From positions 1-64,000 of IMG/VR virus record IMGVR_UViG_3300042862_000066: a stretch of 64,000 bases of DNA; one strand, given 5' to 3'. Positions 1-64,000 of this stretch are shown piece by piece (the first letter of the stretch is position 1; each line of letters starts with the position of its first letter). Under the pieces are notes generated by a model, which made no database searches, was not told the origin of the DNA, and was given only the letters and a program-made list of their open reading frames with translations. This DNA is from a virus. The position numbers and the translations under genes were made by a program.

Positions 1-141
1 GAAAGAGAGGAGGTAGCCAAGCAAATGGAGAAGGAGCAGATTATTGATGCAAGACAAGATGGTATTGATGCTGTGTTTAAAGGATATTCAATAAGTAATG
101 AGGAATACTACAACGAAACTTACGGAGGTCAAGATGAATAA
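1..141 (+). CDS. 5'-truncated small protein, paralogue of the next gene (AKQMEKEQI...YYNETYGGQDE family)
   Basis: Frame 1 reads EREEVAKQMEKEQIIDARQDGIDAVFKGYSISNEEYYNETYGGQDE* and shares two motifs with 134..361. Not in the ORF track. Confidence 0.8.
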   Translation, partial: EREEVAKQMEKEQIIDARQDGIDAVFKGYSISNEEYYNETYGGQDE

Positions 142-357
142 ACAAACTGCGGTTGAATGGTTGGAAAGTCAAATCAATCTTGGATTATCTGAAAGAGGTT
201 TAATAAGTGCTTTTAAAGAAGCCAAGCAAATGGAGAAGGAGCAGATAGAAATTGCATTTGCTAAATCATATTTAATTGGTTGTGAAGAAGTCAGTTATAA
301 TGATGCAAACAAAGCATCTGAGAACTACTTCAATGAAACTTACGGAGGTCAAGATGA
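15..357 (+). repeat. two direct-repeat blocks shared by the tandem paralogues
   Basis: AGCCAAGCAAATGGAGAAGGAGCAGAT at 15-41 and 220-246; GAAACTTACGGAGGTCAAGATGA at 115-137 and 335-357. Confidence 0.95.
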
Positions 358-361
358 GTAA
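134..361 (+). CDS. small phage protein of the QTAVEWL/AKQMEKEQI tandem family
   Basis: ATG134 overlaps the upstream stop and follows GGAGG; MNKQTAVEWL...AKQMEKEQI...YFNETYGGQDE. Confidence 0.8.
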   Translation: MNKQTAVEWLESQINLGLSERGLISAFKEAKQMEKEQIEIAFAKSYLIGCEEVSYNDANKASENYFNETYGGQDE

Positions 362-437
362 GTAATTATGGCTCATTCTTGTATGTATGATTATTTTGTT
401 GTACATTGTACATGTATTAACATATAATCATACGTAC

Positions 438-1055
438 ATGAGCTCATTTAAACAAACACTTATTTTTAAAGCGGGTGGTATCCTAAAAACCCGTAAAGGT
501 GAAGAAACAAACTGGACATACTTAGAGGATGTATCAAAAAATGGTACCACAGGTAAACGTTATATTAAAGCAAAATGTAAATGTGGTAGATTGAAAACCA
601 TATGTCTTAATAATATAAGAAATGGTAACAGTAGTTCTTGTGGATTATCTCCTTGTAGAGGAACTGAAAGAGATAAAGATCCTGATGTGGGTCATAGAGC
701 TATCCTATATGTATACAAAAAACATGCTCGCGATAGAGGGTTTAGTTTTGAGTTAGACTCTGATTATTTTAAAGAGCTTACACAAAAAAACTGTAACTAC
801 TGCGGTATTGAACCTATACAAGTTTATCAATTAAAGAATCCTAAAACTGGTAAATTAAGATCTGGTGTACCCATATTATACAATGGTATAGATAGGGTAG
901 ACTCTTCTAAAGGTTACACTAAAGAAAACGTTGTAACCTGCTGTAAAGTTTGTAACAGAGCAAAAAGTAATATGAGTCTAGAAGACTTTAAAAATTGGAT
1001 TATGAAAGTACATTTGATAACAATTAAAAAATTAACAGTATGTCCCACCCTATAG
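438..1055 (+). CDS. free-standing HNH homing endonuclease
   Basis: N-terminal CKCG...SCG zinc module, CNYCG, and a GIDRVDSSKGYTKENVVTCCKVCNRAK HNH core. ATG438 is preferred over ATG387. Confidence 0.85.
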   Translation: MSSFKQTLIFKAGGILKTRKGEETNWTYLEDVSKNGTTGKRYIKAKCKCGRLKTICLNNIRNGNSSSCGLSPCRGTERDKDPDVGHRAILYVYKKHARDRGFSFELDSDYFKELTQKNCNYCGIEPIQVYQLKNPKTGKLRSGVPILYNGIDRVDSSKGYTKENVVTCCKVCNRAKSNMSLEDFKNWIMKVHLITIKKLTVCPTL

Positions 1056-1381
1056 AGCACGCCAAATCCGCAGCAAGGCGGTGGGGAGGAACCTGGGAAG
1101 AATACATCCATATTGAGGAGTGGTTTGATGCTACTAAGGCCTGGTATGGTCACAGTATGCATAGATTATTTAGGCACCACAGTGAAGGTATCTTTGAATG
1201 TGAAAAGGTCTTCGGACCTTTTTTTGTTAACTCAGTAGGTAAAAAAGTTATGACTCGCTATGTAGGTGAGCAACATGTAAAAGAAGATTGCAATGGTTAT
1301 CTACCAAGTGCAAAGGAGTGGATTACTAATATGAATACCCCTCCGGTATGGATGTTAAAAACTTTAAAAATAGAAGACTAA
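1040..1381 (+). CDS. conserved His-rich phage protein (DUF6915-like)
   Basis: HPIEHAKSAARRWGG...IEEWFDATK...HRLFRHHSEGIFECE...VGEQHVKEDC pattern. Confidence 0.7.
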   Translation: MSHPIEHAKSAARRWGGTWEEYIHIEEWFDATKAWYGHSMHRLFRHHSEGIFECEKVFGPFFVNSVGKKVMTRYVGEQHVKEDCNGYLPSAKEWITNMNTPPVWMLKTLKIED

Positions 1382-1788
1382 TGGGAGAAGTATTTAAACT
1401 TGATGAGACAACGTATAAGAACTTGTTGTCAATGGCTAAGTCTGTGGATAAAGAGAACCATGTTGTTGTTAAGAATCTTATTGACTCCTCAGATATTGAG
1501 GCTAACTTGCCTTACATACTTATGTTATATAAGGAAGCTGGCTATAAGAATATAAATCTTGAACAAGATACCATAGAAAAGATAAAGAGCTTTACTGGTA
1601 TTACTTACGGTAATGCATTAACCTGGAATCATATGTATGAGATTCTTCACAAGACTGTGAATGTGAATCCTATAGCTATGGCATTCTTTATTAACAGATT
1701 TGCAGAAGAATTAGGGAGGCAATTAGAAACTGCCGGTTTTACATTCATGGAGAAATACCAACTAACATTAATACCTAAAGGTAAATGA
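1381..1788 (+). CDS. hypothetical protein; stand-alone copy of the helical domain shared with 4167..5279 and 5282..6406
   Basis: ATG1381 overlaps the upstream TAA; LDETTYKNLLSMAKSVDKENHVVV motif. Confidence 0.75.
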   Translation: MGEVFKLDETTYKNLLSMAKSVDKENHVVVKNLIDSSDIEANLPYILMLYKEAGYKNINLEQDTIEKIKSFTGITYGNALTWNHMYEILHKTVNVNPIAMAFFINRFAEELGRQLETAGFTFMEKYQLTLIPKGK

Positions 1789-2972
1789 CAAAACAAGATA
1801 GTCTAGCTAAAGCTAGCAAAGAACTAATGTTGAAGGAGCCTTTCTATGGGCTCTTTCTTATTGGACTAAATAAATTATGGAGCAAGCGTGTTCCTACTGC
1901 TGGTGTATGCAGACATAATATAAACTTCCAGTTGATAATCAATGAGGAGTTTTGGGAAAGCTTAAGTCCTGAGCATCAGATAGGTCTACTGAAGCATGAG
2001 TTATTGCATATTGCATTCTTTCATCTTACTATACATAATGATTTTCCAGATAAGAAACTTGCTAACATAGCAATGGACTTGGAGATTAATCAGTATATAG
2101 ATGCACAGTATCTTCCTGACGGTGGTTGCACTATTGACAATGAGATGTTTGCACCTATGAATCTTCCTAAGAAGGCTGGCTGTAGAGAGTATTATAACTT
2201 ACTACAACAGCAGTTGAATAATGGAAACAGTGCTTTACAAGACATGCTTGATCGTGCAAAGATGGGAGAGGCCTTAGATAAAAACGGTAACCCTATTCCT
2301 AATCATGATACATGGGATGACTTCAAAGACTTGAGTGAGGCTGAACAGAAGCTTATTCAAAAGCAAGTTGAGCATCAGCTTAAAGAAATTGCAGAACAAA
2401 TAGAAAAGTCTAGAGGTCATGTACCTGGGGAACTCAAGGGTTTGCTAGACAAGCTTAACAGTAGTGAGCCAGCTAAGTTTGACTGGAAGTCTTATCTTAG
2501 AAGGTTTACTGGTGGTAGTCAGAAAGTATTTACTAAGAAGTTGAGACGTAAGTTTAATAAAAGATTTGAGGATAACCCTGGTCTTAAGATTAAATACCGT
2601 AAGCACATCTTAGTTGCTGTAGATACTAGCGGTTCCGTTAGTGATAAAGAAGTACAAGAGTTCTTCCATGAGATAGATCATATCCATAAGACAGGTGCAG
2701 AGATAACTATTGCGCAATGTGATTCAAGAATTCAACATGTTGGTCCATATAAAGCTGGAGACAAGATTGAACTTCATGGACGCGGAGGTACTGCGTTTGA
2801 TCCTATTATTGAACTGTATAATAATAACCAAGATAAATATACTTGTCTAGTATATCTAACTGATGGTGAATGTGATTGTAGTGTAAAGCCTGTTGGCAAA
2901 TTATTGTGGGTAATCTCTACCCGTGGCAGTATAAACAAAGACCTACCGGGTCCACAAATTAAATTAAACTAA
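1785..2972 (+). CDS. metallopeptidase-like + VWA domain protein (DUF2201 type)
   Basis: HELLH zincin motif, ANIAMDLEIN, MIDAS DTSGS, GRGGT and LTDG. Confidence 0.9.
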   Translation: MTKQDSLAKASKELMLKEPFYGLFLIGLNKLWSKRVPTAGVCRHNINFQLIINEEFWESLSPEHQIGLLKHELLHIAFFHLTIHNDFPDKKLANIAMDLEINQYIDAQYLPDGGCTIDNEMFAPMNLPKKAGCREYYNLLQQQLNNGNSALQDMLDRAKMGEALDKNGNPIPNHDTWDDFKDLSEAEQKLIQKQVEHQLKEIAEQIEKSRGHVPGELKGLLDKLNSSEPAKFDWKSYLRRFTGGSQKVFTKKLRRKFNKRFEDNPGLKIKYRKHILVAVDTSGSVSDKEVQEFFHEIDHIHKTGAEITIAQCDSRIQHVGPYKAGDKIELHGRGGTAFDPIIELYNNNQDKYTCLVYLTDGECDCSVKPVGKLLWVISTRGSINKDLPGPQIKLN

Positions 2973-2976
2973 GAGT

Positions 2977-4167
2977 ATGAGCGCAAATCAAGTTAACTTA
3001 AACACAGACGAGTTGAAGACCTTCATTGGTCACATTGTAAAGAATAATCAACATATTCAAACTGAAGGAAAGATTCCTGTAGCAGTAAACATTGAGGGTG
3101 AGGCAGGTATTGGTAAGACCACTACCATTTTGCAGATTGGTAAAGAGCTAGGACTAGATGTAGTTAAGTTAAACCTTGCTCAGATCGAGGAGTTAGGTGA
3201 CCTTACTGGTTTTCCTATTAAAGAATTTGAAGTAGTTAAGACTGCCGATGATGGAAAGAAGATAGCCAAGTGGGTACCTGAGAACATCATGCCTATGTAT
3301 ATTCAGAATAAGTATGTTCCTAGTGGAGATAAGCGCATGGGTTATGCAGCTCCAGAGTGGATTCAAGGTAAAGAAGAAGGTGGTATCTTAATCTTAGATG
3401 ACTACAGTCGTGCTGACCAAAGATTTACTCAAGCGGCTATGGAATTGATTGACCGTCAGAAGTATATCTCATGGGAGTTACCAAAGAACTGGCATATTGT
3501 ATTGACTAGTAATCCAGATAATGGTGACTATCAAGTAACATCTATGGATGCTGCTCAGAAGACTCGCTTTATTACAGCTTACTTGAAGTTTGATGCAGAT
3601 TGCTGGGCTCGTTGGGCAGAGCAGAATAACATTGACTCTCGTTGTATTAACTTTTTGTTGATGCATCCTGAGTTGGTTACACAGACTACTAATGCTCGTA
3701 GCATTACCACCTTCTTTAACTCTATCTCTAGTATAGAGAACTTTGAGCAGGACTTACCGCTTATCCAAATGATTGGTGAGGGTAGTGTAGGTAGCGAGTT
3801 TGCTACTCTATTTACTACGTTCATTAACAATAAGTTAGATAAGTTAATTACTCCTAAGGACATGTTGACTAACAACAGCTGGGAGTATGTTAAAGGTCAG
3901 ATGAATAACTGTGTTGGTAAGGATGATGCATACCGTGCAGACATAGCTAGTATCCTAGCGTTGCGCTTCACTAACTATGCTGTTCACTATAGCACAGATA
4001 ACAATGTAGATCAGAAGATCATTGACCGTGTTACCAACTTCATCACTGACAAGGACATCTTCACTAATGACTTGAAGTATGCTCTTATCAAGGGTATCCT
4101 TAACGGAAGTAAGAAGTTCACCAAGTTAATGTTAAATGCTAACATCGCTGCTATTGCAGTTAAGTAA
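2977..4167 (+). CDS. MoxR/AAA_5-like AAA+ ATPase
   Basis: Walker A GEAGIGKT, Walker B ILILDD, sensor TSNP, MDAAQKTRF arginine finger; adjacent to the VWA gene. Confidence 0.88.
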   Translation: MSANQVNLNTDELKTFIGHIVKNNQHIQTEGKIPVAVNIEGEAGIGKTTTILQIGKELGLDVVKLNLAQIEELGDLTGFPIKEFEVVKTADDGKKIAKWVPENIMPMYIQNKYVPSGDKRMGYAAPEWIQGKEEGGILILDDYSRADQRFTQAAMELIDRQKYISWELPKNWHIVLTSNPDNGDYQVTSMDAAQKTRFITAYLKFDADCWARWAEQNNIDSRCINFLLMHPELVTQTTNARSITTFFNSISSIENFEQDLPLIQMIGEGSVGSEFATLFTTFINNKLDKLITPKDMLTNNSWEYVKGQMNNCVGKDDAYRADIASILALRFTNYAVHYSTDNNVDQKIIDRVTNFITDKDIFTNDLKYALIKGILNGSKKFTKLMLNANIAAIAVK

Positions 4168-5279
4168 TGAAAATGGATTTGAATCTCGGTAATGTAACAG
4201 ACACCATGCTGAAGCAGTTACCATTTATTAAAGGAAAGGTAAGATATGCCAGTGTGGATAGGAAGCATAAACCACTTCCTCATACCTGGCTGTATACTGT
4301 AGATGATGATTCAGTAGATAAGATTAATGCACTCCTCAAGGGGGGTGCATTAGTTTCTCTACCTGCTAAATCTAAAGGGTACGTAATACCCGGTTGTAAA
4401 TATAGTGTTGGTCAATTGAGAGACATTGCTCGTATAAATAACTGGATCATTACTAATGATGCTTCTAAAGCAGATTTCTTTATTGGTCATAGTAATAATG
4501 TGAGCAGAGGTAATGCAGATCAGCAAGTTCCTAATGCTCTCATAGCTAGCGCTTGTCCTGTAATGAAGTATGATATTACTGATTTTTTTAGTAGGGACAA
4601 AATAAAACTAAAAGGTGGTGTCTTCAATACTATAACGGATACTGAGAGCTGGATGGTATTTTCTAAATCATACTACACTTACTATGATTCTTGGTCACCG
4701 TTGTATAATAACGAATGGACATATAACTTCTTGCATCCAAGAACTGTGGAGATGCTATACCGTATTCTATCTATGAAGACCCCTGTTATAGATGAGGACC
4801 TAGTTTTCAATTCTATAGAGCGTGTTACTATAGATGAGTCTGTATATCAAACCTTACAGAGTATGTTTAATTCTGATATGGATAATCGCAAAGTTGCTGC
4901 AGAAATGGTGTTCAATTGTAACTATGAGACCTCTATGTATTATATCTATAAACTTGTTAAGGAAGACTATTATCAAGTAGTAAATGCAATGGCTAATCCT
5001 AATGTTAATATTATGTCTAACAAGTGTGAATTTAATACTCTTAGATATACTAGTTATGCTGATGCTATAAAGATGTTTCTTAAGAAGGGTATGTTAACTG
5101 AGGAGATATATGATAATCTTATCTATGATATAATTGAAGAGCGGGTTAAAGATGCTATACCTGAGGATGTGAGGAAGTATGTAAATCTAACACCCTCCTG
5201 GACCAAGACTTACCAAGAGTTTATGGAGGAAAATAAACCTAAAGAGGAGCCTAAACCTGAGGCACCATTACCATTTTAA
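4167..5279 (+). CDS. hypothetical protein (BRCT-like segment + shared helical domain), paralogue of 5282..6406
   Basis: 370-aa ORF coupled to the ATPase by TAATG; IDESVYQTLQSMFNSDMDNRKVA...CNYE. Confidence 0.75.
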   Translation: MKMDLNLGNVTDTMLKQLPFIKGKVRYASVDRKHKPLPHTWLYTVDDDSVDKINALLKGGALVSLPAKSKGYVIPGCKYSVGQLRDIARINNWIITNDASKADFFIGHSNNVSRGNADQQVPNALIASACPVMKYDITDFFSRDKIKLKGGVFNTITDTESWMVFSKSYYTYYDSWSPLYNNEWTYNFLHPRTVEMLYRILSMKTPVIDEDLVFNSIERVTIDESVYQTLQSMFNSDMDNRKVAAEMVFNCNYETSMYYIYKLVKEDYYQVVNAMANPNVNIMSNKCEFNTLRYTSYADAIKMFLKKGMLTEEIYDNLIYDIIEERVKDAIPEDVRKYVNLTPSWTKTYQEFMEENKPKEEPKPEAPLPF

Positions 5280-5281
5280 TT

Positions 5282-6406
5282 ATGATACAAGAACAACTAA
5301 CACTTACTGTAAGTAATAATCAGTTAGAGCTTATACCTAGCCGCGTACTAGTAGATGGTAAAGGAAAATACCTACATTATCGCTGGCACGAGAATGAGTA
5401 TCTAAAAGTATTCAAGCAGGCAACTGCTGATAAGAAACTAGATCTTACCAATGTAAAAACAATATACTTTGCACCTAAGTGCAGTATTCCTAGAGATAAG
5501 GCCAAGCCTTTCTTGGAGGAAAAGAAGATCAAGACTGTTAGAGATAGAGATACTGCAGATATTATTATTGCGAGTACAGATTCTATAGATGCAGGTCTAG
5601 ATACAAAGCACCTATATTATGTAGAGACTTCTGATATAATTCCATTTGCTAATGGTTTTAAAATTGGTAGTAATGTGCATAATCTTACAGAGAGGTTAGC
5701 TACTTATACAGGTAAGCATGTCATTGTAGATAGAGGTGCTGTATCTGCATTTTATATAAGTAATTATACTAACCCCCTTAAAACTCTTTATGGTCATGTC
5801 ATAAGTGGTAAATCATTTCAAAGTGGAGACTATCACGGTGAGTATATAACAACTGTTATAGATGACTTCTTACTTGATAGTTCAAATCTTAGTAATGTTT
5901 ATTCACAAGAAGTATTCAACAATCTTATTGGTGACACAGTTATTGATAGAGGTGCCTTTGAATCTTTGAGAACTATGCTGACCAGTATGGATAAAGATAA
6001 TCACTTAGTTGCTATGACCATTATGGCCGGTTGTAACTATGAGAAAAGCTTTGTTTATCTAGCATTACTCCTTGAGGAATTTGGTAGAAACGCTATCTAT
6101 AACCACAAGTATAGAAACACTGTAGGCTTTAAGTCTTTGACTAACTGGCTTGGTTATAACAAGTACCGTTGGGATAAAGATGCTATCCTGGATGTATCTA
6201 TAGAGAAGGAGTTGTTAACTCAAGAACTATTGGATACTGTTAAGGCTAGTGTATTAGATGGGTCTAGAACTTTTAGTGACAACTTTGAGGTTGTAGATAT
6301 TAGATTAACTGCAGAGATGCAAGCTAAGGTAGATAAACTTTTAAATAAACAAGATGATAGATTTCCAAGCGGAGGAGAACTTCTACAAGAAGAAGTTTCA
6401 CTTTAG
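5282..6406 (+). CDS. hypothetical protein (BRCT-like segment + shared helical domain), paralogue of 4167..5279
   Basis: 374-aa ORF; IDRGAFESLRTMLTSMDKDNHLVA...CNYE. Confidence 0.75.
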   Translation: MIQEQLTLTVSNNQLELIPSRVLVDGKGKYLHYRWHENEYLKVFKQATADKKLDLTNVKTIYFAPKCSIPRDKAKPFLEEKKIKTVRDRDTADIIIASTDSIDAGLDTKHLYYVETSDIIPFANGFKIGSNVHNLTERLATYTGKHVIVDRGAVSAFYISNYTNPLKTLYGHVISGKSFQSGDYHGEYITTVIDDFLLDSSNLSNVYSQEVFNNLIGDTVIDRGAFESLRTMLTSMDKDNHLVAMTIMAGCNYEKSFVYLALLLEEFGRNAIYNHKYRNTVGFKSLTNWLGYNKYRWDKDAILDVSIEKELLTQELLDTVKASVLDGSRTFSDNFEVVDIRLTAEMQAKVDKLLNKQDDRFPSGGELLQEEVSL

Positions 6407-7322
6407 TTATTCCGGGTTCAACAAGTTATTGTTTGCCCCGAGTGCGTTTTATAAACACTATATCCTGAACCAAAGAGAGGACAAGATGGAGCAGCACCTG
6501 ATTGAAGGTAGCTTGCTTCACTGTCTTCTCCTAGAGGAGGATAAGTTTCATGAGAAGTATGTAGTGTCCCCGGTAAACTTGCCGGGTGACAGCATTAAGA
6601 ATGTTGTTGATAAAGTTTTTGTAAGAGCTTTGGTAACTAACAATCTTCACTTATCTTTGGAGGAGTTAGAAGATGATATTCTGCAGATATTGCAAGATAT
6701 TAATCTGTATCAGAGTCTCAAGACTGATGCACAAAGAGTTGAGAAAGTAATAACTGACGCAAGTATAAGTTACTACAACTTCTTAGCTACAAAGGGTGAC
6801 AAAGCTGTTATAGACGAGGAAACCCTGAACAAAGTAAAAGGTTATGCTGAGATCGTAAGATCTAATGAGAAGATTACAAGCTTACTCAATATAGGGGGTC
6901 CCTTTAGTATGAGCGAGGTGCCCCTTGTAATGGACACAAAGTATGCCTTTGGTCTTAGAGGTTTTGTAGATAACGTTAACATCGATCATGACGCCAAAGT
7001 GATTTATATTAATGATCTCAAGACTAGTGGAAAACTGTTACAAGATTTCCCGGAGACTGTAGATTATTACAAGTACTGGTTACAAGCTGCAGTGTACTGT
7101 AGATTAGTAAGAGCTAACTATAGCTTAAGTAATTACCAGATTAAGTTTCATTTCATAGTGGTTGACAAGCTTACCCAGTGTTATGCATTTGAAGTTAGTC
7201 AAGTAACACTTAATAGCTGGATGGATAAGCTCGATGAGATAATGAAAATTGCAGACTATCATTATACAAATAGAAAATTTGACTTACCTTATGAGTATGA
7301 GGTAGGTAACGTAATCCTGTAA
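6354..7322 (+). CDS. PD-(D/E)xK exonuclease (RecE/RecB-like)
   Basis: FSYS, GSLLHCLLLE, GFVD...NDLKTS and YWLQAAVY motifs. Confidence 0.8.
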   Translation: MIDFQAEENFYKKKFHFSYSGFNKLLFAPSAFYKHYILNQREDKMEQHLIEGSLLHCLLLEEDKFHEKYVVSPVNLPGDSIKNVVDKVFVRALVTNNLHLSLEELEDDILQILQDINLYQSLKTDAQRVEKVITDASISYYNFLATKGDKAVIDEETLNKVKGYAEIVRSNEKITSLLNIGGPFSMSEVPLVMDTKYAFGLRGFVDNVNIDHDAKVIYINDLKTSGKLLQDFPETVDYYKYWLQAAVYCRLVRANYSLSNYQIKFHFIVVDKLTQCYAFEVSQVTLNSWMDKLDEIMKIADYHYTNRKFDLPYEYEVGNVIL

Positions 7323-7328
7323 AAATAT

Positions 7329-7889
7329 ATGATCAAAACTCTCACAAAAGAATATATCCAAAAGTCTAGGATATTTCTTTATCCCCTACTAGAAATAAAG
7401 AGAGGCTCAGAAGCCACACCTTTAGAGAGTTACATTTCTTGGGACGGTAAGTTTGGACTAGATGATCAAAAGTTAATATGTGTATATAGTTTACGCGAGG
7501 ACGAAGAGTTCAAGCGGTTTGAAAAAACTAATCTATTAGGGCACATGTTTTTTGATTCCTACTACGAATTAGAAAACAATAAGGGAGCGTATGTATTCAA
7601 CATGAAAGAATATAAACATGACTTTAACTGTTTTATGACGGGTAAGTATTCTGAATTTATTAGTACTACAAGAGAAAAGATCATAAGCTTTTTTAAAAGC
7701 AAGCCAGGTAGTAAAGAAATCGTACTGAGTTATCTATATCCAGAAAGATTCTACGATAACTATGCGGACCTATTAGCAGTAAAGGCATCTGTATTGAAAG
7801 AGGTAGGGCAGTTATGTTCTAAACCAGATCTTGATAAAGAAACTTTACATGCAACAGTTAAAGAAGTTGAAATCTTTAATTTTATCTAG
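7329..7889 (+). CDS. hypothetical phage protein
   Basis: 186-aa ORF in operon; no motif recognised. Confidence 0.7.
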   Translation: MIKTLTKEYIQKSRIFLYPLLEIKRGSEATPLESYISWDGKFGLDDQKLICVYSLREDEEFKRFEKTNLLGHMFFDSYYELENNKGAYVFNMKEYKHDFNCFMTGKYSEFISTTREKIISFFKSKPGSKEIVLSYLYPERFYDNYADLLAVKASVLKEVGQLCSKPDLDKETLHATVKEVEIFNFI

Positions 7890-7897
7890 TATATTTG
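7866..7897 (+). promoter_or_regulatory. Bacteroidota sigma70-type promoter (-33 TTG / -7 TAnnTTTG)
   Basis: TTG at 7867-7869, 20-nt spacer, TATATTTG at 7890-7897, ATG at 7915. Confidence 0.6.
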
Positions 7898-7914
7898 AAA
7901 CTTAAAACCAAAGT

Positions 7915-8319
7915 ATGAAAAACATGTTATTAATCCATTCCAATTGGAAGGAAGCAAAGACATTCAAAATGATGCCTGTAGCAGATAACTGCCCGTATCT
8001 TGAATGTATTTATGATGGGCAACTTAAAGTGTTGGCTATTATCAGTAAAAATAAAAAGGATACATTCCATATGTTACCGAAGATTGATCCGAATGGTGAT
8101 CCAGAAATGCGTAAGACTCCGGGAAGAGATGGTAGTCCTTATAAGCAGGAGCGTCGTAGCCAAGAGACATACCAAGAGTATTATCTTGAGGACCTTCGTG
8201 ATATTCAGGAGTTCGTTACGATGTTTGCTGTTAACCATTCTACATTTCCGATAGATACTTATTTTTCTGAGGAAACAAATGTGACGGATGCAAACGTTCC
8301 TACCGAATCTGCTGAATAA
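7915..8319 (+). CDS. hypothetical phage protein
   Basis: 134-aa ORF after an A-rich leader. Confidence 0.7.
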   Translation: MKNMLLIHSNWKEAKTFKMMPVADNCPYLECIYDGQLKVLAIISKNKKDTFHMLPKIDPNGDPEMRKTPGRDGSPYKQERRSQETYQEYYLEDLRDIQEFVTMFAVNHSTFPIDTYFSEETNVTDANVPTESAE

Positions 8320-8339
8320 TTTCAAGCAAATCGTAAATT

Positions 8340-8364
8340 AATGGGGGAGCAATCCCCCATTTTT
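8340..8364 (+). terminator. GCAA-tetraloop hairpin + U tract directly upstream of the DNA polymerase
   Basis: AATGGGGGA-GCAA-TCCCCCATT followed by TTT. Confidence 0.65.
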
Positions 8365-8370
8365 ATCCCT

Positions 8371-10362
8371 ATGAATCACTGGGTAATGGACTATGAGACA
8401 CTTATTAATTGTTTCGTAGCAGTATTTGAACATTATAAAACAGAGGAGACTAAGACATTCGTTGTACATAAACTTCGCAATGACTATGAAGAGCTTCTCA
8501 GATTTGTAAATCATAATGCTTATGATAATGAATGGCACATATCGTTTAATGGTTTAAACTTTGACTCTCAGATTACTGAATTCCTGATTAAGGAAGGCGC
8601 CGATCTTGTTGGTTTAGATCCTGAACGTATAGCGTATGCTTTATATCTTCAGGCTCAAGACGTAATTACCCGTGGTAATAACGACGAGTTTCCTAAGTAT
8701 TCTGAAAGGGAGTTAAGTGTTCGTCAGATAGACGTTTATAAACTAAATCACTGGGATAACGCGGCAAAGAGATCTAGCTTGAAATGGATTCAGTATTCTA
8801 TGGATTGGTATAACATCCAAGAGATGCCTATACACCATAGCACTATGATCTATAAGCAAGAAGAGCTTGATACTATAGTAACCTACTGTATTAATGACGT
8901 TAAGTCTACTAAGGCCATCCTTCTGTTAAGCAAAGAACAGATTGCTTTACGTAAGACATTGACTAATGAGTATGGTATTAACTTGTATAGTGCATCTGAG
9001 CCAAGGATATCCAAGGAATTGTTTCTGTACTTCTTAAGTAAGAAGACCGGGATAAAAAAGTATGATCTAAAACAATTGAGAACGAATCGTGCAGAGATAA
9101 TTGTTGGTGATATCATACTACCGTATGTTAAGTTTAAACGTAAAGAGTTTAACAATATATTTGAGAAGTTTAAATCCTTGGTTATAGATACTAAGGAGAC
9201 TAAAGGCGGATTCAAATACTCTGTTACACATAAAGGCGTTAAGACAGACTATGGTCTCGGCGGATTGCATGGTGCTACTAAGTCTGGTATCTATGAGGCT
9301 AAGGATGGTATGATTATAATGACGTCTGACGTTACTAGTTTCTATCCTAACCTAGCTATCAGAAATAAGTGGTCGCCTGCACATATCCCGCAGAAAGAAT
9401 TCTGTGAGCAGTATGAATGGTTCTTTGATGAACGTAAGAAGATTCCTAAGAAGGATCCAAAGAACTATGTATATAAAATTATTCTTAACAGTACTTATGG
9501 TTTAAGTAATGACGAGAATAGTTTCTTGTATGATCCAGAGTTTACCATGCGCATTACTATAAACGGTCAGTTAAGTTTGACTATGTTATATGAGATGCTA
9601 TCTGATGGAATCCCCGGAAGCATACCGCTTATGCAAAATACAGATGGTCTTGAGATGATGATTCCAGCAAGTTATAAAGACAAGTATCTGGAAATTTGTA
9701 GTAAGTGGGAAGAGATAACAAACCTACAGTTAGAGCATGATCAGTATCAGAAGATAATTCTAGCTGACGTTAATAACTATATTGCTGTTCATTCTGCCAA
9801 GGAGATTACAAAAGAAGAATCGGATGCTCTGAAGAAGAAGAATCCACATCATGTGTTTAAGGAGATAGGGGGTAAGTATTTGTACTCTCCTGTTAAGTGT
9901 AAAGGCAGATTCGAATTTAATGATCTAGCGTTACATAAGAATAAGAGCTTCCTAATTATACCTAAAGCTATATATAATTACTTTGTGCATGACGTATTAC
10001 CAGAAAAGACTATGATTGCAAATAGAAACATACTGGATTATTGTGCAGGTATTAAAGCAAAAGGCGATTGGAAGTTTGTTAAGACATGTTTCGAGAAAGG
10101 TAAACGTACAGATGAAATTCTACAGAAGATCGTAAGGTATTATATATCTGAGAAGGGATGTAAGATAATCAAACGTAACATAGCCGACGCTAGAGAGATT
10201 CAAGTAGAATCCGGTAAGTGGATGCAAACCGTGATGGATGAATATCAAGAAAAGAAATGGTCTGACTATAACGTTAATGAAGATTACTATCTAGAGAAAA
10301 TCTATAAAGAAATCGAGAACGTTAATAAGAACAAAGAGAAATCACAATTAAGTTTATTCTAA
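8371..10362 (+). CDS. polB: DNA polymerase family B with 3'-5' exonuclease domain
   Basis: ExoI DYE, ExoII FNGLNFD, ExoIII YCIND; motif A DVTSFYP, motif B KIILNSTYG, motif C NTDG. Start 8371 chosen because ATG8341 lies inside the hairpin. Confidence 0.93.
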   Translation: MNHWVMDYETLINCFVAVFEHYKTEETKTFVVHKLRNDYEELLRFVNHNAYDNEWHISFNGLNFDSQITEFLIKEGADLVGLDPERIAYALYLQAQDVITRGNNDEFPKYSERELSVRQIDVYKLNHWDNAAKRSSLKWIQYSMDWYNIQEMPIHHSTMIYKQEELDTIVTYCINDVKSTKAILLLSKEQIALRKTLTNEYGINLYSASEPRISKELFLYFLSKKTGIKKYDLKQLRTNRAEIIVGDIILPYVKFKRKEFNNIFEKFKSLVIDTKETKGGFKYSVTHKGVKTDYGLGGLHGATKSGIYEAKDGMIIMTSDVTSFYPNLAIRNKWSPAHIPQKEFCEQYEWFFDERKKIPKKDPKNYVYKIILNSTYGLSNDENSFLYDPEFTMRITINGQLSLTMLYEMLSDGIPGSIPLMQNTDGLEMMIPASYKDKYLEICSKWEEITNLQLEHDQYQKIILADVNNYIAVHSAKEITKEESDALKKKNPHHVFKEIGGKYLYSPVKCKGRFEFNDLALHKNKSFLIIPKAIYNYFVHDVLPEKTMIANRNILDYCAGIKAKGDWKFVKTCFEKGKRTDEILQKIVRYYISEKGCKIIKRNIADAREIQVESGKWMQTVMDEYQEKKWSDYNVNEDYYLEKIYKEIENVNKNKEKSQLSLF

Positions 10363-11402
10363 TGAGTAAAAGAATTCCTACTGGTATAACCAGAGAATAT
10401 TTAGAGAATGTAGCCCTGCCTAACCACGGTGGGCGCTATACTCCTATCAGCCACAAGTCTATTATAGATAAAGTTCATGAAGAACTTGCTACTCGTGGCT
10501 TTAATGTAGAATCAGAATTATACCGTGCAAGTATTGGCGGTAATGTTGCAAATGGAATCTATATCCTAGATCAGGGTACAGATCCAGATATGAAGATGAT
10601 GTTTATATGGGGTAACTCGTATGACAAATCTATGAGGTTTAAATGTGGAGTTGGGGTTTACATTCCGAAGACTGGTAACTATATCTTTGCAGGTGACTTA
10701 TCTAGTTATGCTAGAAAGCATACGGGTAAAGCAGATGAAGAAGCTATTAGTATGATTCAGACACAACTAAATATGGCTAATGCTCACTATGCTGACTTAC
10801 TTGCATCAAGAGATATACTTATTAATCAGACTGCTAGCTTGCATACCTATTCACAATTGGTAGGCCAGATGTTTATTGATAAGCAATGTCTTAATAAGGA
10901 ACAAGTATCTTCGGTAAGAGATAGTCTTATAGGTAAAGTTGTCCTATTCGATAACATTGATCATACTAATGCATGGAATTTCTATAACTGTGTAGCTACT
11001 GCATTACGTATGTCGCATCCTAAGAACTGGTTCGAGGATCAATCAGAATGCCACAAAGTTATTAACAAATACTTTGCGTTAACTACTTTAACACAAATGG
11101 ATTGCCCTATGGATACTCCTATGGAGTATGGAATTGTACAAGATTCTGTACAAGAACCTACTAATCAGTTAAGTTTACTAGATGTAATCGATGAGGTTGA
11201 ACGAAAAGAAGAAGAATTGAAAGATTACAATATCTCTGAAAATGTAGATAGCGTTACTCTAGATTTAATCTATGAGGAAGGCGAGCCGGAGAATGTTGAG
11301 GAAATTGTTAGTGAAAATAAAGAAGAAGAATTGGAACATGAAGAAGAATTCTTTAACTTTGGTGTCACTGAATTACCAACATTCCAACTACCGGATCTAT
11401 GA
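10362..11402 (+). CDS. DUF932-like protein with a long acidic C-terminal tail
   Basis: YTPISH..IID, NSYDKSM, RKHTG and WNFYN..T..L motifs; Glu-rich tail. Confidence 0.65.
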   Translation: MSKRIPTGITREYLENVALPNHGGRYTPISHKSIIDKVHEELATRGFNVESELYRASIGGNVANGIYILDQGTDPDMKMMFIWGNSYDKSMRFKCGVGVYIPKTGNYIFAGDLSSYARKHTGKADEEAISMIQTQLNMANAHYADLLASRDILINQTASLHTYSQLVGQMFIDKQCLNKEQVSSVRDSLIGKVVLFDNIDHTNAWNFYNCVATALRMSHPKNWFEDQSECHKVINKYFALTTLTQMDCPMDTPMEYGIVQDSVQEPTNQLSLLDVIDEVERKEEELKDYNISENVDSVTLDLIYEEGEPENVEEIVSENKEEELEHEEEFFNFGVTELPTFQLPDL

Positions 11403-11926
11403 CAAGAGAAGAGTTTACAAAGAAAGTAGAAAAGCGTATTGATCTAATACGCCAGACATTGCTTACTAAACATAAAGAGTACGCTAAAGACGATAATGTA
11501 TTCAGAAACTTTGATGAAGCTGCGGGGGGACTATCCCTCCACGGCTCATCTTCTGAAGTATTATGGAGCTACATGACTAAGCATCTTGTATCTATTAAAG
11601 ACATAGTAGCTAACGGTAAGCCTGCTGAGGCAGAGGTAGTATCTGAAAAGATTGGAGATGTAATTAACTATCTAATCCTACTAGAGGCTATGCTGAATGA
11701 GCAAGGGTACAAGCACTGTAAACTTAAAGAAGCATATGATAAGCATAAGCTTTATAATAAAACTGATATAGATAGATTGTCTATGTGGACTAGTGACTAT
11801 ACTAAGAATACGGATATGTTAGGTCTCGTTAAGATGGCAAACAATAATCCTTTTAGTAAGGGTAGTGACCACGATGTAGATAAGGTTAGGTATCATAATA
11901 AGCCCGGCGAAGAACGCGGCTATTAA
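11399..11926 (+). CDS. MazG-like / DUF1599 (nucleotide-modification-associated) protein
   Basis: KHKEYA.DDNVFRNF...KH...EKIGDVINYLILL pattern. Confidence 0.65.
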   Translation: MTREEFTKKVEKRIDLIRQTLLTKHKEYAKDDNVFRNFDEAAGGLSLHGSSSEVLWSYMTKHLVSIKDIVANGKPAEAEVVSEKIGDVINYLILLEAMLNEQGYKHCKLKEAYDKHKLYNKTDIDRLSMWTSDYTKNTDMLGLVKMANNNPFSKGSDHDVDKVRYHNKPGEERGY

Positions 11927-11942
11927 TTGTAAATTATTGTAG

Positions 11943-12329
11943 ATGAAAAACTATATAGAGATGGTGGCCGAGTTCCACCACGTATTTGATCAGAAAGATG
12001 CTAAGAAACCAACTGTTGGATCCGTTAAGCAAGGCGAGCTACGCTATTCGTTACAAGCTGAAGAAAATTCAGAATACCTTGAAGCGATACGTGCTAATGA
12101 TCTTGTAGGTATCGCGGATGCTCTTGGTGACCAGCTCTACATTCTATTCGGGACTGTGCTTAAGCATGGTCTCCAAGATAAAATCGAGGATGTCTTTAAA
12201 GAAATCCAACGATCGAATATGAGTAAACTAGGTGCCGATGGCAAACCTATTTACCGGGAAGATGGAAAGATCTTAAAAGGGCCTGCATATTTCAGACCCG
12301 ATATCAAGAAGATCTTAGATCAACCCTGA
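11943..12329 (+). CDS. MazG-like NTP pyrophosphohydrolase (PRA-PH/DR2231 type)
   Basis: VAEFH..F, EENSEY, ADALGDQLY, EIQRSNMSK, REDGKILKG. Confidence 0.88.
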   Translation: MKNYIEMVAEFHHVFDQKDAKKPTVGSVKQGELRYSLQAEENSEYLEAIRANDLVGIADALGDQLYILFGTVLKHGLQDKIEDVFKEIQRSNMSKLGADGKPIYREDGKILKGPAYFRPDIKKILDQP

Positions 12330-12457
12330 CCTCTATAACTTTTCTTATACAACTTGCTAGTCTTTAATCGACTAGTTTTAGTTTTTGCTATTACCCCTGG
12401 GCGGCTAACCTTAGCTCGCTTAGGGGCATTGCTTTTTATAGTTGCTACTTTAGCCAT
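12320..12457 (-). CDS. 45-aa basic protein ending KLYKKSYRGQG
   Basis: Manual translation MAKVATIKSNAPKRAKVSRPGVIAKTKTSRLKTSKLYKKSYRGQG*; ATG overlaps the upstream TAA. Below the ORF-track cutoff. Confidence 0.75.
   Translation of the reverse strand: MAKVATIKSNAPKRAKVSRPGVIAKTKTSRLKTSKLYKKSYRGQG
12394..12437 (+). terminator. hairpin at the arm-convergence point; probable terminator of the + operon
   Basis: CCCCTGGGCGGCTA-ACCT-TAGC(T)CGCTTAGGGG followed by CATTGCTTTTT. Confidence 0.45.
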
Positions 12458-12750
12458 TACTTTTTCTTTTTAATCATCCCACCTCTCTTTAACGGAGTAA
12501 GAGCTGAACCTGCAGGCTTATTCTTAGGGTTGGTCTTCTCTTTTTCTTTTTTATTCCAGTCCTCTTGAGATTTTTTTATTTCAGCAGCACTAGGTTTTGG
12601 ACCTCTATAAACTCCAGTTCTTAAAGGGTTGTTTCCAGTCGGAGGAGTATTCGAAGTAGTCGGGTTAGCTCTTTGAGGAGCAGCTACAGAGTTAGGATCA
12701 GATGTTACTCCTTTTCCAAACTTTGCCTTTTTTAAAATTTTCTTTGCCAT
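12457..12750 (-). CDS. small basic MAKK...GG protein
   Basis: MAKKILKKAKFG...LKRGGMIKKKK; TAATG coupling. Confidence 0.8.
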   Translation of the reverse strand: MAKKILKKAKFGKGVTSDPNSVAAPQRANPTTSNTPPTGNNPLRTGVYRGPKPSAAEIKKSQEDWNKKEKEKTNPKNKPAGSALTPLKRGGMIKKKK

Positions 12751-13136
12751 TACTTTTTAATTTTACCTAATTTTGCTTTTTCCATTCTGTCTACTTGGTC
12801 AAGAGCTGTGATTGGTCTTGTGATAGTTCCTCCTGCTTTTTTACTAGGAGTTGTCATTGAATCTAACAGTCTTAATCTTTTCTCGTTATTAAATTTTTCT
12901 TCTAATTTTGATGGACCACTATTCATCACAGACTTTATAAATTTTTGTCTGTTTGCAGCATCTGTAGAATCGGATGTAGCTTTACTTGAAGCATACATTT
13001 CATCCATGCTAAGCTGTTTAACAGCAGGAGCTCTAACTTTTTCTAGAGCTGCTTGATTAGCCATGTTCATATTAGCTTGCTGAGAAGCAGTAATAGCGGA
13101 CGTAGAATTCTTTTCGGGTCTTTTCTTCTTTGCCAT
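12750..13136 (-). CDS. small basic MAKK...GG protein
   Basis: MAKKKRP...KKAGGTI...LGKIKK; TAATG coupling. Confidence 0.8.
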   Translation of the reverse strand: MAKKKRPEKNSTSAITASQQANMNMANQAALEKVRAPAVKQLSMDEMYASSKATSDSTDAANRQKFIKSVMNSGPSKLEEKFNNEKRLRLLDSMTTPSKKAGGTITRPITALDQVDRMEKAKLGKIKK

Positions 13137-13417
13137 TATTTCTTCTTTTTAGTTTGTCCACCTTTTTTCATAACAGAGGTCCCTTTTATCCTATCTTTTA
13201 TAATCTCTTTATCAATTAATCGCATTTTTCTATCGTCAAGTCTATTTACCTTATCATTAAGTCTATTCACTCTATTTTGATTTGGAGAACTTGATCGAGT
13301 CTCATCCATCATTCTTTGCCACGTATTGTCAGTGCGCTTATCTAAGATATTAATTCTTTTTCTTCTGATGCTATCAGTACTTGTGCCCATTTCGGCTTTT
13401 GCTAATTTCTTTGCCAT
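13136..13417 (-). CDS. small basic MAKK...GG protein
   Basis: MAKKLAKAEMG...MKKGGQTKKKK. Confidence 0.8.
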   Translation of the reverse strand: MAKKLAKAEMGTSTDSIRRKRINILDKRTDNTWQRMMDETRSSSPNQNRVNRLNDKVNRLDDRKMRLIDKEIIKDRIKGTSVMKKGGQTKKKK

Positions 13418-13434
13418 TGTTTTATATTTTTAAG

Positions 13435-13581
13435 TTAAGATCCACAGTATAAACAGCCGTCATCTGCGTCCTCGCTTTTGCCGGCTAATATATTTTTGCA
13501 TTCAGCATCCACTTGTTCATCTGACCATTGAGGATGAAATGCTTTTACTTGAGCTCTAAGAAATTGGTAATCGTTATTCAT
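13435..13581 (-). CDS. 48-aa acidic protein with C-terminal CxxC (DDGCLYCGS)
   Basis: Manual translation MNNDYQFLRAQVKAFHPQWSDEQVDAECKNILAGKSEDADDGCLYCGS*; ATG overlaps the upstream TAA. Confidence 0.75.
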   Translation of the reverse strand: MNNDYQFLRAQVKAFHPQWSDEQVDAECKNILAGKSEDADDGCLYCGS

Positions 13582-13856
13582 TAACGTTTTTTACTTTTTA
13601 TTGTACCACCTTTCTTACTAGGGGCTAGCAGAGTTGGCAATTTATTTTTGTGATTTTTTTGATAAAGCTCGTTCATTTTTTTTTGATGATCCAGTTTGAG
13701 TTTTTCATTTAATTTTTGCTGTTGCTCCTCTCTAAACTTGGTCTGGTCGGCCGCTTTTTTTTTCTCTGCAGCTTGTCTTACAGCAAAAGGTGTTTTATCT
13801 GGAGGTGTCGAATTAGCACCACCACCGTTATATTTCTTAATTGTTTTTTTTGCCAT
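13581..13856 (-). CDS. small basic MAKK...GG protein
   Basis: MAKKTIKKYNGGG...SKKGGTIKSKKR. Confidence 0.8.
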   Translation of the reverse strand: MAKKTIKKYNGGGANSTPPDKTPFAVRQAAEKKKAADQTKFREEQQQKLNEKLKLDHQKKMNELYQKNHKNKLPTLLAPSKKGGTIKSKKR

Positions 13857-13868
13857 GTCTTTATGTTA

Positions 13869-14000
13869 TTATTTCTTACCCATTTTCTTTATAGACATCT
13901 TAGGTTTAGCGTTGGTCTTTACCATTCCGCCGTGTTTAAAATTTCCGCTTTGCTTTCTTGTTATAGCGGACATTGACATAGTTTTCTTATCTTGAGCCAT
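13869..14000 (-). CDS. 43-aa basic GG-motif protein
   Basis: Manual translation MAQDKKTMSMSAITRKQSGNFKHGGMVKTNAKPKMSIKKMGKK*. Confidence 0.7.
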   Translation of the reverse strand: MAQDKKTMSMSAITRKQSGNFKHGGMVKTNAKPKMSIKKMGKK

Positions 14001-14011
14001 TGTATTATGTA

Positions 14012-14476
14012 TTAGTTAGTTACTATAAGTAAAGTTAACAAAAAAACCGATACTCCTCCAAATATCCAGTTATTTCTTTTTGCAATTCCTAGATATTTTT
14101 GTGAAGTATGCAGGGAATCTCGAGTTTCTACCAAGTACGACTGTAAATCTGCATTGTGATCAAGGCAATTTGTTGTTCTCTGGTTCGCGTCAGTAAGGAA
14201 ACCGCTGATCTTTTTAATCTCAAGTTCTTTATCATTAATACGGAGCTCGTAGGTTTTAATGATTTCGTCTTTTCTTCCAATGCTTTTCTGCAGGTAGTCA
14301 TAGTCCACAATAGATTTAAGCAAGATCTCCTCTTGTTTATCTGTGAAGAAGATACCTTTGGTATCATTGTACTTAATTCTTTGGGGAGTAAGCTGCCCAT
14401 ATACGGTCCCGCTGCTCATCATTTGCATTAGGGATAATAGCAATAAGAATATCCCGATCACCTTTATCTTTGTCAT
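14012..14476 (-). CDS. putative spanin-like lysis protein (signal peptide, coiled coil, C-terminal hydrophobic anchor)
   Basis: Hydrophobic N-terminus, C-terminal WIFGGVSVFLLTLLIV; overlaps the 3' end of the i-spanin-like gene. Confidence 0.5.
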   Translation of the reverse strand: MTKIKVIGIFLLLLSLMQMMSSGTVYGQLTPQRIKYNDTKGIFFTDKQEEILLKSIVDYDYLQKSIGRKDEIIKTYELRINDKELEIKKISGFLTDANQRTTNCLDHNADLQSYLVETRDSLHTSQKYLGIAKRNNWIFGGVSVFLLTLLIVTN

Positions 14477-14738
14477 CTTTTTTGTTTATAGTGTTTATAC
14501 TGTTAACTCGTTGAATATCAACAATATCCAAGCTGTCTTGGAGAATCTTTAGCTTTAAAGAATCTACTAAGATACTATCTCTTACATCATCAGCATAAGC
14601 TTGACGCTTAAGCTCCTCTATGTTAAGATCCTTTACCTTGTTCTTATATTGTAATATTGCGATAAAGATTACAATTGCTACAAGAGCTACTACTACAGCT
14701 ATGTCTTTATACAGTTTCTTCAGTTGGCGTGTTGTCAT
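14373..14738 (-). CDS. putative i-spanin (N-terminal TM + coiled coil)
   Basis: MTTRQLKKLYKDIAVVVALVAIVIFIAILQY then a helical region; lies downstream of the endolysin and holins. Confidence 0.55.
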   Translation of the reverse strand: MTTRQLKKLYKDIAVVVALVAIVIFIAILQYKNKVKDLNIEELKRQAYADDVRDSILVDSLKLKILQDSLDIVDIQRVNSINTINKKDDKDKGDRDILIAIIPNANDEQRDRIWAAYSPKN

Positions 14739-15012
14739 AGTTGATCTCAGGTTGTGGCTCAGGAGCCGGTTGTACTGGAGCTGGTACCTCTTTCCTTTTA
14801 TCAAAAATCTTTTCAATAACCGTTAAGCCTAGTCCTCCACCTGCTATTAGACATAGAGCGTCAAACATAAACTCCGGGGTGATATGATCATCATTACGGA
14901 AAGTAGCAACGTATGCTAAGATAATGATGTTGAATAATGTAAATGCAGATAAGACTCTCTTACTTGAAAGAGAAGACTTATTGCTAAATAGGTCATAGAA
15001 AAACTTTTTCAT
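14707..15012 (-). CDS. holin-like membrane protein (2 TM)
   Basis: SSKRVLSAFTLFNIIILAYVA and LCLIAGGGLGLTVIEK hydrophobic segments in the lysis cluster. Confidence 0.6.
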   Translation of the reverse strand: MKKFFYDLFSNKSSLSSKRVLSAFTLFNIIILAYVATFRNDDHITPEFMFDALCLIAGGGLGLTVIEKIFDKRKEVPAPVQPAPEPQPEINYDNTPTEETV

Positions 15013-15311
15013 ACTTGTGCTTTTTCTGACTTCTGTGTACCAAAGTAGTACGAGAAGATCATTAGGGTTAGTGTTTTTATTAAGTCAAATAACTCTTGGT
15101 TCTGGTGGTCACTCAGCAATGGCATTCCAAATGCTACTACCTTATCTACTATGAATACTCCTACCAAAGATGCAAAGATTAATAAGATAAACCTTACTAA
15201 TATGTCTTTGGTATCAGCTTTAAATAGTCTATTGATGTAGTAAACAAATAATGATATAAAGGCCATACCAAATATGACCCCAAATACCATTGTATTACCG
15301 TGAGTAAACAT
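15009..15311 (-). CDS. holin-like membrane protein (3 TM)
   Basis: Three hydrophobic segments ending IFSYYFGT; adjacent to the endolysin. Confidence 0.6.
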   Translation of the reverse strand: MFTHGNTMVFGVIFGMAFISLFVYYINRLFKADTKDILVRFILLIFASLVGVFIVDKVVAFGMPLLSDHQNQELFDLIKTLTLMIFSYYFGTQKSEKAQV

Positions 15312-15856
15312 TAGAATTCTCTAAGTAAAGTGTAAGTAAATGCACTTTTAGCTGAATTTTCACAAGCTGCAATCAATGTAGCAAATTGTTTAGGATCATT
15401 AAGTACTTGACATCCTGCTGACCACTTATCTATAATACTAGAAATAGCTGATGGATTAGCACGGTGTATGTTAATACCAAATAAACCGGTATCTTCCTTG
15501 CCTTGCTCTTCTGCAGTATCATCTTTGTCACCATCGCGGTATACAGTTACAGGTTTACGCTGTACTAATGCTTTATACTTACCTTGGTGTAATCCTAATT
15601 GATAAGCATCAACATATTGTCCTGGCTTTAATACTGCTGTACCTTTTGGGTTCATCAGGTTTTTTAACCAGTGTGTACCAGGATTAGTTGTACCAGAGAA
15701 TATCTGTTGCATTGGACCATTGATCAAGTAGATAGTGTCATCAAACTTGTTCTTCTCATTTGCTTTAGACCTTACTCCTACAATATGTAGGGTTGGCCAT
15801 TGGTAACCTAGTTCAGCAAATTTTGCTTCTAGTTCTTTGTAGCTGTATTGTTTCAT
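15311..15856 (-). CDS. putative endolysin with L,D-transpeptidase (YkuD)-like His/Cys catalytic motif
   Basis: GINIH-X14-SAGCQV fits H-X14-17-[ST]xGC; followed by holin- and spanin-like genes. Confidence 0.7.
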   Translation of the reverse strand: MKQYSYKELEAKFAELGYQWPTLHIVGVRSKANEKNKFDDTIYLINGPMQQIFSGTTNPGTHWLKNLMNPKGTAVLKPGQYVDAYQLGLHQGKYKALVQRKPVTVYRDGDKDDTAEEQGKEDTGLFGINIHRANPSAISSIIDKWSAGCQVLNDPKQFATLIAACENSAKSAFTYTLLREF

Positions 15857-15874
15857 ATATATAATATAATAAAA

Positions 15875-18800
15875 TTATCTGAAGTTTGTTGCCTTAACCA
15901 TATTAGTAACTCCCATATCAGGTGATAAAGTTTTACCGCTTAGACCCACTGATCTAAAAAAGTATGTTAATACCTTAGATCCATCTTCCTGCATCCAATC
16001 GTACGGTCCTTCTCTCTGATCAAAGTAAGCTTTAGAGTCATCTGTTCCAAATAGATAATGCGAAGCATGCGTTCCTAGTCCCGCTATAATCTTTTTATAG
16101 TTATCCCAAGTATTAGTCATTGATACTGACTCCATACTTAGCATGTCTATATAGTTATCTGCACCGTATCCCGGTATTGGTAACCATTGCATCGACTCGT
16201 TCTTTAACTGCATTGTCATATATAAGGAATGGTTAGTAAACCAACCTCCTAGATTAAATGGTTTTTCTTTATCGCTTACTCCTAAGAAGGGTAATGGTCC
16301 TGACCTAGCGCGAAGCTTAGCAAATTTATTTTTATCATCGTAATCAAATCCAAATAGCATTGAGATAGCCATCGTCATAGCGATTACTGTTGCTACGTCC
16401 ATAATAGTTTTAAGCATTGCTGATTTCTCAGTGTCGGATAAGAACTGGGTATATTCTCCTCTGGTCTTTATCATACGCCCTACAGCTCTGATTGCTTCTA
16501 AGTGAAATCCCATTGCTGTATCTCCTACTGCGGCATCAAATCTATATCTAGGATCTCTTATAGATCCACGGAACTGCCATCTGTTTAAGAACATGCGTAG
16601 GAACCAACGCTTAAATGCAATAGCAAATCGGAAGGCTACATATCTATCGGCTTCAGCATAGTCAAACTTAGCGAAGGAACCAGCAAGATTATTTACTACA
16701 CCCTGAACTCTATTCTTGAATGTTTTAAATTTAATTCCGCCTATGCCCCACTCTGGATCCACTCCTTCTTTAAGTTGGATCTGGCCATCTACTGTTTCCC
16801 ATGCATCGATATAAGCTATTCTTATTTTTTTACCATCGACTGTTCTCTCTACAGATTTTTCATGGTTCATCATGGCGCCGAAGATAGATAGAGTTGAATT
16901 CAATTCTGTCCATTTACGGAAACTTGTCATCCAGCTTAATCCTCCTAAGGCATCCTTAGTTAAAGATCTTGATCCATGCTCTACAAACTTGTCTTGGAAT
17001 CTTCCTTGATAAGCGTCAAAGATCTCAACTAACTGAGTATCATGGGACTTAGGTCCAAACTTATAGAGCTCTAAACTTATTTCCCAGCTTACTTTATTTG
17101 ACCAGGCTACACCTTTGGCATAGTTAACGTTGTTAAAGTATTTACCTCCGGCAGCTTCAATCATAGATTGGATGCGTAAACCAAAAGAGTTCTTTAAAGC
17201 TGATGGTATATCCATAGCAAAGTATCCGAAAGCTGATGCTCTCATGATATTGTCCGCCATTTTATGAATCCATACGTTATCACTATCCTGTCCAATAACT
17301 CCTTTATTAAGTCTACCTTCAAACTCCCTTTCGACAAAGTTATCAATAGCTTTTCCCCTTACCGATTTTTCTCCTTTTCCCACTAGCTTAGTACCTTTCT
17401 CCCACATGTTGCTGATGCTATAATTCTCAAGCATCGATTTATTTAAACCCTTTACTTGTCTTACTACATTCGCATCATCTGAGAGTACGCTTTGTAATGC
17501 TCTAGCCATAGGATTCATTTCTATAAGGGCTCTTTGCTTTTCAGCAGAGATCATATAGCGTAGCATACCGTTAGTTAGGTCAAGAGATACTTCCTTCTCA
17601 TCTAAATTTGATAAACCTGTAATAGGTATTCCAGCAAATTGATCATCAAACAAATCTCCTTTGAGCATTTCTTGCTGATTGTTAAACGAATAACCTCTAT
17701 CATAGTCATCCGCTGATCCGGCGAATAATGCTTTAGTACGTTTCCACCATGAGCTAATCGGGTTTTCCATTTTACCCTCTACAGTAAACATGTTAAGCTT
17801 AGCTTCATAACCGCTACGCATAAATCTAGGGATGTCTAAGAATAGCTTTGATGGATCAGGGTTACCTTCTTGGAATTCTAAATGCCATTTCATTAAAGCA
17901 ACTAATGCTCTATGTAATGGTTTATTATTTTTTGCTACATCAAAATACTTTTCGTTAACAAATCTCTTGTCCTCTGTATCAAGTTTTGGTAACCAGTTAC
18001 CCTTATTATCCATATTAGCTAGAGTAGGGTCTCCCTTCTCTAATGCTTCTAACATGGTTACAGGTGTGGTAATATAATCATCCTTAACTATACGGTCATA
18101 ATAATTCATGTTAGGTACAGAAGGAATAGTTTCAAGAACGCCGTCAGAGTTTGTAAACTCGTGGGTCTCTAGATATTCTGCAGTACGAGGCCTAGTTACG
18201 CTCCATGCCTTTACTCTTTCTACCTTAATATATTCATTGCCTTCTTTATCGACGGCCTTTTTCATGATATGGTTTTCTTTAAACCAATCAGCAAATTCTG
18301 TGTTCTCTTCCTCTAAGAAATTTAAAAATTCTTCAGTAAGAATTTCATTAGCATTTGTTTTAGTTATGCTTTTGAATTTAAACTTCTCCATCATCTTATC
18401 CATATCTACAAGACTCATATAGTTATTGATAATATCTAGGTAGTAGTCAGTAGGTAAAGATTGTTGAAGCTCTGCTAGGTCATCGTATAATTCATACAAC
18501 CTAGTTTTATCTCCCGCTGATAATCCAAATTTAGTTTTCTTAACTATAAGATCATTAGCTCTAAGTCTTTCTTCAGGAGTTATCTCTTCATCATTCTTAA
18601 GCTTAGCAAAGAAAGAACTAAGTTCTTCATGCTCCATTGAAGTTAAACCAGAAGCTTTTGCAATGTTCTGTTTAATAATTTCAATAAGAGCCTGAGTCTT
18701 TTTAATTTCATTTACGTTCTTAACATCCATCGCTGTAGCCTCAGGCTGCATGTCATCATCACGATATGGGCTCATCAATTGATTTAGCTTCTCATATTGT

Positions 18801-21601
18801 TGAGCTAAGTCAAGTTCTATATCGGGATCTTTAGGAAGTTTTCCTAATAAAGTTTTTATCTCATCAAGGATTTCTTTTTGTTTTGCATAGAACGTATCCT
18901 TGATTTTAATTCTAGTATTTTCGTTAAGCCACTTCTCTCTTAATTTTATAAAAGGAAACGTACCACGATCATATCCTTTTTCAATAAGGAACTCTTCGTG
19001 AGCTGCTAAAGAGTTTGTAAATAGATCCGGCAATAACTCCTCTCTATATAGTTCTCGTGAAATATTTCTAAACTCTCTAAGTCTTTCTGCTATAGCTTTA
19101 CCCTCTGCATCTTTAGGTTGACCAGTTGTTGTATAGTTAGAATGTAACTGACGATACTCTCTCCATAAACCTTGTAGTTCCTCCCCAGCATCTAATCGCT
19201 CAGGGGTAGTAGAAACTCCCATACCTGTAGTAAGATTTTGAATCTTAGCTAAGACTTCATTTCTAGCTGATTCAGCTTTTGATCCAATCTCATCATCCGG
19301 CCCTTTACGGAATACCTCATACCGAGCGTAGTATTCTTTAGTATAAGGGTTGTGAAAGTATTCTCTTTCAAACTTCTGAAGATCTTGCTTTAATTTTAAA
19401 ACTTCTGTAGTATCTCCAGATGCAATGGCTGCGACTTCGGCCGCACGGATGCTATCTCGCATTCTGTCTATATCAGCACGATACTCTTTAAACGGATTTA
19501 ATAAAGTATGTACTTGACGATTTTCAAATATACCAGTCTTAGGATCTTTAGATCCCTTATTATCTAGGAATGTTACCAGTTTTCCGAACGCTGCAGGGTT
19601 AGATTGATTATAACCTGCTGCCTCAAGTAGGGGTTTGACATTACTTAAGAAAGCATTACCTTTATTTTGTGCAGATGTAAATACATCCGTCATACGATTT
19701 TTTACGTAGGTAGCAAAACCAAATACCACAGGGTCTTGGTTATATATAAATCCTTCCAAGAAAGAGTTTAAAGCATGTGCATCTCCTAGACGACCTGTCA
19801 TTAAGTACTCTATCTTTTCATCTGTAAGATATGCTCCTTCTTTATAGCTGATATCTTTAAGTCTGTTATAGAGATCATCCTCTACAGCTCCTAATTTTTC
19901 ACCGGCTTCTACTCTTCCCTTTAATGCTAGGAATTGTCTTAGAGGATCTCCCGCTAATCCCCAATAATCTTTTTGGCGCATCTCAATTATATCCTGAGAC
20001 GCCCCTCTTTTTTTCAAGTCTTCCATGATGTCACTGAATCTTTGATCGATTCTTTCCCTCATTGGTCCGATAGTCTCTTTAATAACTTCTGATGTACCGG
20101 CTAGATAAATCTTGTTCGTATTGTTACGAGCAGTTTGTATCTCAGTATTGATAGAACCGATTAATTCAAATACAGGATTACCTGTCTCAACCTCTCCATT
20201 AGCAACTCCATCGTCCAATTTCTTTTGGAAGTCTCCTAGGAAATTGTCCCAGTAGTTAATGATATTATTATAATAGAATACAGTTGCTACATTGTCTTTA
20301 GAGTTCGGGTCTTTAACTAGGGTAACCAAGTTATTATTAAGACGACGGATCATATACTTTGTACGCAGTAAGCTATTAATAAAAGCCTCTGTATGTTTTC
20401 TAGCAAACTCCATATCCTTAGCCAGCTTTCCCATCTCACTAGTTAATTCTTGAGAGATGTCTTGGTAAGGTGCTAGGTTTTTATATATCTCTTGTAAGTC
20501 AGGGCGTTGGAAAGAATCTTTAAGGACCTCTTTCATTCCTGCATAATCTTTATTCTTTTCAAGAAGTCTTATTTGTTTTTTGATCATCTCAAAGAAAAGG
20601 TTTGTACTTTTCTGAAGATCGTTTTCTGAAAAAGACTTCATTGCTTTTACGTAGTCATTTACCTCAGTAAGGTATGCTGCTACGTCTTCTGATGTTACCC
20701 CTTCCAGGTTAATATCAAACTGTTCTACTACTAACATGTCAGCGAGTTCGCTAAGTGTGGTATCAGCTTTAAGGTTTTCTACCTTTAACTTTTCTTTAGT
20801 AGTACCAAATATCTTTCTGATTAATTGCTTTAATGCAAATAATAGATTGTTAATAAACTTATTAAATGCCGAGTCTTGTTTATCTACAGCTCCTTGTGTT
20901 AAAGCAATTACCAAAGCTTCTTCAAGAATAACATTGTCATTCTCATCTAGTGTAGGGTAAGCGGCTCTAGCAGTCTGAACTATATTAGCTCCTTGAGGAG
21001 TAGACATAAGTTCTTCTACCAACTTCTTGAAGAGAGCAGGGTTACTCATTTGTATAGCCCTAACAAGAGGGTGTGCAAATTCATGTAAGACAGTCTTCTC
21101 TGTCATCAATTCTGGTACAAGATAAACTTTTCCAGCAAAGAAAAATCCAGGCTGACCTGACCAAACGTTTACATTCTTAGTTATTTCTTGAGCCTCCTGT
21201 GCTGATACAAATACAGCGGGTACCCCTAAGTTAGAGCTTAACTGCATAGCCAATAAACTAGCAGTACTCTTTGCCTTAAGCGTTGCTTGTGATTTAGTAT
21301 CAAGCTTAATAGGATCTTTCATTACCCGGTATTCTGGAAACGCATTCATTACATCTTCGAAACCTGATAAAGCGTCGGTCATAACTACTTGTCGTCCCTC
21401 ATCATTCCATACATTTAGACGATCCATTAACTCCTTAAACTCTTCCTCTGTCGGAACTACGGGCTCCTGCCCCATAGGCAAGTCTTGATTCTTAATCATG
21501 AAAGCACGTAGAACTTCTGTAGAAGCGTTGATACCTAAGCCAATACTTTTAGCGTAGTCTGTTAATGAATTTAAGGAATTTGGTAAAGGGCAGGCGCTCA
21601 T
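15875..21601 (-). CDS. giant virion/ejection protein (1908 aa) with N-terminal zincin domain and C-terminal hydrophobic helix
   Basis: VLHEFAH (21071-21085)...EEALV; IMDVATVIAMTMAISMLFG near the C-terminus; directly downstream of the vRNAP as in crAss-like three-gene blocks. Confidence 0.75.
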   Translation of the reverse strand: MSACPLPNSLNSLTDYAKSIGLGINASTEVLRAFMIKNQDLPMGQEPVVPTEEEFKELMDRLNVWNDEGRQVVMTDALSGFEDVMNAFPEYRVMKDPIKLDTKSQATLKAKSTASLLAMQLSSNLGVPAVFVSAQEAQEITKNVNVWSGQPGFFFAGKVYLVPELMTEKTVLHEFAHPLVRAIQMSNPALFKKLVEELMSTPQGANIVQTARAAYPTLDENDNVILEEALVIALTQGAVDKQDSAFNKFINNLLFALKQLIRKIFGTTKEKLKVENLKADTTLSELADMLVVEQFDINLEGVTSEDVAAYLTEVNDYVKAMKSFSENDLQKSTNLFFEMIKKQIRLLEKNKDYAGMKEVLKDSFQRPDLQEIYKNLAPYQDISQELTSEMGKLAKDMEFARKHTEAFINSLLRTKYMIRRLNNNLVTLVKDPNSKDNVATVFYYNNIINYWDNFLGDFQKKLDDGVANGEVETGNPVFELIGSINTEIQTARNNTNKIYLAGTSEVIKETIGPMRERIDQRFSDIMEDLKKRGASQDIIEMRQKDYWGLAGDPLRQFLALKGRVEAGEKLGAVEDDLYNRLKDISYKEGAYLTDEKIEYLMTGRLGDAHALNSFLEGFIYNQDPVVFGFATYVKNRMTDVFTSAQNKGNAFLSNVKPLLEAAGYNQSNPAAFGKLVTFLDNKGSKDPKTGIFENRQVHTLLNPFKEYRADIDRMRDSIRAAEVAAIASGDTTEVLKLKQDLQKFEREYFHNPYTKEYYARYEVFRKGPDDEIGSKAESARNEVLAKIQNLTTGMGVSTTPERLDAGEELQGLWREYRQLHSNYTTTGQPKDAEGKAIAERLREFRNISRELYREELLPDLFTNSLAAHEEFLIEKGYDRGTFPFIKLREKWLNENTRIKIKDTFYAKQKEILDEIKTLLGKLPKDPDIELDLAQQYEKLNQLMSPYRDDDMQPEATAMDVKNVNEIKKTQALIEIIKQNIAKASGLTSMEHEELSSFFAKLKNDEEITPEERLRANDLIVKKTKFGLSAGDKTRLYELYDDLAELQQSLPTDYYLDIINNYMSLVDMDKMMEKFKFKSITKTNANEILTEEFLNFLEEENTEFADWFKENHIMKKAVDKEGNEYIKVERVKAWSVTRPRTAEYLETHEFTNSDGVLETIPSVPNMNYYDRIVKDDYITTPVTMLEALEKGDPTLANMDNKGNWLPKLDTEDKRFVNEKYFDVAKNNKPLHRALVALMKWHLEFQEGNPDPSKLFLDIPRFMRSGYEAKLNMFTVEGKMENPISSWWKRTKALFAGSADDYDRGYSFNNQQEMLKGDLFDDQFAGIPITGLSNLDEKEVSLDLTNGMLRYMISAEKQRALIEMNPMARALQSVLSDDANVVRQVKGLNKSMLENYSISNMWEKGTKLVGKGEKSVRGKAIDNFVEREFEGRLNKGVIGQDSDNVWIHKMADNIMRASAFGYFAMDIPSALKNSFGLRIQSMIEAAGGKYFNNVNYAKGVAWSNKVSWEISLELYKFGPKSHDTQLVEIFDAYQGRFQDKFVEHGSRSLTKDALGGLSWMTSFRKWTELNSTLSIFGAMMNHEKSVERTVDGKKIRIAYIDAWETVDGQIQLKEGVDPEWGIGGIKFKTFKNRVQGVVNNLAGSFAKFDYAEADRYVAFRFAIAFKRWFLRMFLNRWQFRGSIRDPRYRFDAAVGDTAMGFHLEAIRAVGRMIKTRGEYTQFLSDTEKSAMLKTIMDVATVIAMTMAISMLFGFDYDDKNKFAKLRARSGPLPFLGVSDKEKPFNLGGWFTNHSLYMTMQLKNESMQWLPIPGYGADNYIDMLSMESVSMTNTWDNYKKIIAGLGTHASHYLFGTDDSKAYFDQREGPYDWMQEDGSKVLTYFFRSVGLSGKTLSPDMGVTNMVKATNFR

Positions 21602-21602
21602 T

Positions 21603-24600
21603 TTAACATTTTTTATTTTGTTCGATTACATCGTCATCACTAATCGGTTGTTCTTTTTGTACAACTTTACGTCCTTCTGAGAACTGTAAGTAATGAGGAT
21701 TGACATAGCCAAAGTTACGGAATAATTGTTCTGAAAGATATAGGAATGTTTGTTTAGCAACAGGAGCAAACTTAGGATTTTTAGCAAGAGGTGTATTCTC
21801 TGTGTATCCCAGCATGTACTGACCATAGCCATATTGATCGAATACTATAAATCTATTTGGCTTAGCCATTTGATTTTTAATATTAGCAATTGCCTGATCA
21901 ATTATTACTTTGTTTTCAGCAAGTGTATCATCAGTAAGCGCATCAACTAAATTTATTTTATCGCTACCTACTTTAGTAGGCCTTGTTCCTTTCTTAGTTG
22001 GTAATCCTACGGCATTAGTACCTAGACCTCTCCATACAGTATTGGTCCCGGCTGTTCCGCCTTCACCAGTTGTTGTCTCATTGTATAGAACTAAAGCATT
22101 CGGGTAGTCTGTTTTAAAAGATGCCATAGTCTCGTCAGTAAGAACACCCGTCATAGGTTGTGATATTCCATCCTTCTTCTCTAATGCATATTTAAAGGTT
22201 CTGATACCAGTTCTTGGATCTTCCACAAGAGTTACTTGAGAAAGAGTTGTGATATCATCCGCTGTTCTAACCTCTGATTTAACAGGCATTTGTTTTCCAA
22301 ACTCCATATTCCAATCTAGTTCTGGAGCAACTCCTTCTGCAGCACCGGAAAGTACATAGGCAACATTAGTCGCTCTAGATAGTGCAACATATTTCATCTG
22401 GTTTCTTTCCTCGATGTCCTGAGATTTGCTTATAGAACCAAGATCAACAAAGATGTTGGTATAGGTAGCTCCTTGAGACTTATGAATGGTATGAGAATAC
22501 CCATAGTCCAAAGTCTTTTTAATTACTGTTCTACCTTGATGTTTAATCGCACGGTCTGTTCCGAATGATTCTTTAAAGGCATAGTAGTATCTCCAAAGAC
22601 TATTCTCAACCTTAGCTAAAGACGCAAGTTTTTGTGCTTGCTCCCCTAGGTTGTCATACAGAGAGTCTTCATTGTTTCTACTTAACATAAATACTTCTAC
22701 AGGTTTAGCTCTCTTGTCAGAAATATCTTGGATTACAAGTTTGTATCCTGATCCTGAGTATGGCTGTAGTCCTGCGGCTTCTACAACATTTTTTGCAATA
22801 GGCTGATCCTCAACGTATTCTGCAGAAAGTACTACATAGTCTACTGAGTTATTAATATCATACTCGCCGTTTTTATTTTTTTTGTAGTTATCGTAACCCA
22901 TCAAAATTTCTCCAGGTACATACTCTTCAGTATAGCCTAATCCTTGACGTACTGCATTGTTATATTGCGGAACTCTTTCGTTAAGATAAGTAATAACTCT
23001 AGTGAAGTTTCTATTAGCTTTAAAGTTATCCGATCTAAAAGCATTAACAGCTGACTGTATAAATGATTTACCGCTGTCGTTAAATACGATACCTTCATTA
23101 CCATTAAGCGCTGTTCTGTGAGCGAACGCATCCTTAGTAGCATGTAGATTACCTCTAAGCGCATCTAAGATTGGGCCTAACGGATTACCAGTTGCTTGTC
23201 TTTCGACCTGAGTCAATTCAGATTTATTAGAAACCTCTCGGAATACTGGGGAATTTTCTTTTAATGTTACTTCATCAGAAGTTGAATTTGGTGCGACAGG
23301 TTTAATCTGTGCAGGGTCTCCTACAAAGATTACTTGTTGACCATCCTTCTCGGCCTTGTCTTTTATAAACTCGAATAGATCAGGGCCTATAAAAGATGAC
23401 TCATCTATAATAATAACATCTGCTGGTATAACGGGCTTCTCTTTAGCAGGAGACATGTTTAATGTATCCAAGTCTACTCTTGCTGGGTCGATGTTAGGAG
23501 CTAAAGATAAAACCGTATGAATAGTTTTAGTTTTTCTACCTACCGCCTGGGCTAGTACTCCTTTTGCTTTATGTGTAGTAGCAGTAATATCTACGCTCTT
23601 ACCAGCTTTATTTAAATAGTCTAATAAGATTTTAGTGATACTTGTTTTACCAGTACCCGCATAACCCATAAGAGTATACATGTTGTCCTCAATCGCTGAG
23701 TTCTCGTCAAAACCTTTACCTATAAATTCAGCAATATTATTAAGGGCTTCTACCTGTTGAGAGTTAGGTTGGAAACTAATACCAAGAGTATCTAGGTTAA
23801 TTGGTATTCCTCCTACTTCTATAGTTCTTGAAACACCTTCTTGATCTACGTCAACCTTTTCTGTTTCAACAGCAATCTGAGCTATAGGATCAAGATTAAT
23901 AATTCTATTTTTTCCTTCTCCTAATACAAGAGCATCTTTAGAAACATCCTCAGTATAGTTTTTAACCTTCTTGCTTAGAAAGTTATCCTTAGAATACTGA
24001 TCAGTAAACAAACCGGTGTAACTAGTAACTATAGCTTGTTGCTCAGGGACTGACTTGTTTATAAAATCGTTATAAGGTTTTTCTAATAACAAGGTTGTCA
24101 TCTCTGTAGGCAATGCTCTTACCATACTATAAGTAGTCTTAAGATCTGTACCGGTTTGTATCATTGAGAACAATGCAAATCTTTGGAAGATCTTTGAGAT
24201 GTTTTCGTTATCGGTAGGGTCACTTACTTTAGATACACTTGGGTTAGCAAGGTCTTGTAAGTTATTATGATAAACGTTTAGATCGTCAGATGTAAGTAAG
24301 GTATTAGCGAACTTTACATTTGTAATTGTAGTTGTACCATAGGGTTTTGTAAATGCTTCTAGGTTTGAAAGTATCGGGTATGTTGTAAACAATTCTGGAT
24401 ACTTAGCCTTGATACCTAATACTTGTCTACCGTAAGCACGTTCCCCATAGAACATATGACCGTGGTAGTTCAAGTTATCTAAAGCCCTGTCGCGTAACAC
24501 AGCCTCGTATGCTTTTTGATTACGATACGGTTCTGATTCGTCTACGTTAAAAGATTTAAAGTACTTATTAAATTCTTCAGTAGCTTTAATAGCGTCTTCA

Positions 24601-27600
24601 GAATTCTCGGCGTAAGACCTAAGAGTTTCTCTCTCGAATAAAAACTTAGTAAATAACTTAAGGCCTGTCTTCTCATCGTAAAAATCGAATACAGTTTGAT
24701 CTACTGGGGCAGATGTTTCCCATTGCAAGGGATTACTATATGCACCAGATTCAAATAAGTTTTTAATCGTAGCATAATCTGCATAAATCTTATCGCCTTT
24801 AATAGCTACTCCTGATGTAAGACTTGTTACTTCTCTTACATCTCTGCTTACATCCTTACCTTGGTAAGTAGTAGGGTTAGTGCTAAAGTTATAGTAGTCT
24901 TGTTGGAACAAGAAGCTCATCAAGTCATTTCTGAAAGTTCTTTGGAATGTTTCATCATCCTGACCAGTCTTCTTCTTGATACCCATAATTGGTACAAGAC
25001 CATCTTTCTGTTTAGCGTATACGTAATTTAGAGTTGCGTTCATAGCCTGACTATCGCGCAGTGGGAATAGTCGGTTATACTGTTCAATAATAAAATCTTG
25101 AATCTTAAATGCACTAATAGGTGATTCATCAGCAATCTTTCTAATTGACTCTCTGCTAATACCATTACTAACTGTCTCCATTTTTTCTAACTTCATGCGA
25201 GCATCCCATAAGGTACTTGTCTTATCGTTATCAAATTTAAGAGCCTGTGTAAGTTGTGTAACCTGTCCTGCCATTTCTTGGATCTCAACAAAGTGTGCAA
25301 ATACAGCTTTGTCTGCTTCAGTATATCCTGCAAGTCTAGATGCTTTCATGTTAGTCTCTAGATTATTCTCATCAAATAAACTAGGTTGCGAAGCGTACTC
25401 TCTTAGTAAGTTAAATACTTTAGACTTGTCATAACGACCCTTATCGTTTAGATACTCGCCCGGAGTTGCTGTAAAATCTCCAGACTCAAATAAGATAGTA
25501 TTACGCGCTTCAATTCTGTAGAACATACCTACATCTTTATATCCTACTGGGACCGCAAACTGACTCTTAAGTTTTCTTTGAAGTTCAATATAGTCTCGGA
25601 TAATAGGCTGTGATACAAAGTACACAGCTTGCTTAACTGGTACGCCTGCCTGAATCATAAATAACAATGAAGGTATAACCTCCTTGTTACCTTGGATGTC
25701 AAAGATCCATGCGTCTTTAGCAACGTCTACTGCTCCATTAATCATTTGGTTAATGATATCAGCAACACGATTACTTAAGTCAGCAGAGTAAGCAGACGAT
25801 AAAGATATCTTGTTATCTATCTCATTATGAGGCAAGTATAGTTCTTGAGTCATAAATACGGGCTGACCTTTTCCGTCAGTCGTAAGAATTCTAGTAGTAT
25901 CCATTACAAGACCTGTTCTTGCAAACAAGGTATTGAATGTATTATTAACTGCAATGATACCAAGTACTGCTTTACCTACGCTATTAGCCTGATGCTTGTA
26001 CAAGTTTCGGCCTAATTCAAATATTTCAGTAGGAGACTTCTTAGATCCCGGCGCTTCTCCGCGGATCTGTTCTGCCATTGTATTAGCAATAGGCTTAAGA
26101 ATGTCTGTACCGTTAGGAGTAATAAGGTTGATAAAGTTTTCAGGCATAGATAAGATATCTACGCTGTCTGCTATTAATGCATTCTCTATACCCTTAACGT
26201 TGTCTCCTTTGGCTAAAGAAACAATAGTTTGTTCTGTACCAAAGTTCTCAATAAAATCATAGATAGTTTGTTCGTCCTCACTAAGAGGGTTCTCAAACTC
26301 CATCATCTTAAAGATATTTTTTATTTCATCTCTAGTTACTTTTCGTCCCATCTCTTCAGATAGAGACTCAAGTGTTGAATCAGATACTGTTTTTACTACA
26401 GCCTTAATGTTAGGCATCATAGTAAACATCTTATCGATGTCAAAGTCACCACCTGATTTAGCTACAATCTCTGCTGGAAGAATTACAATGTTGCCAGATT
26501 CCTCTGGTAAGAATTCAAATACCTCCATGAACTCCATAGAGTTAAGACCCTGTACTGGAATACGTGCGGCTACCATAGTAACCATTGCTCTGTTATCTCC
26601 ATCGCTTAACCAAGACTCCTGTTTGATTAAAGTATTAAGCGCTTTCAATGGTGTAGTACCATCTTGCTGAGCTTTCTTTAATACGTCATCTCTCTTAAGT
26701 AAGTTTTTAAAACTTCCCTGTAAAGAGATTTTAACTTTTATTGCTTTGGTACCGATAACATTTTTGTTCTCATCGAGTATCTCTTCGTAGAACGTTAGAC
26801 CATTTGTACCGTACTGTTTAATTTCTTTTTCAGTAGCATTACGCATGTTCTTATTAGCATCTTCAAATCCTACTCCAGATACCTGTACTAACGCCTCACC
26901 ATTAATCTTTTGATTAATTAATCGTTTCTGAATAACACCTACTAGTAGTTTTTCTATCTTATCTACCGATAAAGAAAGTTCCAAGCTGTTCTTAAGTTCT
27001 CCTGTCTGACCATCGTAGTCAATAAAGTTTAATTCATGCTCAGCAAGTTCTTGTCTAGTAAGTTCGCGTTTAACAAACGCGATAAGATCTTCCATGTTGT
27101 TACCAATCTCCTTACGCAGTTGATCTTTTTTAATCTCTACTAAACGAGCAAGGTTGGCTTCATACTTAAGAAGCTTCGTGTAATTTTTAGAATCAATTTC
27201 TTGACCGCTTTCTAAAGCTTGTTCCCAAGCTAGTACTCTTTCTGTGGCATCTTTTATGTCTGGTCTCCAGTCTGTCGGAACGCCATTCTCCATTAAGCCG
27301 TCCTCGATAAGTTTACGAAGCTGAGTAGAGAAAGTAACCTTCTCGTTAAAGTGATCGTGTACTTCCAACTGATCTTTAAAGTAATCCATAAAGATTTCGT
27401 TAGGAGTAAACTCGTAACCCTCTTCGTCAATAGCTAAAGTTTTATCTCTATTGCTACTAGCATCTTTATAAAACTTATCAGCTGTACCATTCTTAGTAAG
27501 AGTATTGATTTTAGATCCAGAGTTTAACAAAGCATAGTCTACACCTTGTTCTAACATCTTTTTCTGTAATGCCTCTAAGTTCTTACCCTGAATTAAATTA

Positions 27601-30600
27601 GGGATAAGTGGCATCAAAGAGTACTTATGAAATGCATATAGAGGAAGACCATCTGTTTTAAGCGGTCCCCAGTACTGCATCTTTTTAACTGGGAAGAATT
27701 GAAGAAGGTCTTCAGTAATTTCTTCGCCATTAATTATTTTATTATATAGAGACTCCTGGTTAGTAGTCCATTTATTTAATGACATAAGTAATGCACGATA
27801 AGCATCAAAGTTTATCCAACCTTGACCATCGGCTTCAGTCATCTTCTCGTATTCTGAGAATCTCTTTGTTATATCTTTTACAGCTCTCTCAATTTGTTCT
27901 TCAGAAGCTCCTCTGTCTTTTAAACGTTTCTTTGTATACGCTACAGCAGACTTAACATAATCAGCATGATATACAGACTTGGTTATAGGATCTTCCATAA
28001 CTGCAGATACCATTGTCTTACCAAACTTCTTCGGAGTATATCCGAACTTTGAAGCAAGACTATTAGCACTAAGTCTAGCATTGATGTAGTCTTGCATGTA
28101 TAGGTCAGTACGTGGGATTCCTCCTGTGGCACCGATACCTGCATTACGTTTAAAGAATTCATCTTTAGCGTGGTTATATAAACCAGGGTCTCCGTAAAAC
28201 ATTAATACGGTCTCAAGATTTTGTTGCCAGCTATTAGCGACGTAAGCCTCAGCAATAGAATCTATAAGTTCTTGTTTACGCTCAGCACTAATTCTGTTAC
28301 TGTATTCTTTCTCACCAAGCATCTTCTCAAGAAGAGGATCTACTAAAGCAGAGTTATTATAGAAGTCAACTTTATTTAATTCCTTGTTGAATTCAGAAAC
28401 TTGACTAGTTAGATACTTACCTATTTGTGTTTCTACTTGCTCTCTTAGCTCTACATCGTTATTCAATTCAGCTAAGAATTGTTCCTGAGTAGCAATTCCT
28501 TTCTCACTATATTTTTTAAGTGCGGTTTTAGTATTGCTGTTTAGAATCTTATCAAAGATTACAAACTCGGACCCGACTTTCTTATAAGTATCATTTCCTA
28601 CTAATGCATTACCTGCTACCTTTTCTGATTGTACTTTTTGAATACGCTCATACTCTGATCCAAGATGCTGAGTAAGATCTTTAATAAATTGTATCTTACC
28701 TAGAGACTGACCATTCTGTGTTTTTTTAGAGAAGTCAGAAAGAGTAATAAGATGTCTTATTTTATTTTCTGCATTTCCAAAGTCATTAGGGTCTCCAGTA
28801 ATTAAACGGTACAGGTAGGTAGTAGACTTATCCGCATGACGGGTACCTTCAGATACTCCGTAGAGCATCATCATATACAAATCTTGTAAAGTCTTAGTCA
28901 TAGCATCAGCACTAGCTGAAGCAACGCCGCTTCTGTCAATTATATTCTTAACTGATTTAGTTTCAAAGCTAGCACCAGACATATTTAATAATTGGATCTC
29001 AGCTTTAATCGTATCACCATAGGAGTTTCTCCAAATAGCTTTCTCACCATCCTTAGTAAATAATCTAGCCATGAACTTAGAAGACTTCATGAATGGATTA
29101 CGAGACTTAGCTAGGTGATTCATACTTAAATCAGTAGCGCCTTCTACGCCCTCTTGTGTAAGAGCAGTAATTGTATCAGCACCATTAATACTATCTATCT
29201 GGTTCATCAAAGTACCGCGTAGAGATTTCTCATATTGATTTTCTCCCTCAGCGTTAGACACTGTAGTATCAGAGAAATCGTCTGACCACTTAAGCTGGAA
29301 CTTCTGTATAGCAGTAAACTTAGGAGCGATACCACCAAGCATTGCTTTAAGTAAACGATCGTTTGTATTAACCTTATACTTAGCAAACAACTGACTAGGT
29401 CTAGTTATTACAATAGGGTTCTTAGCCCCAACAGTATTGTTGTATGTATATATACCGAACTTAAGATGTCTATGTAAGTCATAGATAGCCTTAAAGGTTT
29501 CGTCTTCCGAAGAAAGCATTGCTTTTCTAGTAGTAGCGTTATCTTCTAATGGCATACCGATATCTTCCATAAAGCTAAATAGTCCATCCAGGTTCTTCTT
29601 ACTAAGAAGATTACCATGCTTAGCCATTACAGCCTTTATGTTTAAGCTATTAACATTATCCTTAGATAGAACTATAAAGTCTCCTTCAGGTGCTATAGCA
29701 AATGCATTATCCCATTTAGAACCAACCTTGCGATATTCTCCTCCAGCACGTACTGGAGTAATACTTAATGTAGTTTTTACAGTAGAACCTGCAGTCTGAT
29801 TAATCTCATCCTGCTGAATCTCTTCTTCATCCTTATACTCGTTAGCCAATCCCATATGAAGAGACACAAGAGGAATACGCTTCATAGTCATGATCTGCGT
29901 AATCTCTGTCCATAACTCTTGGGAAGTTCTTTCCATTGTAGAAGGAGGCCCGACCTTTTGCAAGAACTGCTTTATCATAGGGTAATCCTCTGATGCAGCA
30001 GACAACATGTTATAAACATCATCTATGTTTCTAGCTCCGTCAGTAATATTATAGATACGGTTCCATGCAGCGTTGTAGTCCATCAGCATAGGGAACCCTA
30101 ACTTATTGAGTCTAACGCTACCATCTTTCTCGTAGGCATAAAGACTACGGATAGTGTATAGGAGAGTAGGAGAAGCCAATGCTTTCGCTGAACTCTCGTT
30201 ACCAGATTTAGCTTCGAACTCGTTCTTTAGAGATAGTTTACTATCATCCATACCCTCTAGTTCCGCCAACTGACGATCTTCGAACTGCATGAACTTGCTG
30301 TTCTCCATGTGGTATTTGATTACCCCTTCTGGTTTAGCTAAGTTATTTGGATCACCAAAGTGTCTTAGGGCATATGATAACATGTCTATCTCATAATCGA
30401 TATCTTGTATATCAAATCCTTCTGCCACCATGTCATTACGGTCTAGGATCGCGTTATATAATGCCTCAGTAAGTTTCTGTTCAGCATACTTATACGCTGT
30501 TGCTCTTCCGGCTACTGTACGAATTACAGATGTAGTAAACGTTTTAGTTCCAGATCCATTTAGTTTGTCAATAGCTTGAGAGAATAACGCATCTATAGTA

Positions 30601-33600
30601 GATCCTATTAATCTAGAATCCTCATATGATAACTTGCTAGGGTCGCGTAATTCTTGTGGGGTCGTAGACTGTACAGTTCTATTACTATTTAGAGTAGTAA
30701 ATACTCTATTAGCTTGGTTAAATGTGTACTGGTTAAGATCTCCTACTCGTAGCTTCTCATACATCTCGTTAACATAACTGCTGTTACCGCCGTTAGTTAG
30801 GATGTCTTCCGATCTAGTTTTACCGAATAGCTCCATCAAGAAATCAAATATCTTTTGGAAGATGTTTCTCTTTACTGGTGACTTAGCTACAGGCTTCTTA
30901 TTACCAAGCATATACTCGCGGAAGTCTTCTGCTAAGTATTCTTCTATTTCCTCTTCTGTTGCTTTTGCAAACTCTACTGTGTTACCAGAGAATGCTACAA
31001 ATTTTCCTTTCTGTTTTCTAGCCTCGCTATAAAGTTTTTCTCTTTCAACCTCGGTCAAGAACATTTGGGTAAATCCGTGCCAAGCTTCGTGGTATAGATC
31101 AGAGTAATCTGACCCTTTAAACAGTGTGATACCATTTACATCCCAACGAGCAATACCATTCTTAGTAGCAGTATTGACAGCATTAAACATTACCTTAAAT
31201 GGTATATGTTGTCTAAGTGGGCTATTCTCATACCAGGTCTTAGCGGCAGCAATTTGTTCTCTAGTTGCTGTAACGTTACCCTGGATTTTTAATTTGTTTT
31301 TATTCTTATTGATGAATTCGTCATCACCAGAAAGCTTATCTAATATATCGCTATCAGCACTTGTCTTTCTTCTACGGAAAACTTGTTGCTTAGTAGCTTC
31401 ATTTACAACCACTTCTGTAGCTGCAGGTTTTTCAACTACCGGAGCTTCTGTAACTACTTCAGTAGTAGCAGGTTGATTATCAGCTTTGATAGCAAGTTTC
31501 TTAAAAGCTCTATCATTAATGATGTCTTCGTATGCTCCTACTGTCGTTGCTCCAGATTGCTCATAAGTTAAAAGACTGTGCTGGTACTCGTGTTCCATCA
31601 CAAAATTCTCGAAGTCTTGATATGTAGCAAATGCGTCTTCAGCTAATGCTGTAGCAAATGATCCATCTTTTTGTTTACGAGATTTAGTCCAGGCTTTCTC
31701 CTCAAACTTCTTTTTAAGAAACTCTCTATTAATAATAATCTTATTATTAGTTCGATCGTATCTAGCAGCTCCCGGCTCACCCGTTGCTGCTTTAATGGAT
31801 GATCTATCTATTACTGGAATACCATTATAGGTTTCTTTTTTAATACCAAGTAATGGGCTAATAAGATCATCGTACTTTTCGTATATCTTTTCGTACGCTT
31901 CTAATTCGGCAGCAGACATTTTAGTTTTATCTATCTTACCGTCTATCTTATAGTTTTCTATATTAGGTATAGCCTTAAGAAGTTCTTTTTGTTCTTCGGC
32001 TCTATACTCTGCTACCTTAGTATCTTTAGCAGAAACTTTAGCAGACTTTGCAATTATTGCATTTATCTCACCAGTCTTACCTGTAAAGATTGCTGTCTCT
32101 CGTGGTGATAATGTCTCTTTATTAATTACTTTATTAGCAATAATATCTAAGATAATATCAGATACGATATTCTTATCTACAAATTTTGTGTAGTCTTTAT
32201 CGCTAATGATATCCTTGCTTTCAACAATAACTTTAGCAGTATCAGCATTGATTGGTGCTACCTTAAAATAAGGATTATACTGTTTAACTTTACCCTCAAC
32301 ATCTAAGTCTACTTTTACTGTAGCAAAACTTTCTAAGTACTCCGAGTAAGGAACATTTGTGATAGATGCTTTGTCACCAGTAATGGTAAACATAGATACC
32401 ATACCATTAGCGCTAGCCTTAGCAGTGTCTATTACATATTCTCTTCCACGTCCTTTTGCATTAGTCTTAAAAGCTGCCGTAAGTTCTTCTCTTGATTTTG
32501 CTGTATTAGAAAGGTTTAGTTTTTCTCCTTGGTATTTAACAAAAAACTCTCCAGTTGAACTGTCGACACCGTAGCTAATATCTTTAACAGAACTTAATAC
32601 GTAAGTACCTATTATCTTTTTCTTATCGGCATTAGTAATAATCTCCCCTGCAGTGTCAGTATCTACATCAAGAATAAGGCTTACGATATTATTAACTAGC
32701 TCGTCACTAAGACTTTTATTTATGATTGGTACGGGAGTATTAGTTTCATTAGGGGTAACGTATATACCACCAAATGAATTTTTAGAAACTGCTCCCGGAG
32801 CAAAGAAACTAAAGTTTAAGTTCTGCTTTCCAAAGTAGCTTCCGCTATAAGGAATAGGCTTAGCATCAATGTCACTTATTGCACCAAAGCTACCAAAGTC
32901 TATAGAGTTAATGATCTTGTTTCCTTTAGCGCCTCTGATATAATCATAGGCTGATTCTAGGAAATCAAAACCTTGTCTTAAATATTCTCTAGCCTCATCT
33001 ACAGACATGTTAAAGTTCTTAGCAATCTCTTGGGGATTCTGAGTATTAGTTACTCTGTCCACGTCTGCGGCGCCATCCTTAGTTTTACTAGGAAGATATC
33101 GGCTATTATAATAAACTACTTTACCGTCTTCTGCTACTTCATACTTATCATTAAGTCTAACAATATTTCCTTGTTTATCTGTAAGAGCATATACAAAAGC
33201 ATTCTTGTAATCCTCAATTATATAATCAGTATCTACTCCAGACTTAATTACTGATGCTACATGAGGATAGGTATCATTTACATCTATCTCGTTGTATCGC
33301 ATCAGAGTAAGGAATAAACCTCCGTCTACTCCTTTGTAGGGAACACCTTGCTCAGGAGTTTTAGCTTCTCCTGCCAGTAGTTTACTTAATACGTCTTTTG
33401 TAAAGTTTGTATAGAACTTCATTCTTGGGTCAGAACCATTTTCTTCTTTACCCTCAAGAAGTTCCTGTATAGAAGTACTTAACGGACTGTCCGGTTTTCT
33501 TGTTCTACCATATACAGTATTAGATGAACCTAATGCTAAAGAAGTTTGAACCTTGTCAATCTGATCTTGAATAGTAAGTTCTTCTTTAGTCTTAGCTAAT

Positions 33601-33956
33601 TCTACCGCAGGATTAGTATCTACTCCTAGGAAGGCAGCAGTTTCATCAAAGCCGTCTTTATCATCAGCTACTAGTCTAGCTAGTCCTCCCACCTCTCTTA
33701 TATCTAAACCAAGGTCTTCAAGTTCTGCAAACTTTTCTTCTACGCCCCATAGTTGTTTTATGAAAGGTATAGACATGCGAGCATAGTCGATTGCTGAGTT
33801 CTGATTATTTGTAAGACCGTATACACGGTTATACATATCATTCAGATACGTCTTTAGATCAAATGGAGTTTTATTTTCCACATAAGTCAAAAGATCCTTC
33901 GCAATTTTAGTACGAAGGATCCTTAATTGTTTATCGCTAAGAGTACAAGTAATCAT
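21603..33956 (-). CDS. virion-packaged two-barrel RNA polymerase (crAss/phi14:2 gp66 type), 4117 aa, fused to zincin domains and a RecD/Dda-like SF1B helicase
   Basis: ADGQGW, RIPVQGLNS, catalytic GGDFDIDK (DFDIDK at 26430-26447), VDVAKD; HEYQH (31578-31592) and HEAWH (31077-31091); helicase motifs GYAGTGKT, DESS, GDPAQ, QVERQ, TIHKSQG, YVALSRA. Confidence 0.9.
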   Translation of the reverse strand: MITCTLSDKQLRILRTKIAKDLLTYVENKTPFDLKTYLNDMYNRVYGLTNNQNSAIDYARMSIPFIKQLWGVEEKFAELEDLGLDIREVGGLARLVADDKDGFDETAAFLGVDTNPAVELAKTKEELTIQDQIDKVQTSLALGSSNTVYGRTRKPDSPLSTSIQELLEGKEENGSDPRMKFYTNFTKDVLSKLLAGEAKTPEQGVPYKGVDGGLFLTLMRYNEIDVNDTYPHVASVIKSGVDTDYIIEDYKNAFVYALTDKQGNIVRLNDKYEVAEDGKVVYYNSRYLPSKTKDGAADVDRVTNTQNPQEIAKNFNMSVDEAREYLRQGFDFLESAYDYIRGAKGNKIINSIDFGSFGAISDIDAKPIPYSGSYFGKQNLNFSFFAPGAVSKNSFGGIYVTPNETNTPVPIINKSLSDELVNNIVSLILDVDTDTAGEIITNADKKKIIGTYVLSSVKDISYGVDSSTGEFFVKYQGEKLNLSNTAKSREELTAAFKTNAKGRGREYVIDTAKASANGMVSMFTITGDKASITNVPYSEYLESFATVKVDLDVEGKVKQYNPYFKVAPINADTAKVIVESKDIISDKDYTKFVDKNIVSDIILDIIANKVINKETLSPRETAIFTGKTGEINAIIAKSAKVSAKDTKVAEYRAEEQKELLKAIPNIENYKIDGKIDKTKMSAAELEAYEKIYEKYDDLISPLLGIKKETYNGIPVIDRSSIKAATGEPGAARYDRTNNKIIINREFLKKKFEEKAWTKSRKQKDGSFATALAEDAFATYQDFENFVMEHEYQHSLLTYEQSGATTVGAYEDIINDRAFKKLAIKADNQPATTEVVTEAPVVEKPAATEVVVNEATKQQVFRRRKTSADSDILDKLSGDDEFINKNKNKLKIQGNVTATREQIAAAKTWYENSPLRQHIPFKVMFNAVNTATKNGIARWDVNGITLFKGSDYSDLYHEAWHGFTQMFLTEVEREKLYSEARKQKGKFVAFSGNTVEFAKATEEEIEEYLAEDFREYMLGNKKPVAKSPVKRNIFQKIFDFLMELFGKTRSEDILTNGGNSSYVNEMYEKLRVGDLNQYTFNQANRVFTTLNSNRTVQSTTPQELRDPSKLSYEDSRLIGSTIDALFSQAIDKLNGSGTKTFTTSVIRTVAGRATAYKYAEQKLTEALYNAILDRNDMVAEGFDIQDIDYEIDMLSYALRHFGDPNNLAKPEGVIKYHMENSKFMQFEDRQLAELEGMDDSKLSLKNEFEAKSGNESSAKALASPTLLYTIRSLYAYEKDGSVRLNKLGFPMLMDYNAAWNRIYNITDGARNIDDVYNMLSAASEDYPMIKQFLQKVGPPSTMERTSQELWTEITQIMTMKRIPLVSLHMGLANEYKDEEEIQQDEINQTAGSTVKTTLSITPVRAGGEYRKVGSKWDNAFAIAPEGDFIVLSKDNVNSLNIKAVMAKHGNLLSKKNLDGLFSFMEDIGMPLEDNATTRKAMLSSEDETFKAIYDLHRHLKFGIYTYNNTVGAKNPIVITRPSQLFAKYKVNTNDRLLKAMLGGIAPKFTAIQKFQLKWSDDFSDTTVSNAEGENQYEKSLRGTLMNQIDSINGADTITALTQEGVEGATDLSMNHLAKSRNPFMKSSKFMARLFTKDGEKAIWRNSYGDTIKAEIQLLNMSGASFETKSVKNIIDRSGVASASADAMTKTLQDLYMMMLYGVSEGTRHADKSTTYLYRLITGDPNDFGNAENKIRHLITLSDFSKKTQNGQSLGKIQFIKDLTQHLGSEYERIQKVQSEKVAGNALVGNDTYKKVGSEFVIFDKILNSNTKTALKKYSEKGIATQEQFLAELNNDVELREQVETQIGKYLTSQVSEFNKELNKVDFYNNSALVDPLLEKMLGEKEYSNRISAERKQELIDSIAEAYVANSWQQNLETVLMFYGDPGLYNHAKDEFFKRNAGIGATGGIPRTDLYMQDYINARLSANSLASKFGYTPKKFGKTMVSAVMEDPITKSVYHADYVKSAVAYTKKRLKDRGASEEQIERAVKDITKRFSEYEKMTEADGQGWINFDAYRALLMSLNKWTTNQESLYNKIINGEEITEDLLQFFPVKKMQYWGPLKTDGLPLYAFHKYSLMPLIPNLIQGKNLEALQKKMLEQGVDYALLNSGSKINTLTKNGTADKFYKDASSNRDKTLAIDEEGYEFTPNEIFMDYFKDQLEVHDHFNEKVTFSTQLRKLIEDGLMENGVPTDWRPDIKDATERVLAWEQALESGQEIDSKNYTKLLKYEANLARLVEIKKDQLRKEIGNNMEDLIAFVKRELTRQELAEHELNFIDYDGQTGELKNSLELSLSVDKIEKLLVGVIQKRLINQKINGEALVQVSGVGFEDANKNMRNATEKEIKQYGTNGLTFYEEILDENKNVIGTKAIKVKISLQGSFKNLLKRDDVLKKAQQDGTTPLKALNTLIKQESWLSDGDNRAMVTMVAARIPVQGLNSMEFMEVFEFLPEESGNIVILPAEIVAKSGGDFDIDKMFTMMPNIKAVVKTVSDSTLESLSEEMGRKVTRDEIKNIFKMMEFENPLSEDEQTIYDFIENFGTEQTIVSLAKGDNVKGIENALIADSVDILSMPENFINLITPNGTDILKPIANTMAEQIRGEAPGSKKSPTEIFELGRNLYKHQANSVGKAVLGIIAVNNTFNTLFARTGLVMDTTRILTTDGKGQPVFMTQELYLPHNEIDNKISLSSAYSADLSNRVADIINQMINGAVDVAKDAWIFDIQGNKEVIPSLLFMIQAGVPVKQAVYFVSQPIIRDYIELQRKLKSQFAVPVGYKDVGMFYRIEARNTILFESGDFTATPGEYLNDKGRYDKSKVFNLLREYASQPSLFDENNLETNMKASRLAGYTEADKAVFAHFVEIQEMAGQVTQLTQALKFDNDKTSTLWDARMKLEKMETVSNGISRESIRKIADESPISAFKIQDFIIEQYNRLFPLRDSQAMNATLNYVYAKQKDGLVPIMGIKKKTGQDDETFQRTFRNDLMSFLFQQDYYNFSTNPTTYQGKDVSRDVREVTSLTSGVAIKGDKIYADYATIKNLFESGAYSNPLQWETSAPVDQTVFDFYDEKTGLKLFTKFLFERETLRSYAENSEDAIKATEEFNKYFKSFNVDESEPYRNQKAYEAVLRDRALDNLNYHGHMFYGERAYGRQVLGIKAKYPELFTTYPILSNLEAFTKPYGTTTITNVKFANTLLTSDDLNVYHNNLQDLANPSVSKVSDPTDNENISKIFQRFALFSMIQTGTDLKTTYSMVRALPTEMTTLLLEKPYNDFINKSVPEQQAIVTSYTGLFTDQYSKDNFLSKKVKNYTEDVSKDALVLGEGKNRIINLDPIAQIAVETEKVDVDQEGVSRTIEVGGIPINLDTLGISFQPNSQQVEALNNIAEFIGKGFDENSAIEDNMYTLMGYAGTGKTSITKILLDYLNKAGKSVDITATTHKAKGVLAQAVGRKTKTIHTVLSLAPNIDPARVDLDTLNMSPAKEKPVIPADVIIIDESSFIGPDLFEFIKDKAEKDGQQVIFVGDPAQIKPVAPNSTSDEVTLKENSPVFREVSNKSELTQVERQATGNPLGPILDALRGNLHATKDAFAHRTALNGNEGIVFNDSGKSFIQSAVNAFRSDNFKANRNFTRVITYLNERVPQYNNAVRQGLGYTEEYVPGEILMGYDNYKKNKNGEYDINNSVDYVVLSAEYVEDQPIAKNVVEAAGLQPYSGSGYKLVIQDISDKRAKPVEVFMLSRNNEDSLYDNLGEQAQKLASLAKVENSLWRYYYAFKESFGTDRAIKHQGRTVIKKTLDYGYSHTIHKSQGATYTNIFVDLGSISKSQDIEERNQMKYVALSRATNVAYVLSGAAEGVAPELDWNMEFGKQMPVKSEVRTADDITTLSQVTLVEDPRTGIRTFKYALEKKDGISQPMTGVLTDETMASFKTDYPNALVLYNETTTGEGGTAGTNTVWRGLGTNAVGLPTKKGTRPTKVGSDKINLVDALTDDTLAENKVIIDQAIANIKNQMAKPNRFIVFDQYGYGQYMLGYTENTPLAKNPKFAPVAKQTFLYLSEQLFRNFGYVNPHYLQFSEGRKVVQKEQPISDDDVIEQNKKC

Positions 33957-36900
33957 TATTCGCAGCCTAAAGAGTTATCAAATTCGTCGTCAATTTCTTT
34001 CTGGTCAGCAGCCTTAGCTTTTTCTAAGTCTGCATTAATTGCATCGACCCCATTTACATCTACAGCGTTACTAACATTAGTATTAGAGTTCTCTACTTCA
34101 TCTGGAGTTACGGTTACCCCTGTTGGGATATTTTCCGCATTCTGTCTGTACATATACTCTACACCGTTTTTAAGATCAGTTGGGTTCAATATCATAGTTT
34201 CTTCTGAATTAAGCGGTTTAATTCTAATAGTATTGTCTGAGGTATTCTTTCCGAGTACTTGTACAATACCACTTCTACCGTATTTTTTTCTGTCTTTCAT
34301 TACCAGCAAGTCGTTCTTGCCTACTTCTTCAAAGGTAGGAATTTTTGAGGACAATTCCTGCATTTTTTTATTCATAAGTTTGGTAAAGTCCTCGATAGAT
34401 AGACCCTCATCCTCTGCCATTAAGTTGGTAGTATTGTTACGGATATCTTCAAGTTCTTCCAAAGTTGTGGCGTCCTCAATGCTTTGTTTAACCTTACCTT
34501 TTATTCTTTCTTTTACTGTATAAGTTTTGGCCTTACCTGTAAGTACATCACCAACTTGTTCAGTAATTTCAAACATCTCGATGTTTTTACTAACCTTTGC
34601 TTTCTTAGCACCTAATTCGTAAGATCTAATATTAGCTACAGCTTTTTTACCTAAGGCCTCTTCAATGACATCATCATTTTTATTTATGAGAATCATGTCA
34701 GCATTCTTGGCAAATCGTCCTGATGTTGTAATAACCGTGTTACCAGCATCAGCGGCTGCTTGCATTCTAGTAAGAGTCTCTGCGTAAACCTCAGCTGCTT
34801 TTTTACTATCTGACTTAAATAAACTAAATAGAACGTCGCCTAGATTTTTATCTCCTACAGCAATACCGTTGTCTGCTAATACCTCTTTAAAGATATCATC
34901 TGTGTTTATTACATCTTCTCCTAAAGCACTGACATCCATATTGTTATGGACGGTGGTATAGATAATCTTACCCTTAAACTTACTTTTTACTTTGCTCTTA
35001 GGCTTATTTCCTTTCTTATGTGCATCTATAGCAGCCATAGCCTGTTCTTCAGTATCAAGATATTCAGCTATGATCTCTCCGTCTTTGATAACATTATATG
35101 TATCATCGTTGTAAAGATAAACTGTGTATCCATCTACTTCTTTTTGTTCTTTTACAGCACTTGGATCAACAGTAACAGGTGCTCCAGTCAAACCATTTCT
35201 TTTATTATAGTTAGCTATAACTCTTGCTGCTCTTGGTTCACGTTTAATATAACGAGATATATCACTGTCAGGAATAATTGGTTTATTATTAGCAATCTGT
35301 TCCTGGTTAAATAGCTTAAGATCAGCTCTAAGAATTGTTTGCAAATCCTTAGGCATTTCATTCATAGGGGTATCTACTGTAATAGCTTGTCCACCTGCAG
35401 TAGTTGTAGGTGTAATTACATTAGACTCTCCTTTTGAAAGTATAGGATTACCTTGGAACTTATTAGATATGATACCAACTGCCTCATCTAAAGCACTATT
35501 ACTAGAAACTTTTTTAAATCCTAGAAGCTTACCTAAGAATTTTCTGATCTTGTCTACAAGCTCTGTCCAAAGATTCTCATTGGTTTTTTCATACGGGATA
35601 GCATTTAAAGCATTCTGTGCCAATGGGTTAGTCAGGGCCTCGGCCATAAACTTCTCAGGACTTGCGAGCATTGTATTAAATACAGCAACGTCATTAGGGT
35701 CTGTTAAAGAATCTTTGTTTGCTTCTCTAAATGTAATCGCAGCATCCATTAATCCTTTAATAGCTTTTGAGAAAGCTGGGTCTGATAACCCTTCTTCTGT
35801 CATCTTCTGGATCAACGGATTTAATACAGAGTATTCAAATGCAACTTGGATGTCTCCAAAGTCTGATGCTGAGTAACGTAAGTCTACGATTATTCCATCA
35901 TTCTTAGAATAACTAAATGCGATAGGCTGAGTTGTAGAGATTTCCATCTCCTCCTCAGGTTTAACAAACGTAAGCATTCTACGGGCTAATGCTCTTGCTG
36001 CAGGCTTACCGTATCTGTTCGCTATAATATAATCTAGTACGTCAGATGTTTTAACCATCTGAGACTTAAGCTTAGGATCTAATCCTAGGCCTTTCATTAA
36101 ATCTCGTAAAGATCGTTTGTCGTTCTTTGATTTAAAATCATATGCTCTAACAAAAGACTCGGCGCCCTCTTCTGCAATTACTTTACCCGCTAGGTTAAAT
36201 CCATTCTCTTCTTCAAAGTCTTCTAGGAAGTCAAGGATCTCTTTATATCTAGGGCTATTTGTTTCGATAGGTTTTTTAGTCGCAGCATCATAAAATGTAG
36301 ATGGTACTCTTTCGCCGCGCATCAAAGCGTCTATTTCATCAGGCATAAAGAATACGTTAAACTTTTCGTACATCTCACGGATAAGGTCATTAACCTTCAT
36401 TCTGTTTTCAAACTCGCTAAGAGACTCCTGTAATTTTTTAGCAGCAATCTGATGAGCTGCTCTAGCAGCACCACTAAACTTTTTAGCCGACTCTGAAAAA
36501 TACATAGGATCATTAAGAAGGTTAACCATCATACTAGCAGCTTTTGAATCTACATCAAGCTCTAGATAATCTTCTAGCATACCGTATACTCTGTCTATGT
36601 CTGTAGCAAGAAGAGGCTTTCCTCCTTTTGCTGAAGCAGCGGCAAGAACCTTTAAGTAGTTTTCTAAGTCACCTCGCATTTCTTTTTTAAAGTAATCTAC
36701 GTGACGAGATGCCGCGTCAGACTCCTCAAAATTTAATTCAGTTTGTCTTGTAGCTCCTATTATAGTTAAAGACTTAGAGTTAACACTTACTTCTTTTGTT
36801 TTAGTATTACCTTTTGCATCAGTATATTGAATAACAACCTTGTTATTCTTTTTGCTAATAATCTTACCATTAATAGGTTTACCAGCTTTACCTTTATAAC

Positions 36901-39619
36901 TAACTGTTGCACCTACATCTAACTTCTCAACTGTTTCAACAGTATCTCTAATCTCAGTTGCTGTCTCAGGATTAACTGCAGCTTTTCTAGCTTTCTGCAC
37001 TTCTAAAGAATGGTTAATCATACTATTCTTTAAACGATTTAAAGCATCAAAGGCTTGTTGCTTTTGCTCACCAATAGCCTGTTGTTTAGCATCACCTTGT
37101 TTGAAGATGGCTATTTCCCCCTGTAAAGATTCTAGTTCGGCGTCTAGCTGTCCTTCATTAAATATGCTACTAATTCTACCGGCTGTAACTTTTGATAAGA
37201 TTGGATCCTCAGCTATAGTATTTAAAATACCTCCCATTCTACTCTGAGATCTATCAAATGTATATTCGTTATAGATAGCTTGTTTCCTTGCTTCTTCAAA
37301 ACCAATATAATCTATTCTCTCATCTATATCATCAGCGTCAACGCTAAATGGATTATTAATGCTAGAATATTTTTCATGACGCTCTTTAATCTGAGTAGCT
37401 TTATCTAATACAGCATCTAAACGTCCTCTTACATCTTTATTAAATTCATCTTTATTTCCTGACTCGGATGTATAGTTAAATGCTTCAGCAAGTTCTTCAT
37501 CGCTCATTCCTTGGTAATCCTCAATCTGATTTGTAAACAGATCGGCGTATCCCTTATTAATAAGCATTGATACGTGAGAGAATATAGAATCTTGTACAGC
37601 GTCTCCGTGTTCTTTCTTATCTCCGTTGTCTTCAGCGCGATCCATAATCTGAGAGAAATCCTTCTGCGCTTTAATATTGGCGTAGATAGGATCAAATGTT
37701 TTAGTAGGATCTGCCGCAAGATCATTTAAGAAAGTAGTAATCTTAGTTCTTTGTTCTTCTTTTTCTTCTCTCTGTCTTTGATATTGCTCAGGATTCTTAT
37801 ACTTATCGTACATATTTTTAGCGGCCTGAGGAGCTGCCTCAAATGCTAAAGACTGAGGACCTTGTACCAATCCTCCCATTAAGAAACCAGAGAAGAAAGT
37901 CTCAGCACCTTTTGCAGATAGCTGGCTTTTAAATCCTTCATTTAATGAGTCCATGAAGAAAGCAGTTCCTGCTCTTTCTGGACTAGCATATGTATCAAGG
38001 TAGTAGTTTGTCATTGCTTCAGATACGCCTTCTTGATAACTTTCTTGAAGACCCTCTGCAAGATTAGCTGACATATATCTTAAACCATTCTTAGCAAGAT
38101 TCTGAGGTCTAAACTGATTAACGGTATGCTTTAGATATTTTTTACTAAACCAACTTCTAGGATTAGAGGTGTCAATAAATCCTGCATATTTGCCACCGGC
38201 CTTCTTAGAAAAATTCTCAACCATCTTACCTAAGTTACCAGTTGGAATATTTCTAAAAGCTTTAAATCCTCCTAATGCTTTTTCGAATACAATTTTGTTA
38301 GAGAAAAATATAGCCGGGGCATTTGCTAGAGTAGTTTGTACACCAGCAGCTTTAGCTTGTTTAGCAATATCCTCGGCATCTTGTCCTATAGGAGCTTTAC
38401 CATTTTTAGTAATGTACTCTTGAATCAATTTATCTTGAACACCGTTTTGAACCATACCGCCCTCTAATCTAGATTCAGCTAGAGTCGTGTTCATCATTCT
38501 AAGGTCTCTATAGAAGCCGCCAAATGTTTTAGATACCTTGGCAAATTCGCCCATCTTATCAAAACCGTTTGCCCCAGTAGAAATGTTTTTTAATACATCT
38601 ACTGTATTATCAAGAGGATTCAAGAAGTTTCCTACTCCTCCCCAGAATTTTCTAGCGCTACTTATATTATTAAGACTATTACTTGCTGTACTCATAGTGC
38701 GGCCAGCATCTGTAACGTTCAATCCTGCACGAGTAATATCAGCTGCATTTTCAGCAGCCTTCATTCCTCCAAATAGTCCTTTAACAGCTTTTGTAAAACG
38801 ACCAGCATTTACTGCGGTTCTCCCAGCGGCTGCAGCATCAGATACAGGATTTAATCCTCCTTGTAATGCTGCCGCTCCCCATAGAGCTATTTCTTCTGCG
38901 GCTATCTCTCCGATTACTCCAAACGTATATGCAGAGTTTGCATATAGGTTAGTAGCAAATCCTCCAAATCCTTTTCTACTAGAGTTAGCAATAGACATTG
39001 CCTCTTCCATTTCTCTAGCATACTTAGTATCGCCAGCAGTATTTAAACTAAATAAGTCATCCCAGTTACCGAAGGTTTGTTTAAAACCCATTCCTGCTAG
39101 AGTACCCCATTGACTAGAGGCCCTTTTAAAGTCGTCCCATGCTGTACTATTTTGATTATAGTAAGCCTCATTATCTATATAGGGATTCCAACCAAGTTGC
39201 TTAAACTTTGGATGGTTATAATATCTATCAAAGTTATGTTCTTTTCCTGCACCGCTTGATATACCCCATACCTTTGCTGATTCTACAGCAGTAGGTTTAG
39301 CAACAGCTCCAGGACGGTAGGTGTTAGATACTAATTGATTCATTAAATCAATAGTACCATTCCCTTTACTACTAGGACCTTTAAAAGATGCTTGACCTGA
39401 TCTATAGGGATCATAACTATTTGGCCCCAAGTTTTTAGGAATACCGTTTGGTATCATGTTCCCAATACTGGAACTTCCCATTATCTCATCTACCCCTTGT
39501 TTTATCCTAGGTAGATCCTGATCCATTCTAGCCTTAGTCTGACTAAGTAATGTTAAGTACTGATCAATAGGATCTCCCTTTGGAGGAGTTGCGGTCATCA
39601 TATCAGCGGCTGATCTCAT
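33956..39619 (-). CDS. giant virion/ejection protein (1887 aa) with Gly/Ala-rich membrane-like segments
   Basis: Directly upstream of the vRNAP (TAATG overlap); AEGLQE and FFSGFLMGGL segments resemble podovirus DNA-transfer proteins. Confidence 0.7.
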   Translation of the reverse strand: MRSAADMMTATPPKGDPIDQYLTLLSQTKARMDQDLPRIKQGVDEIMGSSSIGNMIPNGIPKNLGPNSYDPYRSGQASFKGPSSKGNGTIDLMNQLVSNTYRPGAVAKPTAVESAKVWGISSGAGKEHNFDRYYNHPKFKQLGWNPYIDNEAYYNQNSTAWDDFKRASSQWGTLAGMGFKQTFGNWDDLFSLNTAGDTKYAREMEEAMSIANSSRKGFGGFATNLYANSAYTFGVIGEIAAEEIALWGAAALQGGLNPVSDAAAAGRTAVNAGRFTKAVKGLFGGMKAAENAADITRAGLNVTDAGRTMSTASNSLNNISSARKFWGGVGNFLNPLDNTVDVLKNISTGANGFDKMGEFAKVSKTFGGFYRDLRMMNTTLAESRLEGGMVQNGVQDKLIQEYITKNGKAPIGQDAEDIAKQAKAAGVQTTLANAPAIFFSNKIVFEKALGGFKAFRNIPTGNLGKMVENFSKKAGGKYAGFIDTSNPRSWFSKKYLKHTVNQFRPQNLAKNGLRYMSANLAEGLQESYQEGVSEAMTNYYLDTYASPERAGTAFFMDSLNEGFKSQLSAKGAETFFSGFLMGGLVQGPQSLAFEAAPQAAKNMYDKYKNPEQYQRQREEKEEQRTKITTFLNDLAADPTKTFDPIYANIKAQKDFSQIMDRAEDNGDKKEHGDAVQDSIFSHVSMLINKGYADLFTNQIEDYQGMSDEELAEAFNYTSESGNKDEFNKDVRGRLDAVLDKATQIKERHEKYSSINNPFSVDADDIDERIDYIGFEEARKQAIYNEYTFDRSQSRMGGILNTIAEDPILSKVTAGRISSIFNEGQLDAELESLQGEIAIFKQGDAKQQAIGEQKQQAFDALNRLKNSMINHSLEVQKARKAAVNPETATEIRDTVETVEKLDVGATVSYKGKAGKPINGKIISKKNNKVVIQYTDAKGNTKTKEVSVNSKSLTIIGATRQTELNFEESDAASRHVDYFKKEMRGDLENYLKVLAAASAKGGKPLLATDIDRVYGMLEDYLELDVDSKAASMMVNLLNDPMYFSESAKKFSGAARAAHQIAAKKLQESLSEFENRMKVNDLIREMYEKFNVFFMPDEIDALMRGERVPSTFYDAATKKPIETNSPRYKEILDFLEDFEEENGFNLAGKVIAEEGAESFVRAYDFKSKNDKRSLRDLMKGLGLDPKLKSQMVKTSDVLDYIIANRYGKPAARALARRMLTFVKPEEEMEISTTQPIAFSYSKNDGIIVDLRYSASDFGDIQVAFEYSVLNPLIQKMTEEGLSDPAFSKAIKGLMDAAITFREANKDSLTDPNDVAVFNTMLASPEKFMAEALTNPLAQNALNAIPYEKTNENLWTELVDKIRKFLGKLLGFKKVSSNSALDEAVGIISNKFQGNPILSKGESNVITPTTTAGGQAITVDTPMNEMPKDLQTILRADLKLFNQEQIANNKPIIPDSDISRYIKREPRAARVIANYNKRNGLTGAPVTVDPSAVKEQKEVDGYTVYLYNDDTYNVIKDGEIIAEYLDTEEQAMAAIDAHKKGNKPKSKVKSKFKGKIIYTTVHNNMDVSALGEDVINTDDIFKEVLADNGIAVGDKNLGDVLFSLFKSDSKKAAEVYAETLTRMQAAADAGNTVITTSGRFAKNADMILINKNDDVIEEALGKKAVANIRSYELGAKKAKVSKNIEMFEITEQVGDVLTGKAKTYTVKERIKGKVKQSIEDATTLEELEDIRNNTTNLMAEDEGLSIEDFTKLMNKKMQELSSKIPTFEEVGKNDLLVMKDRKKYGRSGIVQVLGKNTSDNTIRIKPLNSEETMILNPTDLKNGVEYMYRQNAENIPTGVTVTPDEVENSNTNVSNAVDVNGVDAINADLEKAKAADQKEIDDEFDNSLGCE

Positions 39620-42600
39620 TGATTTTCAAGTAATTGATTAGCATCGTACACTTTATTACCACTGTTTGCCGAAGCAGATTGTAAGAATCTTTGGTTAGCC
39701 ATTGATAAACCTGAGAACATCTCGTTATAAGTATTACTTAATGCATTAATATCTTCATAGGTTGTTCCAAATATAGGCTGTTGTACCAGTTGACCTGCAG
39801 CATTAAATGCTTTTGCCATACCCGTATAACTATATCCACCCGTAGCATTTTTAGCAAACTGAATATTACCTCCGTACTGGTTATAGTTATTAAGCTCTAA
39901 TCCTCCATTATCTACTAAAAATTCTTCTTTAGTTTGTTGCATAGATAAGAATCCTACTGACTTAACCTTATCGGCATCCATGAAGAATGTAATCTCTGGG
40001 GACTGTCCTGCTGCTACTTTGGCTGCAAGATCCCAAGTTGCTCCATGAAGATCATCTGTACCTTTATTCTCATTGATAAAACTCCTACTTGGTTTCCAAG
40101 TCATAGCTACTTTAGTAGCATCATTTGCTGCAAGAGCATGCATGGTAAATTGGCCAGAAGGTCTATTAGGATTTTGATCAGGCTTACCCCCATAATTTAA
40201 CATTGCTGTTTGCATCATGAAGTTTAAAGCATTTTGTGCTGACCCGTCATTTTCTAAGTTAGCATAGTCACCAGCAGTAATATCAAAACCATTTCCATAT
40301 ACAAACTTACTACCTTGCTGATTTCTGAAAGATTCAGATTGCATAGCAGGTAACATATCTTTTGTATAAGCATCCATTGCAATAGAGAATGAATTTGTAT
40401 TATAAGCGGCTGGATCAAAATTATATGTAGCGGCTTCTCCAAAATACTTGTTTAGTCCTCCTAATAAGCTAGGATCGCTAAATGCCTTAATCTCTAGGCC
40501 TGATGTATTATTCTTTGACAGTGTTTCATATGCCTCAGTTAAGTCTTCATACTTATCTATAGCATCTTCTCGCATATCAGCAATACGATCTTCCTCTGAT
40601 ATACTAAAGGTGTCGGCTCTTTGATAACCACCTTGTTCAGTTCTAGGATAATACTGTTCATCGTTTTTATGAGCCTCAATGTAATCAGTAAGGTATTCAT
40701 CTTCTGTTTTTGCTCTACCGAAATCACTAGTAAAATACTGTCCAGAATGCCAAGAATCGACATTAGAAATTCCTGAAATTTGCGATGCAATTTTCTGATT
40801 ATTTTCTTTTTGAATAGCTGTATACTTATCTAGCACAGCAATGTTACTAAGCATCTCCCCGTTATTAGCATCAATTCTATTTTGAATTTGTACTAATGAC
40901 GGATTATTTTTATCTATACCATTAAATCCATTATGTAATGCTAAGTTAATTCTATCGTTTACTTTTAGATAGTAGTCATTATGGTTAGGATCTGTTGTAT
41001 TTTTTAGACCGTCTGCATAAAGTTCATACTCTCCTTTGTCATTCTTTTTAACAAGTCCTCCTTTATAAACTTTCTCTGTTTTAGGGACAACTTTTTCCAC
41101 AGTTGGTGCAAGCCAGTTTGCAAGTTGCATCATCTTCTGGTCTCTCCATGATATTCCTGACCCCTCGATTACACTTTTATTATAGGTTGTTAGATCTACA
41201 TCAGCTAAAGGATTATACCAAGCTGGTGCTTCAACATTTTCGTAAGTAGTTTTATCTTCTTCAGTATATAATCCTAGAGTAGAATTAATCTCCTGCTCTA
41301 TTAATGTTTTTTCTTCTGGAGTTGCAGCATTCTTTAATCTAGCATTTTGAATAGCCAGATACTGATCCATGTTATTCTGAGCATAAGAGGTATTGGCCGT
41401 GAATAAGTTATTTAATTTACCTGCATTCTGTTGACTAATATTTGTATCTCCCGATACATTACCCGGTCCAGGAATTTTTGTAAGAATTCCTTGGTTAAAC
41501 ATGTCTGATAACCATCCTGCTCCTGATCCAGATCCGGGTACGGTATTTCCACCGTTCTCATACATCTTACCAGCGATATCCATTATCTTTAATGTCTTAT
41601 CATTATCGAATCGTATACCTTCTTCTATTACTCTATATCTATGATTAGTAGCAGCTAAAGCGTATTGATCCACTTCTGAATCTACTTTCATTTTTGACAT
41701 AGCATAATCCCTAGCAGTAGTAGTAACTAGACCATCCATTAGGAAATAAGTCATTGCGTTATCTACTCGGTATCTTAAACCTTGGCGGTCCATAGCATCA
41801 AAGTCTATAGCATCTGTTTGGCTTAAAACCTCATCATTTTTTTCTGTTACCGCATCTATAACCTGTTCATCCTTAACTACTTGTCTATACATTTCCACAA
41901 TGTCTTTATCCAAGTCTGGATCTACTCCCTCAGTCTGAATTTTTTTCTCAAGAACTTTTTTAGTAGTCTTTGTCTTATCTTTAGTCTCAGTATCTGTTTG
42001 ATTCTGGGCTCTATAAAATGTATTAATCTCGTCAACCTTTGTTTTAAGATATTCTGTTTCTGCTGCCATTTCATCTCCACCAAACTTTTCAGCATTAGTC
42101 TTCATATAGTTCTTACGATCTACATAAGCTTGTGCGCTGTACATATCTTTTATTCTAGGATCATTTACAATAAGACTGCTAAAGACATTTTGTAATGTAG
42201 GAATAGATTGTGGACCATTGGTAGTCTTAATAATATATCCCCCTTGCTTAGATAAAGTTTCAGGATTAAGATCATTAGCCTTAGCAAACTCAAATAGATC
42301 CTTAGTAGCGTTTACGAATGGCGAATACTTAGGAGCAGCAAAGTTTAAAGAGTCCTCGTCAGATGACTTAGCAAAATCTTCCGCTTGGTAATCCAAAGCT
42401 CTATCGCCAACATCCCATGCTGTAACACCTTTATCTTTTGGATTAGGGTTATTACGTAAACGATCAGCCTTTGACTTCTCTCCTCTATATCGCTTTGTAA
42501 AAGACATGTCAGCTCTAAAGTAATCATTATCTATTAGAGGCTGAAATAACTTAGATGCCGTCTGTACGTTTTCTGGTAAAGATAAATCGACGCCTGATAG

Positions 42601-42831
42601 ACGCTTTATCTCATTATCTAACCCCGTAAAGAATTCATTACGACGTTCGATGTTAGGTTCCCGCATCAAGTCAGAATTTAACAACTTGCCATATACGGAG
42701 CTGATTTTATTATAACCAGCTTCATACTGACCTTGCTTCGTTTCCAAAGCTTTTTGAAAGAAGTTAAAGTCCGGCTGAAAAGGCTGGATCTGAGGGATGT
42801 AATCTGTTAGTCCTTGTATGTACGTTGCCAT
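39616..42831 (-). CDS. putative internal virion protein (1071 aa)
   Basis: Long Cys-free ORF coupled to the giant-protein operon; N-terminus MATYIQGLTDYIPQIQPFQPD. Confidence 0.6.
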   Translation of the reverse strand: MATYIQGLTDYIPQIQPFQPDFNFFQKALETKQGQYEAGYNKISSVYGKLLNSDLMREPNIERRNEFFTGLDNEIKRLSGVDLSLPENVQTASKLFQPLIDNDYFRADMSFTKRYRGEKSKADRLRNNPNPKDKGVTAWDVGDRALDYQAEDFAKSSDEDSLNFAAPKYSPFVNATKDLFEFAKANDLNPETLSKQGGYIIKTTNGPQSIPTLQNVFSSLIVNDPRIKDMYSAQAYVDRKNYMKTNAEKFGGDEMAAETEYLKTKVDEINTFYRAQNQTDTETKDKTKTTKKVLEKKIQTEGVDPDLDKDIVEMYRQVVKDEQVIDAVTEKNDEVLSQTDAIDFDAMDRQGLRYRVDNAMTYFLMDGLVTTTARDYAMSKMKVDSEVDQYALAATNHRYRVIEEGIRFDNDKTLKIMDIAGKMYENGGNTVPGSGSGAGWLSDMFNQGILTKIPGPGNVSGDTNISQQNAGKLNNLFTANTSYAQNNMDQYLAIQNARLKNAATPEEKTLIEQEINSTLGLYTEEDKTTYENVEAPAWYNPLADVDLTTYNKSVIEGSGISWRDQKMMQLANWLAPTVEKVVPKTEKVYKGGLVKKNDKGEYELYADGLKNTTDPNHNDYYLKVNDRINLALHNGFNGIDKNNPSLVQIQNRIDANNGEMLSNIAVLDKYTAIQKENNQKIASQISGISNVDSWHSGQYFTSDFGRAKTEDEYLTDYIEAHKNDEQYYPRTEQGGYQRADTFSISEEDRIADMREDAIDKYEDLTEAYETLSKNNTSGLEIKAFSDPSLLGGLNKYFGEAATYNFDPAAYNTNSFSIAMDAYTKDMLPAMQSESFRNQQGSKFVYGNGFDITAGDYANLENDGSAQNALNFMMQTAMLNYGGKPDQNPNRPSGQFTMHALAANDATKVAMTWKPSRSFINENKGTDDLHGATWDLAAKVAAGQSPEITFFMDADKVKSVGFLSMQQTKEEFLVDNGGLELNNYNQYGGNIQFAKNATGGYSYTGMAKAFNAAGQLVQQPIFGTTYEDINALSNTYNEMFSGLSMANQRFLQSASANSGNKVYDANQLLENQ

Positions 42832-42863
42832 ATCTTATTGTAAAAATACGAAAAAAAATCTTT

Positions 42864-42880
42864 AAAGTTTAATAAACTTT
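42864..42880. promoter_or_regulatory. imperfect palindrome AAAGTTT-AAT-AAACTTT upstream of the ejection-protein operon
   Basis: Intergenic inverted repeat, with another AAGTTTA half-site at about 42883-42889. Confidence 0.35.
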
Positions 42881-42892
42881 TTAAGTTTAAAT

Positions 42893-45817
42893 TTAAAATG
42901 CTCCCACTAAGTAACTATACGGAATAGGTCCTCCCTTCTTCTGATAATAGTTAGGATTCTCTCCTGCTGCATAAGTTGCCGGATTTCCTGCCGCTGGTGC
43001 TGCCTCATTATAAGCATTAAAGTAAGCTTGGTTTTGAGGATCCAGCATTGGTTTAGATTTTCCTTTTGTCCAAACTGCAGCTGCTGCGCCTGGATCTATA
43101 TCAGGATTATCTCTCATGAATTGAGCAAATGCTTCAGCATCACTTGCCACGCTATTTGCGTTTTCGTTAGCTATAACATCTCTTCCTTTTATGAAATCCA
43201 TATCTCCTCCTGATGCAGGATCAATATGGTAATTAGGATACATAGCGTTTAGCACCTGAGTTTTTGATCTATTAGTGTAAGCATCTGAAAGAGCTTCTGT
43301 CCATTTTGCACCAGCGTCTCTCTTCGCATTATCGTAGTTTTGATTAAGTGTATTAACCTGGTCAACGTAAGTTTGAATATTTTGTTTATTCATAGCCTGT
43401 GATTTGTTCATTATATCGGCAACCTTATATGAATACTCGTTAGCAGTATTAACATTAAGACCGTTATAACGTCCCATAGTTTGACCTATAATCTCTGCAA
43501 GCTTTCCTTGAGTTTCGGAAGCTCTTGCCCCCAAAGCTTGAGTAGATCCAGATACAGCTCTTGCCACATCCATTGCTCCTCTTGCGGCAGAGACATTAGC
43601 ATAGTTTTCTTGCTCAGGATTGTAGTATGTAACATTCGGTAAAGTCGGCGACATTGTTTGCAATGACGGATAATACTTATTAATGTTAAAGTAATTCTGT
43701 GCGGCATTCGCATTACGAAGTCTGTCCTGTAACCAGAATGGTGTATACTGGTCTCCTTTAACATAGTCAGGAGATTTTGGTTGTTTTATAGTTGGATCAA
43801 GTAATCTTGACTCTTCTGTTTCCGTAGGGTTTAGCGGATCAACTTTTCTCTCAAAAGTAAAAGCATCAGCATGCTCTAATCCTAATTTTTTGTCGTCGCT
43901 TAATCCTGGACGAAATTCTCCGGGATTAAAGAAGTTTTCTACTGCGTCAACATAGTTAAGGTTAGTTACAACGTTACCGTCTTTATCTTTAATTTCTCTA
44001 GCTGTCTTAACTCTTTTATTTCCTTGAATAAAAGCTTCTGTGTATAACTGGTCAGGCTTTGAGATATTAGCTTTGATATGTGAATCATTTATATCCATGC
44101 CCAAAGAGTAGAACATATTCTTTCTATTCGCTGTTTTACCATCAACATCCCCTACGGTTACTTCAGGAAGTGCTTCCCATTGTTCAGGAGTACCATTTGG
44201 ATTGCGAGCTTTCCAGAAACGATATTCATAAAATGATGGGTCAGTATAACCAAAAAAACCGCCTCCAGATTTTTGTCGAGACACTTGATATTTAGGTTCA
44301 TCTGGTACGCCTAATACATCTGACTCTGCTCCATAAGATAAAAACTTAGTTAAGAAATCTTTCTCAGCCGTAGTCATTTTACCACGAGCTTCAGACTTTA
44401 TATCCCAACCAGGATTGTACGTATTATCATTATCTTTCCACTTCTCAGCATGATAAACAGCCGCCTTAGCATCCTCTAATTTTTTTAGTATTGCTTCAGC
44501 CTTTATTTTATCTTCTTCAAGATTTCCAGTATAGTTTGTTTTACCTGACTTAGTAGTAGAAATAGGTTTAGTTTGATCATATGATGAGACCTTGTAATAC
44601 TTACCGTCTTCCTCATAGACATCTCCAGAATTCACGGCCTTGTCTTTAGATACAATTTTAGTATTAGCATCTACCGCAGGCTTCACTACTTTCTTTACAA
44701 TATATTTTTTACCGTTCTTTACAACGATACTCTCTCCTTCTTTTAATTCTACAGTAGGCTCTGTTGTTGTAGTAGGACCGTATTGTACAAAGTCTTTAAT
44801 TTTTGTTCCATAACCATCTACATAATAAACGGCACCATTAGCATCAGTTCTTACAAATATACCAGAGTTAGGATCAGGACGATTAGGATTACTTTGATCT
44901 AAACTACTAGGTTGATTTATTACTTCACTTAAAAGTTTTTTATACACATCATCATAGTATGCTCTTTCTCCATCGCGTTGAGCTCTTCTTTCTGCTTTTC
45001 TTTGCTTTCTAGGATTATCATATACCATATCATTAGGATCTGGTTCTCCTGTAGTTCCGCCCGGGGCATATTGTCTTAGATGACTCATCTGTCCTCCTCG
45101 TCTAGCCATAGGCATTTGAGGGGGCATCATTTCTTCTTGTTGACTAGCCATAGCTCCTTGCTGCATTGCCATCATCTCTTCCTCTGGAGCAGAAGGCATA
45201 CCTTGCTGAGGTTGCTGAGGTTGTTCCGGTTGTAAATCAGTCGGCATAAATATACTAGGATCTAACTGATACTTTGCTAGATACGGCATTGCAACTGTAG
45301 GAAGTCCTCCAGGAAAACCTTTCATTGATTCTTGAATCAATGCTAATTTAGCTAACTTAACATTATAGTTCGCTATAACTTGTTCGGCCGTACTTACTTG
45401 TAAAGCATCTGAGTTAGCATCAATTAATATCTTACGGTATGTATTTATATCATACTTCTTTGCTATCTCTGCTGGAGTATATCCTCCTTTCTTCTCAGGC
45501 ATTCCGAATTCTGCAAGTTGTACAGGATCTTTAATTCTCATTGATCTAGTATCACTAAAGATAAATGATTCTGCCGGAATAGCTAAAGGTACACCTCCTT
45601 CAAAGTGACGTTTACCTTTAATATTATAGTGTGCTGGTCCACCTTGCTTATTAGGGATAAGAACGGTCTCTCCTCCTTCTGCTTCAAGGTTAGCAACTTT
45701 CCTAGGAACACCACTTAAATATTTGCGAATATCAAGGGGCTTTTTACCTAAAGTGTTTGGGATATACTGCGGAGCCATTTGGTTCCCAGTACGTATGTTA
45801 TTATTGTTACCGTACAT
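42893..45817 (-). CDS. putative internal virion (cargo) protein, 974 aa
   Basis: N-terminal EAEGGE...KRHFEGGV...FIFSD domain of the kind seen in crAss-like virion proteins; Q/P/M-rich linker; GG motifs; no Cys. Confidence 0.6.
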   Translation of the reverse strand: MYGNNNNIRTGNQMAPQYIPNTLGKKPLDIRKYLSGVPRKVANLEAEGGETVLIPNKQGGPAHYNIKGKRHFEGGVPLAIPAESFIFSDTRSMRIKDPVQLAEFGMPEKKGGYTPAEIAKKYDINTYRKILIDANSDALQVSTAEQVIANYNVKLAKLALIQESMKGFPGGLPTVAMPYLAKYQLDPSIFMPTDLQPEQPQQPQQGMPSAPEEEMMAMQQGAMASQQEEMMPPQMPMARRGGQMSHLRQYAPGGTTGEPDPNDMVYDNPRKQRKAERRAQRDGERAYYDDVYKKLLSEVINQPSSLDQSNPNRPDPNSGIFVRTDANGAVYYVDGYGTKIKDFVQYGPTTTTEPTVELKEGESIVVKNGKKYIVKKVVKPAVDANTKIVSKDKAVNSGDVYEEDGKYYKVSSYDQTKPISTTKSGKTNYTGNLEEDKIKAEAILKKLEDAKAAVYHAEKWKDNDNTYNPGWDIKSEARGKMTTAEKDFLTKFLSYGAESDVLGVPDEPKYQVSRQKSGGGFFGYTDPSFYEYRFWKARNPNGTPEQWEALPEVTVGDVDGKTANRKNMFYSLGMDINDSHIKANISKPDQLYTEAFIQGNKRVKTAREIKDKDGNVVTNLNYVDAVENFFNPGEFRPGLSDDKKLGLEHADAFTFERKVDPLNPTETEESRLLDPTIKQPKSPDYVKGDQYTPFWLQDRLRNANAAQNYFNINKYYPSLQTMSPTLPNVTYYNPEQENYANVSAARGAMDVARAVSGSTQALGARASETQGKLAEIIGQTMGRYNGLNVNTANEYSYKVADIMNKSQAMNKQNIQTYVDQVNTLNQNYDNAKRDAGAKWTEALSDAYTNRSKTQVLNAMYPNYHIDPASGGDMDFIKGRDVIANENANSVASDAEAFAQFMRDNPDIDPGAAAAVWTKGKSKPMLDPQNQAYFNAYNEAAPAAGNPATYAAGENPNYYQKKGGPIPYSYLVGAF

Positions 45818-45819
45818 AT

Positions 45820-48729
45820 TTATAGATATGAAAGTTTACCGCCTCTTTTTAAAATATCGTTTATCTGTTCTTCTGTCAAATATACTTCATCTCCTTCCTT
45901 CATGCTATCTAACATACTTCCTCCCATTTGAGCATAGCCTGTATTGAATACAGGAATACCGCTTCCGTCTCCGATCATACGTTTACCACTATTAATTATG
46001 TCGTTACCATAGAATGACGGAGCTGTATTAAATACATTTGAAGCTTGGGACGCCTCGCTGAGTTTTCTTGCATTAGCCACTCTTTCATCTTGATTAAAAA
46101 AAGCAGTAGCAGCAGACATGTTTCGCATCATCTTATTAAAGCTAGGCTTTTTCTTTGTCTTTGATTTCTGCTTTACGTTAAATGGATTTTCAACAAACCA
46201 TATATTAGGATCATCTGACTTATCGTACTCTGTACCCTTATCTAAAACATCTATTCTTTGTTGATCGGTCATTGGGGCAGAACTTGGAAACTCTAATGGT
46301 TTTCCTGTAGTAGGGTCATAAATTATTCCATCTTCCTCTTCTTCAGCCATGTCTGTAAAACTAAACGGTCCCCCCGGTCCAAACATAGGTATCATAGTAC
46401 CACCGTGTTTTTTCTTAAGCTCCGTAGTCCCATACTTTTGCTCATTAATTGCAATAAGCCTATTAATATAATCATCCGTCTTACTAGGATCTGAATTATC
46501 AAAGGTATTCCAGTTATTAGTAGTATTGTCTACTCTTGCTGCCCAACCCGGATATCTTACACTAATGTTTCCATTTTTTCTCTCTAAGCGGCTATATGAT
46601 AATTTACGTTGATCTCCGTATGCTGAATTAAATGCTTCCGGGTCATCATTATATTGCTGAGTAATTAAAGCTTGTGTTGCAGGGTCATTCCAAAGTCTAT
46701 CTATCTCAGCTTTATTATCTCTTAAAGCAACTCTAAGATTTGCATTAGATTTTTGAATAGGTCTTCCATTTTTATCTACACCAGTCTTCTCCATTCCTAA
46801 AAACATCCCATCAGCTCCCTCAACTCCTGCGGCATACATTAAGTCTAGTCTTGGATCCATTGATGTATTAACTACAGCATCTTTTACATGCATCCTAAGA
46901 GCCGTCGGAAGTTTAGAAGTTTGATCTAAGATCTTTTGTTTTTCTTTTGCTTCTTCTGCAGTAACGGTCTTACTTGGAGTAGTAAACGCATCTCCTTTTT
47001 TTATATTAGCAAAGTAATCGTTTATAGTAGCATTCGTGTAACTAGGTAGTCCTGCAGGCTTATAGTTTCTCCAGTCATTAGGATCAGTTGAAGAAGTAGT
47101 ACTCTTATTATTCCCTTTAGCTGCTGATGCAGTTGCTGCGGCGCTTGCTGCAGTAGTAGATACAACAGCATTTAATGTTGGATCCCAAGTGTATCCTGGA
47201 GGTAATTGATTTCCTGAAGGATCTACATTAGGTTGTGGCTGCGGTTGTGATTGTGATTGTGATAACACAGTTGTTGGATTAGGTCCTACGTTAGCCGCAC
47301 CTGGTACACCTGGTACATTAGGATATTCAGGAGATCCAGGGATATACTGAGATTGGAAAGGAGCTTCTTGCGAATCTGTACGCCTAGGTCCGGATTGATC
47401 TATTTCCATATTACCTGGAAAATCTTGCCATCCTCCACTAGGTGGAAAATAGTCTGTATCTTGGCCAGGACGGAATGTATAGTCTTCTGCCGCTTTAACA
47501 CCTGGACTAACTATTCTTGGATCGTTAGGATCCGGTTGAGGCCCAGTAGTTTTATTTTGTGTAGTTGATCCAGGAACTGTTGTTGATCCAGGAACTGTTG
47601 TTGATCCTGGAGCAGTCCCATTATTATTGCTAGCATACGGATCACCAGATAGTTTACCGTACTGCCATGTAGTAATATTTCTCTTGAAAGGACCCCAACC
47701 TTTTTCTTCAATAATAGGTGGACCTAATAATTTAGTATCTAGGTAAGTACCTTTTTGCATAGCTTGAGCAAAGTCTTTTGTAAGTCTATTACGATTTCTG
47801 TAATCGAATCTAGTACCTTCCTCTTTCTTTGCTTCAGCAGCTTCGAACATACGGCCATCAGGCCCAATAGCATAAAGCTTACCGTTGATCATCTGTGTTC
47901 TAAAACCGTCTTTCTTATCTTCTTTATTAACACCAGTTCCTGTATTATTAGCAGTAGCATTAGCATATGCTTCTTTAGCCTCTTTTGATTTAGTAGGATC
48001 TCCGTTTAACAACATATCTGGGCCACCACCAATAGTAGTAGTGCTTGGGTTCTCATCCCCTACATATTTGTCTAGTCCTCCGCCATAGCCCATCTCTCCG
48101 TAAGTGTAGTTCTCATAGACCGGATTCTTCTGTTTAAATATATCGGCCATGCCCGTTCTGAACTTACTCTTGATATCAGTATAGGTATCAGGAATACCAT
48201 TCTTTTTATTATAGGCAGCTTCACGATCAATTAAAGATGTTCTTTGACCAAAGTCTTTAAATGCATTTTTTACGTCTCCTATTTTATTCTTAGCAAACAT
48301 TTCTAAGTTGCCGGCATCATAAAGACTACTTCCGTAATCAGGACGTTGGTTAACATTCATACCGTATCCGGCCTGAACCATTTCCTCATCTGTATATTCT
48401 CTCTCCTCGTTCTCTCCCTGTGATTCTCTCATTACCTCTTTTAACAGATTCTTCTGAGCAGTTTCCTGAATGGTCTTAATAAAAGTGTTAACCCTATTAG
48501 TATAGAAACTTTGGTCGCCTTCATCCATATCTGTGTCACCACCTTCTGCTAGGATTGGATATTTACCTCCATAATAATGTTCAAACTCCTGCATAGTTTT
48601 CATATCAACACCGTTTAAATCTGCACCGGTTTGATATTCAGGAAGTTGACCAGGCATAGCTTGGGTATAACCTACAGGGCCACCGCCATTGAATCGAAGA
48701 AAAAGTCTAGATAATTTTTCGTTTTTCAT
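45820..48729 (-). CDS. putative internal virion protein, 969 aa, low-complexity with many GG motifs
   Basis: Cys-free, Pro/Gln/Thr-rich, repeated xxxGG motifs. Confidence 0.6.
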   Translation of the reverse strand: MKNEKLSRLFLRFNGGGPVGYTQAMPGQLPEYQTGADLNGVDMKTMQEFEHYYGGKYPILAEGGDTDMDEGDQSFYTNRVNTFIKTIQETAQKNLLKEVMRESQGENEEREYTDEEMVQAGYGMNVNQRPDYGSSLYDAGNLEMFAKNKIGDVKNAFKDFGQRTSLIDREAAYNKKNGIPDTYTDIKSKFRTGMADIFKQKNPVYENYTYGEMGYGGGLDKYVGDENPSTTTIGGGPDMLLNGDPTKSKEAKEAYANATANNTGTGVNKEDKKDGFRTQMINGKLYAIGPDGRMFEAAEAKKEEGTRFDYRNRNRLTKDFAQAMQKGTYLDTKLLGPPIIEEKGWGPFKRNITTWQYGKLSGDPYASNNNGTAPGSTTVPGSTTVPGSTTQNKTTGPQPDPNDPRIVSPGVKAAEDYTFRPGQDTDYFPPSGGWQDFPGNMEIDQSGPRRTDSQEAPFQSQYIPGSPEYPNVPGVPGAANVGPNPTTVLSQSQSQPQPQPNVDPSGNQLPPGYTWDPTLNAVVSTTAASAAATASAAKGNNKSTTSSTDPNDWRNYKPAGLPSYTNATINDYFANIKKGDAFTTPSKTVTAEEAKEKQKILDQTSKLPTALRMHVKDAVVNTSMDPRLDLMYAAGVEGADGMFLGMEKTGVDKNGRPIQKSNANLRVALRDNKAEIDRLWNDPATQALITQQYNDDPEAFNSAYGDQRKLSYSRLERKNGNISVRYPGWAARVDNTTNNWNTFDNSDPSKTDDYINRLIAINEQKYGTTELKKKHGGTMIPMFGPGGPFSFTDMAEEEEDGIIYDPTTGKPLEFPSSAPMTDQQRIDVLDKGTEYDKSDDPNIWFVENPFNVKQKSKTKKKPSFNKMMRNMSAATAFFNQDERVANARKLSEASQASNVFNTAPSFYGNDIINSGKRMIGDGSGIPVFNTGYAQMGGSMLDSMKEGDEVYLTEEQINDILKRGGKLSYL
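47564..47610 (-). repeat. 18-bp coding tandem repeat (PGSTTV x ~2.6)
   Basis: GTTGATCCAGGAACTGTT unit repeated on the + strand. Confidence 0.9.
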
Positions 48730-48769
48730 AAGCTGCTAAGATAAGCATTATATTATAAGATACTGATTT

Positions 48770-50116
48770 TTACTTGTTTTTCCAATTGTTAGGTAGCGAG
48801 TCTATCTTTACTCGCTTTAAGGATCCTCCATATTTTTCTTGCATTAAACCTAACCTTTTTATTTGATCATAAAACTTACTGTAAGATCCAGGATCGGTCA
48901 TTGTCTTAAATCTTTCTCCAGTAAGTTCATATCTATCTGTTGCCCCTTGTGGTCCAACATATTGACCCGAAACTATCATTGGTATATCTACATCTCCTTC
49001 ATCATAACCTACAGTAGCTTTATATTCTGTAGCTCCTGTGCCCATACCTAAGTTAGGTCTTCTAGGATCAGGTAGTATTTCACCAGTCCTAGGATTTCTT
49101 GGTTGATTATACTCAGGTAAGGTATATATATTTTGTTCTTTAAGCGGTAATCCAAATGGCATATCCCCGCCTTCTTGTTTCTTTGGTTTTAAGCCAATTG
49201 CTCCTGTAAATGTATTATAAGCAGATTTAGCAAAACCCTGAGAGTCTTCTGCAGCAGCTGTGTTATATGCATTTGTACCAATACCGTAATATTTTCCAAT
49301 TTGCTTAGCGCCTGTCTGCCAAGGCCCAAAACCAGAAAATGTTTTAATTCCGGTTGATGCAATATTTCCTAAACCCGCAGCCAACTGATCTGTGTTCCCT
49401 GTTCTATTATAGTCTTTAAAACTTTTAATTGTTTCAGGAACAACTTTATTTCCAAAATCATAAGCGCCTTTTGCTCTTAGTGCTCCAGACACTTCCGGTA
49501 TTGCTTCAAAAGCTGCACTAGTTTCTCCAAGAGTAGTAGCAGCTGCCCCTAATGATGAAAGAGCTACAGGGGCCATAAAGGCCGCTTCAAAAATAGGAAC
49601 ACTAGGAAGACCTGCAGGATCCATATCTGACACGCTTCTGTTCTTGTAGTATTCTATCTCCTGCCTGTTTTTTTCTTCTCTTTGCGCTTTAAGTGCAGCG
49701 TTCTCATTTGCAATACCAGCGTTTACTTTTGTAGGACCTACGCTTGATTTCTCATAAGCAGGATTGGGTTGTCCTGCTGTAGCCCTTTGTTGTCTTACTT
49801 CCTGGGGTACAGATACGGGAGCATTAGGTTTACTAGCTGCAATATTTCTTTGAACATTCTGTAGCTGTGGGGCTGCTAGTTGTGGGCCTTGCGGTATAGA
49901 AGCGTCAGGTTGGTATCCAAAACCAGGTCTTGGATTTTTTCCCCAGTTTGATTTTTGGTAATCAGCAACAGAGTTCCATCCCATAGCTTGGGCTCTTTTA
50001 TTAAGCTCAAGGTTTTCTGCATAACTTTTACTAGTATCATAGCTAGTATCAAAATTTTGATTAAGCCCGTACTGTGCTTTAGGTAAAGATAATATCTTAA
50101 CTTTTTTATAAGCCAT
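48770..50116 (-). CDS. putative internal virion protein with GG tags
   Basis: Probable start MAYKKVKILSLPKAQYG; ends QEKYGGSLKRVKIDSLPNNWKNK; no Cys. Confidence 0.6.
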   Translation of the reverse strand: MAYKKVKILSLPKAQYGLNQNFDTSYDTSKSYAENLELNKRAQAMGWNSVADYQKSNWGKNPRPGFGYQPDASIPQGPQLAAPQLQNVQRNIAASKPNAPVSVPQEVRQQRATAGQPNPAYEKSSVGPTKVNAGIANENAALKAQREEKNRQEIEYYKNRSVSDMDPAGLPSVPIFEAAFMAPVALSSLGAAATTLGETSAAFEAIPEVSGALRAKGAYDFGNKVVPETIKSFKDYNRTGNTDQLAAGLGNIASTGIKTFSGFGPWQTGAKQIGKYYGIGTNAYNTAAAEDSQGFAKSAYNTFTGAIGLKPKKQEGGDMPFGLPLKEQNIYTLPEYNQPRNPRTGEILPDPRRPNLGMGTGATEYKATVGYDEGDVDIPMIVSGQYVGPQGATDRYELTGERFKTMTDPGSYSKFYDQIKRLGLMQEKYGGSLKRVKIDSLPNNWKNK

Positions 50117-53100
50117 ATGCCTTTGTATAATCAAACGGTATGTATCCTAGGAATGGTTTTTCATTGTAACTTACTTCTCCACCATATTTCTTTTTAGCAA
50201 CAACCGGAGCATCTGTTAATTTTTTAATACCCCACTGCGGAAGCATAATCTGACCATTAGCATCTATGTATGGAAACTTATCTTCAAATTGTAAGTTAAC
50301 TCCTGTTTTCTTTTGGAAGTTATTAAGTTTATTATTTATAAGCTTAAGTATTTCTTCATTATTTGCTCCAGCTTTACTCATATAACCATAACTATTCATG
50401 GGTTGAAAGCCTAAGAAAGCGGGCTCTAATTTTCCGGCATTATCTGGATTTTTAATAGTCTTCATTATATAGTCCATTTGTACAACATATGAATTATGAC
50501 TTGTACTTGTGGAACCTGTAATAACATCACCTGCCTTACCATTAGCTAAATAAGAGTCTAAGCTTCTTGTTACACTTTCTAGCATCTTTCGCTCATTAGT
50601 AAAATTCTTGGCAAAAAGAGCAGGGGTGGCTTGCTGATAGTTATTGGTAACAGCTTGTTCAGTAGATGGTCTATACTGAGGACTCGAATTAAGATCAACA
50701 ATTCCTTGTTTATTTCTTTTTACGGCGCCCTTAAATTGTGCTTCAGTTAATGGTGTAACAAACTCATCTCGTCGAGCTGCCCTTCTTCCAGCTCTAACTT
50801 CATCTGTAACTTTACCTAAAAACTTATCTAGAGTACCTTCTTTAGGAACCTCTCCATACTTACCAAAAACTTTTTCATATCGTGAAGCATCATTTGTTAA
50901 CTGATAACCATATTGATTAGCATTAATAAGCATATCAAATGGATTATCTGATTCATTTAACATGTGAGCAAAGCTGTCTATACGATCCTGCTCACTAAGG
51001 TAAGCGTCTCCCTGTATATTTGCCGTTATATCGTTATAGCCCTCTTTAAGTAATTTTGTATCTTTTTTAGATAAGTTAAAATCCTTAGCTACATTATCAA
51101 GTATAACATTTACATCTGGTGGGTTTGCTATACTACCCATGCTACCAGGAGCCTGACGAGTAGTAGGATTTCTTGACCATCCTGCTAGGGGTTTTGCTGG
51201 CATCGACCCGTCTAAAGCAGCAGCATGCGCCCTACGAAAAGCTTCTTCTTTTGATAGACCTTGATCAGCCATTAATTTTTCTGCTGCACGATCTATATTT
51301 AATTCCAAACTTTTTGTTTGAGCAGCATTATATCCATTTCTTGCTGCACTTATTTTAGCGGACTCATTTGCATTTTTTGGCATTTTAGTTATTGATTCAA
51401 AACCGGATGCCGTTCGTCTACCATCCATTCTGGTATAACCCCCTCTATCAAGAGCATTCCTTACTTCATATAATGCTTGCCTAGGATCGGCTCCGCTCAT
51501 AATAGCACTATCGTAAAGTGCCTGAATGTTATCATTTACTGCGGCTTTTTCACGAGATGATAATCCAATATTATTTGCATGGTCACCAAAAAAAGTTTTT
51601 ACCTCATCTAAATCGTTAAAGCTAGCAGGTATTGGCTTATTAGGCCTAACAGCATTGCCACTTGGACCACGTGTAAAATTTACACTTGATGGCATATCTT
51701 CTGGCGCCACGACACCAGTAAAGTCTCTAGGTCCTTCAGCTTGAAAACCAGCAGGTAAATCTCCACCAGCATAGTTTGGTAAAGTTTGTATTTCTTTTGA
51801 GGGTTGTTCTGCGATAGCGGCTACAGAACTGGGAGCACCATGTTGTGTTTCAAGTTGATTTAACACTAAAGCTCTATCTTGAGCATCTAAGTTTTTCCAG
51901 TTTGTTCCCTGATTAGTAAGTTCATCCGTTATTTGCTGACGAACAGTTTCAGGATAAGCTGCAAATCTTGCATCTTGTTCAGCTAAAGGTTTTAGATCAT
52001 TTAAAAATTCTGCTTTAGTTTTTGACGTATATCCAACATTAGCATTTGCATTATTTAATAACTGTCTTATTTGATCATCAGGTAGATTACTATTAAGTAC
52101 AGCATCGTACATATCCTGATACGTCCTACCTTTATAATCAAAGGCACCACCAATAGTATTTGTTGAAGCAGCTCTTGCTGTAACATTTGGATCAATATCA
52201 TTAAAGGCTTGATATCCTGGAACAGCATCCCTTGCAAAAATTCCTGCTTTTGATTCTAGAAAAGATCCTGTTTTGTTTAATAGTCCTGTAGCGGTTCTTG
52301 TTCCTATCTCAGTACCAGCTTGAATAAAAGGTTTTGCTGCCCGAACCCCTTTTATTGCTTGTTTGCCTATCCCCATTCCAACTAAGTTTAAAGGATCTAT
52401 TATAGCATTTCCAAATTCATCAAGAACAATATCTCTTCCCCCTGTGTAATCAATAGGGGATGCTCCAGAAAAACCTCTACCGCTACCTTCTGTGATCATG
52501 CCTTTAAGACCTTCTGCTGGAATAGTTACCATGCCTAAAGCGTCTAATATTCCAGCATTTTTTGCCTCTTCTTCAGATAGTTGTTCTGGAAAAAGATTAG
52601 GCACCTGAGGACGCATATCCTCAGGTAATGCCCGCATAGCTAGTCCCGCTGGTGAAAGTAAACCAGTTGTAGCAGAACTTAATAAACCTTGAGCACCTGC
52701 TGCCCATTTATTAGCAGCAACTTCTCCGCTAAACTTTTTTGATTGTTGTAATGTAGCTAATTCACCTGGACTAAAACTGGCTAACCACTCCTGTCTACTT
52801 CTATCTCCTTGAGGATTTTCTCCTAAAATCTTCATGGCAATATAATCAGTCTTAGCATTTTGGTAATTAGTTTTTCTATTATTATAACCCCAACCCTCTC
52901 CTGTATAAGGATTAGTAGCAGTTTTACCAATGCCTAATAAACTACCAAGAAACTTTTCCGTTACAGGTGAATTAGGATCTGTACCGTCTTCCCAGTTATT
53001 TGGATCAGGATTTTGAGTCATAAATTCTCTAGCATATTTAGTACCCCTGTTTGGGGCACCTACTGCATTTACCTGAGGCATTCGGTATGCTATGTTATTC

Positions 53101-53933
53101 ATAGGAAAGCTCGAAGATATGTTTCCGTTCTCCCTATTAAATTCATCAGGATTATAGTTTATATATCCTCTAAAATCTTGATTACGATTAGTATTACTAA
53201 TATCCGCTTGATAGGTATTTGATTCTGAAAACTCAGGTAAAGGCATCCATTGATTTGGTGCCCCTACCACAGGAGTCTGATACGCATAAGGTACTCCAGT
53301 AAGGGGGATCATAGGTGGATCAGTTGGTACTGTACTTGGATCAGTATCACCTTGAAAGATTCTAAGGCTACCACCGTTACGCATTTTTCTGTGGTTATCA
53401 ATAAGTCTTTGAATAACCGTAGGGTCTGTAATTTTTCCGTTCATTTTATTTAAGGGCATTTCTAATACATAATTTCCATCAAACTGGTGATCTTCTCCAG
53501 GTTGCATTCTTACAAGGCCACCGCCTTGATATCTAGATAAAAGTTGTTGATATGTTTTATCATCTGGTGCTGGTATTCTTTTTTCAAAAGTAGAACTCCC
53601 ATTTGATGTAAGTCTTTGCCAATCATCTAATGCTCTTTGTTCATTAGTTAATTCTGTAGGCCACTTAACTCCTGTACTTTTACCAGAGCTTGTATCAAAA
53701 CCTCTAGCCATTATATTCTGATTAGTCATTGGTATTTCATATACTGAATCACCAGGGAATTTATATTCTTGACCAGGCATCATCATTTGTTGATTACCCT
53801 GATCGTCTATACCAAATACAGGATAGGGCACATCCTGCATTGTTATACGTCCATTTGCATTAGGTATAATAGTTTCCTGACCCGGATATTTCCATTGTCC
53901 ATATTTAGACACAATAGGTTTCTTTTTAGTCAT
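50106..53933 (-). CDS. putative internal virion protein, 1275 aa
   Basis: N-terminal GQWKYPG...ITMQDVPYPV...MMPGQEYKFPG domain; DPLNLVG motif; GG tags; no Cys. Confidence 0.6.
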   Translation of the reverse strand: MTKKKPIVSKYGQWKYPGQETIIPNANGRITMQDVPYPVFGIDDQGNQQMMMPGQEYKFPGDSVYEIPMTNQNIMARGFDTSSGKSTGVKWPTELTNEQRALDDWQRLTSNGSSTFEKRIPAPDDKTYQQLLSRYQGGGLVRMQPGEDHQFDGNYVLEMPLNKMNGKITDPTVIQRLIDNHRKMRNGGSLRIFQGDTDPSTVPTDPPMIPLTGVPYAYQTPVVGAPNQWMPLPEFSESNTYQADISNTNRNQDFRGYINYNPDEFNRENGNISSSFPMNNIAYRMPQVNAVGAPNRGTKYAREFMTQNPDPNNWEDGTDPNSPVTEKFLGSLLGIGKTATNPYTGEGWGYNNRKTNYQNAKTDYIAMKILGENPQGDRSRQEWLASFSPGELATLQQSKKFSGEVAANKWAAGAQGLLSSATTGLLSPAGLAMRALPEDMRPQVPNLFPEQLSEEEAKNAGILDALGMVTIPAEGLKGMITEGSGRGFSGASPIDYTGGRDIVLDEFGNAIIDPLNLVGMGIGKQAIKGVRAAKPFIQAGTEIGTRTATGLLNKTGSFLESKAGIFARDAVPGYQAFNDIDPNVTARAASTNTIGGAFDYKGRTYQDMYDAVLNSNLPDDQIRQLLNNANANVGYTSKTKAEFLNDLKPLAEQDARFAAYPETVRQQITDELTNQGTNWKNLDAQDRALVLNQLETQHGAPSSVAAIAEQPSKEIQTLPNYAGGDLPAGFQAEGPRDFTGVVAPEDMPSSVNFTRGPSGNAVRPNKPIPASFNDLDEVKTFFGDHANNIGLSSREKAAVNDNIQALYDSAIMSGADPRQALYEVRNALDRGGYTRMDGRRTASGFESITKMPKNANESAKISAARNGYNAAQTKSLELNIDRAAEKLMADQGLSKEEAFRRAHAAALDGSMPAKPLAGWSRNPTTRQAPGSMGSIANPPDVNVILDNVAKDFNLSKKDTKLLKEGYNDITANIQGDAYLSEQDRIDSFAHMLNESDNPFDMLINANQYGYQLTNDASRYEKVFGKYGEVPKEGTLDKFLGKVTDEVRAGRRAARRDEFVTPLTEAQFKGAVKRNKQGIVDLNSSPQYRPSTEQAVTNNYQQATPALFAKNFTNERKMLESVTRSLDSYLANGKAGDVITGSTSTSHNSYVVQMDYIMKTIKNPDNAGKLEPAFLGFQPMNSYGYMSKAGANNEEILKLINNKLNNFQKKTGVNLQFEDKFPYIDANGQIMLPQWGIKKLTDAPVVAKKKYGGEVSYNEKPFLGYIPFDYTKAYGL

Positions 53934-56900
53934 TATCTTGGTGAGCTAAGCAATTTATTATTAACCACTTTAAGAAGCATCTTTACATTATCGGATACAG
54001 TTCTTATTAACACAATGTGGTTAGCATAGTGTCTGAACTTCTTCCGTTCGAAAGGAGACTTATTTAAGTTAATGTTGTTAGTATTTAATGTACGAATATA
54101 ACCGTTAAGTTCTGTATTCCAAACAGGTTGCTGTACTAAAATTCCTCCAGTTTGAAATTCTCCACGATCTCTTGTGAAGTCCCAGAACTGATTGAATCTA
54201 TACTTCTGCTCTTCTTTAGAATAAAGGATATTAATAATTCCTGTTAAAGTATCTATCTGAGGATAGTTTACGATTACTGGTGCATTGTTTTTTGGACTAA
54301 GATTTAATCTTAGGTTACCGGAAACCTGCTCATTATTATACACGATTGCTTTATCGAAGTTATAATCTAATACTTCATAACGATCTATACCGTCTTGGTC
54401 ATATACGTAGCATTCTAATAGATACTCTATACTTCTTGTAGTTGTTACGGCTTGGCCAGTAGCTGAGATATAATCTATCTCAAATGGATAATCTGCGCCG
54501 TAGTAGTTACAGAACTTAGAAGTGTTATTATAGTGCTTCCATATCTTACCAATTCCGTTATCAGTCTTAGTAGTAAGGAATCCTTTGATATTAGAGATAC
54601 CTAATTCAGGATGCCAGTCGTGGAAAGATAACCAAGCTTTAATTTTAGGATCAAAGCTGATTGTCCAAGATAGGTTATCAAAGTATATGGGATCACCTAA
54701 TTCTATTCTAGCATTATCAAAATAGAATAGCTGATCTTTTGGAGAATAAATTACGCTATTTAACAAATGATCTTTAACCTTGTAATCAGTTTTAGAAAAA
54801 TAAAGAATCTGATTTTCGTTATCAAAAGTTGCCTGACAACCAATACCTACTACAGGGTTTCCTACAAGGTGATAAGTAGGGAATTGTTCTAGTAAGAAAT
54901 AAGTTAGGTATTTAGAAAACCACCACTTCATTCCTAAATCGGAGATCGGTTGCATTCCCTCGGATACTGTAAAGATCTTACCTTGTGAAGAGCTCATCCA
55001 GAATACCCCAGCTGGAGTATTGATTATGGATAGTCTATCTTGGCAAGAACCGTGTTGGAATTCTACATCAGCATTACTTAATGTTTGCAACGGCTGACTA
55101 AATAATCCCCCATCTCCAATAGTAATCTTTGTGCCTGATGTAGTCTGAAGAGTATCAACAGCATTAAACATTAACGGGCTATTCTTTTCTAAAAGGATAA
55201 TTGCACCATTTCGGTTAATAGATTTAAATGCCGTTACTCTACTATCGAAGTCATAATAATTGTTTATCAGGAATATTCTCCAGTAATCTTTTTTATCCTC
55301 AGCACTTGATTGTAGAGAATATATGACTCTAAATGGAAAATATTTATAGCAGCTTTCAGCAGTAAAGGGATCATACGACATGCCTTGCGCTGTTCCAAAA
55401 GATATGTAATTATTCATTGTACGAGATACCCCTAGAGAAATATCGTACTTATAATAGTTTCCGTTCTTAATAATATTCGTATCAAACAATGCTTCGGTAT
55501 CCGTGTAACCATAAGGATCGTAGATCTGTTCTTCCGGTCTATCTCCGTAATCTCTATAGTCAGCATTATATTCAGATTCAACAAAGAAGTCTCTAATACC
55601 AGATTGGAATAAATACATGTACGCACTCCTTACGCCTAATCTAAATCTACCATGTCCTTGAGAGTATCCTGTAGTATAAAAACCAGTTCCTATATTACCA
55701 CCATCTAAATTATAGAAAGCATATGCTCCGATTTTAGTCTGTGTTTGGGACGCATTAACGTTTCCTGGATTAGTAATAGTAATTTGAGAAAATGCAGCAC
55801 CAACTTGTTGGATAAAATCATCGGCTGAGAAACTTTGGAAGTTAGCCCAAAAGCGAGGATAGGTTACCATATACTTTAGAGTATAGTTTATCTCAACCCC
55901 GTCTGGTACATTATATAACCAGTCATAAAAATAAAAGAATGTGTTCTTCTCAGTATATCTGCTAATGTAAGTATCTCCACCAAATATGTCAGGGGTACTT
56001 TGAACAACAACTTGTCCAGCAAGAGATTGCGGAAGAGGCGTTTCACCAAAAAGACCGGATCTAATTAAATGAGAACATCCTGTAGTAATCTGATTGGTCG
56101 ATGCTATCTGACCATACTGGTTTCTAAATCTAACTTTTAAAGCTCCGTGATACGCAGCGCCTGTAGCATAAAACTTACCAGCACTAGGATTATCATTAGT
56201 AATACCTTTATTAACTACACCTGTCTGTGCAAGCTGTACAGATCCAATTGTTTGAACAGATCTATCTACAACTGCTGCGACATTAAGCATTGTTCGACTA
56301 GTGTGAATAGCAACACATCGTGATCTATAGAGATTATTAACACGTTTATCTCCAAGTATTTGAAACTGATTATCTAGATAAGTACTTTGTACTATTCGAC
56401 GACGCGTATTCCCTAGAAGGATTCCGCCCTTTTGAAATTTAAATAGTTTTATCTCAGAACGAGATCGCATAACGTATTCTCTAAAAGGTACAATAGCTCT
56501 AATTAATTCTATAGCTTGTTCTGTTCCTTGTGCCCAGTAGTAACCAAATGCTAAGAATCCACCAGCTGCTTTAAATCCATTAGGAGTATATCTATAATCA
56601 GATAATTCAGTACTGTTATCATACCTAGATCCTGTTCCTCCTACAACACCACTTAAAGTTACGTTTATACCTCCCCACGCCAAAGCTAATGTTGCTAATG
56701 CAGCATCCTGACCACTTACCGCAATACCAGCGTTATTAAATACGCTAGATAGAGCTTGGCTATAAGTAGCAGCTGCAGTAGCTGCTAAAGCACCATTTAT
56801 ACTAGAAGAAACAACGGTAGTCGCACCCGTACCATTTATCCCTGAGTTTTGTGCACCAGGGCTAACTGAAGTGCGAATATCTCTACCTCTCATTGCTCTA

Positions 56901-59164
56901 AAAGCAATACCTAATCCTACAACAGCTCCTATTAATAAAGCCATGTTGGTAAGTAGCTTTTCTTTAGGATGTCCTGGTACTGGCTCAAAGCGACCCTCCA
57001 TATTATAGTTAGAACCTTTTTCACCATAGAATTTTAATTCTACTGCAGATAGATAAGGGTATTCAAAATTAGTATCAGGTGAATGAAATGTATAGTAATC
57101 TCTTTTTAAATAAGTGGGAGGGCCCAGCGACGTAATATTACTACTAGTCTCATCACCTGATACAAGAGTAAAATCAACACTTTGATAGTTACTTACATAG
57201 TTAGGATATAGTATTTCAGTATCGTCTGCCTGATAATTATTAGATGGTCCGCGCTCTTTATATGAACGCATGTTATTTACAATACCTTTTGCAATAACTG
57301 ATTTATTTCCTTGACGAGAAGATCTTAATATCTCGTATCCTACAATACCTGGTATAATTTTACCATCGTTATCTACAGGTGCTTTTATGTTAGAAAACTG
57401 CGCACCTAGTATTCTAATAGCTACAGGAGTAGTTGGTGTAACACCAAGTATAGGACTATCAACTCCATCTATTGATCTAATATGCGAAAAGTTATCGTTA
57501 TTATAAAAATCACCTATGCCACTTCCATCTGAATGGAAAACGTCTGATGGCATCTTGTGATGGCGAATGTTTCTACCACATAAATCATAGGTATAATTAT
57601 TTGCATTAATTGTAAATAATGATGGATTAGATGTAGGATTCCAAACCTCCGGTTTATTGTCAGGATACTTTTCTGTAGATTCCCAGTATCCCATTTTACC
57701 TCTTGCTATTATAGTACCCTGTGTAAGAGAAACAGGATAGTTTGATACAGGTAAGGACAAGGCATTTGATGTAGGGTATGCTGTATTATATACCTCCCAA
57801 ATTTTTGTTTGATAGGTATTATCCTCTTGCCATTCTATATTATCATCTGATGCTGTACCTGCAATAGCCTCTTCCCAGGCAAATGGCGGTCTACCCGGTA
57901 TATGGTATGAGCTAGATTTTTTGCCATCGTTATATACCCATCTAATCCAAAAGGCGTATACCTCATCTCGCATGTAACCTATTATATTACCGCCTTTTTT
58001 ATAGTAGTCAAACGGTTGCTCTGTCATTATCCATTCCGTACCAATTTGATTTGCAAAAGGCTGGTAATTAAAGTCTAACCTATCTGTAGGAGCAACTCTA
58101 ATTAAATAACCGTTGACATCATACATAGCTTCTGACTTTTCATAGCCAGGTGTACGCAATGGGACAGTACCAAGAGGCACTACGTTTAATGTAGGCGCTA
58201 TAAAGTCAACACTTAAACTTGTAGTTCTAGTGCTATAATATCCAATTTCTGTAGCAACTGTTTGTTGATTTGTTGTAGATACAATAACCAATTGAAACTG
58301 CTCAAAATTATCTGTATCTAAATTTGAAAACGTAATGTCTAAAGAGCTTCTTGCGTTACCATGAACAAACAAGGATTGTATTTCTGATGGATTAAAATAA
58401 TCTGTCATTCTTTGCTCATTCAATGAATAAGCTATTACAGCATAATATGACCCGTTTAATAATTGTCCTCCGCCTAAACCCCTACTTATAGATACGCAGG
58501 GTATTGACATAAGTTGACTTAATCTTATTTTATCGCAATCTAACTGAAGAGGTAAAAGAGGTTCGCATACTACACAATATGCCCCTCCTCCTGGAGTTGT
58601 ACCATTTGGATCATTTGGAGATGTATTAGTTAACTGACATACATAGGGTACTCCGGGCCAAGGTTCATTATTAAATATATTTGGGGAGGGACCTTCTAAA
58701 GATCCTATGTTCATAACCCGACTAGGATTTAATCCATCGTCCCAATAAAGGTCATAGCTACAGTCAAACTTAGCTTTGGAATCTCCAATTATTAAATTTT
58801 GTCTATTGAATGATAAACATCTATCATTTACAATAGCCGTGTATGTGCAAGAGGGCTGGTGAAATAATCCTATTTCACAATCAGTATCATCGGTAGAGTA
58901 TATTATAAAATAATCTTGGACAACAGGGATGCTACCAATAATCGTATAAGGCGCCTGCGTACAAAATTCATTTGCCGGCTCATTACCTAGTAGACCAATG
59001 TCTCCAGACTTACTGTTATTTGCAGCATTCCTTGCATGATTCCACGTTCCTTCTGGAGCAAAACTAACATCGTAGTCTTTAACCATTCCTTTGTTAAAGG
59101 AGTTAGTCGTAGAATCAGATGATTGCTGAGAAGGGTTATTACTAGCTTGTTGTTTTTTAGCCAT
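53933..59164 (-). CDS. tail stabilisation / nozzle-muzzle protein (P22 gp10-like, crAss type)
   Basis: NSFNKGMVKD N-terminus, YWDDGLNPSR, GYMRDEVYAF, GGDTYISRY, WTISF...WLSFHDW motifs. Confidence 0.7.
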   Translation of the reverse strand: MAKKQQASNNPSQQSSDSTTNSFNKGMVKDYDVSFAPEGTWNHARNAANNSKSGDIGLLGNEPANEFCTQAPYTIIGSIPVVQDYFIIYSTDDTDCEIGLFHQPSCTYTAIVNDRCLSFNRQNLIIGDSKAKFDCSYDLYWDDGLNPSRVMNIGSLEGPSPNIFNNEPWPGVPYVCQLTNTSPNDPNGTTPGGGAYCVVCEPLLPLQLDCDKIRLSQLMSIPCVSISRGLGGGQLLNGSYYAVIAYSLNEQRMTDYFNPSEIQSLFVHGNARSSLDITFSNLDTDNFEQFQLVIVSTTNQQTVATEIGYYSTRTTSLSVDFIAPTLNVVPLGTVPLRTPGYEKSEAMYDVNGYLIRVAPTDRLDFNYQPFANQIGTEWIMTEQPFDYYKKGGNIIGYMRDEVYAFWIRWVYNDGKKSSSYHIPGRPPFAWEEAIAGTASDDNIEWQEDNTYQTKIWEVYNTAYPTSNALSLPVSNYPVSLTQGTIIARGKMGYWESTEKYPDNKPEVWNPTSNPSLFTINANNYTYDLCGRNIRHHKMPSDVFHSDGSGIGDFYNNDNFSHIRSIDGVDSPILGVTPTTPVAIRILGAQFSNIKAPVDNDGKIIPGIVGYEILRSSRQGNKSVIAKGIVNNMRSYKERGPSNNYQADDTEILYPNYVSNYQSVDFTLVSGDETSSNITSLGPPTYLKRDYYTFHSPDTNFEYPYLSAVELKFYGEKGSNYNMEGRFEPVPGHPKEKLLTNMALLIGAVVGLGIAFRAMRGRDIRTSVSPGAQNSGINGTGATTVVSSSINGALAATAAATYSQALSSVFNNAGIAVSGQDAALATLALAWGGINVTLSGVVGGTGSRYDNSTELSDYRYTPNGFKAAGGFLAFGYYWAQGTEQAIELIRAIVPFREYVMRSRSEIKLFKFQKGGILLGNTRRRIVQSTYLDNQFQILGDKRVNNLYRSRCVAIHTSRTMLNVAAVVDRSVQTIGSVQLAQTGVVNKGITNDNPSAGKFYATGAAYHGALKVRFRNQYGQIASTNQITTGCSHLIRSGLFGETPLPQSLAGQVVVQSTPDIFGGDTYISRYTEKNTFFYFYDWLYNVPDGVEINYTLKYMVTYPRFWANFQSFSADDFIQQVGAAFSQITITNPGNVNASQTQTKIGAYAFYNLDGGNIGTGFYTTGYSQGHGRFRLGVRSAYMYLFQSGIRDFFVESEYNADYRDYGDRPEEQIYDPYGYTDTEALFDTNIIKNGNYYKYDISLGVSRTMNNYISFGTAQGMSYDPFTAESCYKYFPFRVIYSLQSSAEDKKDYWRIFLINNYYDFDSRVTAFKSINRNGAIILLEKNSPLMFNAVDTLQTTSGTKITIGDGGLFSQPLQTLSNADVEFQHGSCQDRLSIINTPAGVFWMSSSQGKIFTVSEGMQPISDLGMKWWFSKYLTYFLLEQFPTYHLVGNPVVGIGCQATFDNENQILYFSKTDYKVKDHLLNSVIYSPKDQLFYFDNARIELGDPIYFDNLSWTISFDPKIKAWLSFHDWHPELGISNIKGFLTTKTDNGIGKIWKHYNNTSKFCNYYGADYPFEIDYISATGQAVTTTRSIEYLLECYVYDQDGIDRYEVLDYNFDKAIVYNNEQVSGNLRLNLSPKNNAPVIVNYPQIDTLTGIINILYSKEEQKYRFNQFWDFTRDRGEFQTGGILVQQPVWNTELNGYIRTLNTNNINLNKSPFERKKFRHYANHIVLIRTVSDNVKMLLKVVNNKLLSSPR

Positions 59165-59166
59165 GA

Positions 59167-60120
59167 TTAAACACCGTTATTTACTCTTAGGTTACTCATT
59201 GGACTAGGATATGACTTAAACATATCATAGTACTTACCATACATTGCTTTACGATTCATAGTCCATACCTTTTCCATCTCAGAGAAATTAGGAGTATTAA
59301 CTACAGAGAGGGCATTATTTCTTGCTCCGCGATATTCCTGAGCAACCAATTGAATTTGATTAGCTACATTTACCCCGTCCATCATTAAGTTTTCAAGTAT
59401 ACGTTTCTTCAATCCGTATTCATAATACTCGTTAAGATAAGGATGATCAGGAACCATTAAATGTCCATCAGCATCCTCTAAAGTTCCCTGGTAGTTTATA
59501 TAAATTTTAGCTTCATCTGTACACTGATTATTACCATCAGTACTTCTACGGTCATGATGATCACGCGTATTAAGATAAAGCCAACCGTCTTTAATATAAG
59601 CTTCATCTCTTGCCATAGACTGAAGATTTGGACAATCGCAATCTATAAATTGTGAGTTTCTAAATCTAATCGGAGCAAATGTTTTATATGTTCTAGTCTG
59701 ATTATTAATTACTTGAATCAACTGATACTCCGTACCACATTGTGTTAAGCATACTGGTTGGGACGGTAAGGATACGTCTGAACAATAGTTAGCCTCTACC
59801 CAGGGTCTCCATTCTGGAGTAACATCTTGAATATTAGTACCTTGCGGCATACTTACGTTCTCTGTGTATTCTCCGCATATCAATGCGAAGTTCATTACAA
59901 AGAAATCATCCGGTAAACGAACGCGACCTTTTTCTACGTATAATAATCTTTCTTTAGTCATGTATATACGTAGACCAAGATCATAATTGATACGTGTAGC
60001 TACTTTAAGTAACTGCGAAGGATCTACGCTTCCATCGGTAACTAAACTTTTTAAATCAAGCTTGACATCTTCAAGTAGTGATTCAAAAGTTCTATATTTA
60101 AGAGTATAATTATAGTTCAT
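59167..60120 (-). CDS. putative tail ring/tubular protein
   Basis: Position beside the stabilisation protein; LPDDF and AYIKDGWLY...IYINY motifs. Confidence 0.5.
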   Translation of the reverse strand: MNYNYTLKYRTFESLLEDVKLDLKSLVTDGSVDPSQLLKVATRINYDLGLRIYMTKERLLYVEKGRVRLPDDFFVMNFALICGEYTENVSMPQGTNIQDVTPEWRPWVEANYCSDVSLPSQPVCLTQCGTEYQLIQVINNQTRTYKTFAPIRFRNSQFIDCDCPNLQSMARDEAYIKDGWLYLNTRDHHDRRSTDGNNQCTDEAKIYINYQGTLEDADGHLMVPDHPYLNEYYEYGLKKRILENLMMDGVNVANQIQLVAQEYRGARNNALSVVNTPNFSEMEKVWTMNRKAMYGKYYDMFKSYPSPMSNLRVNNGV

Positions 60121-60785
60121 GATCTAAGCGGGGATTGTTTATCTGAAATAAATTGATCTTGAGGTATCTGAAGAGACTTAAAGAAGTCAGCAACAACCTG
60201 TTGTTCTATCTCTGCAAAAAGCTCAGGAGGTACTCCTAGTAATTCGTCTTGACGTTGCATACAAGGATCCTCACAAGAGAATCCCATAACGCCTGCATCA
60301 AATATTCCCTCTACTGATAATCCTTCCCATTCAACATTTGGAATATAGATATAGTTATCCATAAGCCAGAAGTAAGTGTTTTTGTTATACCTAAAAGCAG
60401 ATGTCTTACTCATACTATTGTATAAGGATGGAGTTGTCCGATAAGCCTCTGTAAATCCATCCATAGATGTTACTGTACGTAATAGCGGGCCTTGGGGTCC
60501 TTCCATTACATTAGGTATTCTAGTTTGTGTACGTTTAATTGTACAGCCGGATTTAGGTTCACAGCATGCTTCTACTTTGTCTACATCAATTAGCGGTATA
60601 CACGGTAAGCGTTTAAACATACTGGAGAATTTTGTTCCCGTTCCCTGGTTACTTTGACGCTTAATGTATACGCTAGCGTACTTCATTATAAGGCTATAGA
60701 TAACACGGTCTGTAACAAAGTCATCCATGTCTACAGCCTTAATAATGTTTCTAACTCGAGATACTGCTTCTCCTACTGTTTTCAT
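60117..60785 (-). CDS. putative tail ring/adaptor protein
   Basis: Position; YFWLMDNYIYI...VEGIF pattern. Confidence 0.5.
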   Translation of the reverse strand: MKTVGEAVSRVRNIIKAVDMDDFVTDRVIYSLIMKYASVYIKRQSNQGTGTKFSSMFKRLPCIPLIDVDKVEACCEPKSGCTIKRTQTRIPNVMEGPQGPLLRTVTSMDGFTEAYRTTPSLYNSMSKTSAFRYNKNTYFWLMDNYIYIPNVEWEGLSVEGIFDAGVMGFSCEDPCMQRQDELLGVPPELFAEIEQQVVADFFKSLQIPQDQFISDKQSPLRS

Positions 60786-60787
60786 AA

Positions 60788-61375
60788 TTAATCTATTAGA
60801 TCAAATTCGTTATATTCTTTTAACTTTTCTTTTGTCTGCCTAACTATTCGATTCTTCATACTTGCCTTATCAAATAGCTTTGATACAGTAAACATCTTAT
60901 CTATTACTATAAACTTCTTCCAGTTATCTCTGAACTCTTTAGTAACAGCCCGTTTAAAATATCGGTTAGCAGTAAATCCCCACAGAACTCTATCTCTTAG
61001 TTTATATCGAGACTGGTAGTTACTATAGAATATCTTACTAATGTAACCATCTGTATCCCAGTTCTTATGGGTAACTTTAACGCCATACTTAATTGACTTA
61101 CCATAATCCACGTTTTCTTTAGTAGGTTGCTGACAAGCACCTATAAATAGATAACCTAGATTTTCTGGTAACTCTATACCATCTCTGTTTTCAATTGTTT
61201 CTCTCCAAAGCTTTTCGTTAAAAGCCTTTACTATTTTTTTAGTTAACGCGTGGTCAACATCTTTATGTTCTGGATACTTAGCTTTAAAGTCTTTAAGATA
61301 CTGTTTAGTAATTAACTTAACTTTTGGTGCTCTATATCTTGGGGCATTTAGGTCTGGTTTTTTGAAGTTCTGCAT
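60788..61375 (-). CDS. basic HU/IHF-like DNA-binding protein
   Basis: Helical N-part followed by IELPENLGYLFIG; Lys/Arg-rich; crAss-like structural modules carry IHF-like genes. Confidence 0.45.
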   Translation of the reverse strand: MQNFKKPDLNAPRYRAPKVKLITKQYLKDFKAKYPEHKDVDHALTKKIVKAFNEKLWRETIENRDGIELPENLGYLFIGACQQPTKENVDYGKSIKYGVKVTHKNWDTDGYISKIFYSNYQSRYKLRDRVLWGFTANRYFKRAVTKEFRDNWKKFIVIDKMFTVSKLFDKASMKNRIVRQTKEKLKEYNEFDLID

Positions 61376-61450
61376 ACGCCTTAGTACAATTTACGAAATT
61401 TATTCTAGCTTTAAAAGTAATACATCATTGAATACTAAACAAATATAGTG

Positions 61451-61479
61451 AAAAACCCCCAAGCCATTGCCTGAGGGTC
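61451..61479 (-). terminator. Rho-independent terminator
   Basis: Minus strand ACCCTCAGGC-AATG-GCTTGGGGGT-TTTT downstream of the 61516 stop. Confidence 0.75.
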
Positions 61480-61515
61480 TCTCTTGTTTAGTCACGCTAA
61501 ACCAACAAACGTGGA

Positions 61516-62082
61516 CTATAATGCCGGTAGTGTCTTTATAATTATAATAGCGCTGGTAGAACTTGCTCCAGCATCTATACAATTTGTTCTTACTTGAAAA
61601 TAATAATTAGTATTAGGAGTTAACAAACTAAGGGTATAACTATTAGTAGTTAGGTTAGCCGTAGATGTCCATATCCCAGGAATAGTTCCGTAATCTACAT
61701 TATAATAATCAGCTCCAGTAAGTTCCCAGGTAAGTATGATAGCTGTAGTACCTACATAACTAGGATGCACGTTGATAGGTGGCAAACAGTCAAGGTCTAC
61801 ACTTTGTACAGACATAGCCTGATAAGCATTTTCTAATGATGCTCCTGCTGGTAATGCGGGATAATTATCACCGCCTGCAAACCAATTACCAAACTGATAT
61901 ATAGAATATAGAGAACTATGTTTTACACAGGTGTCTATAATAGTCTCAAAGCACGGAGTTGGATCCGGGCAAGTTATATCAGGGGGACATGTAAAGACAG
62001 CAGCAGTTGTAAGGGGTAAATCCTTACAACTGCATTTGTTAGTTGATGATACGGTATTAGAACCGCAAGTTGTGCAAGCCAT
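61516..62082 (-). CDS. Cys-rich virion protein with C-terminal FN3 domain
   Basis: LTW...YNVDY...YTLSLLTPNTNYYFQVRTNC FN3 signature. Confidence 0.7.
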   Translation of the reverse strand: MACTTCGSNTVSSTNKCSCKDLPLTTAAVFTCPPDITCPDPTPCFETIIDTCVKHSSLYSIYQFGNWFAGGDNYPALPAGASLENAYQAMSVQSVDLDCLPPINVHPSYVGTTAIILTWELTGADYYNVDYGTIPGIWTSTANLTTNSYTLSLLTPNTNYYFQVRTNCIDAGASSTSAIIIIKTLPAL

Positions 62083-62094
62083 ATTTTTAATTTA

Positions 62095-63573
62095 TTAAGC
62101 TGTCTCTACTGATTGATAAGCGCAGTCTTTTATAAGACCGCCTATAATAACTCTTACTCTAACTTGATAAGTAGTACTTGCTATAAGTCCAGATAACGTT
62201 CCTGTTATAGCACCTACTGCTGGGTTTACAATAGTAGCTGTTGTTACTACAGCCGTTAGACCATTGTTCCAACATTCTACAATATATGTTACACCGCCTG
62301 CGATAGCATTAGCAAAGCTAAAGTCTATATAGTCAAAAGGTGCGCCTACAGCATAGCTCATAGCTGGACAAGTATCATTGTTTTCTACTCCTACTGTTAA
62401 GCACTTATTACATGTAAGGTCTCCGTCAGAAGCACATACATCTAGTTTAACTGTGTAGTCTGTGAATAAACTTAGTAGGGTAGTTGAAAGATCAATATTT
62501 TGAGTAGCTCCTCCAAGATTAGGGATTACTGAAATTTGCTCAGTATATGTTAGACCGAATGCATCAGTAATTGTAATAAACATACCGCTTGCAAAACAGT
62601 CTACAAAAGATCCGGCAGATCCAGTAAATGCTACTTCTATATTAGGGCTAGTAAATTGAGCATCCATTACTATTTGAACATCATCACAACTTGTATTACA
62701 ACAGTTTGTAACTACGCTTTGTAGAGCAGAACGCATGTCGCATAATGTAACCCATAGGTTATTTACAGCTGCTGACATAGTATTAACATCTCCTGCGTTT
62801 ATCCAACCTGGTAAGCCGGTCATTGCTATTGTAGGATTGCTTAAGGTTGGCGATGCATCAAGATTAACACATTGCTGTCCAATAGCTGATGTAATTGCTA
62901 CAGGATTCCCGGTAGCCGTTTGTAAAGCACAGAAATCTGCTTCAAGAGCTTCTACAAACTCTACTATAGGAATATTACTACTACCTGTTAGTACGCATGT
63001 CCCAGAAGCAATAATAAGTTGATCCTTAACAGATTTAACTAGACCCCCTGCTGGAAATACAACCTGCGCGATAGAGTCAATCTCTTTAGTATGCTGAGTA
63101 AGAGTTTTATTTATGGTTACTGTACCTTCTATAATTCCACAAATAGTATTTCCAATTAACGTAGCAAAGTCAGTAACTGAAAGTTGAACAACCATATCCC
63201 CTAAAGGATTAGGAAATTGCAAACATTCAGGAACTGGTACTAAGCAAGCTAATGTAGTAGCGCAATCAGCAGGAGTCATAGATGCGGGAGTACTTTGCAT
63301 AGCGCAAAGCTGATCCAAAATAAATTGGATAATATCTTTAACACTCTCCGGTCTAGGGGAAATAGGAGGAAAACAATCTACGTCAAATCCTGATACTTTT
63401 AAATCATCAAGAAGAGTACATAACTGTACAGCCATCTTATAAGTTACATCGGAAATGCTATCTCCTTTGCATAAGTTAATGCAGGAGATGTCTGGTCCTT
63501 GCCAGGTAACACAGTTACTTGATAACGGTGTACAGCCTCTCTGTGTATTTGTAGGTTCTAGTGGAAGTGCCAT
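62095..63573 (-). CDS. Cys-rich structural/fibre protein with C-terminal FN3-like domain
   Basis: SSNCVTWQGPDISC N-terminal motif; LSGLIASTTYQVRVRV FN3 end. Confidence 0.65.
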   Translation of the reverse strand: MALPLEPTNTQRGCTPLSSNCVTWQGPDISCINLCKGDSISDVTYKMAVQLCTLLDDLKVSGFDVDCFPPISPRPESVKDIIQFILDQLCAMQSTPASMTPADCATTLACLVPVPECLQFPNPLGDMVVQLSVTDFATLIGNTICGIIEGTVTINKTLTQHTKEIDSIAQVVFPAGGLVKSVKDQLIIASGTCVLTGSSNIPIVEFVEALEADFCALQTATGNPVAITSAIGQQCVNLDASPTLSNPTIAMTGLPGWINAGDVNTMSAAVNNLWVTLCDMRSALQSVVTNCCNTSCDDVQIVMDAQFTSPNIEVAFTGSAGSFVDCFASGMFITITDAFGLTYTEQISVIPNLGGATQNIDLSTTLLSLFTDYTVKLDVCASDGDLTCNKCLTVGVENNDTCPAMSYAVGAPFDYIDFSFANAIAGGVTYIVECWNNGLTAVVTTATIVNPAVGAITGTLSGLIASTTYQVRVRVIIGGLIKDCAYQSVETA

Positions 63574-63610
63574 ATATATAATTTACTGTTTTTTTATCTA
63601 TTATCAAAAT

Positions 63611-64000
63611 TTATCCTCCGCATAATAAGCATGGCAAAACACCATCTTCTAAAACTATACTTGTAATATTTGCTGAGGTCATAGTATATGTTTGAAAAGT
63701 AGGATCGGAACCAGCAACTATTGTAAATCCAATTGCCCATAAACAATTACCATTATAATTAAATACGTATCCAGAAAAAGGATCCAGGCTATCTAAAATA
63801 TTATAATCAAGTACCAGATTAAATTGAGGACAAAGATTAGCACCTCCGCTAGGGGCACTTCCATCTAAACATGTTGTACAACCAAATGTACCTGGAGCAT
63901 CACCGTAGGCTCCTACTGTAAATGTGTATGTTACGGGAGGAACTGGGGGTATAAAAGGATTGCCTGAAGGTTCTGGGCATACCACTGGAGTAACTGGTGT
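63611..64000 (-). CDS. 5'-truncated Cys/Pro-rich structural protein
   Basis: Reading frame stays open to the window edge (TPVTPVVCPEP...). Confidence 0.6.
   Translation of the reverse strand, partial: TPVTPVVCPEPSGNPFIPPVPPVTYTFTVGAYGDAPGTFGCTTCLDGSAPSGGANLCPQFNLVLDYNILDSLDPFSGYVFNYNGNCLWAIGFTIVAGSDPTFQTYTMTSANITSIVLEDGVLPCLLCGG

Follow-up and report, generated by a model that had tools for sequence, protein, structure and literature searches.

Three long genes follow one another on the minus strand of the 64,000-nucleotide stretch of viral DNA that was analysed (the window; positions 1 to 64,000 of IMG/VR record IMGVR_UViG_3300042862_000066). They are referred to here, in gene order, as A, B and C, and are listed below together with the codons of their cysteines.

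33956..39619, minus strand: gene A, 1887 aa, proposed first chain member, single Cys at residue 1886, no family detected
33962..33964, minus strand: TGC codon of A Cys1886, the penultimate residue (...LGCE, stop)
21603..33956, minus strand: gene B, 4117 aa, two-barrel virion RNA polymerase of phi14:2 gp66 type with a fused SF1 helicase, no Cys other than residues 4 and 4117
33945..33947, minus strand: TGT codon of B Cys4 (MITC)
21606..21608, minus strand: TGT codon of B Cys4117, the last residue (...NKKC, stop)
15875..21601, minus strand: gene C, 1908 aa, homologous to phi14:2 g065 and proposed to end the chain, single Cys at residue 4
21590..21592, minus strand: TGC codon of C Cys4 (MSACP)

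Translation of the open reading frames gave exactly four cysteines in the 7,912 aa of the three proteins. The count, the positions and every coordinate put forward in the original prediction were thereby reproduced, and no further internal cysteine came to light. A has no cysteine at its N-terminus and C has none at its C-terminus. The stop codon of A and the ATG of B overlap by one base (TAATG) and a single base lies between the stop codon of B and the ATG of C. Neither cysteine pair is farther than 20 nt from its gene junction, where the stop and start codons overlap or abut. The 127 other non-overlapping open reading frames of the 119,397-bp genome encode 361 cysteines among 29,596 residues (1.22%), a rate that predicts about 96 for the trio. 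A cysteine falls within residues 2–10 in 6 of these 127 frames and within the last 11 residues in 18 of them. Since four cysteines stand against some 96 expected, and terminal cysteines are rare in the other frames, the pattern of the trio goes beyond chance.

The following motifs and domains were located in B and C.

26433..26447, minus strand: DFDID, RNA polymerase catalytic motif, B residues 2504–2508, sequence checked
22356..23774, minus strand: Dda/RecD-like SF1 helicase domain, B residues 3395–3867 (PHROG 325, E 1.9e-80; Pfam AAA_30, AAA_19 and PIF1; PDB 9kwf and 3upu)
31077..31091, minus strand: HEAWH (HExxH, zincin-like), B residues 956–960, with H956, E957 and H960 invariant in alignment A1
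21071..21085, minus strand: HEFAH (HExxH, zincin-like), C residues 173–177, with H173, E174, H177 and E228 invariant in alignments A3 and A4

B matches the PDB entry for phi14:2 gp66 (6vr4, E 3.3e-21) and, by BLASTP, phi14:2 g066 (E 7e-16) and crAss001 gp50 (E 5e-19). The DFDID motif is named in the available part of the phi14:2 preprint (10.1101/2020.03.07.982082), and its presence in B together with the PDB match supports the earlier description of B as a virion RNA polymerase (vRNAP). In the 20-sequence alignment A1 both C4 and C4117 are invariant columns. C could be related to g065 by hhalign of alignment A3 (probability 98.1%, E 1.2e-13, 473 columns), BLASTP alone having given no match between the two. 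For A there was no BLASTP match to g067 or gp47 and the hhalign probability was 12%; position, size and cysteine pattern agree, and A is placed in the cargo block by position only. The term "ejection proteins" used in the original prediction is based, for B and C, on homology to phi14:2 virion proteins, and for A on position only. PHROGs and Pfam contained no family matching A and, for C, gave nothing beyond a PriC match below threshold, and neither protein had a match in a PDB sequence search. A search of GenBank phages with the window DNA, and with the A and C proteins, likewise returned no match, as did a scan of viral contigs with B as a single protein; an alignment query did retrieve relatives from these contigs. 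The fold predicted for C 1–450 with alignment A4 has a mean pLDDT of 70.9, with residues 1–3 below 50, and had no Foldseek match in the PDB at E 0.001 or better. Co-folding of B 3900–4117 with C 1–450 from the window sequences only gave no answer (score 0.02, mark 0.34).

The gene order and sizes of A, B and C agree with those of the cargo block of Crassvirales, namely g067-g066-g065 of phi14:2 and gp47, gp50 and gp49 of crAss001, whose proteins have the same terminal cysteine pattern. B is nearly twice the length of gp66, a helicase and an HExxH module being added. According to the available parts of Drobysheva et al. (10.1101/2020.03.07.982082) and Bayfield et al. (PMC10172136), these cargo homologues of phi14:2 and crAss001 are located in the particles and gp66 enters the host; the word "cysteine" does not occur in the available text of either report. 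Our literature search found no earlier description of crassvirus cargo cysteines.

Conservation of the terminal cysteines was assessed among homologues in the protein database and by comparison of viral loci. In the database, B homologues have the N-terminal cysteine in 53 of 56 cases and the C-terminal one in 54 of 56, all five exceptions being due to truncated gene calls. A homologues have one cysteine 0–7 residues from the C-terminal end in 47 of 50 and never an N-terminal one (0/50); the remaining three (P0096, P0099 and P0103) have no cysteine at all and may be real exceptions to the rule. In C homologues a cysteine is found at residue 3–8 in all 55, and at the C-terminus in none (0/55). 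Internal cysteines are rare throughout, with 14 in 212,237 residues of B homologues, 0 in 91,695 of A and 5 in 110,329 of C.

The locus comparison covered 78 viral loci, which fall into 55 clusters when their polymerase cores are grouped at 80% identity, and only scorable ends were counted. A cysteine is present at the N-terminus of B in 62 of 63 loci and at its C-terminus in 73 of 73, at the C-terminus of the protein upstream of B in 57 of 57, and at the N-terminus of the protein downstream of B in 73 of 73. The sole miss at the B N-terminus (L072) is a frameshift with a cysteine-bearing start just upstream. The free ends are devoid of cysteine, both at the N-terminus of the first member (0/47) and at the C-terminus of the last (0/71), and so is the C-terminus of the protein just upstream of the chain (0/35). 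The position of the cysteine varies from 3 to 6 residues from the N-terminal end and from 0 to 9 from the C-terminal end, and the flanking residues vary too. In three loci (L064, L072 and L074) a gap of 735–814 nt separates B from C, and the cysteine pair is still present.

The same rule is obeyed by the cultured phages phi14:2, crAss001 and DAC15. The last two encode A on the strand opposite B and C, away from the start of B, yet A has kept its C-terminal cysteine, from which it follows that the pattern is not a DNA motif of the gene junction. Two of the 11 GenBank records are unclear, these being IAS virus, which has ambiguous bases at the junctions, and cr108_1, in which gp54 has no terminal cysteine. 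Several internal cysteines are tolerated in gut crassviruses, as in cr271_1 gp48 with 14, and strict avoidance of cysteine is therefore not universal. The expectation that cysteines are confined to facing termini in the orthologous trios held at every scorable junction of the 78 loci and in the cultured crassviruses.

Naturally fused and split versions of the cargo genes follow the same logic. The junction cysteine pair is absent from the B+C fusions p-crAssphage gp44 and crAss002 gp33 and from the A+B fusions cr50_1 gp059 and cr1_1 gp076, although crAss002 fits the rule only with the start of gp33 shifted 32 codons downstream. Fpv1 gp33 is consistent, by size only, with an A+B fusion, the A-likeness of its N-terminal ~1,700 aa having no BLASTP support. 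Four loci have an extra member with a cysteine at both ends (L030, 574 aa; L031, 754 aa; L070, 515 aa; L079, 501 aa). The 574-aa protein of L030 and its 1934-aa partner are collinear with single proteins of 2340–2738 aa in five other loci, and these have no cysteine where the L030 pair has its junction. The proposed logic of pairing in gene order is strongly supported by fusions and fissions as well as by the 78 loci.

A structural parallel is found in cyanophage A4, for which the available part of the cryo-EM report on the pre-ejectosome describes a disulfide between gp27 Cys1715 and gp26 Cys5 (PNAS 2025, PMC12002296). Within the capsid this bond connects the two proteins head to tail and in the order of their genes. 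In the Anabaena phage A-4L record gp27 (1717 aa) and gp26 (1114 aa) contain one cysteine each, at these same two positions. As in the trio, these are consecutive and otherwise cysteine-free ejection proteins with lone cysteines at their facing ends, the upstream cysteine being 2 residues from the C-terminal end and the downstream one at residue 5. A4 differs in belonging to another phage family with a 42-kb genome, and in having a single link instead of two or three in a chain, in a pair without a virion RNA polymerase. A and C have no detectable similarity to gp27 and gp26, BLASTP giving E above 1 each time. As far as the available text goes, the authors describe the bond as stabilising one particular assembly and not as a general rule. 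A second point of comparison is provided by the ejection proteins of Schitoviridae (N4 gp50, DEV gp71-gp73), which resemble the trio in comprising a giant virion RNA polymerase and partners with few cysteines. There, strong suppression of cysteine has been attributed to passage of the envelope, and the proteins have essentially no cysteine, termini included (PMC11445570, in the part available), whereas the trio keeps four conserved terminal cysteines and so departs from an N4-type pattern with no cysteine anywhere in the ejected proteins.

On the pattern of termini described above, we consider it probable that disulfides tie A, B and C end to end as the RNA-polymerase-associated cargo of a crAss-like phage. 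One link would run from A Cys1886 to B Cys4 and the other from B Cys4117 to C Cys4. Since the A4 cryo-EM structure provides a head-to-tail disulfide, a disulfide is the most likely chemistry of the tie, and it would form inside the particle after the proteins have left the reducing cytoplasm. Of the C-to-N disulfides originally proposed, the pairing of termini is supported by the 78 loci and by the fusions and fissions, and the disulfide itself is the likeliest option by analogy with A4. The three polypeptides would then act as one linear and equimolar unit, a "virtual polyprotein", and in the fused relatives a peptide bond would serve in place of the cysteine link. With the cysteines about 0–9 residues from the chain ends, each link would leave only short side stubs, and such a chain could still thread a narrow channel. 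The host cytoplasm would reduce the links, allowing the polymerase-helicase, the protease-like and the other modules to separate. We infer the bond in this phage, the A-B-C topology, the ordered threading and the release by reduction. The gut habitat is largely anoxic, which makes spontaneous oxidation less obvious and counts against a disulfide. Thioredoxin and glutaredoxin genes were not found in the genome; in a search for Erv1/Alr the control matched in no genome. The crAss001 reconstruction (PMC10172136), in the part available, leaves the cargo unresolved. Disulfides are known from the tail of crAss001 particles.

The same termini could be read in other ways. Facing cysteines might share a metal ion or, in a variant, a terminal cysteine might be a "cysteine switch" capping the zinc of a downstream zincin-like protease and keeping it latent until ejection. 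We regard this as unlikely, even with the HExxH motifs that are invariant in B and, with E228, in C, that recur among the 55 cluster representatives in B and most C-type proteins, and that accord with the zincin-like protease domain reported for gp65 orthologues in the available part of the phi14:2 preprint (10.1101/2020.03.07.982082). A switch of this kind implies a zincin motif in the cysteine-receiving protein at every junction, and several junctions have no HExxH, for it is lacking in the downstream 574-aa, 515-aa and 501-aa proteins of L030, L070 and L079 and also in the C-type proteins (~1100 aa) encoded at L064, L072 and L074. The distance from the N-terminal cysteine to HExxH ranges from ~120 to 1500 residues, the termini of the related loci have no conserved His or second Cys nearby, and the geometry is the same as that of the A4 disulfide. 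The cysteines might also be joined in a different order, with the middle member cyclised and A linked to C, or with homotypic links between copies. All cysteine counts fit such topologies equally well (C-terminal in the first member, N-terminal in the last, both in the middle one), and Bayfield et al. (PMC10172136, in the part available) propose that a particle contains each cargo protein in more than one copy, that is, in several. Homotypic links leave unexplained why the free ends have no cysteine and why both junction cysteines are lost together on fusion, and the bond in A4 is heterotypic, between consecutive gene products. A cyclised B would agree with all of the present results. We consider these alternative topologies to be rather improbable.

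Each terminal cysteine might instead serve its own protein, as a signal for packaging or processing, by being acylated, or through contact with portal or tail proteins, with the facing order a by-product of shared polyprotein ancestry. The suggestion in the available part of the phi14:2 preprint (10.1101/2020.03.07.982082) that fused forms are cleaved polyproteins would suit this explanation, as would three other upstream virion proteins of gut crassviruses (p-crAssphage gp47 and gp48, and crAss002 gp30) that end with a lone cysteine and have no evident partner. It is nonetheless quite improbable, given that the two junction cysteines always co-occur in the 78 loci, that the free ends never bear one, and that both are missing from the fused forms, where cysteine therefore cannot be the cleavage determinant. 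An origin by chance, or from some nucleotide-level property of closely coupled gene junctions that encodes cysteine by accident, would accommodate the closeness of the window pairs to their junctions. It does not account for the missing ~96 internal cysteines, for the cysteine of the opposite-strand A in crAss001 and DAC15, or for a pair that is kept across a wide intergenic gap while its position and flanking residues vary; an origin of this kind is refuted by these comparisons and is exceedingly improbable.

End-to-end disulfide tethering of A, B and C may be part of a broader arrangement, which we offer tentatively as a possibility. The cargo would be a redox-cleavable "virtual polyprotein" in which disulfides replace peptide bonds, so that genes could split, fuse and gain modules freely while their products still leave the capsid in a single thread, equal in number and ordered as their genes are. 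Reduction in the host would both cut the thread and activate its polymerase, helicase and protease-like modules, and the device could be independent of, or anciently shared with, that of podophages such as A4. The polymerase-associated cargo that crassviruses have to pack, order and deliver amounts to about half a megadalton per copy set. A covalent and reversible tether, if true, would account for an equal stoichiometry, for an exit in fixed order and for the freedom with which domain boundaries are shuffled among these genes. It would also extend to protein ejection in general what has been a lone structural remark on A4. For annotation, a cysteine-tipped end could then serve to recognise members of the ejected chain and as an aid in placing start codons.

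Upstream of A lies a further group of proteins without cysteine.

39616..53933, minus strand: five proteins of 1071, 974, 969, 454 and 1275 aa, 0 Cys each

No PHROG or Pfam family was found for any of the five. Probably they too are internal or cargo proteins; as they have no terminal cysteine, they would lie outside the chain.

The three giant putative cargo proteins A, B and C are encoded in that order by abutting ORFs, the A stop and the B start sharing one base, with a single base lying between the B stop and the C start:

33956-39619, minus strand: gene A, ORF of 1887 aa
21603-33956, minus strand: gene B, ORF of 4117 aa
15875-21601, minus strand: gene C, ORF of 1908 aa

The viral record is 119,397 bp long and rated complete, and the window is its first 64 kb. 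Translation of the three ORFs gave 7,912 residues with exactly four Cys, at residue 1886 of 1887 in A, residues 4 and 4117 of 4117 in B, and residue 4 in C. The original prediction had counted four in about 7900 aa, and the codons that it named are those found here. The genome's remaining 127 non-overlapping ORFs comprise 29,596 residues, 1.22% of them Cys, a frequency at which about 96 would be expected in the trio. A Cys within residues 2-10 occurs in only 6 of these 127 ORFs, and one within the last 11 residues in 18.

B has a match (E 3.3e-21) to PDB 6vr4, the structure of the virion RNA polymerase gp66 from Cellulophaga phage phi14:2, and profile comparison identified C as a homologue of phi14:2 g065 (probability 98.1%, E 1.2e-13). 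The features located in the two proteins are:

B residues 956-960: HExxH, invariant
B residues 2504-2508: DFDID
B residues 3395-3867: Dda/RecD-like helicase
C residues 173-177: HExxH, invariant

Sequence searches of PHROG, Pfam and the PDB detected no family for A, and its similarity to phi14:2 g067 and crAss001 gp47 was not significant, so A is assigned to the cargo block by position, size and Cys pattern. According to passages of the phi14:2 preprint (10.1101/2020.03.07.982082), the particles contain g065, g066 and g067, and gp66 goes into the host together with the DNA. A portion of the crAss001 paper (PMC10172136) places gp47, gp49 and gp50 in particles by mass spectrometry, the map having left them unresolved.

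The pattern of Cys at facing termini, which the original prediction proposed looking for in orthologues, is kept both in database homologues of A, B and C and in 78 viral loci. Three protein searches returned 56 homologues of B, 50 of A and 55 of C, down to 24-25% identity. B homologues carry Cys within the first 10 residues in 53 of 56 cases and within the last 11 in 54 of 56, and the five exceptions are all truncated gene calls, identical to or collinear with full-length proteins bearing the Cys. Among the 50 A homologues, 47 have a single Cys, placed 0-7 residues before the end, and the remaining three (P0096, P0099 and P0103) have no Cys at all; none of the 50 has an N-terminal Cys. All 55 C homologues have Cys at residue 3-8 and none has one at the C-terminus. 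Internal Cys number 14 in 212,237 residues of B homologues, 0 in 91,695 of A and 5 in 110,329 of C. The polymerase giants of relatives (P0003-P0053) carry varying accessory domains, including a 2OG-Fe(II) oxygenase (PF13532), DUF1768/NADAR (PF08719), kinase-like PF13671 and PF06414, as well as PF25176 and PF05127, a variety resembling that of phage 'polyvalent proteins'.

Comparison of an alignment of 20 B homologues with viral contigs gave 565 pattern matches and 406 confirmed relatives, and the best 80 of these 406 correspond to the 78 loci. Clustered by polymerase-core identity, these loci form 63 groups at 95%, 55 at 80% and 36 at 60%. In each locus the longest ORF on the plus strand was taken as B. 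Within this set (best 80 of 406), B has an N-terminal Cys at 62 of 63 complete starts and a C-terminal Cys in 73 of 73, the upstream ORF has a C-terminal Cys in 57 of 57 and the downstream ORF an N-terminal Cys in 73 of 73. The free ends lack Cys throughout (first members 0/47, last members 0/71), none of 35 proteins directly upstream of the chain has a C-terminal Cys, and there are 27 internal Cys in 527,016 residues. The N-terminal Cys is residue 3 (n=50), 4 (n=38), 5 (n=8) or 6 (n=2), and the C-terminal Cys lies 0-9 residues, mainly 0-3, from the end. The lone miss, L072, has a Cys-bearing start just upstream; a frameshift at 7650-7850, which could be genuine or a sequencing error, cuts off the initial ~52 codons of B, this start among them, from the remaining gene.

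Eleven GenBank records were also checked, of which nine fit the rule and two are ambiguous. In phi14:2 the last residue of g067 is Cys, g066 has only Cys3 and Cys2179, and g065 only Cys3. In crAss001 the single Cys of gp47 lies 2 residues from the end and the single Cys of gp49 is Cys5; gp50 has three, namely Cys5, an internal one and one that lies 8 residues before the end. DAC15 also obeys the rule. The A-type gene of crAss001 and DAC15 is on the strand opposite to B and C, so the A-B Cys pair cannot be put down to the joining of adjacent genes. In p-crAssphage, cr271_1, cr50_1, cr1_1 and Fpv1 there are two giants, which share one Cys pair. crAss002 fits provided that the gp33 start, probably annotated too far upstream, is shifted downstream by 32 codons to an in-frame ATG; the resulting M-S-C (L007, 17088-17190) resembles the start of p-crAssphage gp44. 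The ambiguous records are IAS virus, whose junctions contain ambiguous bases, and cr108_1, which has a 290-nt gap and whose gp54 lacks a terminal Cys. The giants of gut crassviruses (L006, L005, L091) tolerate more internal Cys than those of L009-L086, with 7 in p-crAssphage gp44, 14 in cr271_1 gp48 and 9 in the IAS 2159-aa ORF; terminal Cys are retained in gut crassviruses and in the window's relatives alike (27 internal in 527,016 residues in the latter, best 80 of 406).

Gene architecture varies among these phages. The first half of p-crAssphage gp44 and crAss002 gp33 aligns with crAss001 gp50 and a region near the end with gp49 and g065, which identifies both, by alignment, as B+C fusions; in each, the Cys pair is missing at the joint and the C-terminus lacks Cys as well. 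In cr50_1 gp059 and cr1_1 gp076 the polymerase core is preceded by a stretch resembling the gp47 C-terminal part (E 4e-9 and 6e-12), and by the same kind of evidence these two are A+B fusions; neither has Cys at the N-terminus or near the joint. Four of the 78 loci (best 80 of 406) have four-member chains, in which the extra protein is Cys-tipped at both ends:

L030: 574 aa
L031: 754 aa
L070: 515 aa
L079: 501 aa

In L032, L060, L050, L038 and L084 one C-type protein of 2340-2738 aa runs collinear with the L030 protein plus the 1934-aa protein next to it, and has no Cys at the place matching the L030 break. Breaks in the chain, which lie at non-homologous points, are thus marked by a Cys pair, and where the chain runs on unbroken the pair is lacking. 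Over its initial 64 residues the extra L079 member (6471-7976) is 44-45% identical to C-type N-termini (L035, L045, L048), which hints that the N-terminal Cys-bearing module may be portable.

Chance and DNA-level causes were excluded by the opposite strand of the A gene in crAss001 and DAC15 and by the ~96 Cys expected against four. The best account, and a reasonably probable one, is an end-to-end tether via the facing Cys, most likely as disulfides. These would form in the released particle, the links would make a linear chain, and a peptide bond would take the disulfide's place in fused lineages. We infer the A-B-C topology, ordered threading and release by reduction; B may instead be cyclised on itself, with A linked to C. 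That the facing Cys bind a bridging metal, or serve as a cysteine switch, is unlikely, since the downstream protein at some junctions has no HExxH.

An end-to-end Cys tether has a precedent in a single structure, that of an unrelated podophage: as described in part of the report on cyanophage A4 (Anabaena phage A-4L), cryo-EM shows a disulfide joining gp27 Cys1715 to gp26 Cys5 (PMC12002296). In the A-4L record these are the sole Cys of gp27 (1717 aa) and gp26 (1114 aa), and BLASTP found no similarity of the two proteins to A and C. The ejection protein upstream of this pair, gp28, has only two Cys, a C-x-x-C 19-22 residues from the C-end. For Schitoviridae, a section of PMC11445570 documents that ejected proteins avoid Cys, and disulfides have been seen in the tail of crAss001. 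The word 'cysteine' is absent from the crAss001 paper (PMC10172136) and the phi14:2 preprint (10.1101/2020.03.07.982082), and full-text literature searches found no description of crassvirus cargo cysteines. As far as these searches reach, what is new is the extension to a putative chain of several links that takes in the virion RNA polymerase, is kept across crassviruses and relatives, and tracks gene architecture.

Some virion proteins upstream of the chain also have a lone Cys close to the C-end (1-7 residues away), namely p-crAssphage gp47 and gp48, crAss002 gp30 and the first ORF of L044; the next protein has no N-terminal Cys, and two of these proteins share an R-C-G-G ending. In the window, five successive minus-strand proteins at 39616-53933 (1071, 974, 969, 454 and 1275 aa; 4,743 residues) have zero Cys and lie between gene A and a 1743-aa virion structural protein with 18 Cys. 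They have no match in Pfam or PHROG and are probably further internal or cargo proteins. A 492-aa protein at 62095-63573 (minus strand), for which Pfam and PHROG searches gave no family, sits amid virion genes; its 25 Cys (5.1%) make it the richest in Cys among the genome's large proteins.
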